Under the pieces are notes generated by a model that worked only from the letters and a program-made list of their open reading frames with translations, did no database searches and was not told where the DNA came from. Shown one piece after another: positions 1 to 64,000 of a stretch of DNA of 64,000 nucleotides. Location: sequence record MN871451.1. One strand, written 5' to 3'. Each line of letters starts with the position of its first letter. Positions within the stretch are counted from its first letter, which is position 1. The position numbers and the translations under genes were made by a program.

Positions 1-467
1 TTTGAGGTGGTGATATTGATCGCGCCGGTATGACCGGAGATTTCAATCATGTAATGGGTGTCAGGACTAGGGACACCTGCTTCTCGATTCGCAGAGACCA
101 ACAGCCGTTTGGTTTCGAGTCGTCTGGCAACCGCACCGTCACCACGTTCACGCCAGTAGTAGGTATTCATGTCTGCGTAACGAATCAGTTCTACTACCTC
201 GCCACGCTGAACATCAGGGGCAGTACTCCAACTGCTGTCCACTGGTCGCCACTGAGCTTCGATCGCGGTGTCGGTCACCGCAGTAGCTTCAATCTTTTTC
301 CCCGAAGCATCGACGCTCTCAACAGTAAGTTTCTGTAACTGGCTTTGTACGTCCCCTTGCATCCACGGTGTCTTCTGGTGAGCCCAGACTAAAATGTTGT
401 TTTGTCCTAGGGGTTTATTCTCGGCAACGATGCCAAACGTCCTCTCGACGATATCGTGGTTGTTCAT
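1..467 (-). CDS. Baseplate central spike-like virion protein (phiKZ gp164-like), partial; runs off the window start
   Basis: Not in the ORF track. Hand translation from ATG at 467 (RBS AAGGGG) gives MNNHDIVERTFGIVAENKPLG...APDVQRGEVVELIRYADMNTYYW, open to base 1. OB-fold gp5/gpV-like N-terminus; divergent from sbcC as I recall for phiKZ gp164/gp165. Confidence 0.55.
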   Translation of the reverse strand, partial: MNNHDIVERTFGIVAENKPLGQNNILVWAHQKTPWMQGDVQSQLQKLTVESVDASGKKIEATAVTDTAIEAQWRPVDSSWSTAPDVQRGEVVELIRYADMNTYYWRERGDGAVARRLETKRLLVSANREAGVPSPDTHYMIEISGHTGAINITTS

Positions 468-538
468 TAAGTCCCCTTATTATTTTTCACTTTTCCGGCT
501 ATTGTAATAGAGTCCACTTTTTGTTACGGTACGAATAA

Positions 539-3010
539 ATGATCAAAGTGATTGAAACCGAAATTTCTCATAACAAGCGCCTGCGATCCGGGTTGATTGA
601 GCGTATCCTTTACAAACCAAAAAGTCCTTATCAAATTATCATCGGCCCCAACGGTTTTGGGAAATCTGCACTCTTGGACGAAATCACGGCTTTCCCTTCT
701 GCGTCTAACATGTTCGATAAAAATGGTTTCTCTCGCCTTTTGTTAGAAACTGATCACGGGTTAATTGAAACGAAAACCATTGTCGGCAGTGATGTTAAAC
801 ACGAGTTTTGGTTGAACGGGGAAAACCTGAACGATGGCGGAACTTCTACCGTTCAAAAAGATCTGGTGCAGAAATATCTGGCGGTTGATAAACTCTCCGC
901 GATGATCCAGGCAGGACAGTTCTCATTCTCTGGTGCCGGTGCGGCAAAACGTCAGGAAGTATTAACTGCCTTGGCCGATTCCGATATGTCGTTCGCTAAC
1001 TCATTATTCGGTAAAGCCAGAAAGAAACTGTCACACTCTATCGGTGCAGTTAATGCGCTGGAGGAGTCGTTAGCAGAAAAAGAAACCCAACGAATGTCTG
1101 ACGACGAGAGAGCCACTCTTACCGCTCGTCTGACGGAATACCAAAGTATCGTTACTGAGGTATTAAAGGATTACAATGAGGAGCAAAACCGCAGTCAAGA
1201 CTCCGCCGGAATCCAGTACCAGTGGCAACAATTGCCCCAACAAATAAAAGAAACCTTAAAACAATTACCAGATACCCCGTTAAACGCCACCAATCGCTCT
1301 CTGTGGCTTGAAAAGATCAATAAGCTAAAAGAGTATGTCTTTGGTTTAGAAACGCGTAAGAAGGCATTACAGGAAGAATATGACGAACTGGAACTGATAC
1401 TAAAACGGAATGCTGACGCCAGTGAAGAAAACTTAGCACGGTTGCGTAACGAAGTGAATCATTGGGATCGGCAGTTTCAACAGGCATCACTGGAGAAACT
1501 TTACGCCCCAGAAATGGTCATCGAAGAGACCACTCTGGAAATGGCGTTAGAGCAACTCGCCATGATCTTCCCGGAGTGGTCAAAAACCCTGACGGAAATT
1601 CAACCTGACCCAGAAGGACGGTTTACTCGACAAGGCTACGAAATACTCTTGAATAACCGCCAACGTTTCCAGGAGCATTACAATAGCCTCTCTGCTAAGT
1701 ACGCGCAAACGTTAGAGCAGATTGACCACATCAACCAAGGGAAAGAAGTTCAGTGTCCACAATGTCGTTTTCAGTTTATCCCTGGAGTGTCTTCGGACTC
1801 TCGTCCGCGGTTAACTAAGCAGGCAGAGGAACTCAAGGAGAGCATGATACAGGGTGAAAAGGCCATTGCCGAAAACCAACGGAACATTGAAGAGGTTGAA
1901 CAGTGGTTGTCCCAGTACCGTAATTTGATAGGACTGCGGAACCAAGCCCCTGCCGCCAAAGGTCTTTTTGCTCAATTGGATAAACAAGTCACGTTAAAAG
2001 ACGAACCGTTACGAGCCGTCCAGGTGATGTTGTTACTCAAAGAAGACCTGGAAAAACACCTTGAGGTATATCGGGCAAAAAATAAATTACGAGAAGCGCA
2101 ATTAGTGCTTTCGCAATTACAAGAGAACGTCGTCACCGGGATTGATGGAGTCAGAGTACGTTTCGTCAAAGTCAAAGAGACGCTGGAGGACATCTATAGC
2201 GAATTAGCGCGTTCTAAAGAGGAAGGAAAACTCTACGAAAGAGGGTTGAATCTGGCTGACCAATATACCAACGCTGTCGAGGCAGTCACGGGTAACTACG
2301 AAAAACTGGTCAAGGATACTGTCAGTGGTATTCAATACTTGTTCAACGAAACCCGTTTACTGCTCATTCAGGACTTACAGGGTCATATTGGCACATTGAC
2401 CAAAACCCTTAATGATGCCAAGACACTGGAAGACCAGATTAACGATACCCGGAAACAACTGGAGAAACAAAAAGAGAAAGTGGATTGTTACCGTCTGTTG
2501 GTTGGGACACTGTCACCAAAGTCAGGGGCAGTGGCCGAGCAGATGAACGAATTTATCAAAGTCTTTATCGGTCAGGTCAACGAAGTCATTGCGGATATCT
2601 GGACGCATTCGATGGAACTGTTAATTGGGAAGCCAAACGACAGTGATCTGTCGTACGAGTTCCCGTTACGTCTCCATGACTCCGACGATTACATTGTACC
2701 GGATATGCGGACTGGGTCAGACGGTCAACAGAAGATCATTGATTTCGCGTTTCAGATCACAGCGATGCTCTACCTGAACCTGAACAATGTCCCACTCTGT
2801 TTAGACGAAGTCGACCGCCCTCTTTCGCCTGAGCACAAAGCGAGACTGATGCAGTTCATTACACGCGGTGTTGAGAACGGGCGATTCTCACAGGTGTTCT
2901 TGATTTCGCATCACGCAGTATCGCATGGCGCTTTGCCTTTCTCGGACATCATTGACTTTGATTTCCGTCACCCTAAAGACGGTGTCAACACCGTGGCTGA
3001 ATTTTACTGA
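539..3010 (+). CDS. sbcC: SbcC/Rad50-like SMC ATPase (phiKZ gp165-like)
   Basis: Walker A GPNGFGKS, long coiled coils, central zinc hook CPQC, signature-like GSDGQQ, Walker B LCLDEVD, H-loop FLISHH. Confidence 0.92.
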   Translation: MIKVIETEISHNKRLRSGLIERILYKPKSPYQIIIGPNGFGKSALLDEITAFPSASNMFDKNGFSRLLLETDHGLIETKTIVGSDVKHEFWLNGENLNDGGTSTVQKDLVQKYLAVDKLSAMIQAGQFSFSGAGAAKRQEVLTALADSDMSFANSLFGKARKKLSHSIGAVNALEESLAEKETQRMSDDERATLTARLTEYQSIVTEVLKDYNEEQNRSQDSAGIQYQWQQLPQQIKETLKQLPDTPLNATNRSLWLEKINKLKEYVFGLETRKKALQEEYDELELILKRNADASEENLARLRNEVNHWDRQFQQASLEKLYAPEMVIEETTLEMALEQLAMIFPEWSKTLTEIQPDPEGRFTRQGYEILLNNRQRFQEHYNSLSAKYAQTLEQIDHINQGKEVQCPQCRFQFIPGVSSDSRPRLTKQAEELKESMIQGEKAIAENQRNIEEVEQWLSQYRNLIGLRNQAPAAKGLFAQLDKQVTLKDEPLRAVQVMLLLKEDLEKHLEVYRAKNKLREAQLVLSQLQENVVTGIDGVRVRFVKVKETLEDIYSELARSKEEGKLYERGLNLADQYTNAVEAVTGNYEKLVKDTVSGIQYLFNETRLLLIQDLQGHIGTLTKTLNDAKTLEDQINDTRKQLEKQKEKVDCYRLLVGTLSPKSGAVAEQMNEFIKVFIGQVNEVIADIWTHSMELLIGKPNDSDLSYEFPLRLHDSDDYIVPDMRTGSDGQQKIIDFAFQITAMLYLNLNNVPLCLDEVDRPLSPEHKARLMQFITRGVENGRFSQVFLISHHAVSHGALPFSDIIDFDFRHPKDGVNTVAEFY

Positions 3011-3017
3011 ACATAAA

Positions 3018-3039
3018 CGGACTGGTCTTTTCCAGTCCG
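3018..3039 (+). terminator. Intrinsic terminator-like hairpin after sbcC
   Basis: CGGACTGG-tctttt-CCAGTCCG; flanked by CATAAA on the left and TTTATG on the right. Confidence 0.6.
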
Positions 3040-3048
3040 CTTTATGCA

Positions 3049-3063
3049 TATATCACTCTAGTG
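3049..3063 (+). promoter_or_regulatory. Putative early (virion RNAP) promoter TATATCAC
   Basis: TATATCACTCTAGTG; the same motif lies upstream of genes at 14682 and 39248; resembles the phiKZ early motif TATATTAC. Confidence 0.55.
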
Positions 3064-3092
3064 TAATTACCCCAACTAAAGGAGTTGCAATC

Positions 3093-3734
3093 ATGCAAAA
3101 CATTTCGAAAATGACAGACCGTTTAACCAGTTACGGGAAGCCGACACGTACCGGTGAAATTGCGATCCAACATCAGACCGTGTTCATTCGTACCGCAGCG
3201 TTAGGTGACGATGATCTGGTCGACAATAACTACTCGGGTTTTTCCGATGCCCGACTCACTGACATCCTTCATTCTGCACCGTTCCAGGTAGCCGTCAACA
3301 ACATCGCGCAATGTTTCGAAGACAACGTCGCCAATGTCGACGAGCAATTCTTCCCGGTCATTGATTTCAATGCGGGTTACGAAAAGCTCCGTCAGACGGT
3401 CGTTAAAACGCTGCCTGAAATTTCAGATTTGCGCATTGAAATTCGCCAGGCGCAGGTCTTCTCTCAGAACGTCTATTATTTCGTGAAGAATAAAAAGGAC
3501 GTAACCGAGTTTGAAGACCAGTTCCGTCAGATGTTGGCGGAAAACGATCTCCCGGCAGAAACGGTCAATCTGATCTTTACCTGTCATACCTCGACCACAC
3601 TCAGTCAGATGTATGAGGTCATGACGATCCTCAGCATTCTGCTGCGTGAGACCGCAAAAGAAGCCATGTTTGTACCGGGCCGGGTTATCGGTAACTTCAG
3701 TCAAATCACGCGAGATAACCGCTATGCGCTTTAA
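3093..3734 (+). CDS. Hypothetical protein (probable early gene)
   Basis: ORF 2925..3734; start moved to ATG 3093, which follows an AAGGAG RBS. Confidence 0.75.
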   Translation: MQNISKMTDRLTSYGKPTRTGEIAIQHQTVFIRTAALGDDDLVDNNYSGFSDARLTDILHSAPFQVAVNNIAQCFEDNVANVDEQFFPVIDFNAGYEKLRQTVVKTLPEISDLRIEIRQAQVFSQNVYYFVKNKKDVTEFEDQFRQMLAENDLPAETVNLIFTCHTSTTLSQMYEVMTILSILLRETAKEAMFVPGRVIGNFSQITRDNRYAL

Positions 3735-4047
3735 GGAATCTGAAGCCGGAGAAATCCTGCTGGCGTTAGAAAGAACGCGTGAAAGTCGCGCCGCTGAAAA
3801 TCTACCTTATATCCAGGTCATTCGTGCGGAAGTCAGAGGTTACGACGAGACCGTTAAGACCTTAGCGGCGAAGAAAGTCGTTAAGTTCCTGGGGTATACG
3901 CCGATGATTATCCCAGAGCTCGTCAACCTCACGGAGAAGCTCGAACAGCCTAATCCCTTCCCAATCTACATTGGGAACGAAACGCTCTTTGAGAGCGATC
4001 TGAATACGGTTATAGGCGATTTCCCTGACGAGAACCAAAGAGGTTAA
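3724..4047 (+). CDS. Hypothetical protein
   Basis: MRFKESEAGE... from ATG 3724, overlapping the upstream gene end (translational coupling). Confidence 0.65.
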   Translation: MRFKESEAGEILLALERTRESRAAENLPYIQVIRAEVRGYDETVKTLAAKKVVKFLGYTPMIIPELVNLTEKLEQPNPFPIYIGNETLFESDLNTVIGDFPDENQRG

Positions 4048-4048
4048 C

Positions 4049-4288
4049 ATGGACTACTTTGAATTAATGAGGAAGCGCAGAGAGCTGAAACGTCAACTCG
4101 TTGAATTGAAGGCGAACCGAAAGCCGGAAGAGATCATCAAGTTGAAGAGAGAGTCTCTCGTCTTAGCGGATAACGGCTATAAGGTTGTCGTACGTGAAGT
4201 CGAGACAACCGTGAAAGAAGAACAACTCTTAGCGGAAATCACTCGTCTGAAAATGCTGATGAATCAGCCGTTACTATCGCAGGCTTAA
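4049..4288 (+). CDS. Small coiled-coil hypothetical protein
   Basis: 79 aa, GAGG RBS, heptad-rich sequence. Confidence 0.65.
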   Translation: MDYFELMRKRRELKRQLVELKANRKPEEIIKLKRESLVLADNGYKVVVREVETTVKEEQLLAEITRLKMLMNQPLLSQA

Positions 4289-4387
4289 TTATCCCCTCCG
4301 TCAATTTCAAGTTTTAAACCGCTCGGTTATCTTTTGAACAAACCATAACACACATGTGACTATTAACACGTATACAGGAAACTGAAC

Positions 4388-4642
4388 ATGAAAGTAACTC
4401 TGAACGAAACTACCGCTGAAAAGATCAATGCGCTGACCACCGATACCGTCTCTGCTGAAACGGTCATTGACATGGCAGTCGATTCGCTGACCTGGGTTAA
4501 GTCTTCACTTGACCAGGGTAAAAGCGTCATGGCTGCAAAAGCCTCTGACGACGGTTGGGTAGAAGAAGAGTTCTACCCGGCAACCGAAGTGCTGAACGAA
4601 CTCTATCGCCCGTCCACCGACGAAGCGCCTGACGCAGAGTAA
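4388..4642 (+). CDS. Small protein, possible ribbon-helix-helix DNA-binding protein
   Basis: AGGA RBS; MKVTLNETTAEKINAL...SAETVIDMAVDSL follows a strand-helix-helix pattern; acidic tail. Confidence 0.6.
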   Translation: MKVTLNETTAEKINALTTDTVSAETVIDMAVDSLTWVKSSLDQGKSVMAAKASDDGWVEEEFYPATEVLNELYRPSTDEAPDAE

Positions 4643-4664
4643 TTCTGCGTATTAGGAACATAAG

Positions 4665-4694
4665 CTCTCTCCTCCGCAGAAGCGGAGGAGAGAG
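4665..4694. terminator. Bidirectional terminator hairpin between convergent genes
   Basis: CTCTCTCCTCCGC-agaa-GCGGAGGAGAGAG, 13-bp stem, with a T run shortly after. Confidence 0.75.
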
Positions 4695-4712
4695 TCTCTA
4701 TGCTTCTTTTTT

Positions 4713-5312
4713 TTATTTTGCTGCCAATAACGCCTGAATCTTGATACGTAACTCAGCGTTCTCTTTTTGTAGCGCCAAGTTCTGCGCGTAGGTCGACGTG
4801 CGATTGGTGATAGCTGACAGTCTCGCTGCTTCGATCGCGTCTGCCTCTTCCGTACTGATCGCTTCAATTGTGGCCAGTTGATCTACGTAGATCTCAGGAA
4901 CAACGCCGATCGTGTCAGAGATCAAGTTGCCCATCTGTTCTTTCAAGAACGAGTAATCGAGGTCTAAACGCATCGGACCCAAAGACGCAGAGAGGATCAC
5001 CTGCCCCCAGTTCGACATCCCGATCCCCGGGAAAGTTTCAATGTAGGTATCGGGAACCGTAATGACACTACCAGAGGACGAATACAGTACACACATCGCC
5101 GCGCCAGCAGACAGGTCTGCGTTATAGTCAGACTCCGTGAGGCCCTTAGGAGAATAGTAGACGTTAAAGATATCAATCCCTTCCGCTACCATCTCGGTAA
5201 AGAAACGAATAGCGGTACATTGATAAATTAACGACTGGCTGGCGGTCCACGGTTGTATTAATGACCATTTCCCTTTCAACCCTAAGGCAGGGGTGTTACG
5301 TGTCTTAGCCAT
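4713..5312 (-). CDS. Putative virion structural protein
   Basis: 199-aa ORF coupled to the upstream 433-aa gene; position typical of phiKZ-like structural genes. Confidence 0.6.
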   Translation of the reverse strand: MAKTRNTPALGLKGKWSLIQPWTASQSLIYQCTAIRFFTEMVAEGIDIFNVYYSPKGLTESDYNADLSAGAAMCVLYSSSGSVITVPDTYIETFPGIGMSNWGQVILSASLGPMRLDLDYSFLKEQMGNLISDTIGVVPEIYVDQLATIEAISTEEADAIEAARLSAITNRTSTYAQNLALQKENAELRIKIQALLAAK

Positions 5313-5317
5313 TCGTT

Positions 5318-6619
5318 TTAATCCTTACTGAAACCGTTTTTCACCGGAACCAGATACTGAACGGTATTGACCGTCATGGTGATGTAAACCACCCCGTTAC
5401 GCGTGGCACGAGTGTATCCTGTCGGCAGGATAGAAGTAGCCGTTGCCGTTTCTGCAATCTTCAGAAGCGCAATCAAGTTGATAATGAAGTTTCGGGTCGC
5501 TTCTGGAATCTTACCGAATTCAGAGCTGGTTGGTGCGATTGCTGCATAGCGCGGCCAGAGTTCGGAGAAGACGTAGGAAACGTTATAGTTCCTTACGTGA
5601 CCACAAACCAAGAGCTGAAGGTTCTGATACGTGTTAAACGCAATTTCCCCAGCGTCAATGACATGCTGTTGTTCATAGTCCGCCATGTACTTATCGGTAT
5701 AAGTCAGGAAATCCTTATACGGTAACACCGGGGAATAGAGCGCGGTAGTATCCAGCTGATTAGGGAGAGAGATTCTGTCCCAAACCGGCACCACGTAATA
5801 TTCAGTCGGTGTAAAGAGATCTGGTAATACAATCTCCCACGTGTCAGTACCTGCCGTGCTGTTCCCTAGGATATGTTCACGAATCGCGTTTTTGATGTAA
5901 TCAAGGTTCTTACCGGCAGACCCGTAGATCACGACGTTGATCGGAATTTGCAACGTGACTTCGTCGTTATCTTTTGCCACCCACGTAAAGTAGCCGGTCC
6001 AGATATCCGTCTGCGGGTTCTGACCGATAGCGTTCGTGATGCGTGCGGTGTTACTCACCGGGGTAATAGCTTTGATCGCCGCCACCGCAGCGTCAGAATC
6101 ACCAACCAACAGATCAATGTCATCAAACGGCATTACGACGCTAAGTTCATAAAGCGGATATTCCACCAGGAAATTATCGATCGCGTACCAGACAAACAGT
6201 TCGTTCTCTTCCCCAGAGTTACTAAAGGACATTTGGAGACTAGAAGGAAAATTATATGATCCATTGTTGACAATTGCCCCAACTGATTTTACAGTGAGGT
6301 AATCCGAAAACTGCGCGTTCAGGTTCTGAAGTAGTGCGGCGGTGTCTGTGGTGATCAGACCATTAATGCTTCGCTGATAGAGCCACTGTGAGACTTCCAG
6401 GATCTGCGTGTAGTAAGTCAACCCTAGATTACTTTTGGTACCGTCGCGGGTGACAGACAGCGTCTTTAAAATGACATCGGTGTAATCGGCAACAGAATAT
6501 GTCCCTACGTCTGTGCTGTAGGTTTCACCGTGGGTGGTAAGTTCACCTACTTTTGCAGTCTGTCCCACTGCGTTATTGATAAAATTTTTAATAGTTACAA
6601 AACTATACACATTCAACAT
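5318..6619 (-). CDS. Putative virion structural protein (phiKZ gp157-like position)
   Basis: 433 aa, GGAG RBS directly after a TATG late-promoter core (CATA at 6631-6634 on +). Confidence 0.65.
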   Translation of the reverse strand: MLNVYSFVTIKNFINNAVGQTAKVGELTTHGETYSTDVGTYSVADYTDVILKTLSVTRDGTKSNLGLTYYTQILEVSQWLYQRSINGLITTDTAALLQNLNAQFSDYLTVKSVGAIVNNGSYNFPSSLQMSFSNSGEENELFVWYAIDNFLVEYPLYELSVVMPFDDIDLLVGDSDAAVAAIKAITPVSNTARITNAIGQNPQTDIWTGYFTWVAKDNDEVTLQIPINVVIYGSAGKNLDYIKNAIREHILGNSTAGTDTWEIVLPDLFTPTEYYVVPVWDRISLPNQLDTTALYSPVLPYKDFLTYTDKYMADYEQQHVIDAGEIAFNTYQNLQLLVCGHVRNYNVSYVFSELWPRYAAIAPTSSEFGKIPEATRNFIINLIALLKIAETATATSILPTGYTRATRNGVVYITMTVNTVQYLVPVKNGFSKD

Positions 6620-6678
6620 TGTTTCTACTCCATAATTATTATTAAACAGGAAAAGAACCTGTCAGCGGAGGTACCGCC

Positions 6679-7104
6679 GTGAATTACTTTTTCTTGCGTT
6701 TTTTACCGTACTTGTATTATTTCATACGGGAGCAATACCGTTTGGATAATACCAGAGAACCACCCCCGAAAAGGAAGCGTTACTTCTATCGTACGATAAT
6801 AACCATTTTAATTTTCACTCTTGGTTTGTCGTCAACGGTAGGTTATGTCAAATACCGTGAATTATATCGTAATTATAATGCCGCGTTAAAACGTCTTTCC
6901 GATGCCAGTAATCAACCGGTATCAGGAATCAGCCGCGATCGTTATGAAGCCGATATTCATACGTTGACCATGGAAAAATTTGGCTGGGAAAATGACGCCC
7001 GTCTGGAACTCTCTGAACTCCAGAGAATTTGTACCAAGACGCCCAGCGCGTGCGACGCCCAAAGCCATCACATCATTGAGGAATTTCAACGCCGTCACCC
7101 TTGA
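6679..7104 (+). CDS. Membrane-anchored protein with coiled coil
   Basis: GGAGG RBS, GTG start; TM-like segment TIITILIFTLGLSSTVGYV after a basic patch; C-terminal CxxxxxxC. Confidence 0.65.
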   Translation: MNYFFLRFLPYLYYFIREQYRLDNTREPPPKRKRYFYRTIITILIFTLGLSSTVGYVKYRELYRNYNAALKRLSDASNQPVSGISRDRYEADIHTLTMEKFGWENDARLELSELQRICTKTPSACDAQSHHIIEEFQRRHP

Positions 7105-7160
7105 TTTCTTACGCGACGCTTTATTCTTCTGAACATACTTTGAAACAGGAACTTCTGAAC

Positions 7161-8759
7161 ATGAAGATTGAGCAACCGTGGGAAGGTGAATTCCCAGAAC
7201 CGGGCAGTTTTAATCTTGTTTTATTCTGCGACGGCGGAAGTAATACCCAAACGTTACTTTCTGGCTGGGGCATTCACGGATATTCGTACCCGGTTGCGGA
7301 CAAGAAAGAAGCGAAGATTAAAAAGGCTAAGGGTGCGTTTACTAACATCGGTTATGTCGACGGTAGACAACACCGGTGTAAAGATGTCGTCACTAAGGCA
7401 GATGAAGAGACGGGCTTCACTGGGCAGGTAGATAAAAACTATCTTATCTTACACGCCGATGAAAATAAAACGGTGAAGCCTGTCAACCCCATCAGCTTTA
7501 TTGATGCATACGGTGGTCAGTACAAAACCAGTAATAACTTTACTGAGTTAATGGGGATGTTAAACAGTCTCACAATTGTCAAAGAAAAGAGCCCAAAAGA
7601 GTCTGTTATTTTTGCGGACTCGAAATATGTTTTAGAAGGGTTACTTTTCTATCGTGTTAACTGGGAAAGAAACGGTTGGTTAACTGCTGACCGTCGACCT
7701 GTCCAAAACAAAGATCTTTGGCAATTGCTCTGTTCTCTCTTCGACAGTATTGTTGAGGAAGGGAAAACCAGAATGTTATTTGGGTATATCCCAGGTCACG
7801 CTGGTTATACAGGGAATGAACGTGCTGATTACAACGCCAACCGCGGAATGATTCTGGAACGCGATGAACCCGGTAAAACCGTTTATCTCATTTCAGACCG
7901 TAAAGGATACGTACAAAACACCAAAACCAGTAATCGCTTACTGGAACAACGTTGGTGGTATGCGTTAACTGACCGGACACATTACAAAGTTGACTATGAC
8001 GATCGCTACGTTTATTTCTTCGGGAACCACGGTAACGACACCGAAGTCGACATGATCGGTAAGGCCACTGCCACTGCTAAAGTAGCCATCCTCTTCGCTA
8101 AGGAAAAAGAACCTGTCCTGGAATTACTCGGAGAGTTTCTGAAGAGCCGGTACTACGACGGCACTCAGATCATGACGCTGGGTCATCTTGAAAATATCCT
8201 TAACGCAGATCGATACGTCAGTCTGATACAGGACAAACGTTCTGTCTTATGGGACGACGCCGAGAAGAGCACTATCCGGTCTCCGGATAAAGTTGCGCTT
8301 ATTGAGGAGCTGAGACCGACCTTTTTAGGTTTCCGTCTGTTGACGCGGTTTGAGACACTTCTGACCATGTTAGGATACGGGTTTACAGGCAAGGGAAAAA
8401 CGACGATCACGGATATCACTTCATACTGTGTGAAGACGACCCAAGAAGGGAAAAAGAAACCTGTTACAAAACCCACTGAGGCCATGGACCCGCCGAATAA
8501 GGCAATTTCTGTTACAGCTAATTACCAACTGGCTGACGGGACAACAGGGAAAGCCACAATCAAATTAAAAATAGGACAAGATATCCCGTTAAGGAATACG
8601 GTCAACGCGTTGGGTTCTGAAGACCTCAGAATACGCGTCATCACATGGCCAGATGGCACGCGTGCTTTCCGTTACGCCACGTTAATGGAAGTGGACGGTG
8701 ACACGCTGTTTACTGCGTCGCTCAATTCTAACCTTTTTGAGATCACGGGTAAACTATGA
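7161..8759 (+). CDS. rnhA: Ribonuclease HI with C-terminal extension (phiKZ gp155-like)
   Basis: RNase HI motifs FCDGGS, NNFTEL, DSKYV, NKDLW, GHAG-GNERAD. Likely start is ATG 7161 (track starts at TTG 7101). Confidence 0.9.
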   Translation: MKIEQPWEGEFPEPGSFNLVLFCDGGSNTQTLLSGWGIHGYSYPVADKKEAKIKKAKGAFTNIGYVDGRQHRCKDVVTKADEETGFTGQVDKNYLILHADENKTVKPVNPISFIDAYGGQYKTSNNFTELMGMLNSLTIVKEKSPKESVIFADSKYVLEGLLFYRVNWERNGWLTADRRPVQNKDLWQLLCSLFDSIVEEGKTRMLFGYIPGHAGYTGNERADYNANRGMILERDEPGKTVYLISDRKGYVQNTKTSNRLLEQRWWYALTDRTHYKVDYDDRYVYFFGNHGNDTEVDMIGKATATAKVAILFAKEKEPVLELLGEFLKSRYYDGTQIMTLGHLENILNADRYVSLIQDKRSVLWDDAEKSTIRSPDKVALIEELRPTFLGFRLLTRFETLLTMLGYGFTGKGKTTITDITSYCVKTTQEGKKKPVTKPTEAMDPPNKAISVTANYQLADGTTGKATIKLKIGQDIPLRNTVNALGSEDLRIRVITWPDGTRAFRYATLMEVDGDTLFTASLNSNLFEITGKL

Positions 8760-9133
8760 TCAAAATACTTTTAGCGGTCTTCGGACCTAAACTCTTTACG
8801 ACGAAAGGTCGACGTGTTTTAATATTGGGTTCTTTTTACACGCTACTTTCTGGTCGTTCGGGTGGATGTCAACGATTAGCTTCGAGTATGAATCGTCGCT
8901 TAAACTTGACAACGGATTCCAAAGGATTATTGCTAGGTACAATTCTCCCTGAAATTCTTTGGGATGAAAAACAGTGCGAAGCGATTAGAACCTTACCGCA
9001 CGAAAAGGTAGCTAATTACTTCGAAGAGATGATCCCCCGCTGGTTAAAAGAAGGCGTGGAGGATGGCGAGTTCACACTTCGTCAGGAACTGAAAAATATT
9101 GTCAACATGCATTCGTTGTCGGCAGTGTCATAA
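8756..9133 (+). CDS. Hypothetical protein
   Basis: 125 aa, 4-nt overlap with the RNase H stop. Confidence 0.65.
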   Translation: MIKILLAVFGPKLFTTKGRRVLILGSFYTLLSGRSGGCQRLASSMNRRLNLTTDSKGLLLGTILPEILWDEKQCEAIRTLPHEKVANYFEEMIPRWLKEGVEDGEFTLRQELKNIVNMHSLSAVS

Positions 9134-9136
9134 AGT

Positions 9137-9169
9137 GAGAATGGGAGAGGGTTGACCTCTCCCATTCTC
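9137..9169. terminator. Bidirectional terminator hairpin
   Basis: GAGAATGGGAGAGG-gttga-CCTCTCCCATTCTC between convergent genes. Confidence 0.75.
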
Positions 9170-9175
9170 TTATGT

Positions 9176-10048
9176 TTATTTTGCTAAAGCAATCAGTTTC
9201 TCAGCAGTTTCATCCATTGCCGTCCGTTGGGATTCAACGTAGGTGTAAGTCGCTGCGTAAAGCTCCGCCATTTTCGCCATCTGGAAAACGACCTCGGTCA
9301 GATCGTTAATGGTCTTAGCATTAAGACGATAGGGTAAGTTACTGTCCTTGATTTGTTTAGACAGAGTTTCCAACATCTCTGCACAGCGATCAACGGTGCC
9401 TTTCACGAGGTCCAAATTACCCTTATGGAGTGCGGTAGAAATCTCTTGGGTCTTAGCGTAAACCTTAACCGTATCACCGTTACGTTCGGTACATTCACCG
9501 TAAGCGCGAAGGTTAGTTTTCACATTCCCTTTCAGATAAGCGGTCAACGACTGAATGTGAGAATCAATGTCAATTTGACTGATACGATTCACTGTCCCTA
9601 CGGTAGTGAATTTTTCTGGGTCAGTAATGGCGACTGCCAGGAATTTTTCAAACGGATTCAGGTAATCGTCGTAAAAGTCCACGGAGAATTTCACCGGGAG
9701 TCTCCATGAATCCAGCAGTTCCAGCCAGGTACCAGATAAACCCGGAACCACTTGTACACGCTGACCGGTGATATCCGCGTACAGTATAGAATCCAGTGCT
9801 TTTTCCAGTTTGATCTGTTGACTGGTTTTAGGTTTCGCGCTGTCTTTAAAATCGCTCAGTTTATCAACTGGACTGCTAAAGCGCCCCGCAATTTTATTCA
9901 GGAACCCAGCAAAGCGATCGACGACACCCATCGCTGCCCGTTGGATAGAGAGCGCTTCATTACTGGGCGTGGAGTGGACAGGGATTTCTTTGGTCATTGC
10001 AATAATGGCATTTTTTTCAGCGTTCAAATATTCCATTGAGAATGGCAT
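9176..10048 (-). CDS. Putative head protein (phiKZ gp153-like position)
   Basis: 290 aa; N-terminal FSME matches the S/A/G-x-E prohead protease motif; TATG core about 40 nt upstream (CATA 10089-10092). Confidence 0.6.
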   Translation of the reverse strand: MPFSMEYLNAEKNAIIAMTKEIPVHSTPSNEALSIQRAAMGVVDRFAGFLNKIAGRFSSPVDKLSDFKDSAKPKTSQQIKLEKALDSILYADITGQRVQVVPGLSGTWLELLDSWRLPVKFSVDFYDDYLNPFEKFLAVAITDPEKFTTVGTVNRISQIDIDSHIQSLTAYLKGNVKTNLRAYGECTERNGDTVKVYAKTQEISTALHKGNLDLVKGTVDRCAEMLETLSKQIKDSNLPYRLNAKTINDLTEVVFQMAKMAELYAATYTYVESQRTAMDETAEKLIALAK

Positions 10049-10154
10049 GATCTATACCTTATGTAGTCAGTAATCTAAAGAGCGTTAACATAAAATTAAA
10101 TACCTTCCTTAATTGTAATGAAGACAATTCATAAAACAGAACCAAGGATTATCA

Positions 10155-11570
10155 ATGAGCGGATTTTCACTGAGCCCGGCGGGTGTCATGAGCGAAGATA
10201 AGAAAGCCGATGCCTCTACCCCTAAACTGAACACCAACTGTTTGTTTGATCATTTCTCTGGTCGTTACGTCGAAGGCGAAGCCGGGGAAATGTATTTAAA
10301 CGGTGGGGTGGCGAATATCAACGCCGTCGTAGGCGAGAACAACCAGTTTAAATCGACCCTGGCTGATTTCATGATGTTACAGCCTCAGGAACTGTACTAC
10401 GATGCCGTCAACAGCTTTTTCTACGAGACCGAAGGCTCTAAAGATATTGAAGGTTTAGGGTACCGTGCTGCCAGAATGCCGCGTATCACCGAACACGGCC
10501 TCGAAGAGAATGAAAAGTTTCTCTTCACTAACATGTTAAAAATGTCCGGGAACGACTATTGGGACGTCCGTAAAAAATACGGCGAAATGAAAGTCGATAA
10601 GAAAACGAAAGTCCCTATGTTGACCACTCCGTTCCCTAACCATGACGGACAGCTGATCAAGATGTATCCGCCAACCATGGAAGAAATCGATTCCTGGTCA
10701 ATGATGTCTTTTGACGCCATTGAAGAAAAATTTGGCGATAACGAAATCGGCTCGAAAGACAACAACATGATCTTCATGAACGACGGGCGTTACAAAACCC
10801 AGATCATGATGCAGATGCCAGGGCTCAATGGCCGCCATTCGTTCTATTCCATGTTAACTGCCCATATCGGGGCGAAAGCGAATATGGACCCGAATGCGCC
10901 TCCGCACAAAATCATGGCCGACCTCCAGTCCGGTAAGACGATCAAGAACGCCACCGAAAAATTCACCTTTATTCCGAATAACATGTGGTTTGTTCACGGT
11001 CGTTCTCCGCTAACTGACGGCTCGCGTCTTCCGCTTTACGGTCGCGGTGAAATGGGATCGAAGGAAGACAAAGACCTCGTTAAAGTGCGTTGTATGAACC
11101 TGCGCGGTAAATATGGTCAATCCGGTGCACCGTTTGAGCTGGTCTTCTCTCAGGCAGAAGGCTTACTCGTTCACTTAACTCAGCTACACTACCTGCGCGA
11201 AACGAATAAGTATTACGGGATGGGTAGTAATACAACTAACCTCTCTCTGGCGATCTACCCGGAAGTATCTTTCACGCGTAACGCCGTCCGTGACAAAATC
11301 GACGACGACTATAAACTGCGCCGTGCGTTAGAGCTGACCTCTGGTCTGTGTCAGATTCGTAACTTCATGTGGAAACTGGAAGGTTATGCGATGACCCCGC
11401 CAGAGATCTTCGAAAAGATCAAAGAGCAAGGTTACGATTGGGACGAGCTGTTAGGGGAAACTCGCGGCCATTGGCAGTTCAAGGAAATCAAAGAAGAGAA
11501 ACATTTCCTGAGCAGCTATGACCTGATCAGAATTGCAATGGGTAAATACAAACCTTACTGGAAACAGTAA
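10155..11570 (+). CDS. uvsX: UvsX/RecA-like recombinase (phiKZ gp152-like)
   Basis: Divergent Walker A GENNQFKST, Walker B-like MEEIDSWS, RecA-fold spacing, C-terminal strands RCMNLRGKYGQSG; synteny with RNase H and the vRNAP subunit. Confidence 0.8.
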   Translation: MSGFSLSPAGVMSEDKKADASTPKLNTNCLFDHFSGRYVEGEAGEMYLNGGVANINAVVGENNQFKSTLADFMMLQPQELYYDAVNSFFYETEGSKDIEGLGYRAARMPRITEHGLEENEKFLFTNMLKMSGNDYWDVRKKYGEMKVDKKTKVPMLTTPFPNHDGQLIKMYPPTMEEIDSWSMMSFDAIEEKFGDNEIGSKDNNMIFMNDGRYKTQIMMQMPGLNGRHSFYSMLTAHIGAKANMDPNAPPHKIMADLQSGKTIKNATEKFTFIPNNMWFVHGRSPLTDGSRLPLYGRGEMGSKEDKDLVKVRCMNLRGKYGQSGAPFELVFSQAEGLLVHLTQLHYLRETNKYYGMGSNTTNLSLAIYPEVSFTRNAVRDKIDDDYKLRRALELTSGLCQIRNFMWKLEGYAMTPPEIFEKIKEQGYDWDELLGETRGHWQFKEIKEEKHFLSSYDLIRIAMGKYKPYWKQ

Positions 11571-11590
11571 TGTAGCTATCGAGGTGTAAC

Positions 11591-11878
11591 ATGGTACGTC
11601 AAGAAGCACGTTTTCACATGACCATGTTACTGTCGCAGTACTCGCACGGCGTGGCGAATTTGTTTGATCGCAAATTTAATCACGAAGAGCGAGTACGCTC
11701 CAGTAATCGGGTCGAGATGCAAGAGATCAATGCGTTCTGGGAGAAGGAACTAAAAACCATCTCTCCGAGAGCGTCTCGTAATGTTCTACAGATTTCAACC
11801 GATAACGGCATCGATGCCTGGCTATCGGATTTCTCAGACCGTGTCCTCCCAGATATTATTTTCCGTTGGGGTAAATAA
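11591..11878 (+). CDS. Hypothetical protein
   Basis: 95 aa, GAGGTG RBS, coupled to the next gene. Confidence 0.65.
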   Translation: MVRQEARFHMTMLLSQYSHGVANLFDRKFNHEERVRSSNRVEMQEINAFWEKELKTISPRASRNVLQISTDNGIDAWLSDFSDRVLPDIIFRWGK

Positions 11879-12363
11879 TGGCACGGTTCAAGGTGATGGT
11901 TTCGGGTTGCCGTCATTACCGTAACTATTACCAGTTTGCAAAACATATGGATAAACTCACGTCTCGGTTCCCCCCAGAAGAAATTGTCATTCTGGAAGGC
12001 GGTGCTAACGGGACGGATTACCTGGCGTTCCTATATGCATTACGGAGAGGACTCCGTTGTTTAACCTTCCCAGCAGATTGGGACGGAAAGGGGAAAGGCG
12101 CAGGATTTATTCGTAATGCCGAAATGATGGCAGTGGCTACACACTGTGTAACGTTCTGGGATGGGGAATCTAAGGGGACAGGTGACGTGGTTCGCCGGAT
12201 ATCCGAATACCGCGTTTCCCATCGCAGTATCACTATTCCTAAAGAGGTTAAAAATGAAAAACCGCGTCGCCGCCACAGCGGTTTGCGTAAGGCTGATGGA
12301 AGAACTCTTTCCCGGATCAGGAAACGCCATGCAAATTGGCAAAGATCTGGAAGCACTGAGTGA
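11878..12363 (+). CDS. SLOG superfamily protein (DUF2493/YspA-like)
   Basis: KVMVSGCR, ILEGGANGTD, FPADW-GKGAGFIRN-M, FWDGESKGT are characteristic of this family. Confidence 0.8.
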   Translation: MARFKVMVSGCRHYRNYYQFAKHMDKLTSRFPPEEIVILEGGANGTDYLAFLYALRRGLRCLTFPADWDGKGKGAGFIRNAEMMAVATHCVTFWDGESKGTGDVVRRISEYRVSHRSITIPKEVKNEKPRRRHSGLRKADGRTLSRIRKRHANWQRSGSTE

Positions 12364-12925
12364 CGAAGAGTTTGACGGCATCATGGAAGGTATCCGCCAA
12401 GGAAAACCCATGATCTCCGCTACCTTACCTAACCTAACGTCACCAATCTACGACAACGCCCATCTTAAGGCCGTGGCAAAACGCTGGGGTGTGGAATTCT
12501 TCCAGTACCTTGAAATGGAAGACCCGGAAACGAAAAAGGTCTTTACTACGCCTGTTCGCTATATGGTCATTCGTGAGGGCGTTATTCGCTTACAGCAGAT
12601 GATCGAAGATAAGCAGAGTATCCCCGACGATAATACACACGTGGATGATCTCACTGGCCAGGTGACGGGTCCGTCGAAAGGCTCACGTATTTCCTTCCCG
12701 GAACTCAACAACATTGAATCCCTGGGCGGTAATGTATTAATCCGCGAACTGATCTCGGTACGTGGAGGCGATGAAGGCGCTAACCAGAAACTGGAAACTG
12801 ATATCTCACTTACCGGTGAAGGAACTGTGGCAAACGCCAAAGAATGGGGTACAGGCGTTACTGCCACGAAAAACTTCGCCACGCTCCTGCGTACCGCTCA
12901 CCTCGACACCACGTTGGATAAATAG
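12254..12925 (+). CDS. rpoB: Virion RNA polymerase beta subunit, C-terminal piece (phiKZ gp149-like)
   Basis: LTGQVTGPSKGSRISFPEL...ELISVRGGD aligns by eye with the RpoB C-terminus ([20 protein letters not shown]...EMLTVKSDD). Start at ATG 12254 after a GAGG RBS. Confidence 0.8.
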   Translation: MKNRVAATAVCVRLMEELFPGSGNAMQIGKDLEALSDEEFDGIMEGIRQGKPMISATLPNLTSPIYDNAHLKAVAKRWGVEFFQYLEMEDPETKKVFTTPVRYMVIREGVIRLQQMIEDKQSIPDDNTHVDDLTGQVTGPSKGSRISFPELNNIESLGGNVLIRELISVRGGDEGANQKLETDISLTGEGTVANAKEWGTGVTATKNFATLLRTAHLDTTLDK

Positions 12926-12927
12926 CC

Positions 12928-13404
12928 ATGATCAAAGAAGAAATTGAAATTCTCTCTGGCCAGGCACATCAGTTCACACTGGCTTTTAAGAACGACCTGA
13001 AAGACCCAACTGACATTGATGTCTTTACCGGGTTTGTATCGCAATATTATTCCGTAACTGCGCAACCGTTACTGGTTACCCGTGATCAGTTAATCTCGGT
13101 TCAAAATGAGATTCATTCCCGAGATATACTGGTTAACTACGTATTTGGTTTACGGTTCTTTGCATTGAGCCCATTCACGCGTAAAGAACTCAGTCAGATC
13201 ATTGACTCGTTTGCTAACGCGTCAGCGAATCGACCGACGCAGTCAGAAATACAAGACCTTTCTGTTGTCCCTAATGACGCTCAGATGTGGACTGTGAAGT
13301 TTAACGAAATCCTCTCGCTCTACGAGGCGAACACGTGGATCATTCCCTTGATGTCCCTTGGGTTTGTTTACCCGAGTTTCACTGAACTGGGTGAACAGGG
13401 ATGA
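12928..13404 (+). CDS. Conserved-type hypothetical protein
   Basis: 158 aa, tightly packed in the operon. Confidence 0.7.
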   Translation: MIKEEIEILSGQAHQFTLAFKNDLKDPTDIDVFTGFVSQYYSVTAQPLLVTRDQLISVQNEIHSRDILVNYVFGLRFFALSPFTRKELSQIIDSFANASANRPTQSEIQDLSVVPNDAQMWTVKFNEILSLYEANTWIIPLMSLGFVYPSFTELGEQG

Positions 13405-14102
13405 GACCACTACGTATCCATCTCAGATTAGACGATCTACTCGACACCCGGATGTCGGTGGCATTGAGTCTTAATTTTGACAAGGCCGTTAACATGATCG
13501 CCAAGGGTTATGGCCGGCGCCGTGGTGATTGGGTGATTTGGGAAGGTCTGGGTATTACCGAAGAGGCATGGAGAAAGGCTTATCGGGGACGTGATTCCGA
13601 GATCCTGAAGAAATCGGTCAGATCGAAATTGATCGGGGTCATTAAGGAAATTATTGAAGGGTCGGAGCAAGGTCCACGTATCTCGCCTACAGACCTCAAC
13701 GTTTCCGTAACGGTAAACGAATACCCGTATCGACTCACCAATAACGTCAGGGAGTCATTGTCCAAGGCCATCAAAACGTTCCTTCACCCGCAGACCAAAA
13801 TAGATTGGGTGAGAAAAAGCGATAAACAACTGACCCCGCAATCTGTAGCCAGTGATTTTACGCATTTTATTCATTACGATATTATTGGCTGGCTGGAGGA
13901 GCATATCGAGACACAGGAGTCGGTCAATCTTCTTAATACAGAATTGATTGGTCCAGCGTTATTCCAGACCAAACCGAACGTTGAAGATTTTGCGTATTTT
14001 AAAGATCTTCTTGATGACGTTCACCAATTGTCTGAACAATATGTCTCCCCTTCCTGGACGATCAGGTTTATCAGTGTTGAATATTTCAATGCCCCCTTTT
14101 GA
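13401..14102 (+). CDS. Conserved-type hypothetical protein
   Basis: 233 aa, ATGA overlap with the upstream stop. Confidence 0.7.
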   Translation: MRPLRIHLRLDDLLDTRMSVALSLNFDKAVNMIAKGYGRRRGDWVIWEGLGITEEAWRKAYRGRDSEILKKSVRSKLIGVIKEIIEGSEQGPRISPTDLNVSVTVNEYPYRLTNNVRESLSKAIKTFLHPQTKIDWVRKSDKQLTPQSVASDFTHFIHYDIIGWLEEHIETQESVNLLNTELIGPALFQTKPNVEDFAYFKDLLDDVHQLSEQYVSPSWTIRFISVEYFNAPF

Positions 14103-14106
14103 TTAT

Positions 14107-14134
14107 AGACAGAGAGGGATTCCCCTCTCTGTCT
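14107..14134. terminator. Bidirectional terminator hairpin
   Basis: AGACAGAGAGGG-attc-CCCTCTCTGTCT between convergent genes. Confidence 0.75.
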
Positions 14135-14140
14135 TATGCG

Positions 14141-14656
14141 TTATTCATCTTCTTTCATCCGTTCGAAGAATTCTTCACTGCTTTCTTCCCGGCGCGTCAG
14201 TTCCAGTTCTGATTCATTGATATCAGGGAACTGAGCCCTGACGTCACGATTGAAAACGGAAGGGTCGCGTTTCGGTTTCTCTGCCAACATTTTTTCCATC
14301 GGGGCCCCGTTGGTGCTACGACTCACTTCCATACTGAAGCGTTCCAGCATTTTAGCCACGTTATTAATGTTTGCGGCGGTCTCTTCTTTCTTGGCTGAGA
14401 TTTTCTTCTTGCCTAGTTCCTGACGGTCAATACCATCTAACGCATCTTTCAGGATGCTCATCTGGTCTTTGTCATTAACTGGAACCTTCCCGCCTTTGAT
14501 AATCTCATTGACAATCAACGCACGGACATTCTGGGTAAAATCCAAACGATCATCGCTGTCTTGCGGCATTCCGTCGGCAGGTCTGGCGCTCAGGACTTCA
14601 CCTTCTTTTTCTTCCGGGATAGGTTCAAACTCTTCGACTTGCTCATACGCGGCCAT
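14141..14656 (-). CDS. Acidic hypothetical protein
   Basis: ORF 14141..14668; GGAG RBS favours the MAAYEQ start at 14656. Confidence 0.7.
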   Translation of the reverse strand: MAAYEQVEEFEPIPEEKEGEVLSARPADGMPQDSDDRLDFTQNVRALIVNEIIKGGKVPVNDKDQMSILKDALDGIDRQELGKKKISAKKEETAANINNVAKMLERFSMEVSRSTNGAPMEKMLAEKPKRDPSVFNRDVRAQFPDINESELELTRREESSEEFFERMKEDE

Positions 14657-14681
14657 GTTAAACTCCATTATTTTTCAAGAC

Positions 14682-14696
14682 TATATCACCTTATTG
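14682..14696 (+). promoter_or_regulatory. Putative early promoter TATATCAC
   Basis: TATATCACCTTATTG, about 85-100 nt upstream of the GTG at 14782. Confidence 0.5.
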
Positions 14697-14781
14697 AGAA
14701 AGGTTTAAATCTGTTTAAAAAGATGCTGACTTCACTTCTATGTAAAGTAAAATCATTTCATAATCAATAACAGGAGGAGTT

Positions 14782-15297
14782 GTGCTTTCGTTCTTCCGCC
14801 GCCAGAAATTAGACCCTGTTAAAGCCGCCCTTAAATTAATCAACAAAGGAGAGAAATATGCCGTTACTCGTGACAACATTGAAACCCTCTATACCGCTAT
14901 GGCCAAGCTCCGTGAAAGTGTCCCTAACGACGTAGCTTACCGAGAACAGTATGTAGATCTTTACCGACCATTGAAAGAGTTCACTGATACCGTTAACCGA
15001 ATAAACGAAATCCTTAGTGAGCATCAGGCCGTTGTAGAGAACTACAATCTGAAACAAGCACTCACGCGCTATAAGCTCGACGAGTGGTTAGTTGACCACG
15101 AAAAACGCCGCGCTGATTATTATGCGTTTATTGATGTGTTAATCCCTTCCGTTGTCGAACATTTGCTTTTGCTCGACCAACTGAAAAAAGGGATGAATAA
15201 AAATCAATATCAAGGGATGCTTCTTTCTCTCTATACGGTGCACTGTGATATGTTGTCTATCGCCGAGGTACACCTACGTTATTTTAGTCAACGTTAA
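14782..15297 (+). CDS. Hypothetical protein
   Basis: 171 aa, strong AGGAGGAG RBS, GTG start. Confidence 0.75.
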   Translation: MLSFFRRQKLDPVKAALKLINKGEKYAVTRDNIETLYTAMAKLRESVPNDVAYREQYVDLYRPLKEFTDTVNRINEILSEHQAVVENYNLKQALTRYKLDEWLVDHEKRRADYYAFIDVLIPSVVEHLLLLDQLKKGMNKNQYQGMLLSLYTVHCDMLSIAEVHLRYFSQR

Positions 15298-15310
15298 AAA
15301 GGTCTACTCC

Positions 15311-16066
15311 ATGATCAAAAGCCGAGGAATCCCAGCCCGATTTCGTTTGGCAGAAGAGTTGCGACGTAACCGTGTAAATGAACACACCGGGCCCATGAAC
15401 CTGTTATCGCTAATGTTCAGAGAAGTCAGAAATGACCTGAACATTTCGTCGTTATTTTGGAATAATCGGTTATCGCAATACGTTAAAGATCCACGGAACA
15501 ATGTCGTACAGACGAGCCGTGGAAAATCGACAGAACGCAGTAATCTTAACCGTGAGCTGGCAAAGCAAGAGATGACGCTGCATAACTTCATTCGTGGGAT
15601 GCGAGTAATTCGCCCCATTAATCTGAAGTTTATTCTTCTCCTCGAACATCGTGACGGAACACGAACTTCTCATATCGACGAGATTGACGAAGAAGACCTA
15701 TACACGGAATATCATAACGAGAAATTCCCAACACGGTATAATGTCCTCCATCGTTTGTTCAGTGACATTAAACGTCAAATCATCAAAGACGAGGCCGATT
15801 GGGCGGAACGTGTTAATCGTTATGTCAATGACCCGTTAAACGGTTTTGTTGAACGTAACCGGCAGAGTACGGAACGGTCTAACCTGAACCGTGGGATACG
15901 GAATGCGGATATGTCCATTAAGGTCTTTACGAAGGCGTTAAAGGTCATTGACCCGTTACGTGTTTATCTGATGTTAGAACTGACGTTCCCGGACGATGTC
16001 GTTACATTCCATGAAGTCAGAATGGACGGCCGGTTCTTGAACGTTGCTGATGACCCGGATGAGTAG
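15311..16066 (+). CDS. Hypothetical protein with an internally duplicated domain
   Basis: Two copies of W-x-R-x-x-x-YV-x-DP-x-N...STERSNLNR...M-x-x-x-x-F; start at ATG 15311. Confidence 0.75.
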   Translation: MIKSRGIPARFRLAEELRRNRVNEHTGPMNLLSLMFREVRNDLNISSLFWNNRLSQYVKDPRNNVVQTSRGKSTERSNLNRELAKQEMTLHNFIRGMRVIRPINLKFILLLEHRDGTRTSHIDEIDEEDLYTEYHNEKFPTRYNVLHRLFSDIKRQIIKDEADWAERVNRYVNDPLNGFVERNRQSTERSNLNRGIRNADMSIKVFTKALKVIDPLRVYLMLELTFPDDVVTFHEVRMDGRFLNVADDPDE

Positions 16067-16075
16067 TCGAGAATA

Positions 16076-16109
16076 AAAGAAGAGTGGGGTCTTTACCCCA
16101 CTCTTCTTT
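16076..16109 (+). terminator. Terminator hairpin followed by TATG
   Basis: AAAGAAGAGTGGGGT-cttt-ACCCCACTCTTCTTT; TATG at 16109-16112. Confidence 0.7.
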
Positions 16110-16148
16110 ATGCACCTTCACTCTTTTATTTTTTGGAGCGCTCCCGCT

Positions 16149-16442
16149 ATGTCCGGAACAAATTCTACCGCTGTAAAAAATTTACTTAAAACGATCGAAG
16201 AGGACATTGAAAATTTTTTCAAGGAAGACCGTCACTCGGAAGCGGATGCAGTGTATTTTCTAGAGCAGTTGAATAACCGTATTTTTAGCACCATTTTCAC
16301 CAAAGAAGAAAAGATAGAATTCGTCGCCATTGCCGCCAGTCATTTCTACAGCCACGGTTTAACCCGATACCGTAACAGGACACCAAAAACCCTTTGGGAG
16401 AAGATTCGCTTTATTTTTAGTAAGGAGGACATATGGCGTTAG
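16149..16442 (+). CDS. Hypothetical protein
   Basis: MSGTNSTAVK... from ATG 16149 after GGAG; overlaps the next gene start. Confidence 0.6.
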   Translation: MSGTNSTAVKNLLKTIEEDIENFFKEDRHSEADAVYFLEQLNNRIFSTIFTKEEKIEFVAIAASHFYSHGLTRYRNRTPKTLWEKIRFIFSKEDIWR

Positions 16443-17500
16443 GCGTCAGTAATTACGTTAAGACCTTAAGTAACTCAGCGCAAACTGCTAAGGCTGCCGC
16501 GCAAACCCAAAGCTCATTAGTGGCAACGGGTGTTAAGGATTCGATGGTGGCCGTAGATGGTTACGGAAAGGAAACGAAAACCGTATTGAGTAACATGAAG
16601 AATATGGTTTTAGGGAAACTCGCTGAAACAAAGAATTATCTTTTAAACACCACTATCAGTGATTTAGGGTCGTTGAATGACCTGCTCACTCAAGCCAGCG
16701 CAGTAAAGAAAGACATCAGCGAATATACCAGTCAGCTGAGTAACGAGATTGGTCAAAGTATCAGTACCGTCAAAGGGATCTCTGATGAGGTTATCAATGG
16801 TGCTACCAGTACGCTTCAGGAAATTAACAGCACCGTCGATAGTACCTTTAGCGATGTCAATGGCGCGGTTACCCAGTTGACCTCTGCCGGAGATATCCTG
16901 AACGCGAATAATCTGATCAGTAGTGTTAATACCTTATTGGCCAATGCGGATATGACCTTTCAGAATTTGGAAGACAAACTGTCGATGACGGCACTGAAAT
17001 CTTCTATTCTCCAGCAGGCTTCATTTCTCGGACTCTCTAACGTTGTCTCCGCTGTCTACAGTAGCGATTCCTCTAATCCGACACTGACCGCGGCAATGGG
17101 CGACAGTCTACCGACGGTGTTGGCTTCTGGGAACCTGTCAATGGTCAAGGCGATGGTAGAAAGTTTAGGCGGTGTCTACATCTTACAGAAAGCCCCTGAT
17201 GCCGTACAACAGATTCTCCAGAACTATCGTTTTGGTAAAGTCATTGACGCGAACCAGTACAGTACTTACGCGACAGAGTTAGTCTCGGTCTTATCCTCCA
17301 TTGACCCACGTTGGAATGCTTCGCAGTTCACTCCTACAGGACATCGTCTGAGTGTCTTCCGGAATATTTCCACCAATGCGAAAACAGTACTGAATACATT
17401 ACCGGAATACGCTTACCAGATTGCAGTGGTTCAGCACTTTACAGAGAACACTGTGGTTGGATTAGCAAAACAACAATACACGTTTATCGCACTTGCATAA
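16433..17500 (+). CDS. Putative virion structural protein
   Basis: 355 aa, AAGGAGG RBS, S/T/N/A-rich helical composition, next to tail genes. Confidence 0.6.
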   Translation: MALGVSNYVKTLSNSAQTAKAAAQTQSSLVATGVKDSMVAVDGYGKETKTVLSNMKNMVLGKLAETKNYLLNTTISDLGSLNDLLTQASAVKKDISEYTSQLSNEIGQSISTVKGISDEVINGATSTLQEINSTVDSTFSDVNGAVTQLTSAGDILNANNLISSVNTLLANADMTFQNLEDKLSMTALKSSILQQASFLGLSNVVSAVYSSDSSNPTLTAAMGDSLPTVLASGNLSMVKAMVESLGGVYILQKAPDAVQQILQNYRFGKVIDANQYSTYATELVSVLSSIDPRWNASQFTPTGHRLSVFRNISTNAKTVLNTLPEYAYQIAVVQHFTENTVVGLAKQQYTFIALA

Positions 17501-17503
17501 AAC

Positions 17504-17533
17504 AGTAGAGAGGGCTTAATTGCCCTCTCTACT
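17504..17533 (+). terminator. Terminator hairpin
   Basis: AGTAGAGAGGGC-ttaatt-GCCCTCTCTACT. Confidence 0.7.
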
Positions 17534-17591
17534 CTATTTACACAGCACCGTTTATTGATGTAGAAAATATCTTTTCGATAAGGATGATGAG

Positions 17592-18395
17592 ATGCCTGCT
17601 GTTAAAAACCAGCCTGTATATCTTTACAACGGCGTTAAACGCACTGTCCCGGAAATCGTGGGGATTACGGGTATGAAAAGAATCACGGTTTACCAGAGAA
17701 TAAAGAGAGCGTTGGTAAAAACTCCCGGTATGAAGGATGTCGGACCCCTCTTCGTAAATTTAGTGGGGTACAAGAAAAGACTTTATCCTGTATTGAGTGA
17801 AGTCCTTACGTTAAGTGAGATCGTTGAACGGTACCGGTTAGATTACAGGAAAACACAATCTTCTTTATTCCGAGGAGATAGTGTTCTTACCGTATTGGAA
17901 CGCCGAGCTAAAAAGAGTCGACCAGAAATTATACACCCGAAGACCCGCGCAAAATTGAGAGCAAGTTTCTCAAGGATAAAGAACCGCAGCGGGAAATCGT
18001 TGACTCTTCCAGTTCATTGGACTTCGTACAGAAAGGCGTTTGACGAAATAGGTTATCCTAGAGAAGAAACTGATTTCTTGTGGATTGAAAAAACAGATGA
18101 GCCCCTCAATGCAATGAGTTGTTACTGGGCACCCGCTGAAAGACGCGCTGACTATACGCGGTACACAACGCAACCAGGGAGAATAGCAACCATCAACGTT
18201 GAGTGGGAAGGTCAGCACGTCTCTGTTGCAGAACTCGCCAGAGAAAAGGCAATCCCTTATACTACGTTACTTTATCGAGTGAAGAAAGGTTGGCCGAAAG
18301 AGGACTGGTTTAATCCAATAGACGAGAGTTGTCAACGACTCGCTCCGCGGGTAGCAAAACGTACCGTGAGTACGTTAAAATTAGAAACAGTATAA
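17592..18395 (+). CDS. Degenerate HNH homing-endonuclease-like protein with repeated helical DNA-binding modules
   Basis: Core HWTSYRKAFDEIGYP...SCYWAP aligns by eye with phage HNH (W-SFENF-DMG-RP...NCRWAT). C-terminal EWEGQHVSVAELAREKAIPYTTLLYRVKKGW module, with two related N-terminal copies. Confidence 0.6.
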   Translation: MPAVKNQPVYLYNGVKRTVPEIVGITGMKRITVYQRIKRALVKTPGMKDVGPLFVNLVGYKKRLYPVLSEVLTLSEIVERYRLDYRKTQSSLFRGDSVLTVLERRAKKSRPEIIHPKTRAKLRASFSRIKNRSGKSLTLPVHWTSYRKAFDEIGYPREETDFLWIEKTDEPLNAMSCYWAPAERRADYTRYTTQPGRIATINVEWEGQHVSVAELAREKAIPYTTLLYRVKKGWPKEDWFNPIDESCQRLAPRVAKRTVSTLKLETV

Positions 18396-18429
18396 AAAAG
18401 AGAGGGTGAAAACCCTCTCTTTTTTTTTT
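18394..18429. terminator. Bidirectional intrinsic terminator
   Basis: AAAAAAGAGAGGGT-gaaa-ACCCTCTCTTTTTT plus a T run; between convergent genes. Confidence 0.85.
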
Positions 18430-18437
18430 GTTTACTT

Positions 18438-20582
18438 TTACAAGCCACGGTCAGTTTTACTGAGCGCAGAAAGTATTTGCCCGCCCATATTACCGCTGAA
18501 GATAGTGTTGGCCAGGTTAGAGTACGAGAAGAATCTATCGAAACTGTTCACTACCCTGTTCCAGTTACGCTTGAAGCGCGGTAACATGTAAATCTGGTCA
18601 TGGAGACCCAGACTGGATAATACGTTAGTGTACATTTCAAACGACGAATCTTGCGGGAACAGCAGCCGGTTCCATGTCGTTGGGTCAAAGTTACGTAGAC
18701 CAAATGCCTCGTTAAGGTTCATGGCCGCCACTGACGAAAGGTCAGTGATCGTTAACCTGACATCAATCCCGAGGTATTCCCCGTTTTTCGTCCAAGGCAT
18801 ATTCGAGGTTGCACGAGTAATATCGATGGCCGTGATCATCCCCAAAGGAATCGAACAACGACCCTGGCAATAAAACTCACCAATGAAAGGTGCTGTATAC
18901 GAACCAGTCCCCGTTGCCCTTGGTAACGCCCCCACTAACATTGTGATCAGCGGAAGGATTTCACATTGGAAACGGTTGAAGTTATCTCCCGCCCATGCTC
19001 GTAACGGAATCGTTAGCGACATCTGGTTAAAACTCGCAGAAGAACTGTCGTAATGTTTAGGAATATCGACAAAGGCGTTCCCTGCAATAGCGCCAACACC
19101 CGAGATATGAAGAGAATCCATAATCCCGCCCGCTATGTCTTTCACTGTGTTAACGATCTCTTGCATCCCTGGAATACCAAGGAAATTCCCTTCTGCCATA
19201 CTGAAACGCATACTGGCCGCTCTGGAAGAAGTGCTGTTGATCGTCGACTGGAGATCGGACTCGCGTACACTGTTTGAGAAAGATTCACTGGCCGACTCAC
19301 GTCCATCGATTCGAAGGGTTAGCCATTGAGAACCATCGCGCTGCGCCGCTTTAAAGGTCGCATAAGCACGACCAATGACCTCATCAGTGAAATAGTCTTT
19401 GACGCTTTCGTACGCTTGTTCAATAACACCTTTCTGCGCTTCATTAGTTCCGTTATCAGCCACGGGACTAATCGCATTACCGTTGGCATCGGTCGTTGTC
19501 GCCGTGGATTGCTGAGCGGTGTTAACCTCGGCATTGCTGGCTTCATTCCCCGCCGTAGCAGGTGATTCAGTGAGACGTCCGTCTGGGTCTTTCAGATAAG
19601 CGTTAAGGAACTCTTCAGTGGTCGCGTAAGTTTTCTTTTTGGCCTTGTTCAGTGATGCCGTTGCACCTCCGCCAGTCATCCACGCGTAGATACTTGACAT
19701 CACGCCATTACCGTTACTCTGGTTTTGTGCGGCAATTTCATTAATTGCCTCATGCCACGCGTTAGCGTATGCCTGCGCCCGTGTCGCTGTCGCGTAGATA
19801 TCGATACCAGTTAAACCGTCAGCACGGAAAAGTTCCGGTACCATCTGGTCATAAACCGACTTCTCTCTGGCGCCAATCTCAAACGCTGTTTTTGTTGCTT
19901 GTTCGATAGACTCCACACCAGGGTCACCAGATTCAGACATCGGTGTGGTACCGTTTAAATTCGCACCTTCTGTAAGTTTAAGCCATGAATCCGTAGTAGG
20001 CTTTGCTGCGAGATCAAGGTTGGAGGCAATGTTGTTGGCAAAATCGTTGACATATTTCCAGTACAGCCCCATCGTCGGTTTAAGGTAATAGAATTTCGTA
20101 CTGACCGTTCCGGTAAACCATTTGATGGCGGTGAACGTCATGATAAACGGAACAAGTCGAACAGAGAACGCCCAGCCGATCGCCCGGCCAATTAAATTCC
20201 CTACACCGGATGCCCGTCCAGTACGAACCAAACGCGCATCGTCGGAGCTGTAGAAGTTACCGAAGAAACTCGCCAGACTGTTATAGTTCGGTACACCAAA
20301 TCGCATGTGGAGTAAAACTGAGTTGTCATCAATGTTTTCAGAATACCACGCACCTTGGCCCTCGCCGATTTCAACATAACGGTCTAAGACAGGGTCTGAA
20401 AAGAGACAGGGTTGGGGTGGTGCATTCAATGCCCAGTTTCCGCCCAACGTAGTATCGGTGTATTTAAAATAGGCGCTGGAGTGGTTACGGTAATAAATGT
20501 CGTCATCATCAACCGCATCGGCAGGAAGTAAGAATGCCTGACGCGTCCAGCTATCGTCAGTTACTGTATCTAATGTCGCCAT
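18438..20582 (-). CDS. Virion tail/baseplate protein (phiKZ gp182-like position)
   Basis: 714 aa directly downstream of the giant tail lysin. The C-terminal part (LGMITAIDITR...MPW...GIDVRLTITDL) resembles tube/baseplate-initiator folds. Confidence 0.6.
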   Translation of the reverse strand: MATLDTVTDDSWTRQAFLLPADAVDDDDIYYRNHSSAYFKYTDTTLGGNWALNAPPQPCLFSDPVLDRYVEIGEGQGAWYSENIDDNSVLLHMRFGVPNYNSLASFFGNFYSSDDARLVRTGRASGVGNLIGRAIGWAFSVRLVPFIMTFTAIKWFTGTVSTKFYYLKPTMGLYWKYVNDFANNIASNLDLAAKPTTDSWLKLTEGANLNGTTPMSESGDPGVESIEQATKTAFEIGAREKSVYDQMVPELFRADGLTGIDIYATATRAQAYANAWHEAINEIAAQNQSNGNGVMSSIYAWMTGGGATASLNKAKKKTYATTEEFLNAYLKDPDGRLTESPATAGNEASNAEVNTAQQSTATTTDANGNAISPVADNGTNEAQKGVIEQAYESVKDYFTDEVIGRAYATFKAAQRDGSQWLTLRIDGRESASESFSNSVRESDLQSTINSTSSRAASMRFSMAEGNFLGIPGMQEIVNTVKDIAGGIMDSLHISGVGAIAGNAFVDIPKHYDSSSASFNQMSLTIPLRAWAGDNFNRFQCEILPLITMLVGALPRATGTGSYTAPFIGEFYCQGRCSIPLGMITAIDITRATSNMPWTKNGEYLGIDVRLTITDLSSVAAMNLNEAFGLRNFDPTTWNRLLFPQDSSFEMYTNVLSSLGLHDQIYMLPRFKRNWNRVVNSFDRFFSYSNLANTIFSGNMGGQILSALSKTDRGL

Positions 20583-20602
20583 TTCTGTTCCTTTAAAAAT
20601 AA

Positions 20603-20620
20603 GGGGAGATTTCTCTCCCC
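20603..20620 (-). terminator. Short hairpin between the tail lysin and the downstream gene
   Basis: GGGGAGA-tttc-TCTCCCC. Confidence 0.45.
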
Positions 20621-20627
20621 AATTTAG

Positions 20628-23600
20628 TTAACGAAAGTTCTGCGAGATACTCGTATCGAACGGTTCAAAAGGTTGTTTCCCTCGACTCCCCGTACTGATA
20701 TCTTTCCCTCTTAATTCGCTGCTGTTAGGATTGGTCTTAGGGGAAGAATTATTTTCCCCACCGGTTACCGGCACCCCTTTCTCCAGAAGACCTTTGATCA
20801 ACTTCAACGTACTGTCCATAGATTTCTGCGTCTCAAGCTGTTCATTCAACGTGTCGGCCCATGTACTTGTCGTACTCGCCGTTTCAGCTGATTGTTTTCT
20901 GGATGCTGCCACAGCAATGCGATTAGCTTCCGCAGTGTTCTCGCGCTGTACTGCCTGCTGAGCCAATGCTTTAGCGTCACGGCTATCCGTGGTTCGGGTC
21001 GTTGCCGGTGTGACCGTATCGGTCCCCCTTGTCGTGACAGACGTACTTGTCGTACTACCGACAGGCATCTCACCTTTCGCCGGATTGCTGACGATAGTGT
21101 TTGATCCCGTCGATGGTGCAACAGGCGGAGTTGTCTCTGTCTCTTTCGGGGCACTGGTACTGACCGCATCACTTCCCCCACCCGGAACGGCTGGTCCAGC
21201 CTTCCCTGTCATCCCGTTCGCCAGCTGCGCGTATTGCCCACCGTTTCTGGAGAGATAACCACCAAGACTCGCTACAAGGTCGCCCGTCGTCCTGACGTTC
21301 TTAAAGATCTCAGGGTTCGCTCTCGCGACTGCAGCATACCTATCACCCATCGCCGATTGAATCGGTGTGTTGGTCGGTACACGCAGTACGTTCCTTGCAC
21401 CCCCTGGCCCTAAGAAGTGCGCCATATAGATATCAGTGGTCGTCAATGGTCTACCAATGTCACCGATGATCTTCGCGTTCTGTTTCATGTATTCCGCCGT
21501 GGCCAATAACGACGCACGTGGGTCATACTGAGACGTATTCGGGTTCACACCATATTTCTTAACAAGAGTAGGGAGAATCTCTTTCCAGGTTCCATCAAGG
21601 AACTGACCGAGTCCTGCTGCCGAAGAGTTACCGTTCTTCGCCCGAATCTCAAAGCGAGATTCCTGCGCCACCATTGCCGCCAATGAACCGGCATCAACGC
21701 CGACCATCTTAGCCACTGCTGCAATCGAATCTTTCACGTTATCCCAACCGTCTCCTTTCGGATCAGGGATATCATTAATCGACCCGCCGGTACCTTCACC
21801 GGAATGCAGTAAGTTGGTATCCGTGAAACTGCTACCCGCTTCCGAACGTTCAAAGGAGGTTCCCATTGAACCCACACGTTGACCGTAAACACCGACACCG
21901 TTAGCGCCAGTAGCGCGTCCTCGCGTATCGGCGGTTAACGCACGGTTATCGCTATAAAGGTCAGCAATCTTGTTACCCAGTGACGAGTTACGAAGCGCTT
22001 TACCATCAAAGGTCATCTTGGCGATTTCCGCTTCTGTCTTCACTTTCTCTTGGTAAACTTCCTTTTTCCCTTCGAGACGTAATGCATCCAGGTTAGACTG
22101 AATAACACTACTGTCCGTGTTTGAGAAGCGGTTAGGCCACGGTGACGCTTTAATGGTCCAGACTGAGACTTTCCCGCCATTGACCTCGGTCGTCGCGCTG
22201 TTCATGAAGTTTGCAATCTTCAGGAGATCGCTCGCGTTCAGTTTCTTCCATGCGACCATCGGCGAACTATTAGGCGCGATGAAATTGCTTTCAGAACAGA
22301 AGTTCAAGAAGACAGGTAGGAAACGTTTCGTGAACCAGAATAGCCACTGTGCCTTTTCATTGGCGTTATTACTGTTAATACCGAATTGACCGTTCCAGTT
22401 AGCGAAGAACTGTTCGCTGTTCCCTGTCCAGAGGGCTACTCCTTTATCACCGTATCGAATGAATTTCAACGCCTCAGTCTCTAATGCGAGTAAGGCGTTA
22501 ACGTCCCCTTTCAACAGCTCGCGTAAACCGTAAAGTTTAACACGTATCGAGGTCAGGTCATCAATGCGGTTCCCCATCTCGATCAATTCATCCTTGCGCT
22601 TATCGCCGGTCAGGGAAGTTAGCCCTTTCCGGGTATCGCCCGGTGAATAGTAGAGATCGGTTGTTGGATTTACTGTCCGGTTAGCATTATTGGCTTGTGC
22701 TTCCTGTGCCTTTTTGTTCAGTAATTCGATTCCCTTCGGTTGCTTCACGTCTGAAGCAGTGACCAGTTTCTTCTCGCCCGAGGCGATCGCCTTTTTCTCT
22801 GCTTCCGCAAACTCAGCAATGACCTGGTCACGGAAACCGGCAACAAACCGATCACCTGTTACTGAAGACATATTAGGGAATGGCGAGTCAGAGACCAGAT
22901 AAGGAGATTCTTTTCCGCCGGATGCAATGAAAGTGGCTTTAGCGAAGTCCCCTCGTTGACTCGGTTTCAGGAATTCACTCTCGGTGATTTTAGCTTTAGG
23001 GTCCATCCGATAAAGTGTTTCAACGTTACGGGTAAAGACTGGAACGAAACGCATCTGATACCATCGTGTCCAACGCTGTACACTACGCTGGTCAGTGATC
23101 TCAACATCAAAGGCACTCAGTAACTCTTGGAAAGGTAACGAACCAATCTTGAGTTTCCCTTGCCCTGAGATCTGACTGTTTTTCAGAACCGCTTCTTCTA
23201 ATGCAAGTACTTTACCCGCCCGGTCACTGTCTTTCGGGTTGACGCCGTACTGTGCTGCACGGTAGTTTCTCAGCGATGTCATTCTGTTCTTGTAGGCTTG
23301 GTATCCTTTATAAATCAGATAACCTACACCCGCAGCTACCGCCGCTGTGACCAGAACAGGCGCAGAGAGCAATGACCCTGCCGCTACCGCGGCGCCCCTT
23401 GCTAACATTCCGACCCCGCTAAATAACCCTCTTCCTAAGAAGCCCGCAACCCCTAGCGCCCCTTTCCCGACTTTCTTCAGTACGTTACCGGTTCTACGTA
23501 GCAGACCGCCTCTCCTACCTCCTGAGCCTGCTACATCCCCTGCCAAATCCCCAGCAGCATCTAACGCTTTCGCACCGCTTATCCAGCGAGGAAGTTCTTT

Positions 23601-26600
23601 GATCCATTTCCAGAAATTCCCGAATCCGGTTGCAATTTTCCCGACAATGGCACCAACTCCCGTGATAGCGGCCCAGATCAGTTTACCCCAACCACCCCCT
23701 TCCTTCGCCGCTTTCTCAGCGTGTTCAGGTTTGGTCTCTTCCGGTTTCTTTTTCTGAAGACGCTGCCACCAACTTCCGGTACGATTCTTGAGTTTCTCGA
23801 ACCCGCCCGTTAAGCGATTCTTGATACCCGAAACACTACCTGTTTCGGTATCGAGGCCGTCAAGTGGATCTTTCCCGGTGAACTGATTAACTAAGAGTCG
23901 ATAGATACGTTTTAGCCACGGTGTCGACCCGCCAGAGAATCCTATCCCTGTATTCAAGCCCCTATTTAAAACACCGCCTACTGCACTCAAACCGTTAGAA
24001 GCTAAATTAATCGCACCGTTTTTCAGTCCATTTAAAATCTTAAACGGGGTTGTAAGTAAACCGCCCACCCCGCGGAGACCGTTGCCGATCATCCCCGTAA
24101 GTTTAGCCAGTCCAGTACGAACGCTACGGCCATTCTTATCAACCAATCCTTTAGCAGCATCCTCAGCAGAAAGTACAGGTGTCATGGTTCTGGTGCGAGG
24201 GTCAATCACCCCGACGTCACCGTCAATATCGGAAAGTTTCTTGATGACTTTCCCAGTACGCATCGAGAAATATTCCCCATTCGCCAACTTACTGGCGTAG
24301 AGACGCGGTTTCATTTCTCCGAGCACGTAAATATCTGGTAAGCGACCGAATAAGGAAAAGAGACCTTTCCCTAATCCGCCTGCAGCACCTTTGAGTAAAT
24401 GATAAGGGGTAAACCTTCCGTTTAATAGACTCCCCACCGCACCGAGTACTTTGTTAAAGGATGTCTTAATGCGGTTTCCTGCGGCGTTAAACAAACCCCG
24501 TCTCGCTTCGTCGTCGGTCAGGACCTGAGTGTTATTTACCACGTCCCAGACTGCGCCCCGTACGTCAGAAAGTTTCTTGATAACCTTCCCGGTGGCTTGG
24601 TCAACGTAACGACCCGCTGCCAGTCCTTCTTTTTCAATGACTTTCTTTAAACCCTGTGCCGTCGCGATATAGCCGTCTTGAACTTTCTCAAACGCCTGCA
24701 TCCCGAAACCTAAGACTTTATTCAGGCCAAAGGTACCGATCGTCATCGCTGCATTGAAAGCCGGGCGACGTACTCGCTTAAAGATCTCTCCTGCTGCTTT
24801 AAGCGGTAAACCGCCAAGATCCCACATCCCTTTCACACCACGACGAATACCGCCGATACCCGCACGGAGCCCGCGTTTAGCCCAGTTCCGTGAGAAACGA
24901 CGACGCCCGCCTTGATCGCCAGTATCACCGCCTTGGCCACCTTGACCACCGCCACCTCCTCCGTTGAGACAGCACCCTTCCAGCGCGGTAAGCTGTGCCT
25001 CTATTCTGGCCATTTGCTCATCCCAGAACAACTGAGAGTGTTTCATGGACTCAAGGATTCTATCGGTTTGTTCCGCTAACGCCGTCCCGAAAGAATTTTG
25101 TTGGTTCCCGTTAAGATTAAAGTTAACCGAATTCGGGTTGGTCCAATCTTGTCCGAAGCGACGGAGTTCAGTGATAGGCGGGGTACCCGGCGGTGGGTTA
25201 CGAGGACGATGTGGACCCATGTCGTTAGGGTTAGTCGAGTCGTTGTTACCCGGTGAAGGTTTACCAGATACGCGTGAACCGTAATAGTCTGGGTTAACTT
25301 CCCAATTACCGTTCTTAAAGACCACTGCGCCTTCTGAGATCAGTTCTTCAAGGTTACCGGTTTGCGCTAACGCATGGGCACGATTAAAGATACCCTGCGT
25401 TTGGTTAGAGGCGTAGTTATACTGACCGGCATCGATATTAAGGTTAACGTTTGAAGAAGAGAACGGGTTAAGCGACCATTCACTTTTCTCGTTCAGTTTC
25501 AGTCCATAACGTTTCGCCATCAGTCCTTGCCAAAGGCGTTGGTCGTCACGGGATAACCCTGAGATTTTCTCATTAGCTAGGGCTGCCGGGTTAAAGGCTT
25601 TCGAGGTTCTTGCCCTTGTCATCAGGTGATCAGAAATTTTACCTTTAGCGTCGGGAGATAACCGGTTGTTGTTATCGATGTTCTCGATAAGACGATTAAT
25701 ATTCTCACGCTGTGAATTGATATCGGTGTCTTTAATCAACGCCTGACGCGTCGACGCCACCGATTCATTAAAGGAGGTAAAAATGCCCTTCTGACGGTTG
25801 AAAACCGTGCGCTGCGTGTTATTATCGCCCGTCCTGAGGACGTCGATACTATGTAAGATTCGGGACAGGTACCCGGACATCTCTTCCATATAGCTGAGTT
25901 TACGCTCGTCTACAGTCGAGATTTTTTCTCCGTTCCCCAATCCTCCGGCGCGAACTACGCCTTCGTCACGGTAACCGCCACGTAAGGTGTCTTTAACAAA
26001 GTTCTCGATGGGATTATACCATTTCCCGTAACGGTAACCGGAATTTCCCCAATCTGACGCTAAACGTTCTTTGTTGTTAAAGAGGTAGTTGACGCCCTGG
26101 AATGTACCGTCCAATCGACGTAGCGAAGGCGCACTTTTATTAATGCGTTTTCCGATACGTTTACCGATTTGTAACGCACCCCAGTTCCCTGCTGCCCCTG
26201 CTAAAAACTCCTCCGGGGCGACACCCATTGACGCCAGTAATTCCCGTTGCGCCTCGAGCTGTTCGAGAGAATCGTTGGCCATTGAAAAACCCATAGTGAG
26301 TTTTTGCATTCTGTCGTTAATGGCTTGTTTCGCACGGTCTTTGAACTGGTTACGATAATTACTCGTCCAGTCGTACATTGACTGTTGGATGCGACCAAAG
26401 ATTTTCTCACGGCCCATCCGAAGGAATTCTTCCGAACGGTGCTGTTTTACTACGTCAGGTAACGCGGTGTTTTCGACAACGCTTCTGAGCAGGTTGGAGG
26501 TTTCAACCGCAGACTTCTGTGCCACGTCTAAATGGGCACGCGAAACCATCAGCTGTCGAATTTGAAGCTCCATACTTTTCTTTTGAAATGCACGCTGTGC

Positions 26601-27221
26601 ACCAAACTGATAAGCGGTCTGCTTCGCCAGGAGATTCTGGATACTCGCAATGGCCGTACCCAGTTTTATTTTATACTGCTGATCGGTCAGTTTCTCAGTC
26701 AGTTCCTCAGGGCTCATCTGCTTCGGTTTGTCATCGTCTTGATTGAAGACTTGAGCTAACGACTGGAGTACCGCTGCGTCTTCAATATTGAGCGCTGCCA
26801 GTTGAGAACCTGATTTATCTGTCCCGTTGTTTCTCGTCAGAAACGCATCGATCTTTTTCTGATACGGTGTAGGAACAAGACGGTTGACGGTACGACCCAA
26901 CGCTTTCATTTCTCGCAGCATCGGGGCGGCATCTTTACGGACGTCAGCGTAAAGCGATCGAACGTCGATTAAACCTTTATCAACGTTATCTAAGGTTGTA
27001 GTGAAAGAACGCGGCATGGCCTCTTTCAGGATGGTTTTCGCCATCTGACTGGTAAAGGTCGTTTTCCCCATCTCACGGAGAACGGTCTTTCCTGCCTTTT
27101 TTACAGCCTCGCGTTTACCGCTTCCGTCTTTCGCACTTTGAGGTTCTTTGTCCATGCCCCAATTATCTTCGAGATCAAAATCGTCAAAACGATCCAGATC
27201 TATTTTTTCTCTTTTGGCCAT
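20628..27221 (-). CDS. Giant tail protein with C-terminal lytic transglycosylase (phiKZ gp181-like; tape-measure-like)
   Basis: 2197 aa. SLT motifs AAMVAQES (catalytic E), AAGLGQF--TW, YMAHFLGPGGA; central hydrophobic Gly/Ala segments; divergent from vRNAP beta'. Confidence 0.88.
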   Translation of the reverse strand: MAKREKIDLDRFDDFDLEDNWGMDKEPQSAKDGSGKREAVKKAGKTVLREMGKTTFTSQMAKTILKEAMPRSFTTTLDNVDKGLIDVRSLYADVRKDAAPMLREMKALGRTVNRLVPTPYQKKIDAFLTRNNGTDKSGSQLAALNIEDAAVLQSLAQVFNQDDDKPKQMSPEELTEKLTDQQYKIKLGTAIASIQNLLAKQTAYQFGAQRAFQKKSMELQIRQLMVSRAHLDVAQKSAVETSNLLRSVVENTALPDVVKQHRSEEFLRMGREKIFGRIQQSMYDWTSNYRNQFKDRAKQAINDRMQKLTMGFSMANDSLEQLEAQRELLASMGVAPEEFLAGAAGNWGALQIGKRIGKRINKSAPSLRRLDGTFQGVNYLFNNKERLASDWGNSGYRYGKWYNPIENFVKDTLRGGYRDEGVVRAGGLGNGEKISTVDERKLSYMEEMSGYLSRILHSIDVLRTGDNNTQRTVFNRQKGIFTSFNESVASTRQALIKDTDINSQRENINRLIENIDNNNRLSPDAKGKISDHLMTRARTSKAFNPAALANEKISGLSRDDQRLWQGLMAKRYGLKLNEKSEWSLNPFSSSNVNLNIDAGQYNYASNQTQGIFNRAHALAQTGNLEELISEGAVVFKNGNWEVNPDYYGSRVSGKPSPGNNDSTNPNDMGPHRPRNPPPGTPPITELRRFGQDWTNPNSVNFNLNGNQQNSFGTALAEQTDRILESMKHSQLFWDEQMARIEAQLTALEGCCLNGGGGGGQGGQGGDTGDQGGRRRFSRNWAKRGLRAGIGGIRRGVKGMWDLGGLPLKAAGEIFKRVRRPAFNAAMTIGTFGLNKVLGFGMQAFEKVQDGYIATAQGLKKVIEKEGLAAGRYVDQATGKVIKKLSDVRGAVWDVVNNTQVLTDDEARRGLFNAAGNRIKTSFNKVLGAVGSLLNGRFTPYHLLKGAAGGLGKGLFSLFGRLPDIYVLGEMKPRLYASKLANGEYFSMRTGKVIKKLSDIDGDVGVIDPRTRTMTPVLSAEDAAKGLVDKNGRSVRTGLAKLTGMIGNGLRGVGGLLTTPFKILNGLKNGAINLASNGLSAVGGVLNRGLNTGIGFSGGSTPWLKRIYRLLVNQFTGKDPLDGLDTETGSVSGIKNRLTGGFEKLKNRTGSWWQRLQKKKPEETKPEHAEKAAKEGGGWGKLIWAAITGVGAIVGKIATGFGNFWKWIKELPRWISGAKALDAAGDLAGDVAGSGGRRGGLLRRTGNVLKKVGKGALGVAGFLGRGLFSGVGMLARGAAVAAGSLLSAPVLVTAAVAAGVGYLIYKGYQAYKNRMTSLRNYRAAQYGVNPKDSDRAGKVLALEEAVLKNSQISGQGKLKIGSLPFQELLSAFDVEITDQRSVQRWTRWYQMRFVPVFTRNVETLYRMDPKAKITESEFLKPSQRGDFAKATFIASGGKESPYLVSDSPFPNMSSVTGDRFVAGFRDQVIAEFAEAEKKAIASGEKKLVTASDVKQPKGIELLNKKAQEAQANNANRTVNPTTDLYYSPGDTRKGLTSLTGDKRKDELIEMGNRIDDLTSIRVKLYGLRELLKGDVNALLALETEALKFIRYGDKGVALWTGNSEQFFANWNGQFGINSNNANEKAQWLFWFTKRFLPVFLNFCSESNFIAPNSSPMVAWKKLNASDLLKIANFMNSATTEVNGGKVSVWTIKASPWPNRFSNTDSSVIQSNLDALRLEGKKEVYQEKVKTEAEIAKMTFDGKALRNSSLGNKIADLYSDNRALTADTRGRATGANGVGVYGQRVGSMGTSFERSEAGSSFTDTNLLHSGEGTGGSINDIPDPKGDGWDNVKDSIAAVAKMVGVDAGSLAAMVAQESRFEIRAKNGNSSAAGLGQFLDGTWKEILPTLVKKYGVNPNTSQYDPRASLLATAEYMKQNAKIIGDIGRPLTTTDIYMAHFLGPGGARNVLRVPTNTPIQSAMGDRYAAVARANPEIFKNVRTTGDLVASLGGYLSRNGGQYAQLANGMTGKAGPAVPGGGSDAVSTSAPKETETTPPVAPSTGSNTIVSNPAKGEMPVGSTTSTSVTTRGTDTVTPATTRTTDSRDAKALAQQAVQRENTAEANRIAVAASRKQSAETASTTSTWADTLNEQLETQKSMDSTLKLIKGLLEKGVPVTGGENNSSPKTNPNSSELRGKDISTGSRGKQPFEPFDTSISQNFR

Positions 27222-27265
27222 TTTGTTCCCTTAAAAGGTTAATCGTCTGTTAACAGGATTAGACA

Positions 27266-28897
27266 ATGCGTACTAACGATATCCCATTCAATATCTTCCT
27301 CATGGATTTAACCCCTCAACTGATACGGAGTATGCGACCGACCAGTACGACCGAGATCTTTGAAACCGGTACCCGTAATTTCCATAAGGACGGTTTATTC
27401 TCAGTAGAAACATTCGGTCCCTTAGGTTCACCTGAACGCGATGGGCGTTTCAGTTATATCGAACTCCATACCCGTGTTTTTCACCCGCTCGTTTATAAAC
27501 GACTCGGTTCATTAAAACGTCTTTATTTGGATATTCTGGAAGGGCGACGTTATGCCGTCTTTAACACAGAAACCTTCGATTTCGAACCCAGCAACGAAAT
27601 GGAGGGCGAAACCGGCTTCTCCTTTTTTGTACGTCATTTCCCCGATTTGAAATTAGAAGAAGGCGATTCCGAACTCCGTAATCTCCGCGTGAAGCTCATC
27701 AACAAAAATAAAGACAAAGCGCTGACTGATAAAGTCCTGGTCATGCCGGCAGGTCTGCGTGATCTGATGGTAGAAACCTCAGGGCGTACGAGTGAAGACG
27801 AAATCAACAAATTCTATCGTTCTATCATCTCAATCTCCAACAGTCTGGAGATGGGTCGTGAGCCTTCTGAAGACCCTTTAATCAATAACAGTCGTTTACA
27901 ATTACAACGACAGTTCAACGAGATATTCGAAAGTATCTTTAACATGATTAAAGGAAAGAAAGGTTTTGCGGCTGCGAAATGGGCGTCACGTAAAATCATT
28001 AACGGTACAGCAAACGTTATTTCGCCAATGAAGATCACAGGGACTCGGATCGGTGAAACGAATACGCCAGGGATCAACCACGTTCAGTTAGGGCTCTACC
28101 AGACCATCAAAGCGGTCCTGCCTAAGACACGCTATTTCTTACGCTCAGGTTGGCTAGGTGAAGTTTTCTCGGGTAACAGCGAAGATGAAATCCGTTTGAC
28201 GAACCCCAAAACTCTCCGTGCTGAATACGTACAGCCCTCCCCGGAGGCCGTTGAACGTTGGACAACCCGTGACGGTTTAGATGCCCAGATCACCCGCTAT
28301 AAAACCCCGGCTTTCAGAAATAAACCAATTTTAATAGACGGTTATTACTTAGGACTGCTCTATTGGGGTGAAGAAGGGTTCCGGTTCTTCGCTGATATCA
28401 ACGAACTCCCAGCGGGTTTTGATAAGCGGTTTGTTAGCCCGATTAACATGACCTCGCTTTATTACCTGTCCGGGTATCGTGAATGGGGTAAGTTAGCAGG
28501 CGTAGTGACTCGTTACCCTGTTACAGGACAAGGGTCGACTTTCATAGCAAACATTTACTGCAAACCGACTATTGTTTCTAGCGTAAAAGCTGAACTCGGC
28601 CACGACTGGCGGAGACTGGGTGACGATTTCATTTGTTTCGAATTCCCTGATCAAAGCAAATCGGTAGAGTACGTTAACTCTATGGGGATAGGCGTCAGCT
28701 ATCTCTCTCCATTGGGTGCCGACTTCGATGGCGACCGTTGTACCTTTACAGCGATCTATGCCTCGGATTCTATTGCTGAATACGAAATGCTAAAAGGTCG
28801 TAAAGAATGGTTCCTCTCTTCCCGCGGTACTCTCTCTAAGAGCGCGGATGTTGATAACGTACAATTAGTCTTACGTAACATTACTGGTGAAGCTTAA
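27266..28897 (+). CDS. rpoC: Virion RNA polymerase beta' subunit, catalytic piece (phiKZ gp180-like)
   Basis: GLFSVETFGP (cf. GLFCERIFGP) and the catalytic LGADFDGD. Confidence 0.93.
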   Translation: MRTNDIPFNIFLMDLTPQLIRSMRPTSTTEIFETGTRNFHKDGLFSVETFGPLGSPERDGRFSYIELHTRVFHPLVYKRLGSLKRLYLDILEGRRYAVFNTETFDFEPSNEMEGETGFSFFVRHFPDLKLEEGDSELRNLRVKLINKNKDKALTDKVLVMPAGLRDLMVETSGRTSEDEINKFYRSIISISNSLEMGREPSEDPLINNSRLQLQRQFNEIFESIFNMIKGKKGFAAAKWASRKIINGTANVISPMKITGTRIGETNTPGINHVQLGLYQTIKAVLPKTRYFLRSGWLGEVFSGNSEDEIRLTNPKTLRAEYVQPSPEAVERWTTRDGLDAQITRYKTPAFRNKPILIDGYYLGLLYWGEEGFRFFADINELPAGFDKRFVSPINMTSLYYLSGYREWGKLAGVVTRYPVTGQGSTFIANIYCKPTIVSSVKAELGHDWRRLGDDFICFEFPDQSKSVEYVNSMGIGVSYLSPLGADFDGDRCTFTAIYASDSIAEYEMLKGRKEWFLSSRGTLSKSADVDNVQLVLRNITGEA

Positions 28898-28912
28898 AGG
28901 AGTTTCTCTGCA

Positions 28913-31900
28913 ATGAGTAATATTCAATACCAGCAATTTTACATGTCCTACGGGACACGTAATAAAACGCGACTGGCTAACCCAAGAGCGTTCAATGTCG
29001 AGAACTTTATTCTCCCTAAGAATAGCATCGTCCATTATCTTCCCAGTAATGCCACTGACTTAGGTCCTGACGAGACGTTCTTCGCAATCCAAAAAGAAAG
29101 ACTACGTCCCTACGCCGATAACATTACGGAAATGACACTCTTTAACGGCAGTCCTCGTCGGAAAGGAGCGTTCAATGTTGCTAACCTAAAACGGACGTGG
29201 TTGCAAAAGCGCCGTGGTTTCCGTCGGGTTACCGATATCGCCAGAGCATTAGACGACCGTAACGCTGCGATTGTCGCCAACTACTCGCTCATCCCCATGC
29301 AGTGGCGTTACCTGCCGTTACCGATGGCCCGATTCTGGCGTTTCCAAAACCTGCTCGCTACGTTATACGGACAGGCTAAGTTCTACGCTGAACATTCTGA
29401 CCGCCATCAGTTTATTCTGGTCAATGTCCCGGATGAACTCCCAACGAAGATGCAGTTAAACATTTCAGTTGAGGATGCGGGTATCCCTATCCTCAATGCG
29501 TATCAGAATCAGCTCCGAGCACGTCCCGTTGCCCTCTCGTACGCAGATGTCTTCGATCTCCATATGCCAGGGTTATCGAGTGAGTTACCGGCTGACGTGG
29601 CGCGAGAGGCATTTGATGAGTCAGCGCTGGGCTTTGAAAGCGACGACAGTTTCATTGCGGCGTCCGGTGTTTCACTGGAAGAGATGAATCGTATTCGTCT
29701 CGGGTATTTCCAGAATGACGATGCGCTCTTTATTCAAGACCTCTGGCAGTGGCTTGCTGAGAAACGGGAAAACTCGCTGTTGAACATGATCCCGGTCGAA
29801 CATTACAGCAAGATTAATTTCGTCTTTATGCGAATGGGGAAATTCACGGTTCTGAATCTGGGCCTGCTTCACCAATGGACCAAATCAGAAACTAACCCGA
29901 AAGGCGATGCTTACGCACAGATCTCCCGATTGATGCTACAACACATCACTGCGCTGAAATTGCTGACCGGTGTGCAGGAACAGGTCACCATCGAAGAAAC
30001 TATCCCGGATGAGAATACCGGGGAAAGTGAAATCCTCGAGATCACCGGTGACGCGGAAGAAACGGTTGTGGTGGAAACAACGGAAACAGAAACCCAAGAA
30101 AACAACCCAGAAGAACCTGTCGTTAAAACCACCACAGTCAAAGCGCTCAGGGAAAAGATTAACCAAGGGAAACCCGGTCTTCGTACGCAGTTAGTTGATG
30201 CCTTTAAGAGCGTCACTGAGGAGATTGAGACCACTGAACCGCCTCGCGCTGTTCGTCTGGTTGCTGCCCCTGACATTGACGCAGAGGTCATTATCGACCC
30301 ACCGCAAGAAGCGGTTCAGGAATCGCCTTTGGTTTCAGGGATTCGAACCCAAGCAGAATCGCTCCTGAGTAAAGGGCTGATTAGCAATGCCGAGTACAAG
30401 CGTCATCTTCGTTTGGCCGAAAGTTACAAGGTTATTCCTTCCCCGTTCAACGAAAGCGTTTCGCTGGAAGACTACCGACAGATCCCGAAAGAAGTCGTCT
30501 GGAATTTTGAACCGAAGGTCATCGAGGATATTACCCACGTCAAAGATAAAAGCATGTTAAAAAGTACCTTGATCGACTTCGATCAAAAGTACGTTAAAGA
30601 AGTCATGCAAAAGGACGTGATCAATTTAATCCTTAATTTCCAGAAAGCCGGGTTTGCCATTACCGACTTTAAAGTGGAACGCCAAGTCGATGCGTTAAAT
30701 GACCTTTACGATTACACGGTGAAAATCTCGCCGGTTAAAGGCGCGCCTTCTACGGTTCGTTTCCAGTTACCGGTCATCGATAAAAATGGGAAATATAAAA
30801 TCGGTGGGATTAAATACTTCATGCGCAAATTGCGTTTTGATAAACCCATCCGTAAGATCTCTCCATCGACCGTAGCGCTGTCCACGTATTACGGCAAGCT
30901 GTTTGTCGACCGCAGCGATAAACGTCGTTACGATTACGGAGAGTGGCTTAAAGATGCCATGAACCGCGCGGCGTTAACTAACCCGCCGATCATGACGGAA
31001 ATTGTTTACGGTAACTCGTTCAAAGATTCCCAACCGGTGCCCAGAACCTATTCGGCTATCGCCAAAGAGGTCATCTCGTTTGAGGCAGTGGGCATACAGT
31101 TTATTTTCGACTACGAGAACATCAAGAAAAATTTCCCGGATTGGAATGGAACAACGGATATCCCAGTAGGAAAACGCGGGAAAACTACGGTCACGATGGA
31201 TAAAGAGGGTTACCTGCGCGCCGGTGCTGACAACCTCGGGCATATCGCAAAACTCCTTGGAGCTAACCCAGATGACCGTCCGAATGAATTGGTGACAATC
31301 TCTATCTTAGGACAAGAGTTCCCGTTAGCCATTGTATTGGCTTATCTGGAAGGATTCAGTCAGATGGTAGAAGGGTTAGAGATTCAGCCGGAACGGAGAA
31401 CGAAAGGGGCGCGTGTACAACCCGACCCGAATACCTTCGAGATCGTCTTTGCCGATGAGATCTGGCGTATCCCAAGAAAGACACACCCTGATGTCTTGAT
31501 CTACGCTTCGTTGCTTCTGTGGAAGGCTGCCCTGAAAAACTATTCTGTTGCAGAACTGGACAATCGGGACAACTACAACGCACTGCTTTCTGACATGCAG
31601 TTATCAGGACGCTATCTCTACGAGTTCACTAACCTTAATGCAATCTTTATCGACCCGATCGCAGAAGAGAACCTGGAGATGATGAACGAACCCACCACGT
31701 TCATCCCGCTGTTGAAGAAAGCCGCCTTTTACTTGGCGACCGATGAATACCCGAGTGACCTGAGTTCAGAGGGCTCGTTATTCAAAGGTTACGAGCGTAT
31801 GGCAGGAGCGGTCTACCGTACCTTCTCAGAAGCCGTCCGGAGACAATCTTCCAGTAACCTCAGTTCAAGGGCGTCTTTGGATTTCCCACCGTTCGAGGTA

Positions 31901-33400
31901 TTGTCCGCGATACAGAAAGATCCCTCTGTTTCTCTGGTAGAAGATTCTAACCCTATCCAAAACCTGAAAGAGAAAGAGAACCTGACTTATTCCGGTACTG
32001 GCGGCCGCGGTAAGCGTTCCATGACGAGACGTACCCGTGCGTTCCATCCGAGTGATATTGGTATTCGTTCTGAATCCTCGGTGGATAACGGCGACGTTGG
32101 GATTAACTGCTTCCTGTCAGCGAACCCTAACCTCACCAGTTTACGTGGTACAGCACGGACTGAGAAAGACCTGAGTAAAGAGAAAGGGTTTAGTAATATC
32201 CTTTCTACTAGCGCATTGGTATCACCCTTTGCGACTTATGACGACCCGAAGCGCGTTAACTTTATCGGTATTCAGAGTAGCCACAAAATAAGCAGTGTAG
32301 GAGATGACCTCGGTTATATCCGCACGGGTTACGAGTTAATGATGGCCCACCGTAATGATGATCTTTTCGCTGCCAGCGCAAAAGGTCAGGGCGTGGTAAC
32401 AGAGAAAGGAAAGAATTACGTTGTCGTGAAATACGATGATCCCGCGCTCGGTGAAGACCGTATCGAGATTGGACGTAAGTTCGGTATCGTGACAGGTCAT
32501 ACCGTCCCGCATGAGATGCGTTGTGATCTGGAAGTCGGTGCGAGCGTGAAGAAGGATACCATTATCGCTTACCATCCGGGGTTCTTTGCGAAAGACTGGC
32601 GTGAGCCAGGTCAGGTCGCGTTCAAGAACGGGATCACCACAAACATCGCGTTGATGGAAAACAACAACACCTTCGAAGACGCCAGTCTGATTTCAGAACG
32701 GCTCTCTAAGAAGATGGCGACGTTGGTGACGCATACCCGTGTCCTGATGGTGAACTTTAATCAGGCAATCCGTAATTTGGTGAGCGAAGGACAACACGTT
32801 GACATCGACGACACCCTCGCGTTTATCGAAGACGAAATCTCAGCGAACTTTGATTACTTTGATGCCAGTTCTATGGAAACCTTAGCGCGACTCGGTAACC
32901 CAGCCCCTCGTGCAAAACACGTAGGAACGGTTGAGAAGATTGAGGTGTTCTATTTCGGTGAGAAAGAGGACATGTCGGATTCGGTTCGTAAGGTGGCGGA
33001 TAAATACGACGCGATTCGTGCGAAAAACGTCAAGGTACTCAAGCAAGAAACGAGTCCGACCGGACAGGTCTTCACGCCGAGCCGGATCGACGGTTTGCCG
33101 TTAGAGATTGATATGATGGCGATTCGTATTTATATCACGCATCAGCGTGGTATGGGGGACGGCGATAAACTGGTGGTGGGTAACCAGAAGAAGTCGGTGG
33201 TAAGTGGTGTGTATAACGGTATTTGCCGTACACGTAACCCTGTACTGCCTGGCGGAGAACCGTGGGACATCGACCTTCAGTTCTCGTATCGCGCGATCAA
33301 CGCACGTATCGTAAACTCCGCATTACTCCTTGGGATGGGTAACGTTCTTATTGAAAACATTCAGCAGGAGATGCTGAAAGCCTACGATAATGAACAGTAA
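28913..33400 (+). CDS. rpoB: Virion RNA polymerase beta subunit, large piece (phiKZ gp178-like)
   Basis: 1495 aa. RpoB motifs KRVNFIGIQSSH, NNNTFEDASLIS, GDGDKLVVGNQKKSV, R-INARI; long N-terminal extension with an acidic linker. Confidence 0.92.
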   Translation: MSNIQYQQFYMSYGTRNKTRLANPRAFNVENFILPKNSIVHYLPSNATDLGPDETFFAIQKERLRPYADNITEMTLFNGSPRRKGAFNVANLKRTWLQKRRGFRRVTDIARALDDRNAAIVANYSLIPMQWRYLPLPMARFWRFQNLLATLYGQAKFYAEHSDRHQFILVNVPDELPTKMQLNISVEDAGIPILNAYQNQLRARPVALSYADVFDLHMPGLSSELPADVAREAFDESALGFESDDSFIAASGVSLEEMNRIRLGYFQNDDALFIQDLWQWLAEKRENSLLNMIPVEHYSKINFVFMRMGKFTVLNLGLLHQWTKSETNPKGDAYAQISRLMLQHITALKLLTGVQEQVTIEETIPDENTGESEILEITGDAEETVVVETTETETQENNPEEPVVKTTTVKALREKINQGKPGLRTQLVDAFKSVTEEIETTEPPRAVRLVAAPDIDAEVIIDPPQEAVQESPLVSGIRTQAESLLSKGLISNAEYKRHLRLAESYKVIPSPFNESVSLEDYRQIPKEVVWNFEPKVIEDITHVKDKSMLKSTLIDFDQKYVKEVMQKDVINLILNFQKAGFAITDFKVERQVDALNDLYDYTVKISPVKGAPSTVRFQLPVIDKNGKYKIGGIKYFMRKLRFDKPIRKISPSTVALSTYYGKLFVDRSDKRRYDYGEWLKDAMNRAALTNPPIMTEIVYGNSFKDSQPVPRTYSAIAKEVISFEAVGIQFIFDYENIKKNFPDWNGTTDIPVGKRGKTTVTMDKEGYLRAGADNLGHIAKLLGANPDDRPNELVTISILGQEFPLAIVLAYLEGFSQMVEGLEIQPERRTKGARVQPDPNTFEIVFADEIWRIPRKTHPDVLIYASLLLWKAALKNYSVAELDNRDNYNALLSDMQLSGRYLYEFTNLNAIFIDPIAEENLEMMNEPTTFIPLLKKAAFYLATDEYPSDLSSEGSLFKGYERMAGAVYRTFSEAVRRQSSSNLSSRASLDFPPFEVLSAIQKDPSVSLVEDSNPIQNLKEKENLTYSGTGGRGKRSMTRRTRAFHPSDIGIRSESSVDNGDVGINCFLSANPNLTSLRGTARTEKDLSKEKGFSNILSTSALVSPFATYDDPKRVNFIGIQSSHKISSVGDDLGYIRTGYELMMAHRNDDLFAASAKGQGVVTEKGKNYVVVKYDDPALGEDRIEIGRKFGIVTGHTVPHEMRCDLEVGASVKKDTIIAYHPGFFAKDWREPGQVAFKNGITTNIALMENNNTFEDASLISERLSKKMATLVTHTRVLMVNFNQAIRNLVSEGQHVDIDDTLAFIEDEISANFDYFDASSMETLARLGNPAPRAKHVGTVEKIEVFYFGEKEDMSDSVRKVADKYDAIRAKNVKVLKQETSPTGQVFTPSRIDGLPLEIDMMAIRIYITHQRGMGDGDKLVVGNQKKSVVSGVYNGICRTRNPVLPGGEPWDIDLQFSYRAINARIVNSALLLGMGNVLIENIQQEMLKAYDNEQ

Positions 33401-33407
33401 CTGACCA

Positions 33408-33432
33408 CAGGGCGAGAAACGTACTCGCCCTG
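33408..33432 (+). terminator. Terminator hairpin after vRNAP beta
   Basis: CAGGGCGAG-aaacgta-CTCGCCCTG. Confidence 0.6.
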
Positions 33433-33475
33433 ATTCCCTACTTTTCAAAGCGCTTTGTAAAATAAGGTTAAGAAG

Positions 33476-33667
33476 ATGAATAACGAAGGTTTACAGGAAA
33501 TTGCGCAGACTAGCGTCGCCAATATTCTCGAAGTAGGGCGTCGCATTATGCTTGATGCCCGTAGCGAAGACCTCAGAATCCCCGATGGCGCTAACATCGA
33601 AGAAGACCTGGCCGCCGCCATTGGTGCTGCCATCGCCGCGCGTCGTGTTCAAGAGGGGATCGTGTAA
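33476..33667 (+). CDS. Small hypothetical (probable virion) protein
   Basis: 63 aa, TAATG coupling to the next gene. Confidence 0.6.
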   Translation: MNNEGLQEIAQTSVANILEVGRRIMLDARSEDLRIPDGANIEEDLAAAIGAAIAARRVQEGIV

Positions 33668-35199
33668 TGTTAAATAAAAAATCTATCGCCTTGGCGAAAA
33701 CGGTCGTCAGTAATGAAGGACTGTTTCTTTTCCCGCGCACCGGTAGCGTGATGTTTAGTCCGGTGGCCGAATCTTTACCGCTCTTCCAGAGCCATAAACC
33801 GTCCATGGAGAACTACGACGCGGTGTTGTTCAACAACGCCCAGCGTACCATTGGGATGGCGGAACCGCACGAAGGAGCGGTGGCCGGTGCAGCAGAGGTA
33901 GTCGGCGGAGCGTTACTGCGTCAGATCGGGTATGTCCGTAACACCGTTGTTCCGTTGATCAGCGACGTTACCGGGAAGATCCTCGATCGCATGAAGGGTG
34001 TGGAACCGAAAGAGTTCACCATCACTCAATACGACCCGTCGCCGATCATCTACAACCCGTACGTCATCGATACGTTCGGTCAGTACAAACCGAATGCGCC
34101 GCTGTTTACCCGAATCAAAAATGCCCCGGAAAAAACTGACGTCGATCTGATTGACGGAATGAAGACCGGTGTGAGCGAACTGGACGACGGGTTAGCGGAT
34201 GCTATTGCGAAATACGGCGCCGATACCGTTGTTGCAATCTACAACGTCCTCTTCCGTAACGAGACGGTTGTACCGGTTTGTCCGGTGACCCGGTTCATTG
34301 CTGGTTTAGTGCAGCAGAAAGAAGGCCAGCGTTGTGTTGGTACCTTTACCGATGCGTCAATGACTGATCTGGGTATTATTACCTATTTCCTGATTGACAG
34401 CTTTAGTCAAGACCCGCTGCCGGGTACCGGGTTAACCTTACCGGAATTCAACGCGACGATCAACGCGATGAAACTCCAGTACGGCTACCTGATTCAGAAC
34501 GGCCTGGGTTGGCTCAGCGGTTGCAGTCGTCGTGGACAGCTGGTGATTCGCTTCACCGGTAAAAGTCAGATTGCAACGACCTCAGAAGACGCAGAGATCG
34601 TTGTATTCGGCCCGGTCTACCGTCAGGGGCTCAGCCAGGGTTTAACCCCGGAGAGCGTGATTGGCGGCGTTCTAGACCCGAAAGGCGGTCAGCGTTTACT
34701 GACCCAGTTCCTGTCCAATAATGAACTGAACCTTAAACGCTGGCAGGCACTCGAAGTGCAACGTCAACGTTATTCGCGCGACACGTTCCTTAAACGCCTA
34801 TCTAACTGTTTCGTACCGGAACTTTCAGCAGCGCTGGGTGAACTGAACGATGACCAACTCCCGGGTGGCTTCAGTAAAGAAGAAGCGATGGCACGGGTGA
34901 TTGAAGATCTCAAGTCCGGTAAGTTTTACGTTAACTGGAACATTGACAACGACCCGAACCTGTTCGAGTTAGTCAAACAGAAAGTCTGCCAGCACATCTT
35001 CACCTTTATCGATGCCGAGGACATTATCGACATCGTGGAAACGGAGATGCAAGAGAATCAGGAAGACGGGACTACCGCAGCCTATACCGCCGCGGTACGT
35101 TACCTGGCGAAATGGTTAGTGGCCAACTTTGACGTCCTGAGTTTCAGTGCAGCGGAAAAGATCGGTATCATCGAAGCGGATGATGTTACGGTAGCTTAA
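33667..35199 (+). CDS. Putative head protein (phiKZ gp177 / SPN3US gp243-like position)
   Basis: 510 aa; PSMEN protease-type motif near the N-terminus; synteny between vRNAP beta and the protease. Confidence 0.65.
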   Translation: MLNKKSIALAKTVVSNEGLFLFPRTGSVMFSPVAESLPLFQSHKPSMENYDAVLFNNAQRTIGMAEPHEGAVAGAAEVVGGALLRQIGYVRNTVVPLISDVTGKILDRMKGVEPKEFTITQYDPSPIIYNPYVIDTFGQYKPNAPLFTRIKNAPEKTDVDLIDGMKTGVSELDDGLADAIAKYGADTVVAIYNVLFRNETVVPVCPVTRFIAGLVQQKEGQRCVGTFTDASMTDLGIITYFLIDSFSQDPLPGTGLTLPEFNATINAMKLQYGYLIQNGLGWLSGCSRRGQLVIRFTGKSQIATTSEDAEIVVFGPVYRQGLSQGLTPESVIGGVLDPKGGQRLLTQFLSNNELNLKRWQALEVQRQRYSRDTFLKRLSNCFVPELSAALGELNDDQLPGGFSKEEAMARVIEDLKSGKFYVNWNIDNDPNLFELVKQKVCQHIFTFIDAEDIIDIVETEMQENQEDGTTAAYTAAVRYLAKWLVANFDVLSFSAAEKIGIIEADDVTVA

Positions 35200-35210
35200 A
35201 GGAGTCGAGT

Positions 35211-35936
35211 GTGGATATCGCTCAGTGGAAACATAAACCTGATGCGATGAAAGCGACGTTACGTGAACTCCCAAACGGCAGTCTGGTCACTACGACCGGC
35301 TGCCGGATTGTGATCCAAGAGTCCTTTCGCGCAAAACAATTGATCAGTATGGGTAAGCGTATTATGATCATCGGCTTCTTTGCGATCTGTAACGAAGCGG
35401 GTGAATACGCAGTTTCAACCACACCCAGTATGATGGAAATCGCCCCGGCTGAAATTCGTCAGTTAGAGTACCAAGGTCGGAGCTATTACGACTTCCATTT
35501 TACTCCCGGTAGTACCGTGATCAAAAACTTGAACCTGGTCAAAGACAACACCCTTCTTTATTACCTGTTTGAAGAGATTCTGGCCCGAGGAAGAATCCCA
35601 TTCTTCTACAACTATATCTCGCTCAGCGGGTTCTTTGAAGAAACGAAAAAATACACCGGTACGCAATTGGTGGCGACCCCGACCATCGGCGAGATGATTA
35701 TCGCACAGATTGCGCGTTTATCGCATGACCGTAAAGTCCCACTTCGTGAGAAACTCTTCAGCTACAACGAACTCAAAACAACGCCGTTCACGTGGATTCC
35801 GTTACGTAACGTAATTGATGGTTCGTCTGATACCACAGCGAAGATCTCAGGGAGCTACACTGGCGATGGCTTGGATTCGGCGATTGTGAACCCTAACGAA
35901 GTCACGCAGCCGATTGAACGACTCTTGAGGGCGTAA
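35211..35936 (+). CDS. Probable virion RNA polymerase beta' C-terminal subunit (phiKZ gp176 / SPN3US gp244-like)
   Basis: AAGGAG RBS, GTG start. TIGEMIIAQIAR resembles beta' HIEVIVRQMLR; IPLRNVIDGSSDTTAKISGSY--DGLDSAIV resembles GITKASL-TESFISAASFQET--VLTEAAV. Confidence 0.65.
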   Translation: MDIAQWKHKPDAMKATLRELPNGSLVTTTGCRIVIQESFRAKQLISMGKRIMIIGFFAICNEAGEYAVSTTPSMMEIAPAEIRQLEYQGRSYYDFHFTPGSTVIKNLNLVKDNTLLYYLFEEILARGRIPFFYNYISLSGFFEETKKYTGTQLVATPTIGEMIIAQIARLSHDRKVPLREKLFSYNELKTTPFTWIPLRNVIDGSSDTTAKISGSYTGDGLDSAIVNPNEVTQPIERLLRA

Positions 35937-35938
35937 GT

Positions 35939-36664
35939 ATGTCACCATTTGAACGGTTAACTGCTTTCGTCCGTAAACAGCAAGAGCACGCCATCAACGC
36001 CTTACAGGTCGATACGCACCACCGCGTCCTTTATCATATCTCGCCTAATCCAAAGATCGACGTTTTCGTTCCGCGTGAAATTCAACGGACGATGGCGGGA
36101 GAAGATGAAAGTGTGAAACGGGTTTGTACCGGAATCACTGTGGTGGATTGTCTGCGAGGATACGGTGTCGCGTTACGGGACTTTCTCGACAGTAAAGCCC
36201 ACTGCGCGGGTGATGACACATGGCTCGGTGGCTATACGATCTACGCCATTGATGTAGAGGGTTCTTTGCGACCAGGGAAATCTATCTGCCCGATGGCAGA
36301 GTGGTCAGAAGAACGTTGGTTAGTGAATGTCGATCAGGAAGACCAACCCTACCCAGCGCGGGTCGTCGGGAAGTGTTTTATCGACGAACTTCGTTTGATC
36401 AAAGATGACTACCAGAAAAGTATTGAAACCCGAATCCTCATTGAGGTGACGGGTCCGTCCTTAAAGTTCTCGCCGTTCTTTTCGTTGAAACGCGGGTATT
36501 ATCAGATGGTGCTCCCTGCGCTAGAACGGTACAAAGAAGAGCCGTTCGACCAAAGCCAAGTTGAGATGTTCCCGTTATCGAAGACAGAATTCAACGCTGC
36601 CAAGGAACGCAAGGCGGGACTGCTTTCGTATGAGTCGAGTTTCTCTAATATTGTACGATGGTGA
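35939..36664 (+). CDS. Hypothetical protein, possible ADP-ribosyltransferase-like fold
   Basis: 241 aa; LYHIS...F-PR...ED--VKRVC...GYTIY...E-W pattern; C-terminal LSYES. Confidence 0.5.
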   Translation: MSPFERLTAFVRKQQEHAINALQVDTHHRVLYHISPNPKIDVFVPREIQRTMAGEDESVKRVCTGITVVDCLRGYGVALRDFLDSKAHCAGDDTWLGGYTIYAIDVEGSLRPGKSICPMAEWSEERWLVNVDQEDQPYPARVVGKCFIDELRLIKDDYQKSIETRILIEVTGPSLKFSPFFSLKRGYYQMVLPALERYKEEPFDQSQVEMFPLSKTEFNAAKERKAGLLSYESSFSNIVRW

Positions 36665-36668
36665 AATC

Positions 36669-37415
36669 ATGGGAATGTCATTTGAAGTAACGGCGCTGAA
36701 AGGAGTGAACCGGGTCGGTAACATTAAACGCCTCGATAATAACTACCTGGAAGTTATCCTGGGTGCGTTAGAGTTTGATAACAGCATCGGGGCAGTTTAT
36801 GACCAGCAGCGTGTAGAACGTATCCTCGCTGCAAACGGCTTGTTCCAGAAGCGGATTAACGAAGGGTATTTGCGTGGTGAGTGGGGTCATCCAAAAGAGT
36901 ATGACTACCCTGACTACCGTAAGTTCATTCAGCGCATCCACACGATTGATGAGCGGAACTGGGCGATCCATATCCGTAAAGTTTGGGTAGTACCGAACTT
37001 CGTGTTACCGAATGGTCAGCGCATTTGCGCGATCATGGGCGAAGTCTGTTCTACTGGTGCACGTCGTGATGACTTTGATAAAATCATGGCTAACCCGGAC
37101 GAGAATCTGGCCTTCAGTATTCGCAGCATGGCGACCGACAGAGTCGTGGGCGGGAAGGTACGTAAGTACGTTGATAACATCATCACCTGGGATCTCGTTA
37201 ACGAACCGGGTCTTTCTGTTGCGAACAAATACATGTCGCCGTCTTGCGAATCGGCGTTGGTGGTTCCGGTTCAACCGGCAATCATTCGTAGTATGGCGGA
37301 AGATAAAAGTCTGGTTTCGGTAGAGTCCAGTTTTAAAGGGACGATTGATGCGATTCGTAACTTAGATCGCGCTACCTTACTTTCCGGGAAAAGTGGTCTG
37401 GTTGCACGTTGGTAA
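36669..37415 (+). CDS. Prohead (head maturation) serine protease (phiKZ gp175 / SPN3US gp245-like)
   Basis: LRGEWGHP (cf. T4 gp21 ALGELNHP), AFSIRS (cf. GVSSRG), ITWDLVNEPG. Start is ATG 36669 or 36675. Confidence 0.85.
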   Translation: MGMSFEVTALKGVNRVGNIKRLDNNYLEVILGALEFDNSIGAVYDQQRVERILAANGLFQKRINEGYLRGEWGHPKEYDYPDYRKFIQRIHTIDERNWAIHIRKVWVVPNFVLPNGQRICAIMGEVCSTGARRDDFDKIMANPDENLAFSIRSMATDRVVGGKVRKYVDNIITWDLVNEPGLSVANKYMSPSCESALVVPVQPAIIRSMAEDKSLVSVESSFKGTIDAIRNLDRATLLSGKSGLVARW

Positions 37416-37420
37416 ATAGA

Positions 37421-37444
37421 AAAGAGAGGCGTTGGCCTCTCTTT
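37421..37444 (+). terminator. Intrinsic terminator
   Basis: AAAGAGAGGC-gttg-GCCTCTCTTT plus a T-rich tail. Confidence 0.8.
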
Positions 37445-37524
37445 CTTTTATTTTCTTAGTTTTATGATAATACTTAAAATCTGATTTAATTTAAGAGACA
37501 CTTATTACGAAGAGAGGATTTATC

Positions 37525-38202
37525 ATGCCCACTTCAGTTGGAATTTACGACGACAGTACGCTCCCTGCTATTATCCAGTCGATTGAGTTATTAACTCCTT
37601 GGACAAGAACGCCGAGTGCTTCGGATTTTGCAGGCGAGAATAAACCGTTTAAGCAAGTTCCTATTTTATCTTGGCCAATCAATATGCGAGAAACGGAAGT
37701 ACGCTCCCGTCTTATCAGTCACCTGGGAACTAAATTTCCAGGAATTGACGCCAAGATCAACGCCCTCCCGGATGGATTTGTTCTTAACACGTTGGCAAAT
37801 CTGGGTTACGGCGTGACGACTTTGTACCACTATAGTCTCCTTCCCCGACTCGACAACGTTTTTAACCCGAGTATCTACGCGGTGGCATCGCTGTGGGTAG
37901 GATACTATTTATTCGAATCCTTACGTACTGACTACGAAGAGGACACAACCAACGATGGACAATACCGCTATAAGCAGTTGTCTGATCTTATTGATATCGT
38001 GGGTTACACGCTTCGTACTATCATAAGCGAAAATGCACTTGTGAAAGGAAACCATGTCATTGTCTCCGCTACCGTCAATAGCGAAGACCGCAATGTAGTC
38101 TACACTGACAACAGTAATTTGAGTGCTTTCGTCGATAGCGGCGGATCACTCAAAACACTTGCGAGTCAGTGGATAACGAGCAAGAGTAACCCGACTGTCT
38201 AA
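37525..38202 (+). CDS. Hypothetical (probable late/virion) protein
   Basis: 225 aa, GAGG RBS, TATG at 37463-37466 upstream. Confidence 0.7.
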   Translation: MPTSVGIYDDSTLPAIIQSIELLTPWTRTPSASDFAGENKPFKQVPILSWPINMRETEVRSRLISHLGTKFPGIDAKINALPDGFVLNTLANLGYGVTTLYHYSLLPRLDNVFNPSIYAVASLWVGYYLFESLRTDYEEDTTNDGQYRYKQLSDLIDIVGYTLRTIISENALVKGNHVIVSATVNSEDRNVVYTDNSNLSAFVDSGGSLKTLASQWITSKSNPTV

Positions 38203-38240
38203 CGGGCCGGTAAAGCCCACAAGAACAAAAGGTGAACGCT

Positions 38241-38402
38241 ATGGTGAAACGCCCCTGCTATATCGCCAGATTCCCTGGTGACGAACGAATCGAGAAACAA
38301 CGTGAAGAAGACCGCCAACGCTTTTTACGCAATGTTTACAAAGAATGTCGGTTTAAAGGAGTAACACTCCCTACGCCGACAAATAAACCGCAGAGACATT
38401 AA
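38241..38402 (+). CDS. Small basic hypothetical protein (53 aa; below the track cutoff)
   Basis: AAGGTG RBS; MVKRPCYIARFPGDERIEKQREEDRQRFLRNVYKECRFKGVTLPTPTNKPQRH; fills the gap up to a terminator. Confidence 0.5.
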   Translation: MVKRPCYIARFPGDERIEKQREEDRQRFLRNVYKECRFKGVTLPTPTNKPQRH

Positions 38403-38408
38403 CCAAAT

Positions 38409-38434
38409 GAGAGGAGGGCGTCTGCCCTCCTCTC
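38409..38434 (+). terminator. Terminator hairpin immediately followed by TATG
   Basis: GAGAGGAGGGC-gtct-GCCCTCCTCTC then TATG at 38435-38438. Confidence 0.7.
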
Positions 38435-38506
38435 TATGCTGTAACATTTCAAACCTTACAGTTACCGTTCCTACTATGTAAACGTAAAACTTATTGAGGT
38501 GTAGCC

Positions 38507-39238
38507 ATGCAACCATCCAGTCTGCTCAACGGCATCAAGGGTCTCAACGCCAGTGAAACCCAACGCCTAGTTGCTTTAGCACAGGCGGTGAAGGAAACCA
38601 TCGAAGGAGTGATTGTCCCGGGTCAAGTCTTCGTGTACGGCGTCCATGCTATCGGTGAAAAGTATCAACTCGAAAACGTGGAAATCGTCATCGACCCGAG
38701 CGTTGAAACGTATCGCGTTGAAGGAAATGTCCTTTATCTGAATGCGCCGATCGATAACCCGGATGCATTGACCTATCTTTCCCTGACCGAAGGGATCGGG
38801 TATTACCTGAAACCGGAAACGAAATTCCGCGAAGAAGCGCGTACTGCCGGTACTAATTGGGTGACCAGTTACAGTAATGAGCTGTATAAAATCTACCTCA
38901 GTAATGAAGACAAGCGGAGTGAATTACTGACGTCGCTGGCAAAAGAGTTTTACTTCCTCCTGAAGAACGCTCACCCGTTACTCGTTGATCACTATAACGA
39001 AGCAGACAGCTTTGTGAGCGACTTTGTAACAGAAGGGGTAAAAGCTACTGATCTTTACGCTGCGATTCATCAGGGGCTGTTTAAGGTGTTATTCGACGAC
39101 AGTAACGCCACGACGTTTGGTAACATCTACCAAACTATTATCCGTTCCGATAACAGCACCGGTCAATACACGAAGCCTACCTCGGCAGAATTCATGACCG
39201 GGTATCTGTTTGAATGTCTCGGTGCCATTTCAAACTAA
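38507..39238 (+). CDS. Hypothetical protein
   Basis: 243 aa, GAGGTG RBS. Confidence 0.72.
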   Translation: MQPSSLLNGIKGLNASETQRLVALAQAVKETIEGVIVPGQVFVYGVHAIGEKYQLENVEIVIDPSVETYRVEGNVLYLNAPIDNPDALTYLSLTEGIGYYLKPETKFREEARTAGTNWVTSYSNELYKIYLSNEDKRSELLTSLAKEFYFLLKNAHPLLVDHYNEADSFVSDFVTEGVKATDLYAAIHQGLFKVLFDDSNATTFGNIYQTIIRSDNSTGQYTKPTSAEFMTGYLFECLGAISN

Positions 39239-39247
39239 TTTAACATC

Positions 39248-39262
39248 TATATCACTCTATTG
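39248..39262 (+). promoter_or_regulatory. Putative early promoter TATATCAC
   Basis: TATATCACTCTATTG heading a cluster of small genes. Confidence 0.55.
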
Positions 39263-39389
39263 AAATAAGGTAGAGAAATCTACCTTTCAAAGTTCTCATC
39301 GCGCCGAATTGATCATCGGTCGATAGTGAAGTAGTAGAACTGCAGTTCTTATTAATCTCATCGAAACACACTCAATTGAGGAAATACAA

Positions 39390-39851
39390 ATGTCAGATGT
39401 AAAAGAAAAGAAAGAAACCGTACTGGAAATTTCTAAAGAGGTACTGGACCTTTCCGCTAAAATCGGCGACAGCATTTTCGTCTCAGAGCACGGAACTATC
39501 TCGCAGAAAGAAGGCGTAGACTGTTTCATGGACAACGCGCCGGCGGATATCAAAGACAAGATCGAAGCGGTTCAGGAATATGAAAGCCTGTTCGCTACCG
39601 CGCTGCTGCATAACGCCGGCCCTAAGGCCATCGATCACCTGAAAACTCATCGCGACACCAAACGCGTCTGGGGTGTTATCCAGACAGGTAAAACAGGCGT
39701 TGCGGTTAACTATACTCCGCCGACCGGTAAAAAGGCTGACGGCACCATGAAAGACCCGTCGGTGACCGTGGCGTATCGCCGTAAAGAACGCGATGACCAT
39801 GTCGCGGTTCGCCGTATGATCGAATCCAAAACTTCCGAACTGTCCGATTAA
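39390..39851 (+). CDS. Hypothetical protein (probable early, highly expressed)
   Basis: 153 aa, GAGG RBS, own terminator. Confidence 0.75.
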   Translation: MSDVKEKKETVLEISKEVLDLSAKIGDSIFVSEHGTISQKEGVDCFMDNAPADIKDKIEAVQEYESLFATALLHNAGPKAIDHLKTHRDTKRVWGVIQTGKTGVAVNYTPPTGKKADGTMKDPSVTVAYRRKERDDHVAVRRMIESKTSELSD

Positions 39852-39874
39852 TTTCGGCGGTCAGGTAGTTTAAT

Positions 39875-39899
39875 AAAGCGGGGAAATCCCCCGCTTTTT
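39875..39899 (+). terminator. Intrinsic terminator
   Basis: AAAGCGGGG-aaatc-CCCCGCTTT plus a T run. Confidence 0.8.
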
Positions 39900-39927
39900 C
39901 TTTTCTTTCAATTAGGTTAATTATCAA

Positions 39928-40479
39928 ATGGAAAACACCGTTGTAAACGAAGCAATCTCTGCTGCCGCAACTATTGACAGCGAAATGAAACAGGAAGTCC
40001 TGAAGGATTTCAAACACGAAGACTTCGTGCTGGTTGATTCCTCTTACCCGGAAATCATCAAAGACGGCGAAATCCCGCTGAGCAAAGAAGAGATCATCGC
40101 CAAACACGAAGATTACGTTGATCGTATCTCCAAGATGTCTCTGACTCATTCGCTGTTCATCGGTTTGGGCTTCGATGTCCCTAAAGGTCACGCATTGTCA
40201 ATCCATGCCGTTAACCGTTATCTGGAATCAACCAGCGGCCAGATCAAATACCGTAACGTGACGGAAACGGAATCTGATGAAGCGGAATGCTGGGAATTCA
40301 CTGTCCTGCATCCGGCGTGCGAATACAAATTCCTCGAAACCGATTTCTGGTTAGCCGGTCTGCGTGCCCTCCATTTCCTGGTGACGCGCCACGACCCAGA
40401 CCTGACCGAGTACGTTAATCGTAAGACCGCGGCAGTAGCGGGTCTCGACGACGCCTGGCTGAAACAGGTCAGAGCGTAA
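39928..40479 (+). CDS. Hypothetical protein
   Basis: 183 aa acidic ORF followed by a terminator. Confidence 0.75.
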   Translation: MENTVVNEAISAAATIDSEMKQEVLKDFKHEDFVLVDSSYPEIIKDGEIPLSKEEIIAKHEDYVDRISKMSLTHSLFIGLGFDVPKGHALSIHAVNRYLESTSGQIKYRNVTETESDEAECWEFTVLHPACEYKFLETDFWLAGLRALHFLVTRHDPDLTEYVNRKTAAVAGLDDAWLKQVRA

Positions 40480-40484
40480 ATACC

Positions 40485-40515
40485 AAGAGAGGCGCTGGCC
40501 TCTCTTTCTTTTATT
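40485..40515 (+). terminator. Intrinsic terminator, near-copy of the one at 37421
   Basis: AAGAGAGGC-gctg-GCCTCTCTT plus TCTTTATTT. Confidence 0.8.
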
Positions 40516-40532
40516 TTTCGAAGAGAGAAACT

Positions 40533-41054
40533 ATGCGCCTCAAAGTCAGTAAATTGTCCTTTCTGAAAGCCGTAGAAGACCTGGCAAAATATCGAATTGA
40601 CACCACCACCTTCGGTAGACGTGTAGGTGAAACGACGCGTGCGACCACGGATATAACGTATAAACGCATCGGGTCTAAACTGATCATTGAATATCTGGGA
40701 ATGAATGCGAGGGAGTATCGTTGCCGGGGATTCCGTTTATCGCTTCAACTCGGTGTCCCGGTTCAGATCACCAGTCTCGAAGCATTAAAAATTGATATCA
40801 CGGAATTTTATCGACTCTTCAAAAAACTGAGACTGGATACGTTTAAGCACGCATTTCAACGTTATGTACTCTGGACTTTCCTGGACGTTTACGGTACCCG
40901 GCACTACGTATTGCATTTAATGTACGCCACCGAGAGAGACCCAGAGTTTTATCCGCTAACCCTCAACGAAGATTACGCATCAAGATACCCAGTTGAAGGG
41001 AACATCGAAAAACGCAGTCGGCGTTTTCTGGAATGGTTAAACTTCTATGCTTAG
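40533..41054 (+). CDS. Hypothetical basic protein
   Basis: 173 aa; ends in the hairpin GCTTAGGTC-gttt-GACCTAAGC (41049-41070). Confidence 0.7.
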   Translation: MRLKVSKLSFLKAVEDLAKYRIDTTTFGRRVGETTRATTDITYKRIGSKLIIEYLGMNAREYRCRGFRLSLQLGVPVQITSLEALKIDITEFYRLFKKLRLDTFKHAFQRYVLWTFLDVYGTRHYVLHLMYATERDPEFYPLTLNEDYASRYPVEGNIEKRSRRFLEWLNFYA

Positions 41055-41120
41055 GTCGTTTGACCTAAGCAGGTTAATCGTCTCATTGTTTTTTTTTTGG
41101 TTTCATTGAACGGAGGAGAG

Positions 41121-41507
41121 ATGTTTCGTTCATTCAAGCAACTCGAAGTATGGACAGGCAGAATACCTGATTGGCGAGTTTGGGAAGGATTGGATATTGT
41201 CTTTGTCGATACCACGTTAAAAAGCGGAATAAAAGACTTTGCGCCCACCCCAGAATTACTCTGGCCATTTAAGCAAGGTATTGTCAGTGAAGCGGAATAC
41301 GTTGATATCTATTACCGGTTGACCCGTGAACGGTTTATCAAAAATCCGGAACCGTGGCTGTGGTTGATTAATCAGGAACGAATTTGTTTAGCTTGCTATT
41401 GTAAACACGACTGCTTCTGTCATCGTCACCTCTTAAAAGATATCCTAGAAAAACTCTGTAGAAAAGAAAGAATTCGATTTATTGATCGTGGCGAGCCGAT
41501 TTGGTGA
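41121..41507 (+). CDS. DUF488-family protein
   Basis: GGAGG RBS before ATG 41121; FAPTPELL---K-G-----EY...LACYC----FCHRHLL is typical of DUF488. Confidence 0.72.
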   Translation: MFRSFKQLEVWTGRIPDWRVWEGLDIVFVDTTLKSGIKDFAPTPELLWPFKQGIVSEAEYVDIYYRLTRERFIKNPEPWLWLINQERICLACYCKHDCFCHRHLLKDILEKLCRKERIRFIDRGEPIW

Positions 41508-41556
41508 TAGCACGCATTACTGTGTAAGCTTACAAAATTAAGATGGAGTATACACA

Positions 41557-42123
41557 ATGTACGTCGATTTATTCGGTCGTCCCAAATACGAGATTCTCGC
41601 TGATCTGATCAGTCAGCAGAATAACCTCACTACGCCGCTCAACGCCAGCTACCTGAGCTTTGGTAACATCACTGGTTCTACGGTACCGGGCACAGAAGAT
41701 CGTGTCTCCGTGCTCGTTACAGGCCGTTCTCCGGTAACCGGGAGTAAGACCTTTACTTACACCCGTATCGAACTGAACAAACTGATGGCGTCGGTTGGCC
41801 CTACGTTAGTCCTGCCGGAAACAGCATCGACAATCGCTGATCTTTTACCGCTGATCAAAGCTAAATACAGTCTCTATATTGACGTTGAAGATATTGCGAA
41901 TGCGGACGATTACCTGCCGTTCATTCCGTCCGGAGAAACCGCGGTTGTGACCATCCAGACCAAAGCTGGTACGACTTATAATAGTCACGTCTGGTCAGGT
42001 AACCTTGACGTCACGTGTAGTGGCGGTAGTAAGATTCCTCGTGGTTCTCTGCTTACCGAATCTGGTAAAGCGATTAACACCGAAGACAGCAAATTCATTC
42101 TGGTTGAACAAACCGGGAATTAA
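41557..42123 (+). CDS. Putative virion/tail-fibre-associated protein
   Basis: 188 aa, GGAG RBS, beta-rich; ends in LLTESGKAINTEDSKFILVE. Confidence 0.6.
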   Translation: MYVDLFGRPKYEILADLISQQNNLTTPLNASYLSFGNITGSTVPGTEDRVSVLVTGRSPVTGSKTFTYTRIELNKLMASVGPTLVLPETASTIADLLPLIKAKYSLYIDVEDIANADDYLPFIPSGETAVVTIQTKAGTTYNSHVWSGNLDVTCSGGSKIPRGSLLTESGKAINTEDSKFILVEQTGN

Positions 42124-42129
42124 GCGAAT

Positions 42130-42161
42130 AGGAGAGAGGGAGCAAATGCTCCCTCTCTCCT
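42130..42161. terminator. Bidirectional terminator hairpin
   Basis: AGGAGAGAGGGAGC-aaat-GCTCCCTCTCTCCT between convergent genes. Confidence 0.78.
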
Positions 42162-42171
42162 CATTTATGTT

Positions 42172-43833
42172 TTACTGGACGATTCCGATATTATTACCAA
42201 TTTTACCATCAAAATCCGGCGAAACTCCCGTTGTACCGTTACCGATACAAGGACTATTCATTTTGACTTTAATATTGAGTAAAGCTTCTTTTAATCCGCT
42301 GAAAGCGCTATTAGACAAACCATTGATGAACGCTGGGTTGCTGAATAGATTACTTTCTTCCAGAAATCCTGTGGAAGTGGGTTGTACACCATTCCATTTT
42401 TCAGAATAGAAGACATTATTTTTGAGTTTAAATTTACCTAATAACCCTGGGAAACCGGACACCGTACTACCTACCACAAGTTCCGTAGCTGTTTTATTGG
42501 TGTAATAAAAAATGTTGCTATCAAGCGTCAAACTGAGTGCCGTTGCATTGTCATCGGCCTGCGGGTTTATAGCTATCGCATTATCGTTACTTGTAGTGAC
42601 CGTATCAATGAACACACAGTTCCGTACAACATTATCATAGACGTAGCGAAACGCAGAGGTTTTTTGCCAAAATTTATCTGCTGTATTGGTGGTTCTCGCT
42701 ACTCCATCGTTAAATGAAATCACATATTCGATGACGTTACCGATCGACCCAAAACCAAGCGTATAGTACAAAGTATACGCATCATTGGACAATGGCGTGT
42801 ACCCTTTAGAACTGTACCAGCTGTTACTGAAAGGTCCTTGGATAATCATTGAACCGCGGGCGTTGTTTGAAGTATATCCATAACGCGCCACGCAATAGTG
42901 ACAATGATAATCGAAGTCAATAGTTTGACGGTCAGGGTAAGCCGGGCCGGCGCCGTGGATTTCGAAATTCTGTAATGTCAGATAACGTGTTCCAGAGAAC
43001 CAAACCGGGACATCGGCTTGAGACGCACCTGTTGCGGTATTGTACACGTTGTAACGGTAACTGGAATAGTACAGTCCGTCCACACCCGTCGCCATGTCGT
43101 CGCCAATGACATTCCGCGATTGATTTTTACTCGCTGCCCAACCAATGAACACCGCCGAGTTAATGATGTTCGTAAACGAACAGTTGATCACCCTAAAACC
43201 ATAACTTTTCTTCTGGTCACCGTGATAAGTCGTTTTGTCCGAGAGATCTGGGTTACCTCTCAATTGTACACCGGCATTCACGTTGTCGAACGTACAGTTA
43301 CTGATTAAGAGTTTATGGGCAATGTTATTAAGCCCGGCATAATCGACCAAACTGTTCAAACAGAACACCCGATTGATTCCGTTCATCCCCCCTAACGACT
43401 CAGGTGTACCAATAAAGTCAACTTTGTTTAAGGTTAAGTTACAAATATTGTTATTGGCACTATCGCCGATTGGAATCAGGTTAAGGTAAATGGCGGTTCT
43501 TTCTGATCCAGGTTTCGGGGAAATACGAATGTCTTCAAACTTTATTTGGCACGCGTACGCATCAATGATAATCGTATCGTTATTACTGGTGAGTATTGGT
43601 TTGGCGCCCGCACCGTATCTAGTAATAACAGACTGTATACCAGTCTTATTATTAAAGAAACTGGTTGCGGTACGGTTGTAATATGCCAGTTCGTAAGTTT
43701 GCCCTGCTTTAAGGTATAGCGTTAGCGGGTGGACTAGGTTGGCGTCAATCGCTGACTGAATCGAATTAAAGGGATTGCTTTTCGTCCCGGTCCCATTAAC
43801 TGTAGCGGACGAATCAATGTAATAGTAGTTCAT
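42172..43833 (-). CDS. Right-handed beta-helix (pectin-lyase-like) putative depolymerase, no anchor domain
   Basis: YYIDSS----GTGT--NPF-SIQ-AI...YLKAG-TY N-cap, then repeats such as ISNCTFDN, INCSFTN, VRNCVF; GAGG RBS before ATG 43833. Confidence 0.72.
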   Translation of the reverse strand: MNYYYIDSSATVNGTGTKSNPFNSIQSAIDANLVHPLTLYLKAGQTYELAYYNRTATSFFNNKTGIQSVITRYGAGAKPILTSNNDTIIIDAYACQIKFEDIRISPKPGSERTAIYLNLIPIGDSANNNICNLTLNKVDFIGTPESLGGMNGINRVFCLNSLVDYAGLNNIAHKLLISNCTFDNVNAGVQLRGNPDLSDKTTYHGDQKKSYGFRVINCSFTNIINSAVFIGWAASKNQSRNVIGDDMATGVDGLYYSSYRYNVYNTATGASQADVPVWFSGTRYLTLQNFEIHGAGPAYPDRQTIDFDYHCHYCVARYGYTSNNARGSMIIQGPFSNSWYSSKGYTPLSNDAYTLYYTLGFGSIGNVIEYVISFNDGVARTTNTADKFWQKTSAFRYVYDNVVRNCVFIDTVTTSNDNAIAINPQADDNATALSLTLDSNIFYYTNKTATELVVGSTVSGFPGLLGKFKLKNNVFYSEKWNGVQPTSTGFLEESNLFSNPAFINGLSNSAFSGLKEALLNIKVKMNSPCIGNGTTGVSPDFDGKIGNNIGIVQ

Positions 43834-43844
43834 TTTTACCTCAA

Positions 43845-45839
43845 TCAACTGAGCGTAGTGTGGATATCGATCCAGGTATCATTCGGGATATCTACATAAT
43901 CTCCCAACGCTGTCGTGACCGCACCGGTGGTAGTATCAGCGGTGTAAAGAATTTTTCTCACGCCGATAGTAATGACTTTGGAAACGTCCGATTCGATTAC
44001 CGCTACCAGGTTTTGAATACCCGAGCCAAAGGACCCAAATGGAGGTGTGATTTTCCAGGCCACCGAAGAAGTCCCTGTGGAGGCCCCTGTGATCGTATAT
44101 TTCCCTGTCGATACTCGAGCAGCTGTCACTGTTCCTAGTCCAGCGTAGCCACGGTTGATAGCAGATAAAGTATCGTTAGCGGAGAACTCTCCCGAGGTGA
44201 CGAATGACCCGCGAGTGTTGGCTGAAAGATTATTCGTTAATCGAATCACTGCTCCGCGTGTCTGAGCATACGTCCCATTGTTGAGCTGAACAGCGACGTT
44301 GGTAGTCAGCGACTCCGTAACGGGGAGGTACACGATCCCGGAGGGCTCAGTCGTAACATAGCTGTTTAATACAGTATTGATGGTTACTTTCGCGACGCCA
44401 TCGGAACCAGGCGGGTCAGCACGTAAGGGAATAAGGGAAGAGTTCTCAGAACGAACCGCTAAGCGCGCATAAAGCGTTGAAGTGTTGGCCGTCGCATCTC
44501 GCACCACTCCAAAACGTACCGTTCCTGAACTGTAACGCAGATCTCCTCGAGAACGAAGTGACGTAATTCTAAGGTAGTAACGCAGTGTGTTTGCGTTGAC
44601 GGTAGTCACATTCGAGGGTTTCGATTGGAATTCAATCAAGTAAGCGCATACAGCTTCCGATAAACCCGCACCCCCAGAATAAATACCGCTGAATACCGAG
44701 CCTTGAATATTGTCATTGACCGTCACCAATTTAACCCAAGACTCCGTGCTGAGCCAATCGGTTGGGTTAGTAGAAGAATTCAATAAAGCACTTGGTAAAA
44801 GGTCGGCTGTAACAATCTCTTTAGCTACGCGTTTTACGGCATCGGGAAAAGGCGCAGCAAAGTTTGTATACAGCCCGGGACCTGCTAAATAGGCTTTCAC
44901 TGAACCATCTGCTTGGGGTAGAAAAATAATAGACGAAGAGAGAGTATCGTCTTCCGCGCCGCTGACCGGAAAGCGAGTGATGCTTCCTAACCGCGACCCG
45001 GCACCATAACCGTAAGGCTCCGTTACAGGGATAGCCATTCTGGCCGCCGTCATGACACCATTTTTAATCGCATAGGTCTGGAGACGACCTCTCTGATCAA
45101 TAACCAACGCGCCTTTGTTATTCTTACCGCCAAAAACAATACCTGCAATCCCTTTTGGGTCGTTTGGTCTAGCTGTCAGATCAAATTGTCCGTTGGTTTT
45201 AATTCTTTCCCAGAAATCAATAGTCTCGCTTCTTACGTCAACTGGGAGAGTACCGCCCGTTAATAGTTGCGACCAACCGTCTGCTAGTGTAACGTTATTC
45301 CCTGAGGAATCCGTCACCACAAGGTTGTCGCCGCTCTGTGCCCAATGGTCAACAGTGAGAGCAGAATTGTTGCTGAAATAAAAACGGAGCGATGTAGTGT
45401 CGATGACTACCATGATCCCCGAGAGCACTAACCCTTTCTTTAAAACGACTATATTATCGCTTCCGAACCCCGCGTTCTGACAGAGCCCGCTAACAAACCC
45501 ACGATAAACACTCCCAATAATTTTACTGTAAACAACGTTATTGATCTGCTTACCGTCCTTATCGAGAAGCGATGTATAGGTCCCACCCCCTTGATTGAGA
45601 TACCCGTTAACAAATGACCGAGTATCGTCGGTGTAAACGAAGAAGGGTTCGTTCTTTTCTGTCCCAGCTAATCCTAATTCGATAGTGTCAAAGGCACTTT
45701 CGAAATTTAATACCGAGCGCAACGAAGAAAGAGTGATCTGGTTTGTTTCGGTAGGAACCGTCACTATAGGGACCATTGAGTTCTCAGGGACGCTAGCCGC
45801 ACTCCCTAATTCCGAAATTTTTTGAGTATCATTAGACAT
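43845..45839 (-). CDS. Tail fibre with KISEL anchor and non-enzymatic receptor-binding tip
   Basis: Shared N-terminal anchor; C-terminal R-STGKYTITG...W-I--P...DIP--TWIDI resembles enterobacterial phage fibre tips. Confidence 0.75.
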   Translation of the reverse strand: MSNDTQKISELGSAASVPENSMVPIVTVPTETNQITLSSLRSVLNFESAFDTIELGLAGTEKNEPFFVYTDDTRSFVNGYLNQGGGTYTSLLDKDGKQINNVVYSKIIGSVYRGFVSGLCQNAGFGSDNIVVLKKGLVLSGIMVVIDTTSLRFYFSNNSALTVDHWAQSGDNLVVTDSSGNNVTLADGWSQLLTGGTLPVDVRSETIDFWERIKTNGQFDLTARPNDPKGIAGIVFGGKNNKGALVIDQRGRLQTYAIKNGVMTAARMAIPVTEPYGYGAGSRLGSITRFPVSGAEDDTLSSSIIFLPQADGSVKAYLAGPGLYTNFAAPFPDAVKRVAKEIVTADLLPSALLNSSTNPTDWLSTESWVKLVTVNDNIQGSVFSGIYSGGAGLSEAVCAYLIEFQSKPSNVTTVNANTLRYYLRITSLRSRGDLRYSSGTVRFGVVRDATANTSTLYARLAVRSENSSLIPLRADPPGSDGVAKVTINTVLNSYVTTEPSGIVYLPVTESLTTNVAVQLNNGTYAQTRGAVIRLTNNLSANTRGSFVTSGEFSANDTLSAINRGYAGLGTVTAARVSTGKYTITGASTGTSSVAWKITPPFGSFGSGIQNLVAVIESDVSKVITIGVRKILYTADTTTGAVTTALGDYVDIPNDTWIDIHTTLS

Positions 45840-45865
45840 ATTTGTTTTCCTGAAGAAAGCTAACT

Positions 45866-45910
45866 GGTCATACGAAACACAAAAGAGAGGAGGGATTAAA
45901 ACCCCTCCTC
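45866..45910 (-). promoter_or_regulatory. Hairpin plus TGTTTCGTATGACC late-promoter module
   Basis: GGTCATACGAAACA at 45866-45879 on +; stem GAGGAGGG/CCCTCCTC at 45887-45910. Confidence 0.65.
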
Positions 45911-45915
45911 GTGTT

Positions 45916-48291
45916 CTACCAAGTTAAATCAATATTTCGTATAGTTAATCGCTGAAGATTGATGGTGTCTCCCGCAGCGTTGTTACGAAGAATAACGTTC
46001 AAAGTAAAATCGGCGGACGTGATAGGGTCAATGTTCCCGATGGCGCGAAAAGGTTTGATTGTCCCATTATCGTTAAGTACCGCAGTAATAACAGCAAAGC
46101 CACCGATAATGCTAATGCTACCTTCTATGTTGAAAATCGACCCGCCAGCGGCCTGCGTCAAAGAAGGACCGACTAGTACCCGTGTAGGCGACGTGTTATC
46201 CAAAAAACCAATTCCAATTGTTTTCGCCCCTAAGTTACCCGCGGTGGAACCCTCTAGTTTGAAAGTGATTTCATCATTGAGACGAATAGACCCTACGGGG
46301 TAGTTAATGACCTTATAGACCGATCCTGGAGTCGAGTCTGTGATTGATACACTGTTTTCAATCACGTTGTCGTTTCCGTGGAAAGTGAATCGGGAACTGT
46401 TAATCAGTTTCACTCGATTTTTTGTTGCAATCGCCGCTAAAGATGAAATGGTAATAGGGCCCGTTAAATCAATTAACCCCTCAATAGAATCGTTCGCTAC
46501 GAAAGCCCCGCCATTTACTGACGAGATGATTGCCTTAAGTCCTTTAATAGGGTTACTGATTCCTGCCGAAGTCATCGTCCTTAAAATTGCTACGTCTGGT
46601 TTAATACCAATATAATTGATGTTTTTGAACTGGCAGTTCGTTACCAATGAATCCGCAGCAGAATGGTACGTATCACAAATTACCGCTGTTTTCGTGACGT
46701 AATTTATCGTGATATTTTCAAACAGGTTATTGCTACAAGGAACACGATCACCACCATAACTCTCGAAGGATAAAATGTTATTACTGTTTGTCACCCCGAA
46801 GATCATGCCGTTTCGAATGGAACTATTAGTGAAGGAGGAGAAACGGCAAATTACCGACGGCGCCGCGGTATTATTGAATACCAGTGTAAAACCATCAATA
46901 TGACAGTTATCGCCGCTTTCTGCCCATGTTATCATGGCGTTAGCATTAAGGGTCGTATCGGCAATCGCAGTGAGGTTGGTAATGCGAGTATCGTGAGAAC
47001 CAAATGCCAGTTCACTGATTCTTCCGCGAAAAGTGATATTGATATTATCAAAACGCGTACGACAAAAAGTATTCCCATAAACCACCGCGCGGGCTTTACC
47101 TGAGATGTTACGGAAAACGCAATTAAAAGTTGCGCTGTCGCCAGTCCAATGGTCCCAAGTGTCTACAACAAAGTCTTGAACGATGGCGTTTTCACAAACA
47201 AATAGTGGCTGATTAAAACGAGCATTGTAAGCGGGCTGATTTGCTTGCATAATGGTCAGATCAGAACCAGTATAATCGACAGGAATATCCAACGTGATAT
47301 TGCTACCGGATACACCTATTACTTTACAAAGCTTCATGTAAAACGGGATAAGAAAACCACCGTTAAGAATCCCTCGCACGGATGAGATCCTCACTAAATC
47401 GCCTGTTTTGTATTTACTGACGAGAGAGGGGTCAATGCCAACCACGTTACTCCCGTAGGTGGAGGTAAGATTGTTCTTAGGGACATTACTCACATATTCC
47501 GGGTGATAATTGCCCGGTGCGAAAATAGCGCCTTGCATCCAAGTAGTATCAATAGGAGTTAATGTTTTTAATGTTGCCCCGTTTCCATTAAGGACAGAAT
47601 TACTAGGGATATAAATAGGTCCAGAAATGGAATAGGTACTTTTACAAAACGAGACGGGGTATTTTCCGGCCGCAACTTTTAGTGCTTGTTGGATGGCAGA
47701 AAGTGAGTCCGTACCTCCCGGGACTGCACCAAAAAACTCTGGATAAATTACGGGCTCAGAGAGTACCCTTTCCCAGTAGAATCCGTTTCCCGCGGCGATT
47801 GTCCCGCCGTCATCCGTTGCTGATCCGATTCCGGCGATAAATTCCCCGCCGCCTGTTTTTCCACCCGCTACCCAACTTTTCAACTTTACGCGTTGTCCTG
47901 CGTACAGAGGCGATAGTGTCCGTAACTTAGCGAAGGAATCTACACCGTTAGTAAAATAATCTAACCCTCGTAACGTCTGCCCGGAGATGTACCGAACAGC
48001 GACGCCATTAATATCTACGAGCGGCGTGTAAGAACCCCCACCTTGGTTGACGTAACCCTGTACCGCGGTTTTGGTTACATCCGTGTAAACAAAGTAAGAC
48101 TCTCCCTTCTCCGTTCCATCTGCACCTTCTGCGATTGAGTTGAAGGCTTTGTCGAACAACAAGACTGAACGCAGTGTTGAGATATCTGTGTTATTGGTCT
48201 CCGTCTGTTCAGAGACCACAGGGAGTAGAGTGTTTTCAGTCAGCGTAGTAGCAGGGTTCAACTCGCTAATTTTCTGTATTTCATTAGACAT
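45916..48291 (-). CDS. Tailspike / polysaccharide depolymerase with KISEL anchor
   Basis: Anchor, linker module GQRV-L-SW--GG-TGGGEF...DDGG-I...FYWER, pectate-lyase-3-like PEFFGAVPGG-DS--AIQ-A, beta-helix repeats. Confidence 0.85.
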   Translation of the reverse strand: MSNEIQKISELNPATTLTENTLLPVVSEQTETNNTDISTLRSVLLFDKAFNSIAEGADGTEKGESYFVYTDVTKTAVQGYVNQGGGSYTPLVDINGVAVRYISGQTLRGLDYFTNGVDSFAKLRTLSPLYAGQRVKLKSWVAGGKTGGGEFIAGIGSATDDGGTIAAGNGFYWERVLSEPVIYPEFFGAVPGGTDSLSAIQQALKVAAGKYPVSFCKSTYSISGPIYIPSNSVLNGNGATLKTLTPIDTTWMQGAIFAPGNYHPEYVSNVPKNNLTSTYGSNVVGIDPSLVSKYKTGDLVRISSVRGILNGGFLIPFYMKLCKVIGVSGSNITLDIPVDYTGSDLTIMQANQPAYNARFNQPLFVCENAIVQDFVVDTWDHWTGDSATFNCVFRNISGKARAVVYGNTFCRTRFDNINITFRGRISELAFGSHDTRITNLTAIADTTLNANAMITWAESGDNCHIDGFTLVFNNTAAPSVICRFSSFTNSSIRNGMIFGVTNSNNILSFESYGGDRVPCSNNLFENITINYVTKTAVICDTYHSAADSLVTNCQFKNINYIGIKPDVAILRTMTSAGISNPIKGLKAIISSVNGGAFVANDSIEGLIDLTGPITISSLAAIATKNRVKLINSSRFTFHGNDNVIENSVSITDSTPGSVYKVINYPVGSIRLNDEITFKLEGSTAGNLGAKTIGIGFLDNTSPTRVLVGPSLTQAAGGSIFNIEGSISIIGGFAVITAVLNDNGTIKPFRAIGNIDPITSADFTLNVILRNNAAGDTINLQRLTIRNIDLTW

Positions 48292-48313
48292 GTCTTTAAT
48301 CCTGAATGGGGAT

Positions 48314-48360
48314 GGTCATACGAAACAAGGCAATGAGGGGACCTAGGTCCCCTCATTGCC
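48314..48360 (-). promoter_or_regulatory. Perfect 32-bp palindrome plus TGTTTCGTATGACC module
   Basis: GGTCATACGAAACA at 48314-48327; GGCAATGAGGGGACCT/AGGTCCCCTCATTGCC at 48329-48360. Confidence 0.68.
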
Positions 48361-48366
48361 TATAAC

Positions 48367-48588
48367 TTAAGAGCCTTCAATGTCACTGGCTACGAGTTCC
48401 AATTGAGCCGCAATAAACCGTGCATCGGTATCGATGACCACCGAAATATATTGATCCATTCCGTAGATATCTGCCCAAGCCAAATCTTTCAATTTAGCGT
48501 CCAGTGCACTGATGGTCGTTTCTTTCCCAACTAAGTCTTCTCGAGTTTGACAAGAAAGGATGCGAACGGTGTCGCCTACTTGAAACAT
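48367..48588 (-). CDS. Small SH3/KOW-like protein inside the spike array
   Basis: AAGGAA RBS at the spike stop; MFQVGDTVRILS...LVGKETTI; about 73 aa. Confidence 0.55.
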   Translation of the reverse strand: MFQVGDTVRILSCQTREDLVGKETTISALDAKLKDLAWADIYGMDQYISVVIDTDARFIAAQLELVASDIEGS

Positions 48589-48601
48589 AGTGAGTTCCTT
48601 C

Positions 48602-50647
48602 TTAAGAAATCCAAACGTGTTCATTGGTGAAATATGCCGTTCCAACAAAACCGTTTAAGTACTCTTGAACTTTTGCCTTGACTGTACCGTTTGGCGCACG
48701 TAACCAGACCCACACGTTATTCCAATCGGTTGTCACCGCAGATACAGATTTGATTGACGATTGTATTACGTTCCCGGCAGAGTCGTAAAAATCCACTCGA
48801 AGTGCGACGTAACCAGCCGTCAACGAGGTAATTTTGATTTCGGCCTCCGCGTGGAAAATATCTCCGCCGCGCAGTGTCACGTCCTGCCAGTAAGAGACGT
48901 TACGTACGCTTCCTTGTGTAATTTTTCGTGAGTGCGGTGAATTAGGGTTAGAATAATTCGTAGTATCAATCGTATAAGTGAGGTCGGCGTTAGTGTAACT
49001 CGGTGTCCATGCGGCAGTTTGATACTGGTTGATCAGAATAACGTTAAGGGCACTACAAGGTCGCATGGGACGACTGGCGTTATCCATGTTTCCAGAGGTC
49101 ATTTTGTTCCTCACCCTTAAGGTCCCGATCAACTGGTAGTTATCCCCCTCTACACCTACGATCTCGGTAGTTCTCCTGACTCCCGTCATGTATTTACTGG
49201 TGTCAGTTCCATCAATATCGACGTGGGCACCGCCAGTGTTGGTAATGAAGACGAGGTAAGGGCGACCCGTACTATTTTCTACCGGAATACCGCTCCATGA
49301 GTTCGCGTTCGGTCCGCCTCCCATTGTCCCCCCTTTCATGATCAAATAGGGTTGGTTTTTGGTTGAGGTGTACGAAAGTCGAATATGAGGGTTGTTGTTA
49401 TTGTTTTCCAAGTGACAACCGTGGAGCTCGACGTTAGATTGATAAATATCAACTGAGATGTCGCAATAATCAAAACTGGTTCCAAAGAACCTGACATCGA
49501 TACTCGAGGCACTCCCTGATAAGTAGAGCCCGGTACCGTCGAAAGTAAAATTACAACAATCTGCAATCACGCCGCCGTAAATAGTCACGTTCTCATTGGA
49601 ATCAGTATTCGCATAAAAGGCCATCCCTCGGCGCCAACATTGTCCGATGATCGGACTGTATAAACGAATGAGGTAAGCACTCTTCCCGTTAAAACAAACT
49701 CCGTCCCTAAACCCAGAGACCTTAAGATTGTAGAAGGAAATATTGTGCGCATCGACACCAAATGACACGCCGTCTACGACACTGTTAGTGTCGGGTTGAT
49801 GAGTATTAATTAAGGTACGCTGAACGCGAATATTATCAAATTTCCCTGGATTAGCCGCAGGTGACAAATAGCCGCTGATTGTTAAGGTATAACCCGTCGT
49901 AACAGAGGGCAGCGACAAAAGTACTGCATTACGCATATCGATCACTAAATCGGTCGGGAAATTTACGGTACTGACCGCGTATACTTTCCCTAAACACGTT
50001 AGTGCAATGCCATTTTTGGCACAGTAGTTGACCGCTTTTTGAATATTACTAGTATCGTCCAGTACGCCGTCCCCGACTGCACCAAAGTCCTCAAAAGACA
50101 ACTGATCTGTAATAATCCGTTGCCAGTAGAATTCATTCCCGGCAGCAATCGTGCCGTTGTCATCCGCATTTACCCCTAAACGCGCAACGAAAATACCCCC
50201 ACCCGTAACCCCGTCTTTGTAGTAACTCTTCAGCGTGACACGCTGTCCTTGGTACCATGGTTTAAGCGTCCGTAATGCGTCGAAACTCTCTACTCCTTGT
50301 AACATGAATAAAGAGTTGACAATATGCGCATTCGTCGCGTAGCGAACTTGTGTCGTACTGTCTGACATTAATGCAGAGTAAGTCCCGTTCCCTTGGTTTA
50401 CATACCCCAAGACATAGTCTCGTGTACTGTTTTCGTAAACAAAGAAAACATTCCCCTCTGTAGTTACACTGAGCCCGGCAGCAATCGTGCTGTACGCGTT
50501 CTCAAAACCTAACGTTTCTCTGAGGGTACCAATACTAACTTTTTCGGATTCGTTTCCATTCGCTTCTGAGAGCGGAAGAAACGCATTCTCTGACGGATTA
50601 GAGCTGGGCGATAGTTCAGAAATTTTCAATGCAGTGATATCGGTCAT
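48602..50647 (-). CDS. Tailspike / depolymerase with KISEL anchor and C-terminal carbohydrate-binding-like domain
   Basis: Start at MTDITALKISEL (GGAG RBS); FEDFGAVGDGVLDDT--IQKA; beta-helix; C-terminal jelly-roll-like VDFYDSAG. Confidence 0.87.
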   Translation of the reverse strand: MTDITALKISELSPSSNPSENAFLPLSEANGNESEKVSIGTLRETLGFENAYSTIAAGLSVTTEGNVFFVYENSTRDYVLGYVNQGNGTYSALMSDSTTQVRYATNAHIVNSLFMLQGVESFDALRTLKPWYQGQRVTLKSYYKDGVTGGGIFVARLGVNADDNGTIAAGNEFYWQRIITDQLSFEDFGAVGDGVLDDTSNIQKAVNYCAKNGIALTCLGKVYAVSTVNFPTDLVIDMRNAVLLSLPSVTTGYTLTISGYLSPAANPGKFDNIRVQRTLINTHQPDTNSVVDGVSFGVDAHNISFYNLKVSGFRDGVCFNGKSAYLIRLYSPIIGQCWRRGMAFYANTDSNENVTIYGGVIADCCNFTFDGTGLYLSGSASSIDVRFFGTSFDYCDISVDIYQSNVELHGCHLENNNNNPHIRLSYTSTKNQPYLIMKGGTMGGGPNANSWSGIPVENSTGRPYLVFITNTGGAHVDIDGTDTSKYMTGVRRTTEIVGVEGDNYQLIGTLRVRNKMTSGNMDNASRPMRPCSALNVILINQYQTAAWTPSYTNADLTYTIDTTNYSNPNSPHSRKITQGSVRNVSYWQDVTLRGGDIFHAEAEIKITSLTAGYVALRVDFYDSAGNVIQSSIKSVSAVTTDWNNVWVWLRAPNGTVKAKVQEYLNGFVGTAYFTNEHVWIS

Positions 50648-50674
50648 TTCACGACTCCGATGTAAACAAAAAAT

Positions 50675-50778
50675 GGTCATACGAAACAAAAAAGAGAGGA
50701 GCTTTTCCGTATCCTTCTCTAGTTAATGTGCAATAAACCAAAACGTAATCTTTCAAGCTGTTAATCGTATGTACGATT
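50675..50778. promoter_or_regulatory. Divergent late-promoter region of the spike array
   Basis: GGTCATACGAAACA at 50675-50688 (minus-strand TATG) and AATCGTATGTACGATT at 50763-50778 (plus-strand TATG within an imperfect palindrome). Confidence 0.6.
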
Positions 50779-50807
50779 GACTATTAGAGAGCTTAAGAGG
50801 CAAAATA

Positions 50808-53800
50808 ATGGCTGACATTTATGTTAAACTTTCTGAACTTTCTCGGCCGAGTACGCCAGTGAATGACTCAGATGTGGTGTTCATTTCCCAGTTAAACAAT
50901 ACAGAAAATACTTCTTCCGCAATGAGTATTTCTGATTTACGCAATTTACTCAATTTTGAAACAGCTTTTGATAGTACTGTCGCAGGGTTAAGTAATACAT
51001 CGGCGAATCAGATTTTCTTTGTTTACACCGATGACACCAAAACGAAAGTTCGTGCCTATGTAAACCGGTCAGGTATTGCAGAAGTCATGAATGATGCTGA
51101 CGGAAGTCCACTTTTATATCGCACGCGTAAAGGGTTAAATATTCTTGCCGGGAAAGATGAGTTAATCAATCCCGCGCAAGGGACCTCGCTGATAGCGATG
51201 GGTACAGGTGAGACAATAGCTGACGGTTTGGGCCATTGGCTCTCGGCGACAGTAGATATATTCAACATGACTGTTTCGCCTAATAAAATTAGCACTCGTG
51301 GATTTTATAAAGAAAAAGATGGCGGTGCTGGTGATTGGAACAAGACAGGCGTTGTCAATCTTTCATTGGCAGGAAAACACGTTATTACCGAGGGGAAGAT
51401 CTATAACAAACTCGGGGTAGAATATCTCATTGATATCTCTAAAGGAGAAATTGACCCTTTAGCGAATGGCGCGATGGCTACTACCTACGACGAAGTGTGG
51501 TCAACAAAAGAAAACGTTGTATGTCTCGGCGATGCCATTAACGGGATTTTCAAGCAAATCCCAATAGAAGTTTACACCTCCAATACCGCCGCCACTTATA
51601 CTGGATATAAAAGATTACGAATAACGTTTTCTCCAAATCTTTATCGTATTTGTAAAAACGCGGTAAAAGTAAGGAACGGTGTGACTTATGACATGCGAGG
51701 GTCAACAATCTATGTTGTTCCTACCCCGTCTAATAGTTATCCCGTCACTGGTAAAAAGCTTAATGGCTTCCAACATGGTTACGATGAAGTAAAAGAAAAA
51801 TTCGATGCTATTAATGGGGCGAATTATTGGGGTAGCGTGAGTTGCCAAAATGTCACTTTCTTGGGCGGCGATATACGCGGTGATTTGAATGTCAGTAAAA
51901 CTCCGGATCAATGTTCTTCGGGAGTTGGTATTTTAATCATTAACCCAGAATATGTTTTCCATGACGGCGTAGCCATTTCGATGTTCACCTGGTGTGCGGT
52001 AGCGATGGCAGGTACAACGACGCAGAGCCTTTTCAATGACGGCACTGACTTTGATGACAACGTCAAAGACTATCGTTACATTCTTGATTTCATGGGGACT
52101 TCTCGTTTCGGTAATTTCTACGGGGCTAACTATGAAAACTGTCGTTTCCATTCTGGTTGGCGTGGCGTATTAAGAAGTAGCGTCGATTGGTCATATTGGA
52201 AGGGCGGGATTTGTACAAGTAACATCCATTGGCAAAACCCAAGCTCAAATAAATCCGGTACTATCCCTTCTTACACAATGGTGGTAACTGGGACCGGATT
52301 TGATGCGAGTGGCGCTTATATATCCAATAACGGCGGGTTAGGCGTAGACTGTAACCCTTCGAAAGGGATTGTCTATACCACTGCAAAGGGACATAGCTTT
52401 ACTGGCCTTTATACAGAGTGGACTTATCGTAATTTCGTTATTTCTAAATTTGGATATAACGACGGTGTATGGAGCCGAAGCTGCTACCTTCACATTGGTG
52501 CTGTTTCACAGTATAAAAATGATAGCAAAAACTATTACATGTTGTCATTTGAAGATGGATCATTCGGCTATTACGACAGCGTTACCCAAAAATGGGTTTG
52601 GCCAAATGACTATACCCAAGTACCCACTGCGGTTGGTGTAAGAGGTATTCAGATCGGTACGCCTGTCCGTGACGAAGGGGCTTTTCTCCATGGTGGTTAC
52701 GACTTCAAATACGGGACGTATAACGTCGGAGGTGTTCTCGGGGAATTAGATTTTGACACCTTACGAGACATCAAGCAATCAAAAGAATTTCTCAACCCTT
52801 ACGGACTTTCTTTGAACAGCGGTGTCTGTTATCTACCGTTCAAAAACTTAGCGAAAGATAGTGTAGTTCATATCTGGCTTAAGGATCTTACCGGTAACTT
52901 CGATCCGAAAAAAATCTCTATTGGTCTAACGGGTAATATTGAAACAACCGTTACGAATAACAATGATTTCGTAGCCTATGGCGAAACGGTAGTCGATTTT
53001 AAAAACGGTTATAAACTAATTACCGTTTTTAACAAACGCCCATACGGTACCGATGGAGTTGGTACTTGGACACCGCAGGTTTCCGTTTATTTCCAGATTG
53101 ATCCGGCTACGCCAATCATCTTGAAGGCGGTAGAGGCTTATACCGGTGGCGTAAGTGTTTTCCCTGGCGGTTGTGACTATACCCCGCAAGCCGATATGTT
53201 CTCGATAATGTCCTCAAATACTTACTCGGGGGTAAACAACGGAACAGGTGGTGGTATTTTTAAACCTGGTGATATCGTCCGTCCTTTCATTCGCGTAGAT
53301 AAACACGGTAATGATTTTAAGTTTTCTCCAACTATTGACTCTAACTATAGCGCGTATGATAAAATCATTAAGAGCGGTATAACGTTAGATTCTGTTTTGA
53401 AGACAACGTTTACCGTACAAATTACATCTATCGATGTTGATAACAATCAGACACTGATCAAAGTACCTGATGCATCTGTTAAACTTGTCGTTATGGGTAT
53501 CCCACTTTATATTTCTTCGGGCTCTTCCACTTCCGTAACAGGTCAACAACGACTAGTTAGACGTTTACTCAATAACGACGGTACGTATAGCACTACCTAC
53601 GCGATCGATGGTATTGTAGGGAACGTTAATGATAACCTTGTTATCGATCAAAGACTACTCCCAAGTTACACGTTTTACCCATTCGAAAGTCTTTCGATTG
53701 GCGGGTCTTTATCGATGACAGCCGATAATTCGATGTTTTCTTTCAGTAACAATGGCGATTTGGGTTTCTTGAAAAAGAACGGTTCCCCTTCTAAATTAGC

Positions 53801-54155
53801 AATTGGTTCTGGGAATTCATTTAGTGTTTCGGCTTCGAACAAAACTACATTATCGGTATCTGATACTTTAACTGATATTTTTAAAGTGGCAGCTACTGGG
53901 ATCGTCACTGCTTATAACACGATTCTTCCCAGTGTAACAGGATCGTTTGATTTTGGTTCTTCTACTGCCGGTTTTCGTAACGCTTATTTTACAGGTGCGA
54001 TTACAATTAACGGTAACCCTGTCGGTGTAAAAGTTGATGTTCCAGCATCGATGACAGCAGCTGGTTCTGTTGGTCAATGGGCAGCCGATACTAGTTACTA
54101 CTATGTTTGTGTTGCGCCTAATGTATGGAGACGAGTGGCTTTGAGTACATGGTAA
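50808..54155 (+). CDS. Large tailspike / tail fibre (1115 aa) with KLSEL anchor
   Basis: Anchor, beta-helix-like middle, C-terminal PASMTAAGSVGQWAAD--Y-YVCVAPNVWRRVALSTW cap common in fibres. Confidence 0.8.
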   Translation: MADIYVKLSELSRPSTPVNDSDVVFISQLNNTENTSSAMSISDLRNLLNFETAFDSTVAGLSNTSANQIFFVYTDDTKTKVRAYVNRSGIAEVMNDADGSPLLYRTRKGLNILAGKDELINPAQGTSLIAMGTGETIADGLGHWLSATVDIFNMTVSPNKISTRGFYKEKDGGAGDWNKTGVVNLSLAGKHVITEGKIYNKLGVEYLIDISKGEIDPLANGAMATTYDEVWSTKENVVCLGDAINGIFKQIPIEVYTSNTAATYTGYKRLRITFSPNLYRICKNAVKVRNGVTYDMRGSTIYVVPTPSNSYPVTGKKLNGFQHGYDEVKEKFDAINGANYWGSVSCQNVTFLGGDIRGDLNVSKTPDQCSSGVGILIINPEYVFHDGVAISMFTWCAVAMAGTTTQSLFNDGTDFDDNVKDYRYILDFMGTSRFGNFYGANYENCRFHSGWRGVLRSSVDWSYWKGGICTSNIHWQNPSSNKSGTIPSYTMVVTGTGFDASGAYISNNGGLGVDCNPSKGIVYTTAKGHSFTGLYTEWTYRNFVISKFGYNDGVWSRSCYLHIGAVSQYKNDSKNYYMLSFEDGSFGYYDSVTQKWVWPNDYTQVPTAVGVRGIQIGTPVRDEGAFLHGGYDFKYGTYNVGGVLGELDFDTLRDIKQSKEFLNPYGLSLNSGVCYLPFKNLAKDSVVHIWLKDLTGNFDPKKISIGLTGNIETTVTNNNDFVAYGETVVDFKNGYKLITVFNKRPYGTDGVGTWTPQVSVYFQIDPATPIILKAVEAYTGGVSVFPGGCDYTPQADMFSIMSSNTYSGVNNGTGGGIFKPGDIVRPFIRVDKHGNDFKFSPTIDSNYSAYDKIIKSGITLDSVLKTTFTVQITSIDVDNNQTLIKVPDASVKLVVMGIPLYISSGSSTSVTGQQRLVRRLLNNDGTYSTTYAIDGIVGNVNDNLVIDQRLLPSYTFYPFESLSIGGSLSMTADNSMFSFSNNGDLGFLKKNGSPSKLAIGSGNSFSVSASNKTTLSVSDTLTDIFKVAATGIVTAYNTILPSVTGSFDFGSSTAGFRNAYFTGAITINGNPVGVKVDVPASMTAAGSVGQWAADTSYYYVCVAPNVWRRVALSTW

Positions 54156-54160
54156 TAAGT

Positions 54161-54200
54161 TGAGGGGGTCGTCAGACCCCCTCAGTTTTGTTTCGTATGA
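54161..54200 (+). promoter_or_regulatory. Hairpin plus TGTTTCGTATGA late-promoter module
   Basis: TGAGGGGGTC-gtca-GACCCCCTCA at 54161-54184; TGTTTCGTATGA at 54189-54200. Confidence 0.65.
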
Positions 54201-54225
54201 GATTCTTTCACTTGAGGATAATATA

Positions 54226-56193
54226 ATGCCTAAGTCTTCAGATTCTATCGGAATCAAAATTTCTGAACTCGGTGACGCAGGCGTCATCAAAGAAAATGAC
54301 GTTGTCCCGATTAACGCCAAAACCAGTGCGGGAGTTCCTTTCACTAAATCCACTAAAATTAACGACCTCCGTCAAACGCTAGGCTTCGATAATGCTTTCC
54401 TGTCTGTGGATGCGGGCCTGAACGGAACCACGTCAGGGGACGTATTTTTCGTCTATGAAAGCGCGGCGAAACTCTGGGTACTGCAATACCAAAATAATGA
54501 CGGAGTAGCTAACCCTATTCTGGGTTATGACAATGAACAAGTCAGGTTACCGACGAGCAGACAAATGAGAGCTGCAGCATCAGTTACAGAAAGTACCGGT
54601 ATGAGCATTATTCCCATGGGTGCTGGTTCCCTGAATGACATTTCTGGCCAAACGACCTTTGAAAGCAATGGGGCGAAGGGAGACGGTATAACGGATGATA
54701 CTGTTGCAGTACAAAAAACCTTAGAATTACTGAAGTTAGGTTATACTGTTCGTTCTAAAGAATCGAATGCTCGTTACCGAATCACTTCTCAAATTACCGT
54801 CTACGCAGCTTCCGGAAAATTGATCATGGACCGTTCAAGGTTTGTGGTAGATAGTTCATTAATGACTACCGGGTATGCTGTTCGGGTCGTAGGTGTCCCT
54901 GGCGCCACTTACAATTTAGGATCAGAGCTGGAAATTCGTTTACAAGGCCCTTACGGAGGACCTTCCGTTTCGAAACCACCTATAACACCTGTAGGGACAT
55001 TAGATGGTATTGGGTTCTTCCCCGATGGTACAAACACCCAAGTGTCCACGGTGTTAGCTAAAGTGTGGGTGGAAGGATTTCGTGACAACATTTATATCGG
55101 CTCGCAGTCGACGTACCTTCTGCAATTTATACAGCCGGTTGTGGGTAAGTTCTGGCGATATGGCTGGCATTTCAATTGCGTCAACGACGCAGGGGAAAAC
55201 ATTTCAATCTTCGGTGGCGTAACGTATAATGGATTAAACGCTAACGGGAACGCTGCGGGCGTATACGTTCCCAGTACCGGTCAGTATCTTGATGCGTATT
55301 TTTATTCGCACTCTTTTGACTATAGTGATCTTGTGTTTGATATCTCTACGGGAAATATTAATTTCATAGGGTGTCATTTCGAGAACAATTCCTCTAACCC
55401 GTACGGTAAGATGCTTTATACCTCTTCAAAAAGAAAACCGTTTGTCAATATCCAAAACACGTTTATTGACGGCGGAAATGACGTTGCCACCACGTATGCG
55501 AACCAAGGAACAACCGCAGGTAAACCTGTATGGTTCACTTTATCAGGTCCTTGTATTTTCCGACTAGTGGGATGTCCTGCTGGAAAATACAATAAGATGG
55601 CGGCCGTTGATGTTGTTAAATGTACAGGTAGCGGTGCCCTCGTCAAAGTTGTCGATAATTATTTTGATATCTACGGGAATAATGACATGGTAAATATCGG
55701 CGATTATACGAACCCGCTGAGAAATTATAATTATAATACCGCAGATTTGACAGGTTGGTCTACGATATATTCAGCAACGGGTACCGCTTTCCAACCTACG
55801 ATAACTTACGATAACTCAAAATCAATTGGTGCCTCTGCGAAAGTGCTTAGCACAACAACGACCGGGGCATTGACGACGTTATTTGGCCAACGTTTACGCT
55901 GCTCGCCAGGACAAACTCTTTATTTAGCTACCACGCTTTATTGGGAAAATATTGTTTCCACAAATGGCGGTTGTTATTTCGGTTATACATTTTACGACAT
56001 TGAAGGTGTAGAAATTACCCATAACGTAATTGGGACGAATCTTTCAGGGACGACAGGTAGTGCATCTAATGTTGTAAAATGCTCCGGATCGGTAATTGTT
56101 CCGCCTGGGGCAGCGACTGTTCACGTGGGTCTTCGTCATTATCAAACATCAGGTTCCGTTTACTTGGGCCCTGTCAAAGCATTCCTTCAATAA
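54226..56193 (+). CDS. Tailspike / depolymerase with KISEL anchor
   Basis: GAGG RBS before ATG 54226; FESNGAKGDGITDDT-AVQ; beta-helix with GEN...SFDY...HFE; CBM-like C-terminus. Confidence 0.87.
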   Translation: MPKSSDSIGIKISELGDAGVIKENDVVPINAKTSAGVPFTKSTKINDLRQTLGFDNAFLSVDAGLNGTTSGDVFFVYESAAKLWVLQYQNNDGVANPILGYDNEQVRLPTSRQMRAAASVTESTGMSIIPMGAGSLNDISGQTTFESNGAKGDGITDDTVAVQKTLELLKLGYTVRSKESNARYRITSQITVYAASGKLIMDRSRFVVDSSLMTTGYAVRVVGVPGATYNLGSELEIRLQGPYGGPSVSKPPITPVGTLDGIGFFPDGTNTQVSTVLAKVWVEGFRDNIYIGSQSTYLLQFIQPVVGKFWRYGWHFNCVNDAGENISIFGGVTYNGLNANGNAAGVYVPSTGQYLDAYFYSHSFDYSDLVFDISTGNINFIGCHFENNSSNPYGKMLYTSSKRKPFVNIQNTFIDGGNDVATTYANQGTTAGKPVWFTLSGPCIFRLVGCPAGKYNKMAAVDVVKCTGSGALVKVVDNYFDIYGNNDMVNIGDYTNPLRNYNYNTADLTGWSTIYSATGTAFQPTITYDNSKSIGASAKVLSTTTTGALTTLFGQRLRCSPGQTLYLATTLYWENIVSTNGGCYFGYTFYDIEGVEITHNVIGTNLSGTTGSASNVVKCSGSVIVPPGAATVHVGLRHYQTSGSVYLGPVKAFLQ

Positions 56194-56202
56194 AATAAAC
56201 TC

Positions 56203-56246
56203 TAGAGAGGGGCCTTTTGGCCCCTCTCTATTTGTTTTCCTATGAC
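56203..56246 (+). terminator. Hairpin plus TATGAC module
   Basis: TAGAGAGGGGCC-tttt-GGCCCCTCTCTA; TATG at 56241-56244. Confidence 0.68.
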
Positions 56247-56286
56247 TATTTTTACAGCCCTATTGCCGACAATGAGGTTTCTTGCA

Positions 56287-59043
56287 ATGGCCAATAACAC
56301 AAGAAAAATTTCCGAACTTTCGAGTAAGGGTATTGTTCCAGAATCTGCTCTTTTGCCAGTGGCAGTAGCGGGAGCAGAAAAGGAAACATACCGTACCACG
56401 TTAAATAATCTTCGATCAAATCTTCTCTTTGAAAATGCTTACGAAACCCTCGCAGAAGGTATTGCGGCTACTGTCAAAGATGAAATTTTTTACGTCTATA
56501 CGGACGATAGCCAATTCTACGTCGCAGCGTTCACCAACGTTAACGGTGCTTCTGCCACGGCTGTCTATAAAGACAATACTCCGGTTATCTACGGCACCGG
56601 AAAAATGATGGCGGACGGTAAGTTCGGCTCCTACACGTCATATGTCAGTTACCTTTATAACAACGGTTCCGCTACCGGCGGCGAAACGGAAATCGCATTA
56701 CCTTTCGACTGCTTCGATGTCTCAGAGATGTTCTTGAATGGTAGTCATCAGTTCAAGGGGTTGAACTACACGTTTGATCGGTTATCGAACAAAGTCAAAT
56801 TAAAAGGGCCATTAACGGCGGGTGCTTTCGTTGTCTTCTACGTAAGACCTTACCCGGGTTCGCCTATCACGCCAGTAGAACCTGGTATTACCGACTACGT
56901 CAACGTAACGTGGCTATATAACGACGGCGCAGCAGTGGGTGGAGAAACGTCACTTACCCCTCCGTGGACATTCAAAACAGTCCCTGCTATTTACATCAAC
57001 GGCTCAAAACAAGTCCTGAATAAGCACTATGAAGTTGATAGCACCGGATTGAAGATTAACCTTTCGAAAGCGCTGAATGCTAACGACATCGTTGAAGTCT
57101 TACTGGGTGGTTCTCGGTCGGTCATCACCGCACAGGTATCGGGAACACCGGCAGAAATTCTTTTGACGCTGGGGCAAACGACAGGTGCGGCAAAAGTCAA
57201 TACCAGTTATGGTGTGAGCTTAGAGCAAGTCGTTCAAGGTGTTTACGGCGTGGAATCAGTGGATTCACTGCGGTCTCGTCAACCGGGATTTGAAGGGGAA
57301 CGTATTAAAGTAAAATCTTACGCAGTTGGTACTAAAATTGGCGGCGGGGAATTTATTGGTCACATCGGCGGAGGTGTAACAGAAGACTATGGTACAATCA
57401 TTGTCGGTGGGAATTTCTATTGGGAGCGTGTTATCCCCAATTCAGAAATTAATGTTTCATTTTGGGGCGCTCAACCAGGGACAGATATCACGGTACCTTT
57501 ACAACGTGCGATCGCATACGTCCAGAAATTAACAATAGGGACTAATTTTTACAGTCGTCCTTCGATCAGTATTTCAGCAGGGAGCTATCTGATATCTGCA
57601 ACAATTGTCGCACCGACATCAATCAGTATCGTTGCGAAAGGTAATGTTAACATTGTTGCATCGTCTAACTTTACAGGGTCGTACCTGATCAAGTTCCAAA
57701 ATACTGACGCCTTAACGAATGTCAATCTTTGGGAAGGTGAGAACCTTTCGGCTGATGGCGGTGTATTGCGACTGGATGGACAAGGCCGTGCTATAACTAC
57801 TCTTTCTGGAATATTTATCGGTAACGAAGCAGCTAGTATGTCCAACGCCAGAAACGTTTCATTCCGTAATGTCGTTGTGACCGAATGCTATCGTGCATTG
57901 ACGTTCTCTTCCATCGATACTTATCTATTCTCTGCGACTAAATGTCGTTTCGAACAAAACGGTATTAGTTTGAATGTTCCGTCTACAACGTCCAGTAACT
58001 CCGGCGAACGTATGTCGTTTACTAACTGTACATTTGGCGGTACCAACGAACATCACGTATACCTTGCAGCACCTGGTTTTGATGTTTCGTTCATGAACTG
58101 CAGTTTTGACTTTACTAACGGTAGTATATTAGTCATTACGGGATCGTCAGGTTATAATGCAGTTAAGTTTACTGACTGTCATGCCGAAGCTTGGAATGGG
58201 TACGTATTAGATGTAGTTGGCTCGCCGTCTAACTGTGCGGTATACTTTACCAATTGCGATTTCCTTCCTCGTTTGCGTTCTGGTCAGAAATCAGACTCTA
58301 CCTTAGGACTGGCCAACAGCCCATCTCGACCACTCTTTAACGGAAACCAGGTTGCAGTGTATTGGAATGGCTCTGAGATCAAACACGAAGTCAAACCATA
58401 TACCGAAGATCTCTATTTACACTCTTCCGGTAAACCCGTGGCAGTTAGTGGGTATGTAAAAGACCCCTACTATAACGTCCCGTCTGCAAACGCTATTATT
58501 AATAGCGGTTTTGATTTCAGTGCGGAAACTACTGGAACAACTGTCACGAGTACTTCCTCTACGTTAGCGAAATTTTCTGTTGGATACATCGCGGGTATGA
58601 CAGGGGTAATTGCCGACAGAACAGATGTTACAGGTAAAGTTCTTGCTTTAACGGGTACAAGTTCTGCGAGTAACGTGACTTTAGTTGGAACAGAATATTT
58701 TGCCTGTAAAGCAGGAGATGTGTTTGGGGTTGTTGCCGCAATGCAGCTACTGAACTCGACGGGGAATAACCGTATTACCCCATACGTTTATTTTTACAAT
58801 GATCAAAAAGTATTATTATCTGGCGGCCAAGTAGTTGGTAACAATACCGCGATGGGAAGTGTATTTTCCGACACTACCTTACCAAATTACTCCGCCGGTA
58901 CAACACGATTCATCGCTTCTAGTCCGGTGAAAATAAGAGCGCCTGTTGGCGCAGCGTTCGCTCGTGTTGCAGCGACTTTTTCTGACATTACAGGTACGGT
59001 AAACATATCCAGATTGTCACTATTCCGTTTTGAGACAGAGTAA
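56287..59043 (+). CDS. Tailspike with KISEL anchor, two tandem adaptor-like repeats and a beta-helix depolymerase domain
   Basis: Start at MANNTRKISEL (GAGG RBS); repeats YLYNNGSATGGETEI... and WLYNDGAAVGGETSL...; SGER...SFDF...HAE. Confidence 0.87.
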   Translation: MANNTRKISELSSKGIVPESALLPVAVAGAEKETYRTTLNNLRSNLLFENAYETLAEGIAATVKDEIFYVYTDDSQFYVAAFTNVNGASATAVYKDNTPVIYGTGKMMADGKFGSYTSYVSYLYNNGSATGGETEIALPFDCFDVSEMFLNGSHQFKGLNYTFDRLSNKVKLKGPLTAGAFVVFYVRPYPGSPITPVEPGITDYVNVTWLYNDGAAVGGETSLTPPWTFKTVPAIYINGSKQVLNKHYEVDSTGLKINLSKALNANDIVEVLLGGSRSVITAQVSGTPAEILLTLGQTTGAAKVNTSYGVSLEQVVQGVYGVESVDSLRSRQPGFEGERIKVKSYAVGTKIGGGEFIGHIGGGVTEDYGTIIVGGNFYWERVIPNSEINVSFWGAQPGTDITVPLQRAIAYVQKLTIGTNFYSRPSISISAGSYLISATIVAPTSISIVAKGNVNIVASSNFTGSYLIKFQNTDALTNVNLWEGENLSADGGVLRLDGQGRAITTLSGIFIGNEAASMSNARNVSFRNVVVTECYRALTFSSIDTYLFSATKCRFEQNGISLNVPSTTSSNSGERMSFTNCTFGGTNEHHVYLAAPGFDVSFMNCSFDFTNGSILVITGSSGYNAVKFTDCHAEAWNGYVLDVVGSPSNCAVYFTNCDFLPRLRSGQKSDSTLGLANSPSRPLFNGNQVAVYWNGSEIKHEVKPYTEDLYLHSSGKPVAVSGYVKDPYYNVPSANAIINSGFDFSAETTGTTVTSTSSTLAKFSVGYIAGMTGVIADRTDVTGKVLALTGTSSASNVTLVGTEYFACKAGDVFGVVAAMQLLNSTGNNRITPYVYFYNDQKVLLSGGQVVGNNTAMGSVFSDTTLPNYSAGTTRFIASSPVKIRAPVGAAFARVAATFSDITGTVNISRLSLFRFETE

Positions 59044-59081
59044 AAGGAGGAGGGGGTTCCCCTCCTTAAAAGGAAAAATAA

Positions 59082-61247
59082 ATGCAAACTAATTTTATTC
59101 AGCCAACCGGAAACACCTCTATACAGTCTAGTGCAGAGGTTCTTTCTCAATTATTGAACATCCCGCAATCGACCATTGGGTCAATTGAACGGGGCGTGGA
59201 TTTAACAAACCTTTCGTTTGCGGTTGACCCCGTGACTAAAGAGATTTACAACGTTACAGCTGTACTGGGTTCAGTAACGGGAATGGTAGCTTCAGGGACT
59301 ACCGCAGTAGTGAGCACAGAAAATGGAAGTTTCCCCGTTAATGCATTACCGGCACAATTAATTACAGTCAGTTTTCCGTCGATTACTGATTTAAAGAATT
59401 TCAATCCGTGGTTCGATAAACAGATCTTAAAGCTGATCAGCTATAACTTAAATGGTACTGTAGGCGGCGGGGAATTTTATTACGATGCCAGTGATACGAG
59501 CACTGCTGATGACGGTATGTTCACTATTGTAACTTCATCAGGAAAACGCCTCAAACGTCTTAATTCCGACAAGGTACTTAAAGTAGAGTGGGCGGGGGTA
59601 GAACCCGGCGGCGATATCAGCGCGGCGTGGCAAAAAGCCATAGACTTCTCTGCGGCTGTTGCTACGAAGTCGGGTAATTTTTATCAGTGTCCGTCAGTTG
59701 AGCTGCCCGGCGGTAAATATACCTTAACAAAAGGTGTTGTTTCCCCATCCTTCGTTAGGACTATTGTTAACGGGTCAATCTATATCGATTGTAAGGCCCT
59801 TAATGATACACACGTTGCTGCGTTTTGGATAAAAGGATTCAAAGGGAGTTATCAGCAACAAGGGATTGGTGGTTACACATTGTCCTCTAATGGTGGCGGT
59901 ATTTATTTTGAAGGACCAGGACGATCAACGGTTTCTTCCTTGGTCGGAATTAAAATTGGTAATACGGCCACCGAGAATAGTGGCAATGGATTTACTAACT
60001 GCCCGCCTAAAATCACTGGAGTAACGGTTAGACAGTTCCGCGCTGGTTTACAAATCACAGAATACGATGCGTATCTCATTAGCGTAGAGTATTGTGATTT
60101 TGGTAACTCTGGCTCAGCGGTTCAAATAGGTACAGGATCTAGAACGTCCCCTTGGAACGCCGGGGAACGAATTGCGTTTACTCACTGTACATTTTACGGT
60201 GGCGGAGAATATGGCTTTATTGAGGCCATTGTTGCTGGGTTCAATATTGATTTTACAAACGTAAGTTTCGATTATACTGCGACACACGTTTTCAATTTCG
60301 GAAGTAACGCTAACGGCAATAACTTCCGCGTGACTAACTCACACACTGAAGCAGTTGGGGGTTACATTGTGAACGACGTGGCTGGATTAAATGACAGTTA
60401 CGTTACATTCATTAACAGCGATTTCATGATGACACTTGCTAGTGGTTCACAAGTAGGTAACGATAGTAATGGAAACGCGGTATCTAACGCTATATCAAGA
60501 CCACTGTTCAATAACCAGTCGGTAAATATCTATCTTGATATTTCTGGCCCGAGCGCTGCAACGCAAACTCCTTACGATTATTATATTTTCCTTTGTACCC
60601 CAGCTTCCCGCGGCGTATCGGTAGGTAAATCGATTACTCCATATGCTAACCCACGCCCCTCTAAAATAAGCTCATTATTGAGCAAAGGTTGGAACTTCGG
60701 TAATGAAACCGATGGTACTGCTGTCACTCAAGGAAAAGTACTTACTGATTGGACATTCCGTTTAGTTAGCGGTGGGACAGCAGCAGTGGCGACGCTGAAT
60801 GCTAACGGGGATAAATGTGTTACACTTACACCGACAAACAATACATCGAACATGTATGCGTATTGGTCTAACAATGAATTAATCGAAGTATCGCAGTTAG
60901 AAAGCTATTCTACTACCTTTGCTGTCCAGTACGGTTCCGCTGATACTACTTTGACCGCAGGTAATCAACTAAGTTCAAACATTCGTTATACGTGGTACGA
61001 TAACACCCAAACTCAGATCTCAACAGAAACTTACAGCTATGATCTTTATTCGATAATTAAAGATACTGCTGCCCCGAACGCTGCATCGGCAACAACGAGA
61101 ATTGTTCCAATCATTCCTACAAGCCGTGTGGCTCCGCCAAGAGCAAAATTCTTGCGAGTCGAATACGGTATTGTCAGGGTTAATTATCCTTTAAAGATAT
61201 GCTACAATTTTATTTACAAAGGTAATAATGTAACTGCTACAGTATAA
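59082..61247 (+). CDS. Anchor-less tailspike / depolymerase
   Basis: AGGA RBS; N-terminal MQTNFIQPTGNTS in place of KISEL; linker GTVGGGEFYYD---DDG; AGER...SFDY...HTE. Confidence 0.85.
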   Translation: MQTNFIQPTGNTSIQSSAEVLSQLLNIPQSTIGSIERGVDLTNLSFAVDPVTKEIYNVTAVLGSVTGMVASGTTAVVSTENGSFPVNALPAQLITVSFPSITDLKNFNPWFDKQILKLISYNLNGTVGGGEFYYDASDTSTADDGMFTIVTSSGKRLKRLNSDKVLKVEWAGVEPGGDISAAWQKAIDFSAAVATKSGNFYQCPSVELPGGKYTLTKGVVSPSFVRTIVNGSIYIDCKALNDTHVAAFWIKGFKGSYQQQGIGGYTLSSNGGGIYFEGPGRSTVSSLVGIKIGNTATENSGNGFTNCPPKITGVTVRQFRAGLQITEYDAYLISVEYCDFGNSGSAVQIGTGSRTSPWNAGERIAFTHCTFYGGGEYGFIEAIVAGFNIDFTNVSFDYTATHVFNFGSNANGNNFRVTNSHTEAVGGYIVNDVAGLNDSYVTFINSDFMMTLASGSQVGNDSNGNAVSNAISRPLFNNQSVNIYLDISGPSAATQTPYDYYIFLCTPASRGVSVGKSITPYANPRPSKISSLLSKGWNFGNETDGTAVTQGKVLTDWTFRLVSGGTAAVATLNANGDKCVTLTPTNNTSNMYAYWSNNELIEVSQLESYSTTFAVQYGSADTTLTAGNQLSSNIRYTWYDNTQTQISTETYSYDLYSIIKDTAAPNAASATTRIVPIIPTSRVAPPRAKFLRVEYGIVRVNYPLKICYNFIYKGNNVTATV

Positions 61248-61250
61248 ATT

Positions 61251-61291
61251 AATTGAGAGAGGGAGTATCCCCTCTCTCAATTTTCTATGAC
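61251..61291 (+). terminator. Hairpin plus TATGAC module
   Basis: AATTGAGAGAGGG-agtatc-CCCTCTCTCAATT; TATG at 61286-61289. Confidence 0.68.
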
Positions 61292-61319
61292 TTCGTCTTA
61301 TTCACATAGAGGTGTAATG

Positions 61320-63305
61320 ATGTTAACTGATTTTAATAAACCGCGAGGGAGTAACGGTGAATATTCTCTTTTAACCGTGGGGTCCGTAACTGAGTTAAGG
61401 GCTTTAGAGCCTTGGTTTGACGGCCAACGTGTTCTATTAAAACGAGCGGTTGTGGGCGGACCTGACGTAAACGAAATAATGACGTACAGGGCCAGTTCAA
61501 CAGTCGCAGATAACGACTACAGTGTATTTAAAACAGCTAAAGGAGCTAACTGGCTCCTCGATACAACAAAACCTATTAACGTATGGATGGCTGGTTTTTC
61601 TGTCTCTTTAAATAACCTATCCCAGTGCATCAACAAAATAACCAGTGACATCGTCAAAATTGTTATCGGTAGAGGCTATATCGCAAATGGAACTTACCGT
61701 CTGCGCGTACCGCCATTAGATAACGCTACCGGCGAAACAGTTTATAAAATGACAGCGACAGTGCGTATCCCGCCGTTTGTTTCTGTTATTGTTGACACTA
61801 ACCAGACTTGGGATTTTAGTGCCTTTACTACCGGGAATGGCGTAGAAATAACCGGTGAGTTTACTGGACTTACTCGATCTGCAGCAAACCCCTTCACTAA
61901 TAACGCAGGGAGTTCTGCCAGCTACACTGAAGTACTGGACACTAATGCACTTTTCATTTTAGGTCCCGGGTACGACAAAACTACGTTCCATGGTATTTCT
62001 TTAGGAAATACAACATACCCATCTGGTGGTTTTGTCCATACTCGCGAAGTAAAAATCACTGGCGTAAAAGTTGCGCAATTTTATGGCGGAATCAGGATTG
62101 GTTCTACTGATACGTATTTAGATGTGGTGGAGAACTGCGCTTTTTATCGAAACGGATATGGTATCGTCACCGATGCAGGCGTGAACTGCGTTAACTCCGG
62201 TGAGAACATGCGCTTCGTCAACTGCCTCATTGGTGACAACTATTTGGGCGGAGTCTACCGAAACGATACTGTCCATATGTTTAAATATTTTGGTTGTAGT
62301 TTCGACTATAATACAAACGATGTTGTTTTTTATTCGCCAGTGAACATAGGTCAGGATACGTTGATCGAGTGTCACGTTGAAGGCTTCCGTTATTTAGCCA
62401 ATTGCCCAACTCGTACAACAGGCGCTGGCGAAAATAATTTTAAAATGATCGGCGGAAATATCTTCATGTACGCGTTTGTTAATGATCCTTACCGTGGAGT
62501 CAGGACAATTGGTTTTGCGACCACTACACGCACCGCTATCGACCTTGACAACGTAAACATTTTCTGTTACGGCCCGCACGTTAATAGCGCTTATGGGAGT
62601 TACAAGGCGTACGATCCCACTAACCAGATCAAAATAAGAATACGTTACCCTTTACGCGGACAAACCTATCGTTTTCTGCCATCTTACGATACCTCTGACG
62701 GTTACATTTTGAATAATACAGGGCTACTGTTTAATGGTACCGCTGGCGCGGCCTTACCGACTGCCAGGGCAATTGGACAGTGGTACGTAGTTGCTAACGG
62801 TTCAACTATCGTCTATGGCTCTGCAGCAGATGCAGATTCGGATGGCCTGATCCCAGTGACAATTACTGCTACAAGTACAACTAACTCGGTTAACCTTCTC
62901 TGGGGTACGCCAATTAATAACAGTAACAGTCAACAGAAATTTCATGTGTCCTGTTCAGTCAAAGCCGGTGCTGCAACTACTGGCAACGTTTACGTACGTG
63001 GTGTGTGTCGTTTAGTTTCATCTCAGACTTTTACTAATAACGCCACGACTAACGTAGTGTCAATGAGCGAAAATTATAGTGGATATGCCTTGGGTCCACA
63101 GCAAGATATTTTAAACTCACTAACAAAAACTGGCATCACCCTTACCGCAGACAATTACATGGGTACCTACATGCTTTCATGCGATACCGGTACGTCTCAG
63201 TACGGTTACGCTGGACTTAACTTTACCGGTTTCGTTGGTACCATCCAAGTTAAGCTGCCTGCGGTTTGGTTTTCCGATCAACATCCGACTTTAGGGTATT
63301 TGTGA
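61320..63305 (+). CDS. Anchor-less tailspike / exopolysaccharide depolymerase
   Basis: GAGGTG RBS; MLTDFNKPRGS N-terminus; SGEN...SFDY...HVE beta-helix motifs; CBM-like C-terminus. Confidence 0.83.
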   Translation: MLTDFNKPRGSNGEYSLLTVGSVTELRALEPWFDGQRVLLKRAVVGGPDVNEIMTYRASSTVADNDYSVFKTAKGANWLLDTTKPINVWMAGFSVSLNNLSQCINKITSDIVKIVIGRGYIANGTYRLRVPPLDNATGETVYKMTATVRIPPFVSVIVDTNQTWDFSAFTTGNGVEITGEFTGLTRSAANPFTNNAGSSASYTEVLDTNALFILGPGYDKTTFHGISLGNTTYPSGGFVHTREVKITGVKVAQFYGGIRIGSTDTYLDVVENCAFYRNGYGIVTDAGVNCVNSGENMRFVNCLIGDNYLGGVYRNDTVHMFKYFGCSFDYNTNDVVFYSPVNIGQDTLIECHVEGFRYLANCPTRTTGAGENNFKMIGGNIFMYAFVNDPYRGVRTIGFATTTRTAIDLDNVNIFCYGPHVNSAYGSYKAYDPTNQIKIRIRYPLRGQTYRFLPSYDTSDGYILNNTGLLFNGTAGAALPTARAIGQWYVVANGSTIVYGSAADADSDGLIPVTITATSTTNSVNLLWGTPINNSNSQQKFHVSCSVKAGAATTGNVYVRGVCRLVSSQTFTNNATTNVVSMSENYSGYALGPQQDILNSLTKTGITLTADNYMGTYMLSCDTGTSQYGYAGLNFTGFVGTIQVKLPAVWFSDQHPTLGYL

Positions 63306-63499
63306 TGATTTATATCTACAAAGATACTGTGCGAGAGAACGTTTATTTTCTTTCCAGAATTGATTTGGGGGAGGCTATCGTTTTCTTTGAAGAAGTAGAA
63401 AACTATCAGGAAGCCGCACTTGGGTTCTTATCGGAAAAGGGTCTGGATGGTTCTTTTCTTTTAGAAGACAGGACTAGCGAAGACGATTCCGGTAGTTGA
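63305..63499 (+). CDS. Small acidic protein coupled to the spike (possible chaperone)
   Basis: TGATG overlap with the spike stop; 64 aa. Confidence 0.5.
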   Translation: MIYIYKDTVRENVYFLSRIDLGEAIVFFEEVENYQEAALGFLSEKGLDGSFLLEDRTSEDDSGS

Positions 63500-63523
63500 A
63501 TTGTTTTATAGGTTGTTCATAGC

Positions 63524-63562
63524 GAGTAGGGCCGATCGGCCCTACTCTTGTGTTTTTATGAC
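63524..63562 (+). terminator. Perfect 24-bp palindrome plus TATGAC module
   Basis: GAGTAGGGCCGA/TCGGCCCTACTC at 63524-63547; TATG at 63557-63560. Confidence 0.68.
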
Positions 63563-63606
63563 GATCTAGATACCCTCTTATTTACCCAGACTATACAGGT
63601 ACCGAA

Positions 63607-64000
63607 ATGGATAAGTCTAGTTTAAAAATTACTGAATTACCGGCGTTGTCGGTAGCCTCTGAGAATGGGTTTATTCCCATTGCCCAAGTTAAAGAAGAAA
63701 ACGACACGTATAAAACAACACTCCGTGCGTTACGTGAAAGTATCATGTTTGAGAACGCCTACTCGAGTACTGCGGCGGGTGTTTCGGCAACGGTTCCTGG
63801 CGATGTGTTCTTTGTTTACACTGACGATACTAAAGAGCATGTTCAAGGCTGGGTTAACAGTGCCGGTGGCGCCACCCCGTTATTGAATGCTAATAGTGAA
63901 CAAATCACTTACGGTACTTACGCGCTGTTGAATAAAGCTCTGAAGAATAAAGGGGCGATTGTACAGTGGGTTTATAATGGCGGGTTAAGTAACGGCGGGG
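63607..64000 (+). CDS. Tail fibre/spike with KITEL anchor, partial; runs off the window end
   Basis: Not in the ORF track. Hand translation: MDKSSLKITELPALS...FENAYSSTAAG...FFVYTDDT...VQWVYNGGLSNGG. Confidence 0.82.
   Translation, partial: MDKSSLKITELPALSVASENGFIPIAQVKEENDTYKTTLRALRESIMFENAYSSTAAGVSATVPGDVFFVYTDDTKEHVQGWVNSAGGATPLLNANSEQITYGTYALLNKALKNKGAIVQWVYNGGLSNGG

Follow-up and report, generated by a model that had tools for sequence, protein, structure and literature searches.

TATG beside intergenic hairpins of a Klebsiella jumbo phage probably marks a terminator motif and a late promoter with a common core

The window analysed here is a 64-kb stretch of MN871451.1, the 302-kb genome (46% GC) of a nucleus-forming, Klebsiella-infecting jumbo phage of the genus Siatvirus. 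Hairpins lie between its genes, and many are closely followed by TATG, which raises the question of whether these sites end transcription, start it, or both. The late promoter of the phiKZ non-virion RNA polymerase (nvRNAP) is 5'-TATG-3', with the G as +1 (Ceyssens 2014; Yakunina 2015, PMC4666361), and is recognised by a pocket in the beta-lobe of gp123 (PMC12809450). The initial annotation had proposed a genome-wide hairpin-TATG module in which terminators double as promoters, or the hairpin is itself a promoter element, giving late antisense RNA at convergent genes. We consider it likely, with a probability of roughly two-thirds, that the pattern comprises two known chimallivirus transcription signals, a terminator and a late promoter, which share a TATG core and adjoin one another. 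The direct observations concern how the motif is enriched, placed and conserved, how it depends on strand and gene context, which polymerase genes are present, and how the motif behaves in phiKZ.

A stem scan of the window detected 43 inverted repeats. The 21 strong hairpins (dG <= -13.9 kcal/mol) were all intergenic, and the GAGAGG/CCTCTC arms described in the initial annotation were exact in ten and closely related in five more; the 5' arm was purine-rich in 19. Genome-wide, 100 of 130 hairpins were intergenic, although intergenic DNA makes up 7.9% of the genome, and no hairpin was classified to a divergent gap. The tails were T-richer on the sense side (0.54 vs 0.39). By their intergenic position, absence from divergent gaps and T-richer sense tails, these hairpins are probably oriented terminators. 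They resemble bacterial Rho-independent terminators in hairpin energy, after-stop position, T-rich sense tails and, at convergent genes, A-tract/T-tract symmetry (e.g. 18392-18427), but differ in that the U-tract of the TATG class is broken at a fixed place by AUG. Most hairpins without a stem-adjacent TATG carry plain T-tracts instead. A generic terminator scan recovered just a minority of the TATG-class hairpins, and in the first 20 kb its 17 sites were no excess over the 21 expected in shuffled sequence. Rfam covariance models gave no matches in the window at the gathering threshold. The sites are listed in Table 1.

Table 1. Hairpins and TATG sites of the 64-kb window (strand ".", no single strand given).
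Position	Strand	Feature	TATG	Context and conservation
3015..3042	.	Terminator hairpin (dG -15.1)	Stem-adjacent TATGC 3043-3046 (+), TATGT 3012-3015 (-)	Early-promoter-like TATATCAC downstream, 3049-3056
4665..4694	.	Bidirectional terminator hairpin, pyrimidine-first stem	Terminator-type TATGC 4699-4702 (+), TATGT 4659-4662 (-)	Convergent genes
9137..9169	.	Bidirectional terminator hairpin	TATGT 9171-9174 (+); TATGA 9129-9132 (-), overlapping TAA stop 9131-9133	Convergent genes; Centimanus keeps both TATGs and the hairpin, whose stem shows a compensatory change
14107..14134	.	Terminator hairpin	TATGC 14135-14138 (+)	Convergent genes; in relatives a hairpin of different sequence, then GTTATC (TTAT kept, G lost)
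16076..16109	+	Terminator hairpin	Overlapping TATGC 16109-16112; second TATG 16148-16151 includes annotated start codon	Relatives keep the hairpin, its stem differing by three compensatory changes
17502..17535	-	Hairpin with T-rich tail solely on - strand	TATGC 17496-17499, solely on - strand, overlapping upstream gene's stop codon	Between two + strand genes
18392..18427	.	Canonical bidirectional terminator, A-tract/stem/T-tract	None	Convergent genes
33408..33432	+	Terminator-like hairpin	None	Stem conserved by compensatory changes
37421..37466	+	Terminator hairpin 37421-37444, T-rich tract	Promoter-type TATGA 37463-37466 (+)	63 nt before next gene; TATG kept in relatives
38409..38478	+	Terminator hairpin 38409-38434	Stem-adjacent TATGC 38435-38438; separate conserved TATGT 38475-38478 (+), likely promoter	TATGT 32 nt ahead of the 38507 start codon
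39873..39899	+	Canonical terminator hairpin with T-tract	None	
40485..40506	+	Terminator hairpin with T-tract	Solely 40532-40535, T + start codon of gene 40533	
41048..41071	+	Hairpin, T-tract farther downstream	None	Overlaps end of gene 40533-41054
42130..42161	.	Terminator hairpin	TATGT 42166-42169 (+)	Convergent genes; the FBKp24 hairpin differs in sequence and lacks TATG
45865..45910	-	Hairpin 45887-45910, T-rich spacer	Promoter-type TATGACC (TATG 45869-45872)	34 nt before start of tail-fibre gene 43845-45839
48314..48361	-	Hairpin 48328-48361, TGTTTCG spacer	Promoter-type TATGACC (TATG 48317-48320)	30 nt before start of gene 45916-48291
50677..50681	-	Hairpin-less late-promoter candidate; no significant hairpin (fold z-score 0.43)	TATGA, same TTTTGTTTCG leader	34 nt before start of gene 48602-50647
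50768..50771	+	TATG without hairpin	TATG-ACGATTGACTATTAGAGA	37 nt before start codon 50808; same context precedes FBKp24 gp105
54161..54199	+	Hairpin 54161-54184, GTTTTGTTTCG spacer; terminator, then probable late promoter	TATGA 54196-54199 (+)	31 nt before probable start 54226
56203..56244	+	Hairpin 56203-56230, TTTGTTTTCC spacer	TATGAC at 56241	FBKp24 gp107 is preceded by the same stretch from stem to TATGAC and the same leader after it; sequence ahead of the hairpin differs
59048..59066	+	Short GC hairpin without T-tract	None	16 nt before gene 59082
61251..61289	+	Hairpin 61251-61282, TTC	TATGAC at 61286 (+)	32 nt before probable start 61317
63518..63560	.	Hairpin 63524-63547	Promoter-type TATGAC 63557-63560 (+); mirror TATGA 63518-63521 (-) beside hairpin, antisense-facing	TATGAC 51 nt before gene 63607

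The TATGs reported earlier were all located: on the + strand at exactly 3043, 4699, 9171, 14135, 16109, 37463, 38435, 42166, 54196, 56241, 61286 and 63557, on the - strand at 45869-45872 and 48317-48320, and as mirror copies at 3012, 4659, 9129 and 63518. One more - strand copy was found (17496-17499), and the sites 4699, 9171, 14135 and 42166 do lie between convergent genes. When tails were shuffled one by one, so that the controls were composition-matched, TATG was in excess within 20 nt of the stems: at offsets -2 to 20, TATG was present in 19 of 42 tails (15 of the 21 hairpins) against 5.4 +/- 2.1 expected, a count reached in none of 3000 shuffles. The excess lay close to the stem, with 13 tails vs 2.3 expected at offsets -2 to 6, whereas the count at offsets 7-20 (6 vs 3.4) was not significant by itself. 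Across the 302-kb genome (99 classified hairpins, 198 tails), TATG occurred at offsets 0-6 in 36 tails vs 9.1 +/- 2.9 expected (0/2000 shuffles) and was not enriched at offsets 7-21 (12 vs 19). It ranked first of the 256 four-mers after stems (z 9.6), the most enriched being CTAT, TTAT, TATG and ATGC. The next base was C or T in 30 of 39 copies, and the open reading frames begun by a stem-adjacent ATG had a median of 14 codons. TATG is enriched across the genome, but to call the module genome-wide goes too far; roughly a quarter of the hairpins carry a stem-adjacent TATG and, as about three-quarters do not, TATG is not essential for termination. TATG-type terminators showed no link to early or late transcription units (3/15 vs 5/23).

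The copies fall into two classes. In the first, TATG followed by C or T lies 0-6 nt past the stem whatever the arrangement of the neighbouring genes, and at convergent terminators also on both sides. In the second, TATGA(C) lies 3-18 nt past the stem behind a T-rich tract. Near hairpins, TATGA was found in 14 sense and 4 non-sense positions, half of them at offsets of at least 7, and TATG plus C or T in 14 sense and 19 non-sense positions, 3 of the 33 at such offsets; the next base separates the classes (Fisher p = 0.02 and 0.002). Intergenic TATGA copies were sense rather than antisense by 50 to 12, and TATGAC copies by 21 to 3; about half of the 50 (24, by hand count) stood 27-50 nt before a start codon. 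In the window, class 2 copies always had a gene start ahead, 30-63 nt away; the co-directional sites behind a T-rich tract were 37463, 45869(-), 48317(-), 54196, 56241, 61286 and 63557. All four sites described as antisense (4699, 9171, 14135 and 42166) and the four mirror CATAs were stem-adjacent, the mirror sites 9129 and 63518 being exceptions in reading TATGA. The classes overlap: at 61286 (offset 3), and at 89793 and 111834 in genome coordinates, a TATGA next to the stem also has the placement of a promoter.

The first class matches a described signal. The intrinsic terminators of phiKZ and 201phi2-1 consist of a stem-loop followed by 5'-TTAT-3', with the consensus BCCYCCCCHWWDGGGRRGGBYTTATKYYGT; the TTATK form was published for 61 mapped phiKZ terminators (Putzeys et al. 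2024, PMC10914365), and the motif corresponds to motif A in PMC11512511. By analogy, stem-adjacent TATG-Y is the counterpart of this stem-loop plus YTTATK. In both cases a GC-rich stem-loop in an intergenic or 3' region is followed within a few nucleotides by Y-T(T)ATG/T and pyrimidines, frequently with a copy on each strand of a single hairpin. Run on phiKZ, which is only distantly related (28.5% identity in gp123), the same pipeline gave the same positional peak (42 of 168 tails at offsets 0-6 vs 8.1 expected), 18 hairpins with TATG on both strands, and T or C as the next base in 47 of 56 copies. The published phiKZ RNA 3' ends lay -1 to +2 nt from the G of TATG in 9 of 9 cases checked. The two phages differ in that TATG is used at about a quarter of hairpins here and at about 45% in phiKZ, at offsets of 0-5 and -1 to 2, respectively, and in that the 3' ends are mapped in phiKZ and predicted in the Klebsiella phage. 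Stems in phiKZ are mostly pyrimidine-first (28, vs 15 purine-first; CCYCCCC...GGGRRGG), while here they are purine-first (GAGAGGG...CCCTCTC; 72 of 100 genome-wide, 11 pyrimidine-first). As this polarity is reversed, the form in the Klebsiella phage is a variant of the motif.

The second class is probably composed of late promoters. As in phiKZ, the start codons of structural genes have a sense TATG(A) core 27-50 nt ahead of them; the consensus here is longer, with a pyrimidine-rich leader and TATGAC, and the starts are predicted, whereas those of phiKZ are mapped. Of the 149 start sites published for phiKZ, the first 66 were compared; 16 of the 27 late ones among them were at a TATG, and many late and middle ones also ended in TATGA. 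FBKp24 and Centimanus, which belong to two other genera, have the hairpin/T-tract/TATGA layout as well, in front of tail-fibre genes that are not orthologous; TATGA was present 28-42 nt before the ATG of 9 of 10 tail-fibre-region genes examined in them, usually behind a hairpin and T-rich spacer. Homologues of all five phiKZ nvRNAP subunits (gp55, gp68, gp71-73, gp74 and gp123; phmmer, E 8.6e-26 to 3e-69) are encoded outside the window, and a chimallin homologue is present (E 1e-12 to 1e-69 for the nvRNAP set plus chimallin). In a pairwise gp123 alignment at 28.5% identity, uncertain at 395-403, 6 of the 14 TATG-contacting side chains were identical, 3 conservative (H185Y, Y406W, N186Q) and 5 different; on this alignment the key stacking residues of the pocket may be kept (F151, H331 and the Y/W replacements). 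The gene-start bias of TATGA, the conserved layout and the nvRNAP subunits make a terminator followed by a late promoter a reasonable reading of the co-directional sites. The proposed terminator-promoter units are supported in part, at the seven co-directional TATGA sites, and not supported at the convergent and mirror sites. A promoter role for the hairpin itself is contradicted by putative TATG promoters without one, at 50677(-), 50768(+) and FBKp24 gp105, and by the many hairpins without TATG.

Comparison with relatives, about 76% identical in nucleotides, covered ten orthologous hairpins: stability was preserved in every one, in several by compensatory changes or by replacement of the whole stem. 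The stem-adjacent TATG was kept at three of five sites and lost at 14107 and 42130; the promoter-type TATGs 37463 and 38475 were retained.

A late-promoter core at each TATG beside a hairpin, with terminators doubling as promoters and antisense RNA arising at convergent and mirror sites, is unlikely. The core is proven in phiKZ and the polymerase homologues are encoded; antisense RNAs are reported in phiKZ and phiR1-37, and tails without an upstream sense gene were mildly enriched (8 vs 3.5 expected, 33/2000 shuffles). However, in the first 118 kb of phiKZ none of 44 stem-adjacent TATGs lay within 3 nt of a start site, a comparison that covers the first 66 of 149 published sites and in which weak or unstable antisense starts may escape ONT-cappable-seq; 3' ends occur there instead. 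The phiKZ starts behind such terminators (P016, P017, P023, P049 and P054) use a different motif 4-30 nt on. In the Klebsiella phage the next base is A in the promoter-placed class and C or T in the stem-adjacent class, and 2 nt beyond the 3043 site lies a putative early-type promoter belonging to the next gene. The two-class split, the terminator match and the phiKZ 3' ends thus leave antisense promoters at stem-adjacent TATGs unsupported.

Somewhat less probable again is RNA processing, in which the hairpin-UAUG junction is cut by an endonuclease (host RNase E or III, or a phage nuclease) and the hairpin shields the new 3' end. Single-stranded A/U-rich RNA beside a stable stem, as found here, is a typical RNase E site; ONT 3' ends do not separate termination from processing, and a Centimanus gene annotated "ribonuclease" is the counterpart of window 7101-8759. 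The motif is nevertheless as far from the stem as is usual in intrinsic terminators, and it lies within a T-rich tract. In addition, some 201phi2-1 terminators, most with the motif, stopped transcription between two reporters in uninfected Pseudomonas, which argues against a phage-nuclease requirement and is still compatible with host-nuclease cleavage.

We regard as very improbable a DNA-level palindrome, in which CATA-stem-loop-stem-TATG forms one long inverted repeat serving as a protein-binding or cruciform site. CATA is the reverse complement of TATG, RNAfold lengthens the 9137 helix through CAUAA/UUAUG, likewise in Centimanus, and the 18 two-sided phiKZ hairpins fit. The TATG-stem distances are, however, unequal (2 and 4 at 4665; 4 and 1 at 9137), so the TATGs are not an in-register extension of the palindrome, and at most sites TATG is one-sided, on the T-rich tail side. 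The least probable reading, a chance by-product of T-rich tails and the ATG starts of downstream or small genes, accommodates the tail composition, a few copies whose ATG is a genuine start codon (40532, 16148) and the non-significant counts at offsets 7-20 taken alone, but as a general explanation it is refuted by the shuffles, the four-mer ranking and the short reading frames, and the phiKZ peak also speaks against it.

Returning to the terminator and late promoter with a common core, we infer the transcript ends in the Klebsiella phage, all from phiKZ, and the pause mechanism. The intergenic hairpins would act as intrinsic terminators, many in both directions, and in about a quarter the U-tract would open with Y-TATG-Y, 0-6 nt past the stem. 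By analogy with phiKZ, release of the transcript would occur at the G of TATG or no more than 2 nt away. The polymerase may be held there on a weak U/A hybrid, the RNA ending in a pyrimidine and G being next to be added, and during this pause the hairpin would fold. A separate TATGA(C), 27-50 nt upstream of late start codons, mainly of tail-fibre and structural genes, would serve as the late promoter of a phiKZ-type non-virion RNA polymerase, its G presumably being +1. Since the tail-fibre cassettes each end in a terminator, such a promoter would often stand 3-18 nt behind the T-tract of the previous hairpin.

Inverted repeats were located with a stem finder of our own, written because a generic sigma-70 and terminator scan had missed most of the hairpins; that scan returned no more sites than it did in shuffled sequence. 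The window contained 43 inverted repeats, and the 21 with a dG of -13.9 kcal/mol or lower were all intergenic. The genome-wide analyses covered the entire 302,439-bp genome, with a filtered set of 351 genes from our own gene caller (gene starts are approximate). At a dG of -12 or lower, 100 of 130 hairpins lay in intergenic DNA, which makes up 7.9% of the genome, and divergent gaps held none. The window had no match to Rfam.

TATG was present at every position at which the initial annotation had placed it; the four sites said to point antisense are indeed flanked by convergent genes, and all four mirror CATAs (TATG on the minus strand, left of the stem) were present. An excess of TATG beside stems over shuffled controls was also observed. 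At offsets of -2 to 20 nt from the stem, TATG occurred in 19 tails (the sequence 3' of a stem on either strand; 15 hairpins) against 5.4 ± 2.1 expected from tail shuffles, a count matched in 0 of 3000 shuffles, which rules out a chance origin in T-rich background. Between offsets -2 and 6 there were 13 such tails (2.3 expected), and between 7 and 20 the difference was not significant (6 vs 3.4). Genome-wide, TATG followed the stem at offsets 0-6 in 36/198 tails (9.1 ± 2.9 expected) and was not enriched at offsets 7-21. It was the most enriched of all four-mers at the stem end (z 9.6, genome), followed by the overlapping ATGC, CTAT and TTAT. The pattern proposed as a genome-wide module is thus real, but is confined to the stem end and to approximately a quarter of the hairpins, most of the remainder carrying plain T-tracts.

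The base following TATG separated two populations among the hairpin tails of the genome. Where C or T followed, the motif lay 0-6 nt from the stem in 30/33 tails (hereafter stem-adjacent); of the 33, 14 were directed at a gene start and 19 at a gene end or antisense. TATGA near hairpins pointed toward a gene start in 14/18 cases (promoter-type), half of these 7-24 nt from the stem and behind a T-rich tract. The split was significant for context (Fisher, p = 0.02) and for distance (p = 0.002). Intergenic TATGA was directed toward rather than away from the next gene in a ratio of 50:12, and TATGAC in 21:3, whereas the bias was much smaller for TATGC (21:13) and TATGT (29:21). About half of the 50 sense TATGA sites (24 by hand count) are followed after 27-50 nt by a start codon, in most cases that of a large gene of structural size.

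Features located in the window
Feature	Position	Strand	Remark
Promoter-type TATG	37463, 54196, 56241, 61286, 63557	+	
Promoter-type TATG	45869, 48317	-	
Promoter-type TATG without significant hairpin	50677	-	divergent gap
Promoter-type TATG without significant hairpin	50768	+	divergent gap
Promoter-type second TATG	38475		
Stem-adjacent TATG	3043, 4699, 9171, 14135, 16109, 38435, 42166		
Stem-adjacent TATG	3012, 4659, 9129, 17496, 63518	-	
TATAT[CT]AC	3049-3056, 14682-14689, 39248-39255		18 further sites in the genome
Split RNA-polymerase gene, beta-prime N-terminal-like	27266-28897		matches AR9 7S00 chain d, E 2e-7
Split RNA-polymerase gene, 1495-aa beta-like protein	28913-33400		resembles bacterial beta

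The window is 100% identical to the Klebsiella-infecting jumbo phages KpYy_2_45 (MN871451.1, 124001-188000) and KpLz_1_41, 99.5% identical to the annotated KpLz-2_45 (genus Siatvirus) and approximately 76% identical to vB_KpM_Centimanus and FBKp24. Several near-identical records in MN871447-MN871453 are titled 'Serratia phage' and marked UNVERIFIED_ORG, though the stated host is Klebsiella pneumoniae, and records in this series are without annotation. The genome encodes homologues of all five subunits of the phiKZ non-virion RNA polymerase (nvRNAP; gp55, gp68, gp71-73, gp74 and gp123) and of chimallin. The phage is therefore phiKZ-like and nucleus-forming, and phiKZ, to which the initial annotation had referred TATG, is an appropriate reference frame. 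The five nvRNAP homologues all map outside the window, so the two split polymerase genes within it, located among head genes, probably encode virion RNA polymerase subunits. A PDB sequence search matched them only to bacterial beta and AR9 beta-prime and not to the phiKZ nvRNAP; a third ORF queried had no match.

The phiKZ late promoter is TATG, whose G is at +1 (PMC4666361), and gp123, the beta-like subunit, holds the non-template TATG in a pocket (PMC12809450). The 61 intrinsic terminators mapped in phiKZ by ONT-cappable-seq share a stem-loop followed by TTAT (...GGGRRGGBYTTATKYYGT; PMC10914365), and the main terminator motif of 201phi2-1 is similar (PMC11512511). A hairpin followed by TTATG is thus an already described terminator signature of this phage group, found here with reversed stem polarity.

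The same pipeline applied to the first 150 kb of phiKZ identified 84 hairpins, with TATG at offsets 0-6 in 42/168 tails (8.1 ± 2.7 expected) and an offset peak at -1 to 2. T or C followed TATG in 47/56 cases, and 18 hairpins carried TATG on both strands, reproducing the mirror CATA arrangement. These sites were compared with published start sites P001-P066 of 149 and termination sites T001-T033 (bioRxiv 10.1101/2023.10.13.562163, supplement). A TATG was found at 16 of the 27 late start sites among P001-P066, but in the first 118 kb no start site of this set came within 3 nt of any of the 44 stem-adjacent TATGs; the start sites behind such terminators (P016, P017, P023, P049 and P054) were 4-30 nt further on and had another motif. 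In 9/9 cases (T011-T015, T018, T019, T021 and T031), the published 3' end was positioned between -1 and +2 nt relative to the G of a stem-adjacent TATG. Stem-adjacent TATG therefore marks transcript ends, not beginnings, in phiKZ.

The two phages differ in stem polarity, which is purine-first here (72/100 hairpins; GAGAGGG...CCCTCTC) and more often pyrimidine-first in phiKZ (28 vs 15). A smaller share of terminators uses the TATG motif here than in phiKZ, and the late-promoter consensus, unlike that of phiKZ, is longer, with a pyrimidine-rich leader and TATGAC. The purine arm of the stems resembles a Shine-Dalgarno sequence.

The initial annotation had read the hairpins as terminator-promoter units. 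This holds in part, as the TATGA sites that run in the direction of the next gene make credible late promoters just behind terminators. By analogy with phiKZ, the TATGs beside stems, including those at convergent and mirror sites, represent the phiKZ-type terminator motif, which leaves the predicted antisense late transcripts unsupported. The alternative that the hairpin is itself a promoter element is contradicted by the TATG promoter candidates that stand without a significant hairpin. An extended palindrome fails as a general account, since the distances of TATG from the stem are unequal and TATG mostly stands on one side only. Start codons of small ORFs were likewise rejected as the source of the TATGs (median ORF, 14 codons). 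No transcript mapping was found in the literature on this clade.

The hairpin-free candidates occupy the divergent gap 50648-50807 between two tail-fibre genes, back to back, 34 nt (50677) and 37 nt (50768) from their own start codons. A degenerate hairpin remnant is present on the minus-strand side of the gap, and the plus-strand context (TATG-ACGATTGACTATTAGAGA) also precedes FBKp24 gp105. The stretch 17496-17535, between two plus-strand genes, holds a strong conserved hairpin with a T-rich tail and TATG solely on the minus strand; the plus-strand tail has no T-tract, and the TATG overlaps the stop codon of the gene at 16433-17500. The hairpin looks like a terminator directed against antisense transcripts, or else like one that works weakly in the sense direction. 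The Centimanus orthologue of 7101-8759 is annotated 'ribonuclease', a product name also borne by phiKZ gp155 (putative RNase H); this gene could bear on RNA processing as a rival explanation.

All ten orthologous hairpins were retained in Centimanus and FBKp24 with similar stability. Compensatory substitutions preserve those at 16076, 17502, 33408 and 38409, and at 14107 and 42130 the stem has been wholly replaced with the hairpin kept. Stem-adjacent TATG is conserved in the relatives at 9137, 16076 and 38409 and absent at 14107 (GTTATC) and 42130; promoter-type TATG is conserved at 37463 and 38475. In the tail-fibre region of FBKp24 and Centimanus, 9/10 genes examined have TATGA 28-42 nt before the ATG, usually preceded by a T-rich spacer and, before that, a hairpin unrelated in sequence, and these genes specify depolymerases that differ from one another. 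At FBKp24 gp105, the TATG stands without a hairpin. Separate selection on a terminator and on the promoter behind it would be expected to give this pattern.

We infer that intrinsic terminators of the Klebsiella phage release the RNA at the stem-adjacent Y-TATG-Y. This RNA would end in a pyrimidine within a weak U/A hybrid, G being the next nucleotide to enter, which is also the Y(-1)G(+1) of the general elemental-pause consensus of multisubunit polymerases. More speculatively, the gp123-type pocket that reads the promoter TATG may also hold the elongating enzyme at the terminator TATG. In the Klebsiella homologue (28.5% overall identity), 9/14 pocket side chains are either unchanged or conservatively substituted, which is compatible with such a role, but not decisive. 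One beta-lobe pocket of one chimallivirus polymerase might then read TATG in a single register at both transcript ends, to which we assign a probability of roughly 0.2. At promoters, TATG would fix the start with G at +1; after a hairpin, it would act as a non-template-strand pause or release signal replacing much of the U-tract, with the 3' end at or beside its G. This would explain why a Klebsiella phage so distantly related to phiKZ keeps the terminator TATG on whichever strand is terminated. TATG-type terminators showed no link with early or late transcription units under a crude classification (3/15 vs 5/23, p = 1), so that either of the two phage polymerases may respond to the motif. The literature searched offered no discussion of a connection between TTATK at terminators and TATG at promoters.

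A further motif, TATAT[CT]AC, was present in 21 intergenic copies, all directed toward the next gene (21:0). Its extended consensus (..TTCAAA..TTTAA.A.CTATATCAC..TATTGAA) is close to the published phiKZ early promoters (..ATTCAAAC..TTTAAACAGTATATTAC), and the motif probably serves the phage as its early promoter, used by the virion polymerase.

TATG alone is insufficient for promoter calls in these genomes, and the overlap of terminator TTATG with promoter TATG is noteworthy. The phiKZ terminator and promoter grammar reaches from Pseudomonas phages to an enterobacterial phage of 46% GC. For Siatvirus, Maaswegvirus and Centimanus, an unstudied clade of Klebsiella jumbo phages that are candidates for therapy, this gives a usable, predicted first transcription map. 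It comprises TATATYAC as early promoters, TATGA(C) at 27-50 nt upstream of the start codon as late promoters, and two kinds of terminator. In 42172-63600 of the window and in the sequences of the other two genera (L010, 32545-48041; L009, 33684-41503), almost all tail-fibre or depolymerase genes form cassettes of their own, in the order hairpin, T-rich spacer, TATGA(C), ~30 nt and ATG, kept in the three genera while the genes differ. This suggests that the regulatory shell is the conserved part when receptor-binding genes are exchanged. The cassettes are insulated predicted terminator-promoter units, which bears on cassette swapping between phages.

Follow-up and report, generated by a model that had tools for sequence, protein, structure and literature searches.

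A modular receptor-binding protein locus in the Klebsiella jumbo phage KpYy_2_45, related to the tail-fibre locus of phiKp24

The region 42172-64000 of a stretch of jumbo-phage DNA (64,000 nucleotides, hereafter the window) raises the question of what its run of large fibre-type genes encodes, and whether such a set is new among nucleus-forming phages. The window was 100% identical to GenBank MN871451, an unannotated record of 302 kb for phage KpYy_2_45, whose host is K. pneumoniae; 13 related jumbo-phage records were found. We consider it very probable that the region is the main receptor-binding protein (RBP) locus of a Siatvirus-like Klebsiella phage of the Chimalliviridae, homologous to the phiKp24 locus and carrying a modular, mosaic depolymerase set.

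Phage lineage and extent of the locus

The KpYy_2_45 genome itself encodes a chimallin homologue, the phiKp24 orthologue of which matches solved chimallin structures. Multisubunit RNA polymerase genes were present, with the subunits split, as was a giant 2197-aa protein with an SLT domain, and the nearest genera, Siatvirus and Maaswegvirus, are placed in the Chimalliviridae by the ICTV. On these grounds KpYy_2_45 is, as judged from its genome, a nucleus-forming phiKZ-type jumbo phage, in agreement with the preliminary description of this DNA. The backbone was about 97.5-99% identical to Siatvirus-like phages and 75% identical to phiKp24, which belongs to a different genus.

Ten large RBP-type ORFs (W1 to W10) formed an uninterrupted array in 42172-64000, interspersed with two short ORFs (73 and 64 aa). 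Nine were complete, and W10, starting at 63607, was cut by the window end; the continuation of the array past that end and the single partial fibre there had both been described correctly. The earlier count of at least 11 RBPs exceeds the 10 in the window and holds for the entire cluster, which has 14 genes and stops before the dUTPase gene, as in the relatives. Outside the cluster, the genome has two further RBP genes, each solitary. The locus is found between the gene for a 188-aa structural protein and dUTPase in phiKp24, KpLz-2_45, MJ359 and LPKP23. The 188-aa flank gene borders it in all relatives, and W13 and W14 have an N-terminal domain of the same fold family as its product. The flank and the genes in the window were as follows.

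41557..42123, forward strand: left flank, 188-aa virion structural protein (phrog_2935)
42131..42160, no strand: bidirectional terminator with a 13-bp hairpin stem, where the flank gene and W1 converge
42172-43833, reverse strand: W1, 553 aa, anchorless right-handed beta-helix, GH136-like (predicted structure, homology)
43845-45839, reverse strand: W2, 664 aa; anchor phrog_27731, tail-protein body phrog_20024, Phage_tail_C_2 end
45916-48291, reverse strand: W3, 791 aa, anchor and K63-depolymerase-like body
48367..48588, reverse strand: small ORF Ws1, 73 aa, 98.6% identical to phiKp24 gp102
48602-50647, reverse strand: W4, 681 aa, 85% identical to phiKp24 gp310
50808-54155, forward strand: W5, 1115 aa, gp308-like ends and foreign middle
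54226-56193, forward strand: W6, 655 aa, anchor 64% identical to phiKp24 gp307
56287-59043, forward strand: W7, 918 aa, orthologue of phiKp24 gp306
59082-61247, forward strand: W8, 721 aa, without the phrog_27731 anchor
61320-63305, forward strand: W9, 661 aa, 96% identical to phiKp24 gp303
63305..63499, forward strand: acidic ORF of 64 aa, positional counterpart of phiKp24 gp111
63607..64000, forward strand: W10, first 131 of 892 aa in the window (gene ends at L002 4286), anchor and branching-type N-terminus

Anchors and bodies of the encoded proteins

An N-terminal anchor of about 100 residues, phrog_27731, was common to W2-W7 and W10 (pairwise identity 29-51%), and we infer that this domain attaches each protein to the virion. 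The N-termini of W7 and W10 are longer and include branching-type domains, on which other fibres may dock. The variable body, where evidence exists, is probably a right-handed beta-helix polysaccharide depolymerase. Each body would bind and cleave a single capsule type or a small number of them, and the set would therefore determine the capsule types that the phage can approach.

Tail or RBP PHROG matches were obtained for eight of the nine complete genes and for W10. For all complete genes except W2 there is support for a relationship to beta-helix proteins or depolymerases, either direct or from close homologues (W1, W3, W4, W7 and W9) or from more distant homology (W5, W6 and W8). Nine beta-helix genes had been proposed, which is supported for these eight; the structure model of W2 had a pLDDT of 30. 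Matches to Pfam beta-helix families were weak and fell below the curated cut-offs, and sequence searches of solved structures returned nothing meaningful for W1 (as a single sequence), W2, W5, W8, W9 and W10. The broader reading of the array as an RBP and depolymerase arsenal is borne out by the PHROG matches, by orthology with phiKp24 and by the fold matches of W1, W3 and W7.

The anchor of W3 was 73% identical to that of phiKp24 gp310 over 249 aa, and its body has a homologue of known structure in KP34 gp57, a K63 depolymerase (PDB 8BKE; E 5e-125, ~40% identity). W4 was 98% identical to proteins of KpLz-2_45 and KpZh_1, and its orthologue gp310 is a published K61 depolymerase (DepoCatalog 2026, PMC13385381). 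W5 resembled phiKp24 gp308 in its anchor (54%) and last 78 aa (63%); the middle ~920 aa were unrelated to gp308 and matched tailspikes or depolymerases from Klebsiella phages of 50 kb and 157 kb at ~40% identity. W6 as a whole was 99% identical to an LPKP23 protein, its body was 28% identical to W4 over 465 aa, and it gave a weak pectate-lyase-like Pfam match.

W7 was 98% identical to an LPKP23 protein, and its N-terminal 409 aa were 86% identical to phiKp24 gp306, for which the role of primary branching fibre has been proposed (Ouyang et al., 2022, PMC9700779). Residues ~100-410 of W7 matched the N-terminal domains of tail fibres and tailspikes with solved structures, and the body gave a Beta_helix Pfam match. 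For the W8 body, identity was 28% with the body of W7 across 605 aa, 35% with phiKp24 gp304 across 430 aa and ~25% with K64-1 S1-1. Only KpXa_1 yielded a near-identical body, that of KpLz_1_41 being 77% identical over two joined pieces. The W9 orthologue gp303 is a published K64/KL178 depolymerase (DepoCatalog 2026, PMC13385381), and the W9 body is carried on a different N-terminus in phage MJ359. W10 was 78% identical to phiKp24 gp301 over 234 aa and, at full length, 100% identical to proteins of KpLz-2_45 and KpZh_1. Neither Ws1 nor the 64-aa acidic ORF gave a family match.

W1 is translationally coupled to W2. It was 90% identical to phiKp24 gp313 (RefSeq gp100) and 64% identical to an uncharacterised KpS110 protein, and had no Pfam family assigned. 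Its structure model (pLDDT 88, pTM 0.91) best matched the GH136 beta-helix enzymes LnbX, BsaX and TnX, then phage tailspikes; its family profile matched ErLnb136 (E 8e-20), and the family has invariant aspartates throughout. W2, 95% identical to phiKp24 gp312 (RefSeq gp101), may be the non-enzymatic fibre of the preliminary description.

The two genes form a conserved module, an anchor-bearing protein of the W2 type followed by an anchorless GH136-like beta-helix of the W1 type, and W1-type genes always adjoin one specific partner gene. An adjacent partner gene is likewise found with the GH136 lacto-N-biosidases (LnbX with its partner LnbY; ErLnb136), but these enzymes were only 12-14% identical to W1 in structural alignments, and the bacterial partner is a ~220-aa helical domain whereas the phage partner is an RBP-like protein of 600-960 aa.

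Hairpin and TATG elements

A TATG lay 29-50 nt upstream of eight of the 10 genes (W2, W3, W4, W5, W6, W7, W9 and W10), directly after a strong G+C hairpin at six of them (W2, W3, W6, W7, W9 and W10). The same motif was found at a core late gene, that of the prohead protease at 36624, and at all of these sites it was preceded by a T-rich stretch. The exact 10-mer TTTCGTATGA occurred five times, against 0.23 expected. W8 and W11 had a hairpin and lacked the TATG. A hairpin/TATG module at most genes, as first described, was thus observed, W8 having the hairpin only and W1 being coupled to W2.

45840..45915, reverse strand: hairpin 45887-45910, then TTTCGTATGA 45868-45877, 33 nt upstream of W2
48292..48366, reverse strand: hairpin 48328-48361 (15-bp stem), then TTTCGTATGA 48316-48325, 29 nt upstream of W3
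50648..50807, no strand: divergent control region W4/W5, weak hairpin only; on the W4 side TTTCGTATGA 50677-50686 (reverse strand, 34 nt before the gene), on the W5 side TATG (40 nt before the gene)
54156..54225, forward strand: hairpin 54157-54188 (14-bp stem), then TTTCGTATGA 54191-54200, 30 nt upstream of W6
56194..56286, forward strand: hairpin 56203-56230 (12-bp stem), then TTTCCTATGA 56236-56245, 46 nt upstream of W7
59044..59081, forward strand: hairpin 59048-59066 before W8, without TATG
61248..61319, forward strand: hairpin 61251-61282 (14-bp stem), then TTTTCTATGA 61281-61290, 34 nt upstream of W9
63500..63606, forward strand: hairpin 63524-63547, then T-run and TATG, 50 nt upstream of W10

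A late promoter with a TATG motif, read by the non-virion RNA polymerase, is documented for phiKZ (PMC4666361). The KpYy_2_45 modules match such late promoters and, the motif being short, are regarded as putative promoters; in contrast to phiKZ, the extended motif TTTCGTATGA is, as far as tested, particular to this phage group. Late transcription would be carried out by the phage's own non-virion RNA polymerase from these promoters, with hairpin terminators insulating most genes from adjacent ones and W2-W1, W11-W12 and W13-W14 as predicted co-transcribed pairs.

Mosaicism, alternative readings and known systems

Full-length phiKp24 orthologues accounted for six of the 14 cluster genes (W1 90%, W2 95%, W4 85%, W9 96%, W13 76% and W14 73%), and W3, W5, W6, W7 and W10 shared only their anchors with phiKp24. 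The W1, W2, W4 and W9 cassettes were 83-91% identical to phiKp24, above the 75% of the backbone, which indicates that cassettes have been exchanged between genera. The near-identical phages KpXa_1 and KpLz_1_41 shared the whole region at 99.4%, and W4 and W10-W14 were 96-100% identical in KpLz-2_45 and KpZh_1. Each of KpLz-2_45, KpZh_1, LPKP23 and MJ359 carried a different combination of 11-12 cluster genes, W1 and W2 being absent from all four. The W3, W5 and W8 bodies were absent from the six relatives compared and found only in KpXa_1 and KpLz_1_41. The mosaic was probably built by recombination at the anchor/body junction, from cassettes common to other Siatvirus-like phages and Maaswegvirus and, more distantly, to small Klebsiella phages and prophages.

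That the array consists only in part of capsule depolymerases, with W13, W14 and perhaps W1 and W2 serving as structural or secondary-receptor fibres (LPS binding or scaffold), is a proposal to which we give slightly less than an even chance. W13 and W14 occurred in every relative at 72-100% identity, whereas the other slots vary, and their N-termini belong to the phrog_2935 virion structural family and not to the shared RBP anchor. Their phiKp24 orthologues (gp295 and gp294) and that of W1 (gp313) are without confirmed depolymerase activity; gp312, the W2 orthologue, is not listed as a depolymerase and is not among the 14 RBPs counted for phiKp24. However, the W13 body matched hydrolase and tail-fibre PHROGs, beta-helical glycosidases had been predicted for the phiKp24 orthologues (Ouyang et al., 2022, PMC9700779), the GH136-like model of W1 is confident, with aspartates invariant across the family, and the unconfirmed activities may reflect untried substrates or a missing partner. 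It is improbable that several genes are decaying or unexpressed spares, leaving a functional arsenal far below the gene count. Although phiKp24 plated on nine K-types with 14 predicted fibres (PMC9700779), and two genes here are without a TATG of their own, no stops or frameshifts were seen in any of the 10 in-window genes, all full length against their closest homologues; most have their own promoter-like and terminator elements, and 11 of the 14 phiKp24 proteins were active as recombinants (PMC13385381).

Composition bears on a further alternative, in which the cluster would be a foreign AT-rich island of recent acquisition and which we regard as very improbable. The region had been described as more AT-rich than the core, and its GC content was indeed lower, at 44.2% compared with 47.5% in the neighbouring structural and polymerase genes (window 1-42171); it is nevertheless not an outlier, because it falls at the 20th percentile of the genome's own 21.8-kb windows (mean 45.8%, sd 1.5). 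Individual bodies have their closest homologues outside the group in unrelated small Klebsiella phages, but the locus occupies the same position in all relatives, across two genera, the anchors are group-specific and the TATG motif is shared with the prohead protease gene. We conclude that the cassettes are individually exchanged and that the locus itself is ancestral. The preliminary observation was thus confirmed in part, and its interpretation is likewise partly supported.

Many depolymerase-bearing fibres per virion and an anchor-plus-beta-helix modularity are likewise found in K64-1, RaK2 (Alcyoneusvirus) and the Menlow group (KpS110), but these phages are unrelated, do not form a nucleus, use different anchors and have fewer fibres (5-11). 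Branched complexes on T4 gp10-like domains are formed by TSP1-4 of CBA120 (Ackermannviridae) and in phage G7C; the W7 N-terminus matches N-terminal regions of solved fibres and tailspikes, and gp10-like docking folds were reported for phiKp24 gp306 and gp301 (Ouyang et al., 2022, PMC9700779). The number of spikes in those complexes is four, compared with 14-16 predicted for KpYy_2_45.

The closest described system is the hyperbranched tail-fibre locus of phiKp24 (vB_KpM_FBKp24, Maaswegvirus, Chimalliviridae), with the same genomic position, gene order and N-terminal anchors. In both phages a long-N-terminus primary fibre is predicted (W7 and gp306) and genes are separated by hairpins, the phiKp24 record annotating terminators and promoters at the same junctions. 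Multi-depolymerase arsenals had been thought less described for nucleus-forming phages; this does not hold, since the syntenic phiKp24 locus was described in 2021, along with the tubulin and shell genes, its 14-fibre apparatus was imaged in 2022, with a branching model in which gp306 is primary and with nine susceptible K-types (Ouyang et al., PMC9700779), and 11 of its 14 RBPs were shown to be depolymerases, with K-types assigned, in 2026 (DepoCatalog, PMC13385381). The structural paper contains no mass-spectrometry data, and our literature search found no paper on the RBPs of the Siatvirus-like genomes. A close relative with the same set has therefore been described in kind, and in content only partly: beside the six orthologues, eight of the 14 cluster genes have different bodies. 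The cluster has 14 genes against 13 in phiKp24, W3 and W12 have no positional counterpart there, the gp309 slot is absent from KpYy_2_45, and in the two solitary RBP genes only the N-termini are preserved. The type of system is thus already known, and partly tested, in phiKp24, and the KpYy_2_45 set is a new mosaic of it.

Gene content, putative expression signals and placement of KpYy_2_45

The region 42172-64000 was 100% identical to GenBank MN871451.1, a 302,439-bp record with no annotation in which the window spans positions 124001-188000. The record is titled 'Serratia phage KpYy_2_45' and flagged UNVERIFIED_ORG, with Klebsiella pneumoniae as the stated host. The sister records MN871445-MN871453 are also titled 'Serratia phage' and flagged UNVERIFIED_ORG despite a K. 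pneumoniae host, and since most are unannotated, their receptor-binding protein (RBP) repertoires are missed by annotation-based surveys. A literature search for KpYy_2_45 and its Siatvirus-like relatives came back empty. The whole region is common to KpXa_1 and KpLz_1_41 (99.4%), and parts of it were found in ten further records of ~300-kb Klebsiella jumbo phages, corresponding to seven further phages (among them phiKp24, LPKP23, KpZh_1, KpLz-2_45, MJ359 and Centimanus).

Open reading frames were listed across the region and gene starts were refined against orthologues. Large genes were arranged in an unbroken series, and the count came to ten RBP genes rather than the eleven of the preliminary description: nine complete genes (W1-W9, 553-1115 aa) and the first 131 codons of W10, which is cut by the window end. 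W1-W4 are on the minus strand and W5-W10 on the plus strand, with a control region (50648-50807) between the two divergent groups. Past the window end come the remainder of W10 (892 aa in full), W11, W12, four small ORFs, W13, W14 and a dUTPase gene, which bounds a cluster of 14 genes. Comparison of the ten in-window genes, W1-W10, with their homologues revealed no stop or frameshift. With two solitary genes located elsewhere, the genome holds 16 RBP-like genes; both solitary genes gave strong matches to tail-protein PHROGs, and their bodies (the variable part of an RBP) are unlike those of phiKp24 gp168 and gp196. The two small ORFs listed below were without match in a family search and might encode assembly factors.

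Solitary RBP genes and small ORFs of KpYy_2_45
MN871451 record 245383-247689 (L013 41383-43689), minus strand: solitary RBP gene, 768 aa, N-terminus 55% identical to phiKp24 gp196
MN871451 record 265423-267660 (L014 12423-14660), minus strand: solitary RBP gene, 745 aa, N-terminus 48% identical to phiKp24 gp168
Window 48367-48588: small ORF, 73 aa, directly after W4, 98.6% identical to phiKp24 gp102, far above the conservation of its neighbours
Window 63305-63499: small ORF, 64 aa, directly after W9

G+C-rich strong hairpins with stems of 8-15 bp were located in eight intergenic gaps, and six of the eight are directly followed by a T-rich stretch and TATG. When all cases were counted, TATG was present 29-50 nt upstream of W2, W3, W4, W5, W6, W7, W9 and W10, which bears out the hairpin/TATG module proposed earlier for most genes, hairpin and TATG standing together in six cases and TATG being present in eight. 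Five exact copies of the 10-mer TTTCGTATGA were counted across the window (0.23 expected), four of them before RBP genes; the fifth (36624-36633) is upstream of the prohead-protease gene, and the motif is thus common to RBP genes and a core late gene. A degenerate version of the 10-mer gave 7 matches (1.6 expected), and allowing one mismatch gave 6 (6.5 expected), which is no enrichment. The non-virion RNA polymerase of phiKZ has TATG as its conserved late-promoter motif, with the G as the transcription start (PMC4666361); we infer that the TATG sites of the cluster may be used as late promoters of this type. Host-polymerase (sigma-70) promoters were rejected as the expression signal because the region showed no excess of sigma-70-like sites (36 against 36.2 expected). 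W1, W12 and W14 have neither hairpin nor TATG and start 9-16 nt behind the preceding gene; W2-W1, W11-W12 and W13-W14 were therefore read as three putatively co-transcribed pairs.

The region had also been described as AT-rich. This held locally, the G+C content being 44.2% against 47.5% in window 1-42171, but not genome-wide, where the region falls at the 20th percentile of the genome's own 21.8-kb windows (mean 45.8%, sd 1.5). The reading as a foreign AT-rich island was rejected once the genome-wide values had been computed.

A homologue of phiKp24 gp083, 80% identical, was located by tblastn at record positions 19947-21839, and gp083 itself matched solved chimallin/PhuN chains (E 3e-6 to 5e-6). 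A 714-aa ORF at window positions 18438-20582 was considered for chimallin and then dropped, the chimallin homologue sitting elsewhere in the genome. The window contains the following genes bearing on the phage type; a weak match to Rpb1 domain 1 was also obtained in the RNA polymerase ORFs.

Genes of the window bearing on phage type
20628-27221, minus strand: 2197-aa giant tail protein (phrog_3201) that contains an SLT lytic transglycosylase domain
27266-28897, plus strand: RNA polymerase subunit gene, one of an adjacent pair matching PHROGs 2986 and 3148
28913-33400, plus strand: RNA polymerase subunit gene, the other member of that pair

The left part of the window also encodes an SMC/AAA-type ATPase (539-3010), an RNase H-domain protein (7101-8759) and a UvsX-like recombinase (10155-11570). 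The backbone is 98.7% identical to that of the Siatvirus KpLz-2_45, and Siatvirus and Maaswegvirus (the genus of phiKp24, a phage for which tubulin and shell proteins have been reported) have been moved into Chimalliviridae by the ICTV. From its backbone identity and the placement of these genera, KpYy_2_45 can be assigned, indirectly, to Chimalliviridae. The chimallin homologue, the RNA polymerase subunit genes, the 2197-aa SLT protein and the position of the genera bear out its earlier description as a phiKZ-type jumbo phage.

Families, folds and predicted activities of the RBPs

A PHROG scan assigned W2-W8 and W10 to tail, tail-fibre, tailspike or EPS-depolymerase families and W1 to a family of unknown function, and returned no match for W9. 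In a Pfam search at E values up to 1 the beta-helix and pectate-lyase matches were all sub-threshold, and no member of the W1 family matched any Pfam family. Single-sequence searches of solved structures gave nothing meaningful for W1, W2, W5, W8, W9 and W10; matches were obtained only for W3, for W7 and for the profile of the W1 family.

W9 shares 96% identity with phiKp24 gp303, and W4 shares 85% with phiKp24 gp310; these two phiKp24 proteins are depolymerases with published activity on K64/KL178 and on K61, respectively (PMC13385381). The W3 body matched the solved K63 depolymerase KP34 gp57 (PDB 8BKE; E 5e-125) and is ~40% identical to K63 enzymes. K64/KL178, K61 and K63 may thus serve as homology-based proxies for the K-types of W9, W4 and W3.

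Right-handed parallel beta-helix bodies are predicted for W3, as a homologue of 8BKE, for W7, from a weak Beta_helix Pfam match and a match to the solved tailspike 23sh, and for W1, from a structure model. Right-handed beta-helix bodies are likewise predicted for W4 and W9 by their 85-96% identity to enzymes described as beta-helical. For W5, W6 and W8 such bodies are suggested by distant homology: small Klebsiella phages have annotated tailspike depolymerases that share ~40% identity with W5, W6 aligns with W4 over 465 aa (28% identity), and W8 aligns with the W7 body over 605 aa (28% identity). The claim of nine beta-helix genes made at the outset was thus supported for W1, W3, W4, W7 and W9 and, by distant homology, for W5, W6 and W8; the model of W2 (from a 5-sequence alignment) had a pLDDT of 30, too low to show a fold.

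An N-terminal domain of ~100 residues (phrog_27731; hereafter the anchor) is common to W2, W3, W4, W5, W6, W7 and W10, with pairwise identities of 29-51%; W8, W9 and W11 are without it. In W7 and W10, the orthologues of phiKp24 gp306 and gp301, respectively, the N-terminus is longer; a role as trunk and docking folds like that of gp10 were proposed for these two phiKp24 proteins (PMC9700779). The N-terminal 409 aa of W7 are 86% identical to gp306, and residues ~100-410 match the N-terminal parts of tail fibres and tailspikes with solved structures. The N-terminal ~150 aa of W13 and W14 (L002 9543-13671, on the stretch after the window) belong to the virion-structural-protein family phrog_2935/1037, as does a 188-aa gene (41557-42123) on the other flank of the cluster; W13 and W14 are the sole cluster genes kept in every relative.

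The reading as an RBP/depolymerase arsenal was supported by the PHROG families, the phiKp24 orthologues, the W3 match and the W1 model. Gene count and base composition aside, the array first described is real and its description essentially holds.

The two-gene module W2+W1

The W1 family comprises 35 representatives among 1.84 billion proteins. The AlphaFold model of W1 was confident (pLDDT 88, pTM 0.91), and in structural comparison GH136 enzymes ranked first, ahead of beta-helix lyases and phage tailspikes. The family profile matched the GH136 lacto-N-biosidase ErLnb136 (E 8e-20). In GH136 the catalytic subunit is a beta-helix in which two Asp residues, the acid/base and the nucleophile, are spaced by seven residues. 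Three residues, D301, D306 and D308, are invariant in the W1 family and lie in a part of W1 that aligns near D568/D575 of ErLnb136, a regional placement only; D301 and D308 are spaced seven residues like the GH136 catalytic pair, the likeness being one of spacing. A literature search found no paper linking GH136 to phage tailspikes.

W11 and W12 are paralogues of W2 and W1 (25-30% identity). Adjacent genes of the W2 and W1 types were also found in three other phage types, separated by 7-12 nt: a 50-kb siphovirus contig (57% identical to W2 and 64% to W1), a 157-kb myovirus (61% and 64%) and P2-like prophages (23% and 28%). What changes from copy to copy is the N-terminal anchor of the first gene alone.

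Copies of the two-gene module
Window 42172-45839: W2+W1, anchor-bearing W2 followed by the anchorless GH136-like beta-helix protein W1
L002 4333-7893: W11+W12, second copy in KpYy_2_45
L015 4191-7680: copy in a comparison sequence
L018 5001-8866: copy in a comparison sequence
L019 5001-9559: copy in a comparison sequence

A tentative reading, which we consider somewhat unlikely, is that W2+W1 and W11+W12 are obligate two-component RBPs forming a previously undescribed module. The first gene would provide a phage-specific anchor and a conserved body of ~460 aa; the second would encode an anchorless GH136-like beta-helix glycosidase needing the first for docking or folding, in the manner of LnbX and LnbY. 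The pair would move as a unit among jumbo phages, 50-kb siphoviruses, 157-kb myoviruses and P2-like prophages, with the anchor alone being exchanged. In bacteria, a GH136 enzyme needs its adjacent partner subunit to be active (PMC7335108), as LnbX needs LnbY. The gene adjacent to W1 is conserved too, but this W2-type gene is different in kind from the bacterial partner. In phiKp24, the W1 orthologue gp313 is without confirmed activity (PMC13385381) and the W2 orthologue gp312 is not among the fibres listed (PMC9700779); obligate pairing, if true, could account for both.

Mosaicism and comparison with phiKp24

Backbone and cassettes were compared over window 33667-63305 against L001 and L003-L006. 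The 8.5 kb adjoining the cluster are 97.5-98.7% identical to Siatvirus-like phages and 75% identical to phiKp24. At the nucleotide level W1, W2, W4 and W9 share 83-91% identity with phiKp24; the other Siatvirus-like genomes examined lack W1 and W2. Cassettes of 83-91% identity beside a 75% backbone point to cassette transfer between genera. Elsewhere in the cluster, W6 and W7 are 98-99% identical to LPKP23, W4 and W10-W14 are 98-100% identical to KpLz-2_45 and KpZh_1, and the W3, W5 and W8 bodies were found only in the near-identical KpXa_1 and KpLz_1_41.

Identity to phiKp24 ends at the anchor/body junction in W3, W6, W7 and W10, and MJ359 carries the W9 body on a different N-terminus. W5 (50808-54155) resembles phiKp24 gp308 at its N-terminus (54%) and its C-terminal 78 aa (63%), around an unrelated centre of ~920 aa that looks like an internal-domain replacement. 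In LPKP23 the W10 slot holds a body similar to that of W5 (42%). As judged from these alignments, the cluster follows the slot-and-cassette scheme already known from RBPs of Klebsiella phages, documented here across two Chimalliviridae genera. Its comparative value lies in this arrangement of fixed slots with conserved anchors, in which bodies are exchanged and genus boundaries crossed. No close relative has been characterised for the bodies of W3, W5, W8, W11/W12 or the two solitary genes, which are candidates for uncatalogued enzyme specificities.

Multi-depolymerase arsenals had been called less described for nucleus-forming phages. That view did not survive comparison with the literature on phiKp24, for which 14 putative fibres, a hyperbranching model and nine susceptible K-types were published (Ouyang et al., 2022; PMC9700779) and activity has been confirmed for 11 of the 14 proteins (DepoCatalog 2026, PMC13385381). 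The latter work also covers a second Maaswegvirus phage and notes jumbo phages with up to 15 RBPs. Given these publications the concept is established, nucleus-forming phages included, and as a further example KpYy_2_45 adds little to a system with both structures and enzyme assays.

The KpYy_2_45 cluster is syntenic with the phiKp24 locus, with the same position and gene order between a structural protein gene and the dUTPase gene, and it has a group-specific anchor on most fibres and a putative primary fibre with a long branching-type N-terminus (W7), as in phiKp24. The branched fibre apparatus of the virion has been seen by cryo-EM/cryo-ET for phiKp24 only. Set beside phiKp24, the KpYy_2_45 locus is a new mosaic of a known multi-depolymerase arsenal, in which only the pair of an anchor protein and a GH136-like protein may represent new biology.

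Follow-up and report, generated by a model that had tools for sequence, protein, structure and literature searches.

Genome setting and gene starts

The locus studied here raises a simple question: how are spike proteins that lack an N-terminal anchor held on the virion, when they are encoded side by side with spikes that possess one? The window, that is, the whole stretch of DNA analysed (64 kb), corresponds, at 100% identity, to bases 124001-188000 of MN871451, an unannotated record named “Serratia phage KpYy_2_45” with K. pneumoniae as host. Towards its 3' end, it encodes two anchored spikes, hereafter hub 1 (starting at 56287) and hub 2 (63607), and two anchor-less ones, hereafter docked spike 1 (59082) and docked spike 2 (61320); these names anticipate the roles that we propose below.

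In the backbone of MN871451, the RNA polymerase beta subunits are split and of the phiKZ type, and one tail protein, 2197 aa long, contains a transglycosylase domain. Over conserved parts, MN871451 is 86% identical to Klebsiella phage phiKp24, a Maaswegvirus also named vB_KpM_FBKp24, whose gp306, gp304, gp303, gp302 and gp301 are orthologous to, and gene-for-gene syntenic with, the MN871451 spike cluster. Judged by its sequence, the MN871451 phage is a jumbo phage of the phiKZ lineage and a near relative of the published phiKp24, which possesses a nucleus shell and a tubulin (10.1101/2021.03.02.433402). The 3' region of the window belongs to the receptor-binding (tail-spike) cluster of this phiKp24-type jumbo phage of Klebsiella.

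Two elements lie between the spike genes or ahead of them (positions are those of the window):

56203-56246, + strand: terminator hairpin (56203-56230), T-run and TATGAC motif (56241-56246), 5' of hub 1
63305-63499, + strand: 64-aa acidic ORF, orthologue of phiKp24 gp302, with its ATG sharing 1 base with the docked spike 2 stop codon (TGATG)

The unit made of hairpin, T-run and TATGAC recurs at 61251-61291 and 63524-63562. The ATGs at 56242 and 61287 both lie within a TATGAC motif, 3' of a terminator hairpin, and the former was rejected as the start of hub 1 since it belongs to that motif. Shine-Dalgarno-like sequences are found ahead of 56287 and 61320, and the orthologues start at the corresponding positions; on these grounds, together with the TATGAC context of the upstream ATGs, the starts at 56287 and 61320 given in a preliminary description of this DNA are to be preferred to those of the longest ORFs. 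The 64-aa ORF at 63305 possibly encodes an assembly factor. A check of the spike cluster for DNA inversion switches gave no candidate, the repeats there being only anchor-coding or promoter/terminator sequences.

Branching modules in the two hubs

56287-59043, + strand: hub 1, a 918-aa spike orthologous to phiKp24 gp306, in the order anchor, XD-a, XD-b, beta-helix depolymerase-like body
56287-56625, + strand: hub 1 anchor, about 113 aa, with a KISEL motif (phrog_27731), common to nine proteins of the genome
56629-56853, + strand: XD-a, first T4gp10-like branching module, positional orthologue of G7C gp66 XD-a
56887-57126, + strand: XD-b, second T4gp10-like branching module, positional orthologue of G7C gp66 XD-b
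57253-59040, + strand: receptor-binding body of hub 1, a conserved N-cap followed by a right-handed beta-helix (Pfam Beta_helix at 57814-58257)
63607-64000, + strand: start of hub 2 (892 aa), orthologue of phiKp24 gp301; the gene ends at window-equivalent 66285

The two tandem repeats of about 65 aa first noticed in the 56287 protein are indeed there, spanning residues 135-197 and 222-284 in the translated ORF (window 56644-56832 and 56905-57093); aligned without gaps, they are 37% identical over 63 aa (E 4e-12), with the paired motifs YLYNNGSATGGET / WLYNDGAAVGGET and FLNGSHQ / YINGSKQ. Across the 302-kb genome, the XD HMM detects exactly three copies, two of them in hub 1 and the third in hub 2. 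It also upholds the claim that the partial 63607 gene opens the same repeat module: the hub 2 anchor occupies 63607-63948, and a single XD, opening with VQWVYNGG, begins at 63943.

Pfam returned almost nothing on the spike proteins, the Beta_helix match in hub 1 being sub-threshold. A precomputed family, PF27114, came up in a word search. The 56287 protein matches Moo19 gp82 (9d80, 3.5e-29), B2 gp49 (9d83, 1.8e-28) and TSP4-N of phage CBA120 (7rfo, 6e-12), as well as CBA120 TSP2 (6w4q), the latter mainly through the beta-helix N-cap. An XD profile built from nine sequences, the 63607 module included, gave values of 5.5e-45, 9.2e-45, 1.4e-41 (TSP2) and 1.6e-30 across B2 gp49, Moo19 gp82, TSP4-N and TSP2. 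With tblastn, the XD pair reached G7C gp66 at 7e-31, and CBA120 orf213/TSP4 was matched too; module against module, the a-a comparison with the G7C gp66 pair scores 132 and the b-b comparison 179. The hub 1 fold model, which covers residues 1-320, agrees with these matches, its best PDB match in Foldseek being TSP4 1-335 (E 2.8e-9), and it superimposes on B2 gp49 with a TM of 0.94 and an rmsd of 1.0 over 68 columns. At E <= 1, the XD sequence profile did not reach T4 gp10; the link to gp10 therefore comes from the TSP4-N structure paper, according to which the TSP4 XD domains have the gp10 fold (PMC8825819), by way of the fold match to TSP4-N.

The N-termini of the hubs (300 aa) are 92-98% identical to those of phiKp24, and identity then drops to about 20-30% in the bodies, as it does for the hub 1 body compared with that of gp306.

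Anchor-less spikes and their N-termini

59082-61247, + strand: docked spike 1, 721 aa, orthologue of phiKp24 gp304, without anchor or XD; its body is paralogous to the hub 1 body
59082-59378, + strand: head of docked spike 1, about 90-95 aa, starting MQTNFIQPTGN, homologous to the heads of CBA120 TSP3/TSP1 and G7C gp63.1
61320-63305, + strand: docked spike 2, 661 aa, orthologue of phiKp24 gp303 with about 96% identity throughout, without anchor or XD
61320-61373, + strand: short docking peptide, conserved and starting MLTDFNKPRGS, of the type found in KP32gp38 and CBA120 TSP3, with the beta-helix N-cap directly after it

Both proteins had been described as anchor-less, with starts containing NFIQPTGN and DFNKPRGS; the two sequences are in place (MQTNFIQPTGN and MLTDFNKPRGS), and neither anchor nor XD was found in either protein. 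A third anchor-less spike, with a full head of about 90 aa, is encoded just past the window, at window-equivalent 66332. In the 302 kb, ORFs starting with the peptide motif number exactly three, each just 3' of an XD-bearing hub.

The resemblance of these N-termini to those of kuttervirus tailspikes, pointed out in the preliminary description, withstood closer comparison. Single-sequence PDB searches with the 59082 and 61320 spikes gave no match, and only a profile of four anchor-less N-terminal sequences reached the CBA120 and G7C heads: TSP3 (6nw9, 1.3e-6), TSP1 (4oj5, 4.7e-6), G7C gp63.1 (4qnl, 7.9e-5) and B2 gp48 (9d84, 1.6e-3). In Smith-Waterman alignments with CBA120 TSP3, colinear from Met1, the 59082 head has a z of 9.8 and the 66332 head a z of 13. 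The peptide of docked spike 2, MLTDFNKPRGS, can be set beside MLDNFNQPKGS of KP32gp38 and MISQFNQPRGS of TSP3. Similarity to the CBA120 TSP and G7C gp66/gp63.1 modules, on which the original idea depended, thus exists for the XD (TSP4-N, TSP2 and G7C gp66) and for the heads (TSP3, TSP1 and gp63.1), and these scores identify the likeness to the Ackermannviridae/G7C spike modules as true homology.

One has to consider that the anchor-less proteins might not belong to the virion at all, being soluble depolymerases freed at lysis. Some Klebsiella phages do have free depolymerases, and our literature search found no virion proteomics for the phiKp24-type group. A free enzyme has, however, no reason to keep a docking peptide, so that the conserved N-terminus counts against this reading: conservation is limited to the first 11-12 residues, the remainder being swapped, and between the 66332 spike and phiKp24 gp300, head residues 1-12 are 83% identical and residues 13-95 only 22%. 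Moreover, the homologous peptide of KP32 is required for virion incorporation, removal of the 29-aa conserved peptide or of the branching domain abolishing the incorporation of RBP2 (PMC13352976). We hold it to be extremely improbable that these spikes are free enzymes rather than virion parts.

The anchor and the mounting of spikes

In the preliminary description, “anchor” designated a single module. Such a module is present, but what was so named is really two separable modules, the anchor proper, carried by nine proteins genome-wide including both hubs, and the XD, carried by two. Outside this lineage, the anchor occurs only in the sister genus Moabitevirus. The anchor profile has no match in the PDB, neither TSP4 nor any other solved chain, and its fold model gave a best E of 0.37 in Foldseek and a best Z of 3.0 in VIA-align, which is noise level. 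As this monomer model is of moderate confidence (pLDDT about 85 at residues 50-110 and about 50 before), the absence of a structural match does not establish a new fold.

Moabitevirus 2050HW has the anchor, with XD and heads both absent. Along with the phiKZ-like backbone and the confinement of the anchor to its lineage, this makes it reasonable to regard the branching modules as imported into a phiKZ-type tail, as had been suggested. It also bears on the idea that the anchor-less spikes attach to a baseplate protein or to an anchor-only spike, the XD modules being only spacers or trimerisation units. Spacer roles are thought to apply to XD1 of TSP4, gp10 and gp9 (PMC8825819), yet 2050HW keeps the anchor without either XD or heads, heads are always encoded directly 3' of XD-bearing genes, and all characterised systems with both module types show an XD bound by a head or peptide (PMC8825819, PMC13352976, PMC11654681): CBA120 TSP1 and TSP3 bind via their head domains, TSP1 to TSP4 XD3 (PMC8825819), and gp48 of B2 is purified in complex with gp49 (PMC11654681). 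XD modules acting purely as spacers are accordingly, in our opinion, very unlikely, and docking onto XD is the reading that we retain.

The numbers also invite a view of the whole spike set. Three XD docks and three dock-type N-termini (four in the relative MJ359) stand against nine anchored proteins; most spikes could then be mounted in parallel, by their anchors, on a repeated acceptor, with Ackermannviridae-type branching as a later add-on serving three extra positions only, a scheme to which we give slightly less than an even chance. As the acceptor, one may think of a baseplate protein with several sockets, or of anchors that bind one another in a chain. This parts list disagrees with the published picture of phiKp24, in which gp306 is the one primary fibre that carries everything (PMC9700779).

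A proposed branched complex and its wiring

We consider it likely that the region encodes a branched spike complex, with three kinds of N-terminal address module, XD hubs and docked spikes. Hub 1 and hub 2 would be trimeric spikes fixed to the virion by the lineage-specific anchor, and their XD modules, two in hub 1 and one in hub 2, would form T4gp10-like beta-jellyroll trimers offering lateral docking sites. Into these, the anchor-less spikes 59082, 61320 and 66332 would plug their N-termini, either as a full head of about 90 aa (59082 and 66332) or as the short conserved peptide only (61320), and the C-terminal beta-helix bodies would be interchangeable capsule-degrading parts. The original proposal that anchored spikes act as hubs for anchor-less ones is thereby supported, through the homology of XD and heads to known partner modules. 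Both the binding of heads or peptides to XD and the pairing of a given head with a given XD are what we infer from such homology. As to the pairing, the one XD of KP32gp37 has a peptide-only partner and gets its best score with the a-type, which leads us to guess, tentatively and with somewhat more doubt than belief, that XD-a receives the peptide-only spike and XD-b the head spike.

The hub/docked-spike layout is the same in five relatives (six genomes in all), and each of three distinct peptide flavours is kept at its own position across the six. A strict rule of one XD for one spike was rejected, given that in MJ359 the head-bearing spikes number four and the XD three, and that G7C gp66 has an XD pair for one known partner (PMC13352976).

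The same two cases lend some weight to a different wiring, in which adjacency and the 3:3 count would be misleading and either an XD would bind another XD, in a contact between hub 1 and hub 2, or heads would share or compete for one XD; in MJ359, the two spikes after hub 2 even have the same peptide flavour. Binding of TSP4 XD2 to TSP2 XD2 is documented in CBA120 (PMC8825819, PMC11414711), and since XD2 there binds an XD and not a head, a hub-hub contact could occupy one module here. Against this, all three XD of MN871451 score nearest the head-binding TSP4 XD3 and weakly against TSP4 XD2 and TSP2 XD2, the three conserved flavours in six genomes fit three separate sites, and hub 2 has its own anchor, so that an XD-XD contact is not needed for its mounting. 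We regard such a rewiring as unlikely.

Comparison with known systems

The hub idea is already published for phiKp24 and is not new: Ouyang et al. (2022), in their hyperbranched model, proposed that gp306 and gp301 act as docking hubs with T4gp10-like folds (PMC9700779). Like MN871451, phiKp24 has two XD in gp306, one in gp301 and the three docking N-termini. Between the two phages, identity is only about 20-30% in most receptor-binding bodies, and their capsule ranges should therefore differ. The phiKp24 fibres were grouped by N-terminal length, with gp300, gp303 and gp304 classed with the anchor-bearing gp307-310 (PMC9700779), whereas the module analysis splits docking-peptide spikes (3) from anchor-bearing spikes (9).

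With CBA120 TSP1-4 (Plattner 2019; Chao 2022, PMC8825819), the cluster shares XD beta-jellyroll modules in the hub and secondary spikes with TD1-type heads beginning M-x3-F-x-Q-P-x-G-S, both partners being significantly homologous. The MN871451 anchor is, however, unrelated to the TSP4 AD, a triple beta-helix; no XD1- or XD2-type module was detected in MN871451; its hubs are each anchored, while the second hub of CBA120 has no anchor and is mounted via XD2-XD2; and its backbone is phiKZ-like. By anchor, XD1/XD2 and backbone, this is not an Ackermannviridae (Kuttervirus) tailspike cluster.

G7C gp66/gp63.1 and gp49/gp48 of Shigella phage B2, the latter known as a purified and solved complex (PMC11654681; PDB 9d83/9d84; G7C 4qnl), have an orthologous XD-a/XD-b pair and a partner with the same head. 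These Schitoviridae differ in being podoviruses with one hub, one partner and another particle-binding N-terminus, and in having an esterase, not a beta-helix depolymerase, as partner enzyme. KP32 gp37 carries a single XD of the same family, and KP32 RBP2 resembles the 61320 spike in that its enzymatic domain comes almost straight after the MLDNFNQPKGS peptide, but KP32 is a podovirus with a T7 gp17-type anchor and only one branch.

Phages of this group, which are being considered for therapy, attack Klebsiella of many capsule types, and knowing which module belongs to which position makes rational spike swapping possible. An unannotated genome thus gains a parts list at the level of modules (anchor, XD, head, peptide), in a layout conserved in six genomes. 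With the principle already established in CBA120, G7C/B2 and KP32, and by prediction in phiKp24, the present finding confirms it and slightly sharpens it.

Phage Backbone and Gene Models

The window is a 100% match to bases 124001-188000 of MN871451.1 ("Serratia phage KpYy_2_45", 302,439 bp) and, over its conserved half, an 86% match to vB_KpM_FBKp24 (phiKp24, genus Maaswegvirus), a Klebsiella jumbo phage. The record is named as a Serratia phage, flagged UNVERIFIED_ORG and without annotation; its host entry is Klebsiella pneumoniae, and its nearest relatives are Klebsiella phages. The preliminary description spoke of a phiKZ-type tail, a fair wording since the backbone is phiKZ-like both in the window and in phiKp24, which encodes a nucleus-shell protein, a tubulin, a terminase of phiKZ type and a sheath domain with homology to phiKZ gp29 (10.1101/2021.03.02.433402; PMC9700779). 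In the window, two hallmarks of the phiKZ lineage lie just upstream of the spike cluster:

20628-27221 (-), 2197-aa tail protein with a transglycosylase domain
27266-28897 and 28913-33400 (+), split RNA polymerase beta-subunit genes (phrog_3148 and phrog_2986)

The genes discussed below, with their phiKp24 counterparts assigned by synteny, are:

56287, hub 1 (anchor, modules XD-a and XD-b, beta-helix body), gp306
59082, anchor-less spike with an N-terminal head, gp304
61320, anchor-less spike with a short N-terminal peptide, gp303
63305-63499 (+), 64-aa acidic ORF, gp302 orthologue
63607, hub 2 (anchor, one XD), gp301
Genome 190332-192155 (window-equivalent 66332-68155), head spike 66332

The longest ORFs begin at 56242 and 61287, each ATG being part of a TATGAC motif preceded by a strong terminator hairpin and a T-run. 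The starts proposed earlier, 56287 and 61320, are the correct ones: both have Shine-Dalgarno-like sequences ahead of them and correspond to the starts of the phiKp24 orthologues. Hub 2, read to its end from the genome sequence, is 892 aa long. The 61320 spike gene and the 64-aa ORF share a single base, the ATG of the ORF starting on the last base of the spike's stop codon (TGATG); the ORF product may be a spike assembly factor. The intergenic elements are:

56203-56246, 61251-61291 and 63524-63562, strong hairpin, T-run and TATGA(C) unit ahead of spike genes
54157-54188, further hairpin
59048-59066, hairpin alone, ahead of 59082

Because no hairpin, T-run and TATGA(C) unit is found ahead of 59082, this spike may be co-transcribed with hub 1.

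Branching Modules of the Hubs

The two tandem repeats noticed in hub 1 are real (37% identity to each other over 63 residues, gap-free, E 4e-12), and an HMM of the repeat finds exactly three copies genome-wide: these two and the one already suspected in the 63607 gene. Judged by sequence and by a predicted structure, they are branching modules of the XD (T4gp10-like) type known from multi-spike phages. Among solved chains, hub 1 matches Moo19 gp82 (9d80, E 3.5e-29), Shigella phage B2 gp49 (9d83/84, E 1.8e-28) and CBA120 TSP4 residues 1-335 (7rfo, E 6e-12). It also matches CBA120 tailspike TSP2 (6w4q, E 1.5e-16) and a KP32-type fibre (7xy1, E 8e-9), with top-scoring stretches that extend into, or fall within, the beta-helix N-cap beyond the repeats; the XD stretches alone in the 6w4q match are weak (E 0.0024 and 2.7). 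With a nine-sequence XD profile, the E-values for these solved chains improve to 5e-45 through 4e-22, and tblastn against 504 phage records finds the XD pair in G7C gp66 (7e-31, 86% of the query) and CBA120 orf213. An AlphaFold model of hub 1 residues 1-320 (mean pLDDT 67; 70-90 within its three domains) has its best PDB matches in TSP4 1-335 (Foldseek E 2.8e-9) and in B2 gp49 (TM 0.94 and rmsd 1.0 Å, with 38% identity across 68 columns).

The hub 1 modules score higher against their G7C gp66 counterparts in order (a-a 132, b-b 179) than crosswise (105-106), and XD-a and XD-b are positional orthologues of the two gp66 modules. For all three XD modules of the phage, the head-binding TSP4 XD3 gives the best or near-best score.

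Heads and Peptide of the Anchor-Less Spikes

As first described, the middle genes 59082 and 61320 are anchor-less: their products lack both the XD and the N-terminal domain found ahead of it in the hubs. The likeness of their N-termini to kuttervirus tailspikes is also borne out. The first ~90 residues of 59082, and likewise those of the 66332 spike (P0006) that follows hub 2, are colinear from Met1 with CBA120 TSP3 and TSP1 and with G7C gp63.1; in Smith-Waterman comparison with TSP3 the two heads give z-scores of 9.8 (59082) and 13 (66332), with 0/500 shuffles at the observed score. A four-sequence head profile matches TSP3 (6nw9/5w6f, E 1.3e-6, positions 1-89 on 1-88), TSP1 (4oj5, E 4.7e-6), G7C gp63.1 (4qnl, E 7.9e-5) and B2 gp48 (9d84, E 1.6e-3). 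The 61320 protein retains only the first ~18 residues (MLTDFNKPRGS...), leading directly into a conserved beta-helix N-cap, the same arrangement as in KP32gp38, where the peptide (MLDNFNQPKGS) also starts the protein. A six-frame search for ORFs starting with M-x3-[FLIVM]-x-[QK]-P-x-G-[SNT] returned exactly three, 59082, 61320 and 66332, each directly downstream of an XD-bearing hub.

The Anchor Module

The preliminary description treated anchor and repeats as one module; the anchor stands as a feature of the hubs, but it is a separate ~110-aa domain (KISEL motif, phrog_27731) present in nine of the phage's proteins; seven belong to the spike cluster and two are encoded elsewhere, one of the latter being only 215 aa. 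Those without XD are:

43845-45839 (-), 45916-48291 (-), 48602-50647 (-), 50808-54155 (+) and 54226-56193 (+), window
265426-267681 (-) and 275764-276408 (+), genome coordinates

The body of the 43845-45839 spike (residues 119-664) is homologous to that of the 66332 spike (25% identity, E 3e-34), one body type thus standing behind two different address modules. Two paralogues of 553-575 aa starting MNYYYID... (phrog_16942; window 42172-43848 (-), the gp313 orthologue, and genome 192165-193892) carry no anchor, XD or head.

The anchor is confined to two sets of phages, the phiKp24 group and the Moabitevirus-type jumbo phages of Serratia and Pectobacterium (2-7 copies each). It is present in Serratia phage 2050HW, where XD and head were not found at E <= 1 with queries that were both positive in the window's own genome; this supports the addition of the XD/head set onto a lineage-specific mounting system, the alternative being loss in the sister genus. 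Neither profile nor fold searches gave the anchor a solved-structure relative; given the only moderate confidence of the predicted model, this does not argue for a new fold.

Conservation across Relatives

The same layout is found in phiKp24, KpLz-2_45, KpZh_1, LPKP23 and MJ359: hub 1, head spike, peptide spike, then hub 2 and head spike, with the peptide flavour kept position by position. Address modules are kept while bodies are swapped, hub 1 and gp306 being 92-98% identical over 300 residues and about 20-30% thereafter. Between the 66332 spike and gp300, residues 1-12 are 83% identical and residues 13-95 only 22%; the hub 2 XD still shows 90%. The pattern suggests that the critical contact lies in the first dozen residues, as in KP32.

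In Klebsiella phage vB_kp_MJ359, hub 2 is followed by a pair of head-bearing spikes:

27236-29047 and 29071-31512, flavour MLN[RK]LVQP

It thus has four heads for three XDs, and the second of these spikes carries a partial second head repeat.

Comparison with Known Branched Spikes

Binding of heads and peptide to XD modules in this phage is predicted from systems in which homologous partners have been shown to bind. In CBA120, head domains mediate TSP1 and TSP3 binding, the partner of TSP1 being TSP4 XD3 (PMC8825819); in KP32, RBP2 incorporation is abolished by deletion of its 29-residue conserved peptide or of the RBP1 branching domain (PMC13352976); B2 gp48 and gp49 co-purify, and the structure of their complex is solved (PMC11654681). 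We infer a one-to-one map of XDs to spikes but do not take it as a rule, because MJ359 has a fourth head-bearing spike of hub 2 flavour, G7C has two XDs and one known partner, and CBA120 XD2 binds another XD. Tentatively, the peptide spike would dock on XD-a and the head spike on XD-b, for the one reason that the KP32gp37 XD is nearer the a-type (151 vs 86).

The fibres of phiKp24 have already been called hyperbranched, with docking folds of T4gp10-like type assigned to gp306 and gp301 and with reference to G7C and CBA120 (Ouyang et al. 2022, PMC9700779), and our addition is modest. Only three spikes of the lineage carry canonical docking N-termini, which are homologous to those of kuttervirus, G7C and KP32; because the remaining spikes have the hubs' own anchor, a single primary fibre bearing all others fits poorly. 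The sequence observation is confirmed and its interpretation as a probable branched spike complex supported by homology and the literature, which makes this genome a previously unannotated example of a known branched-spike arrangement.
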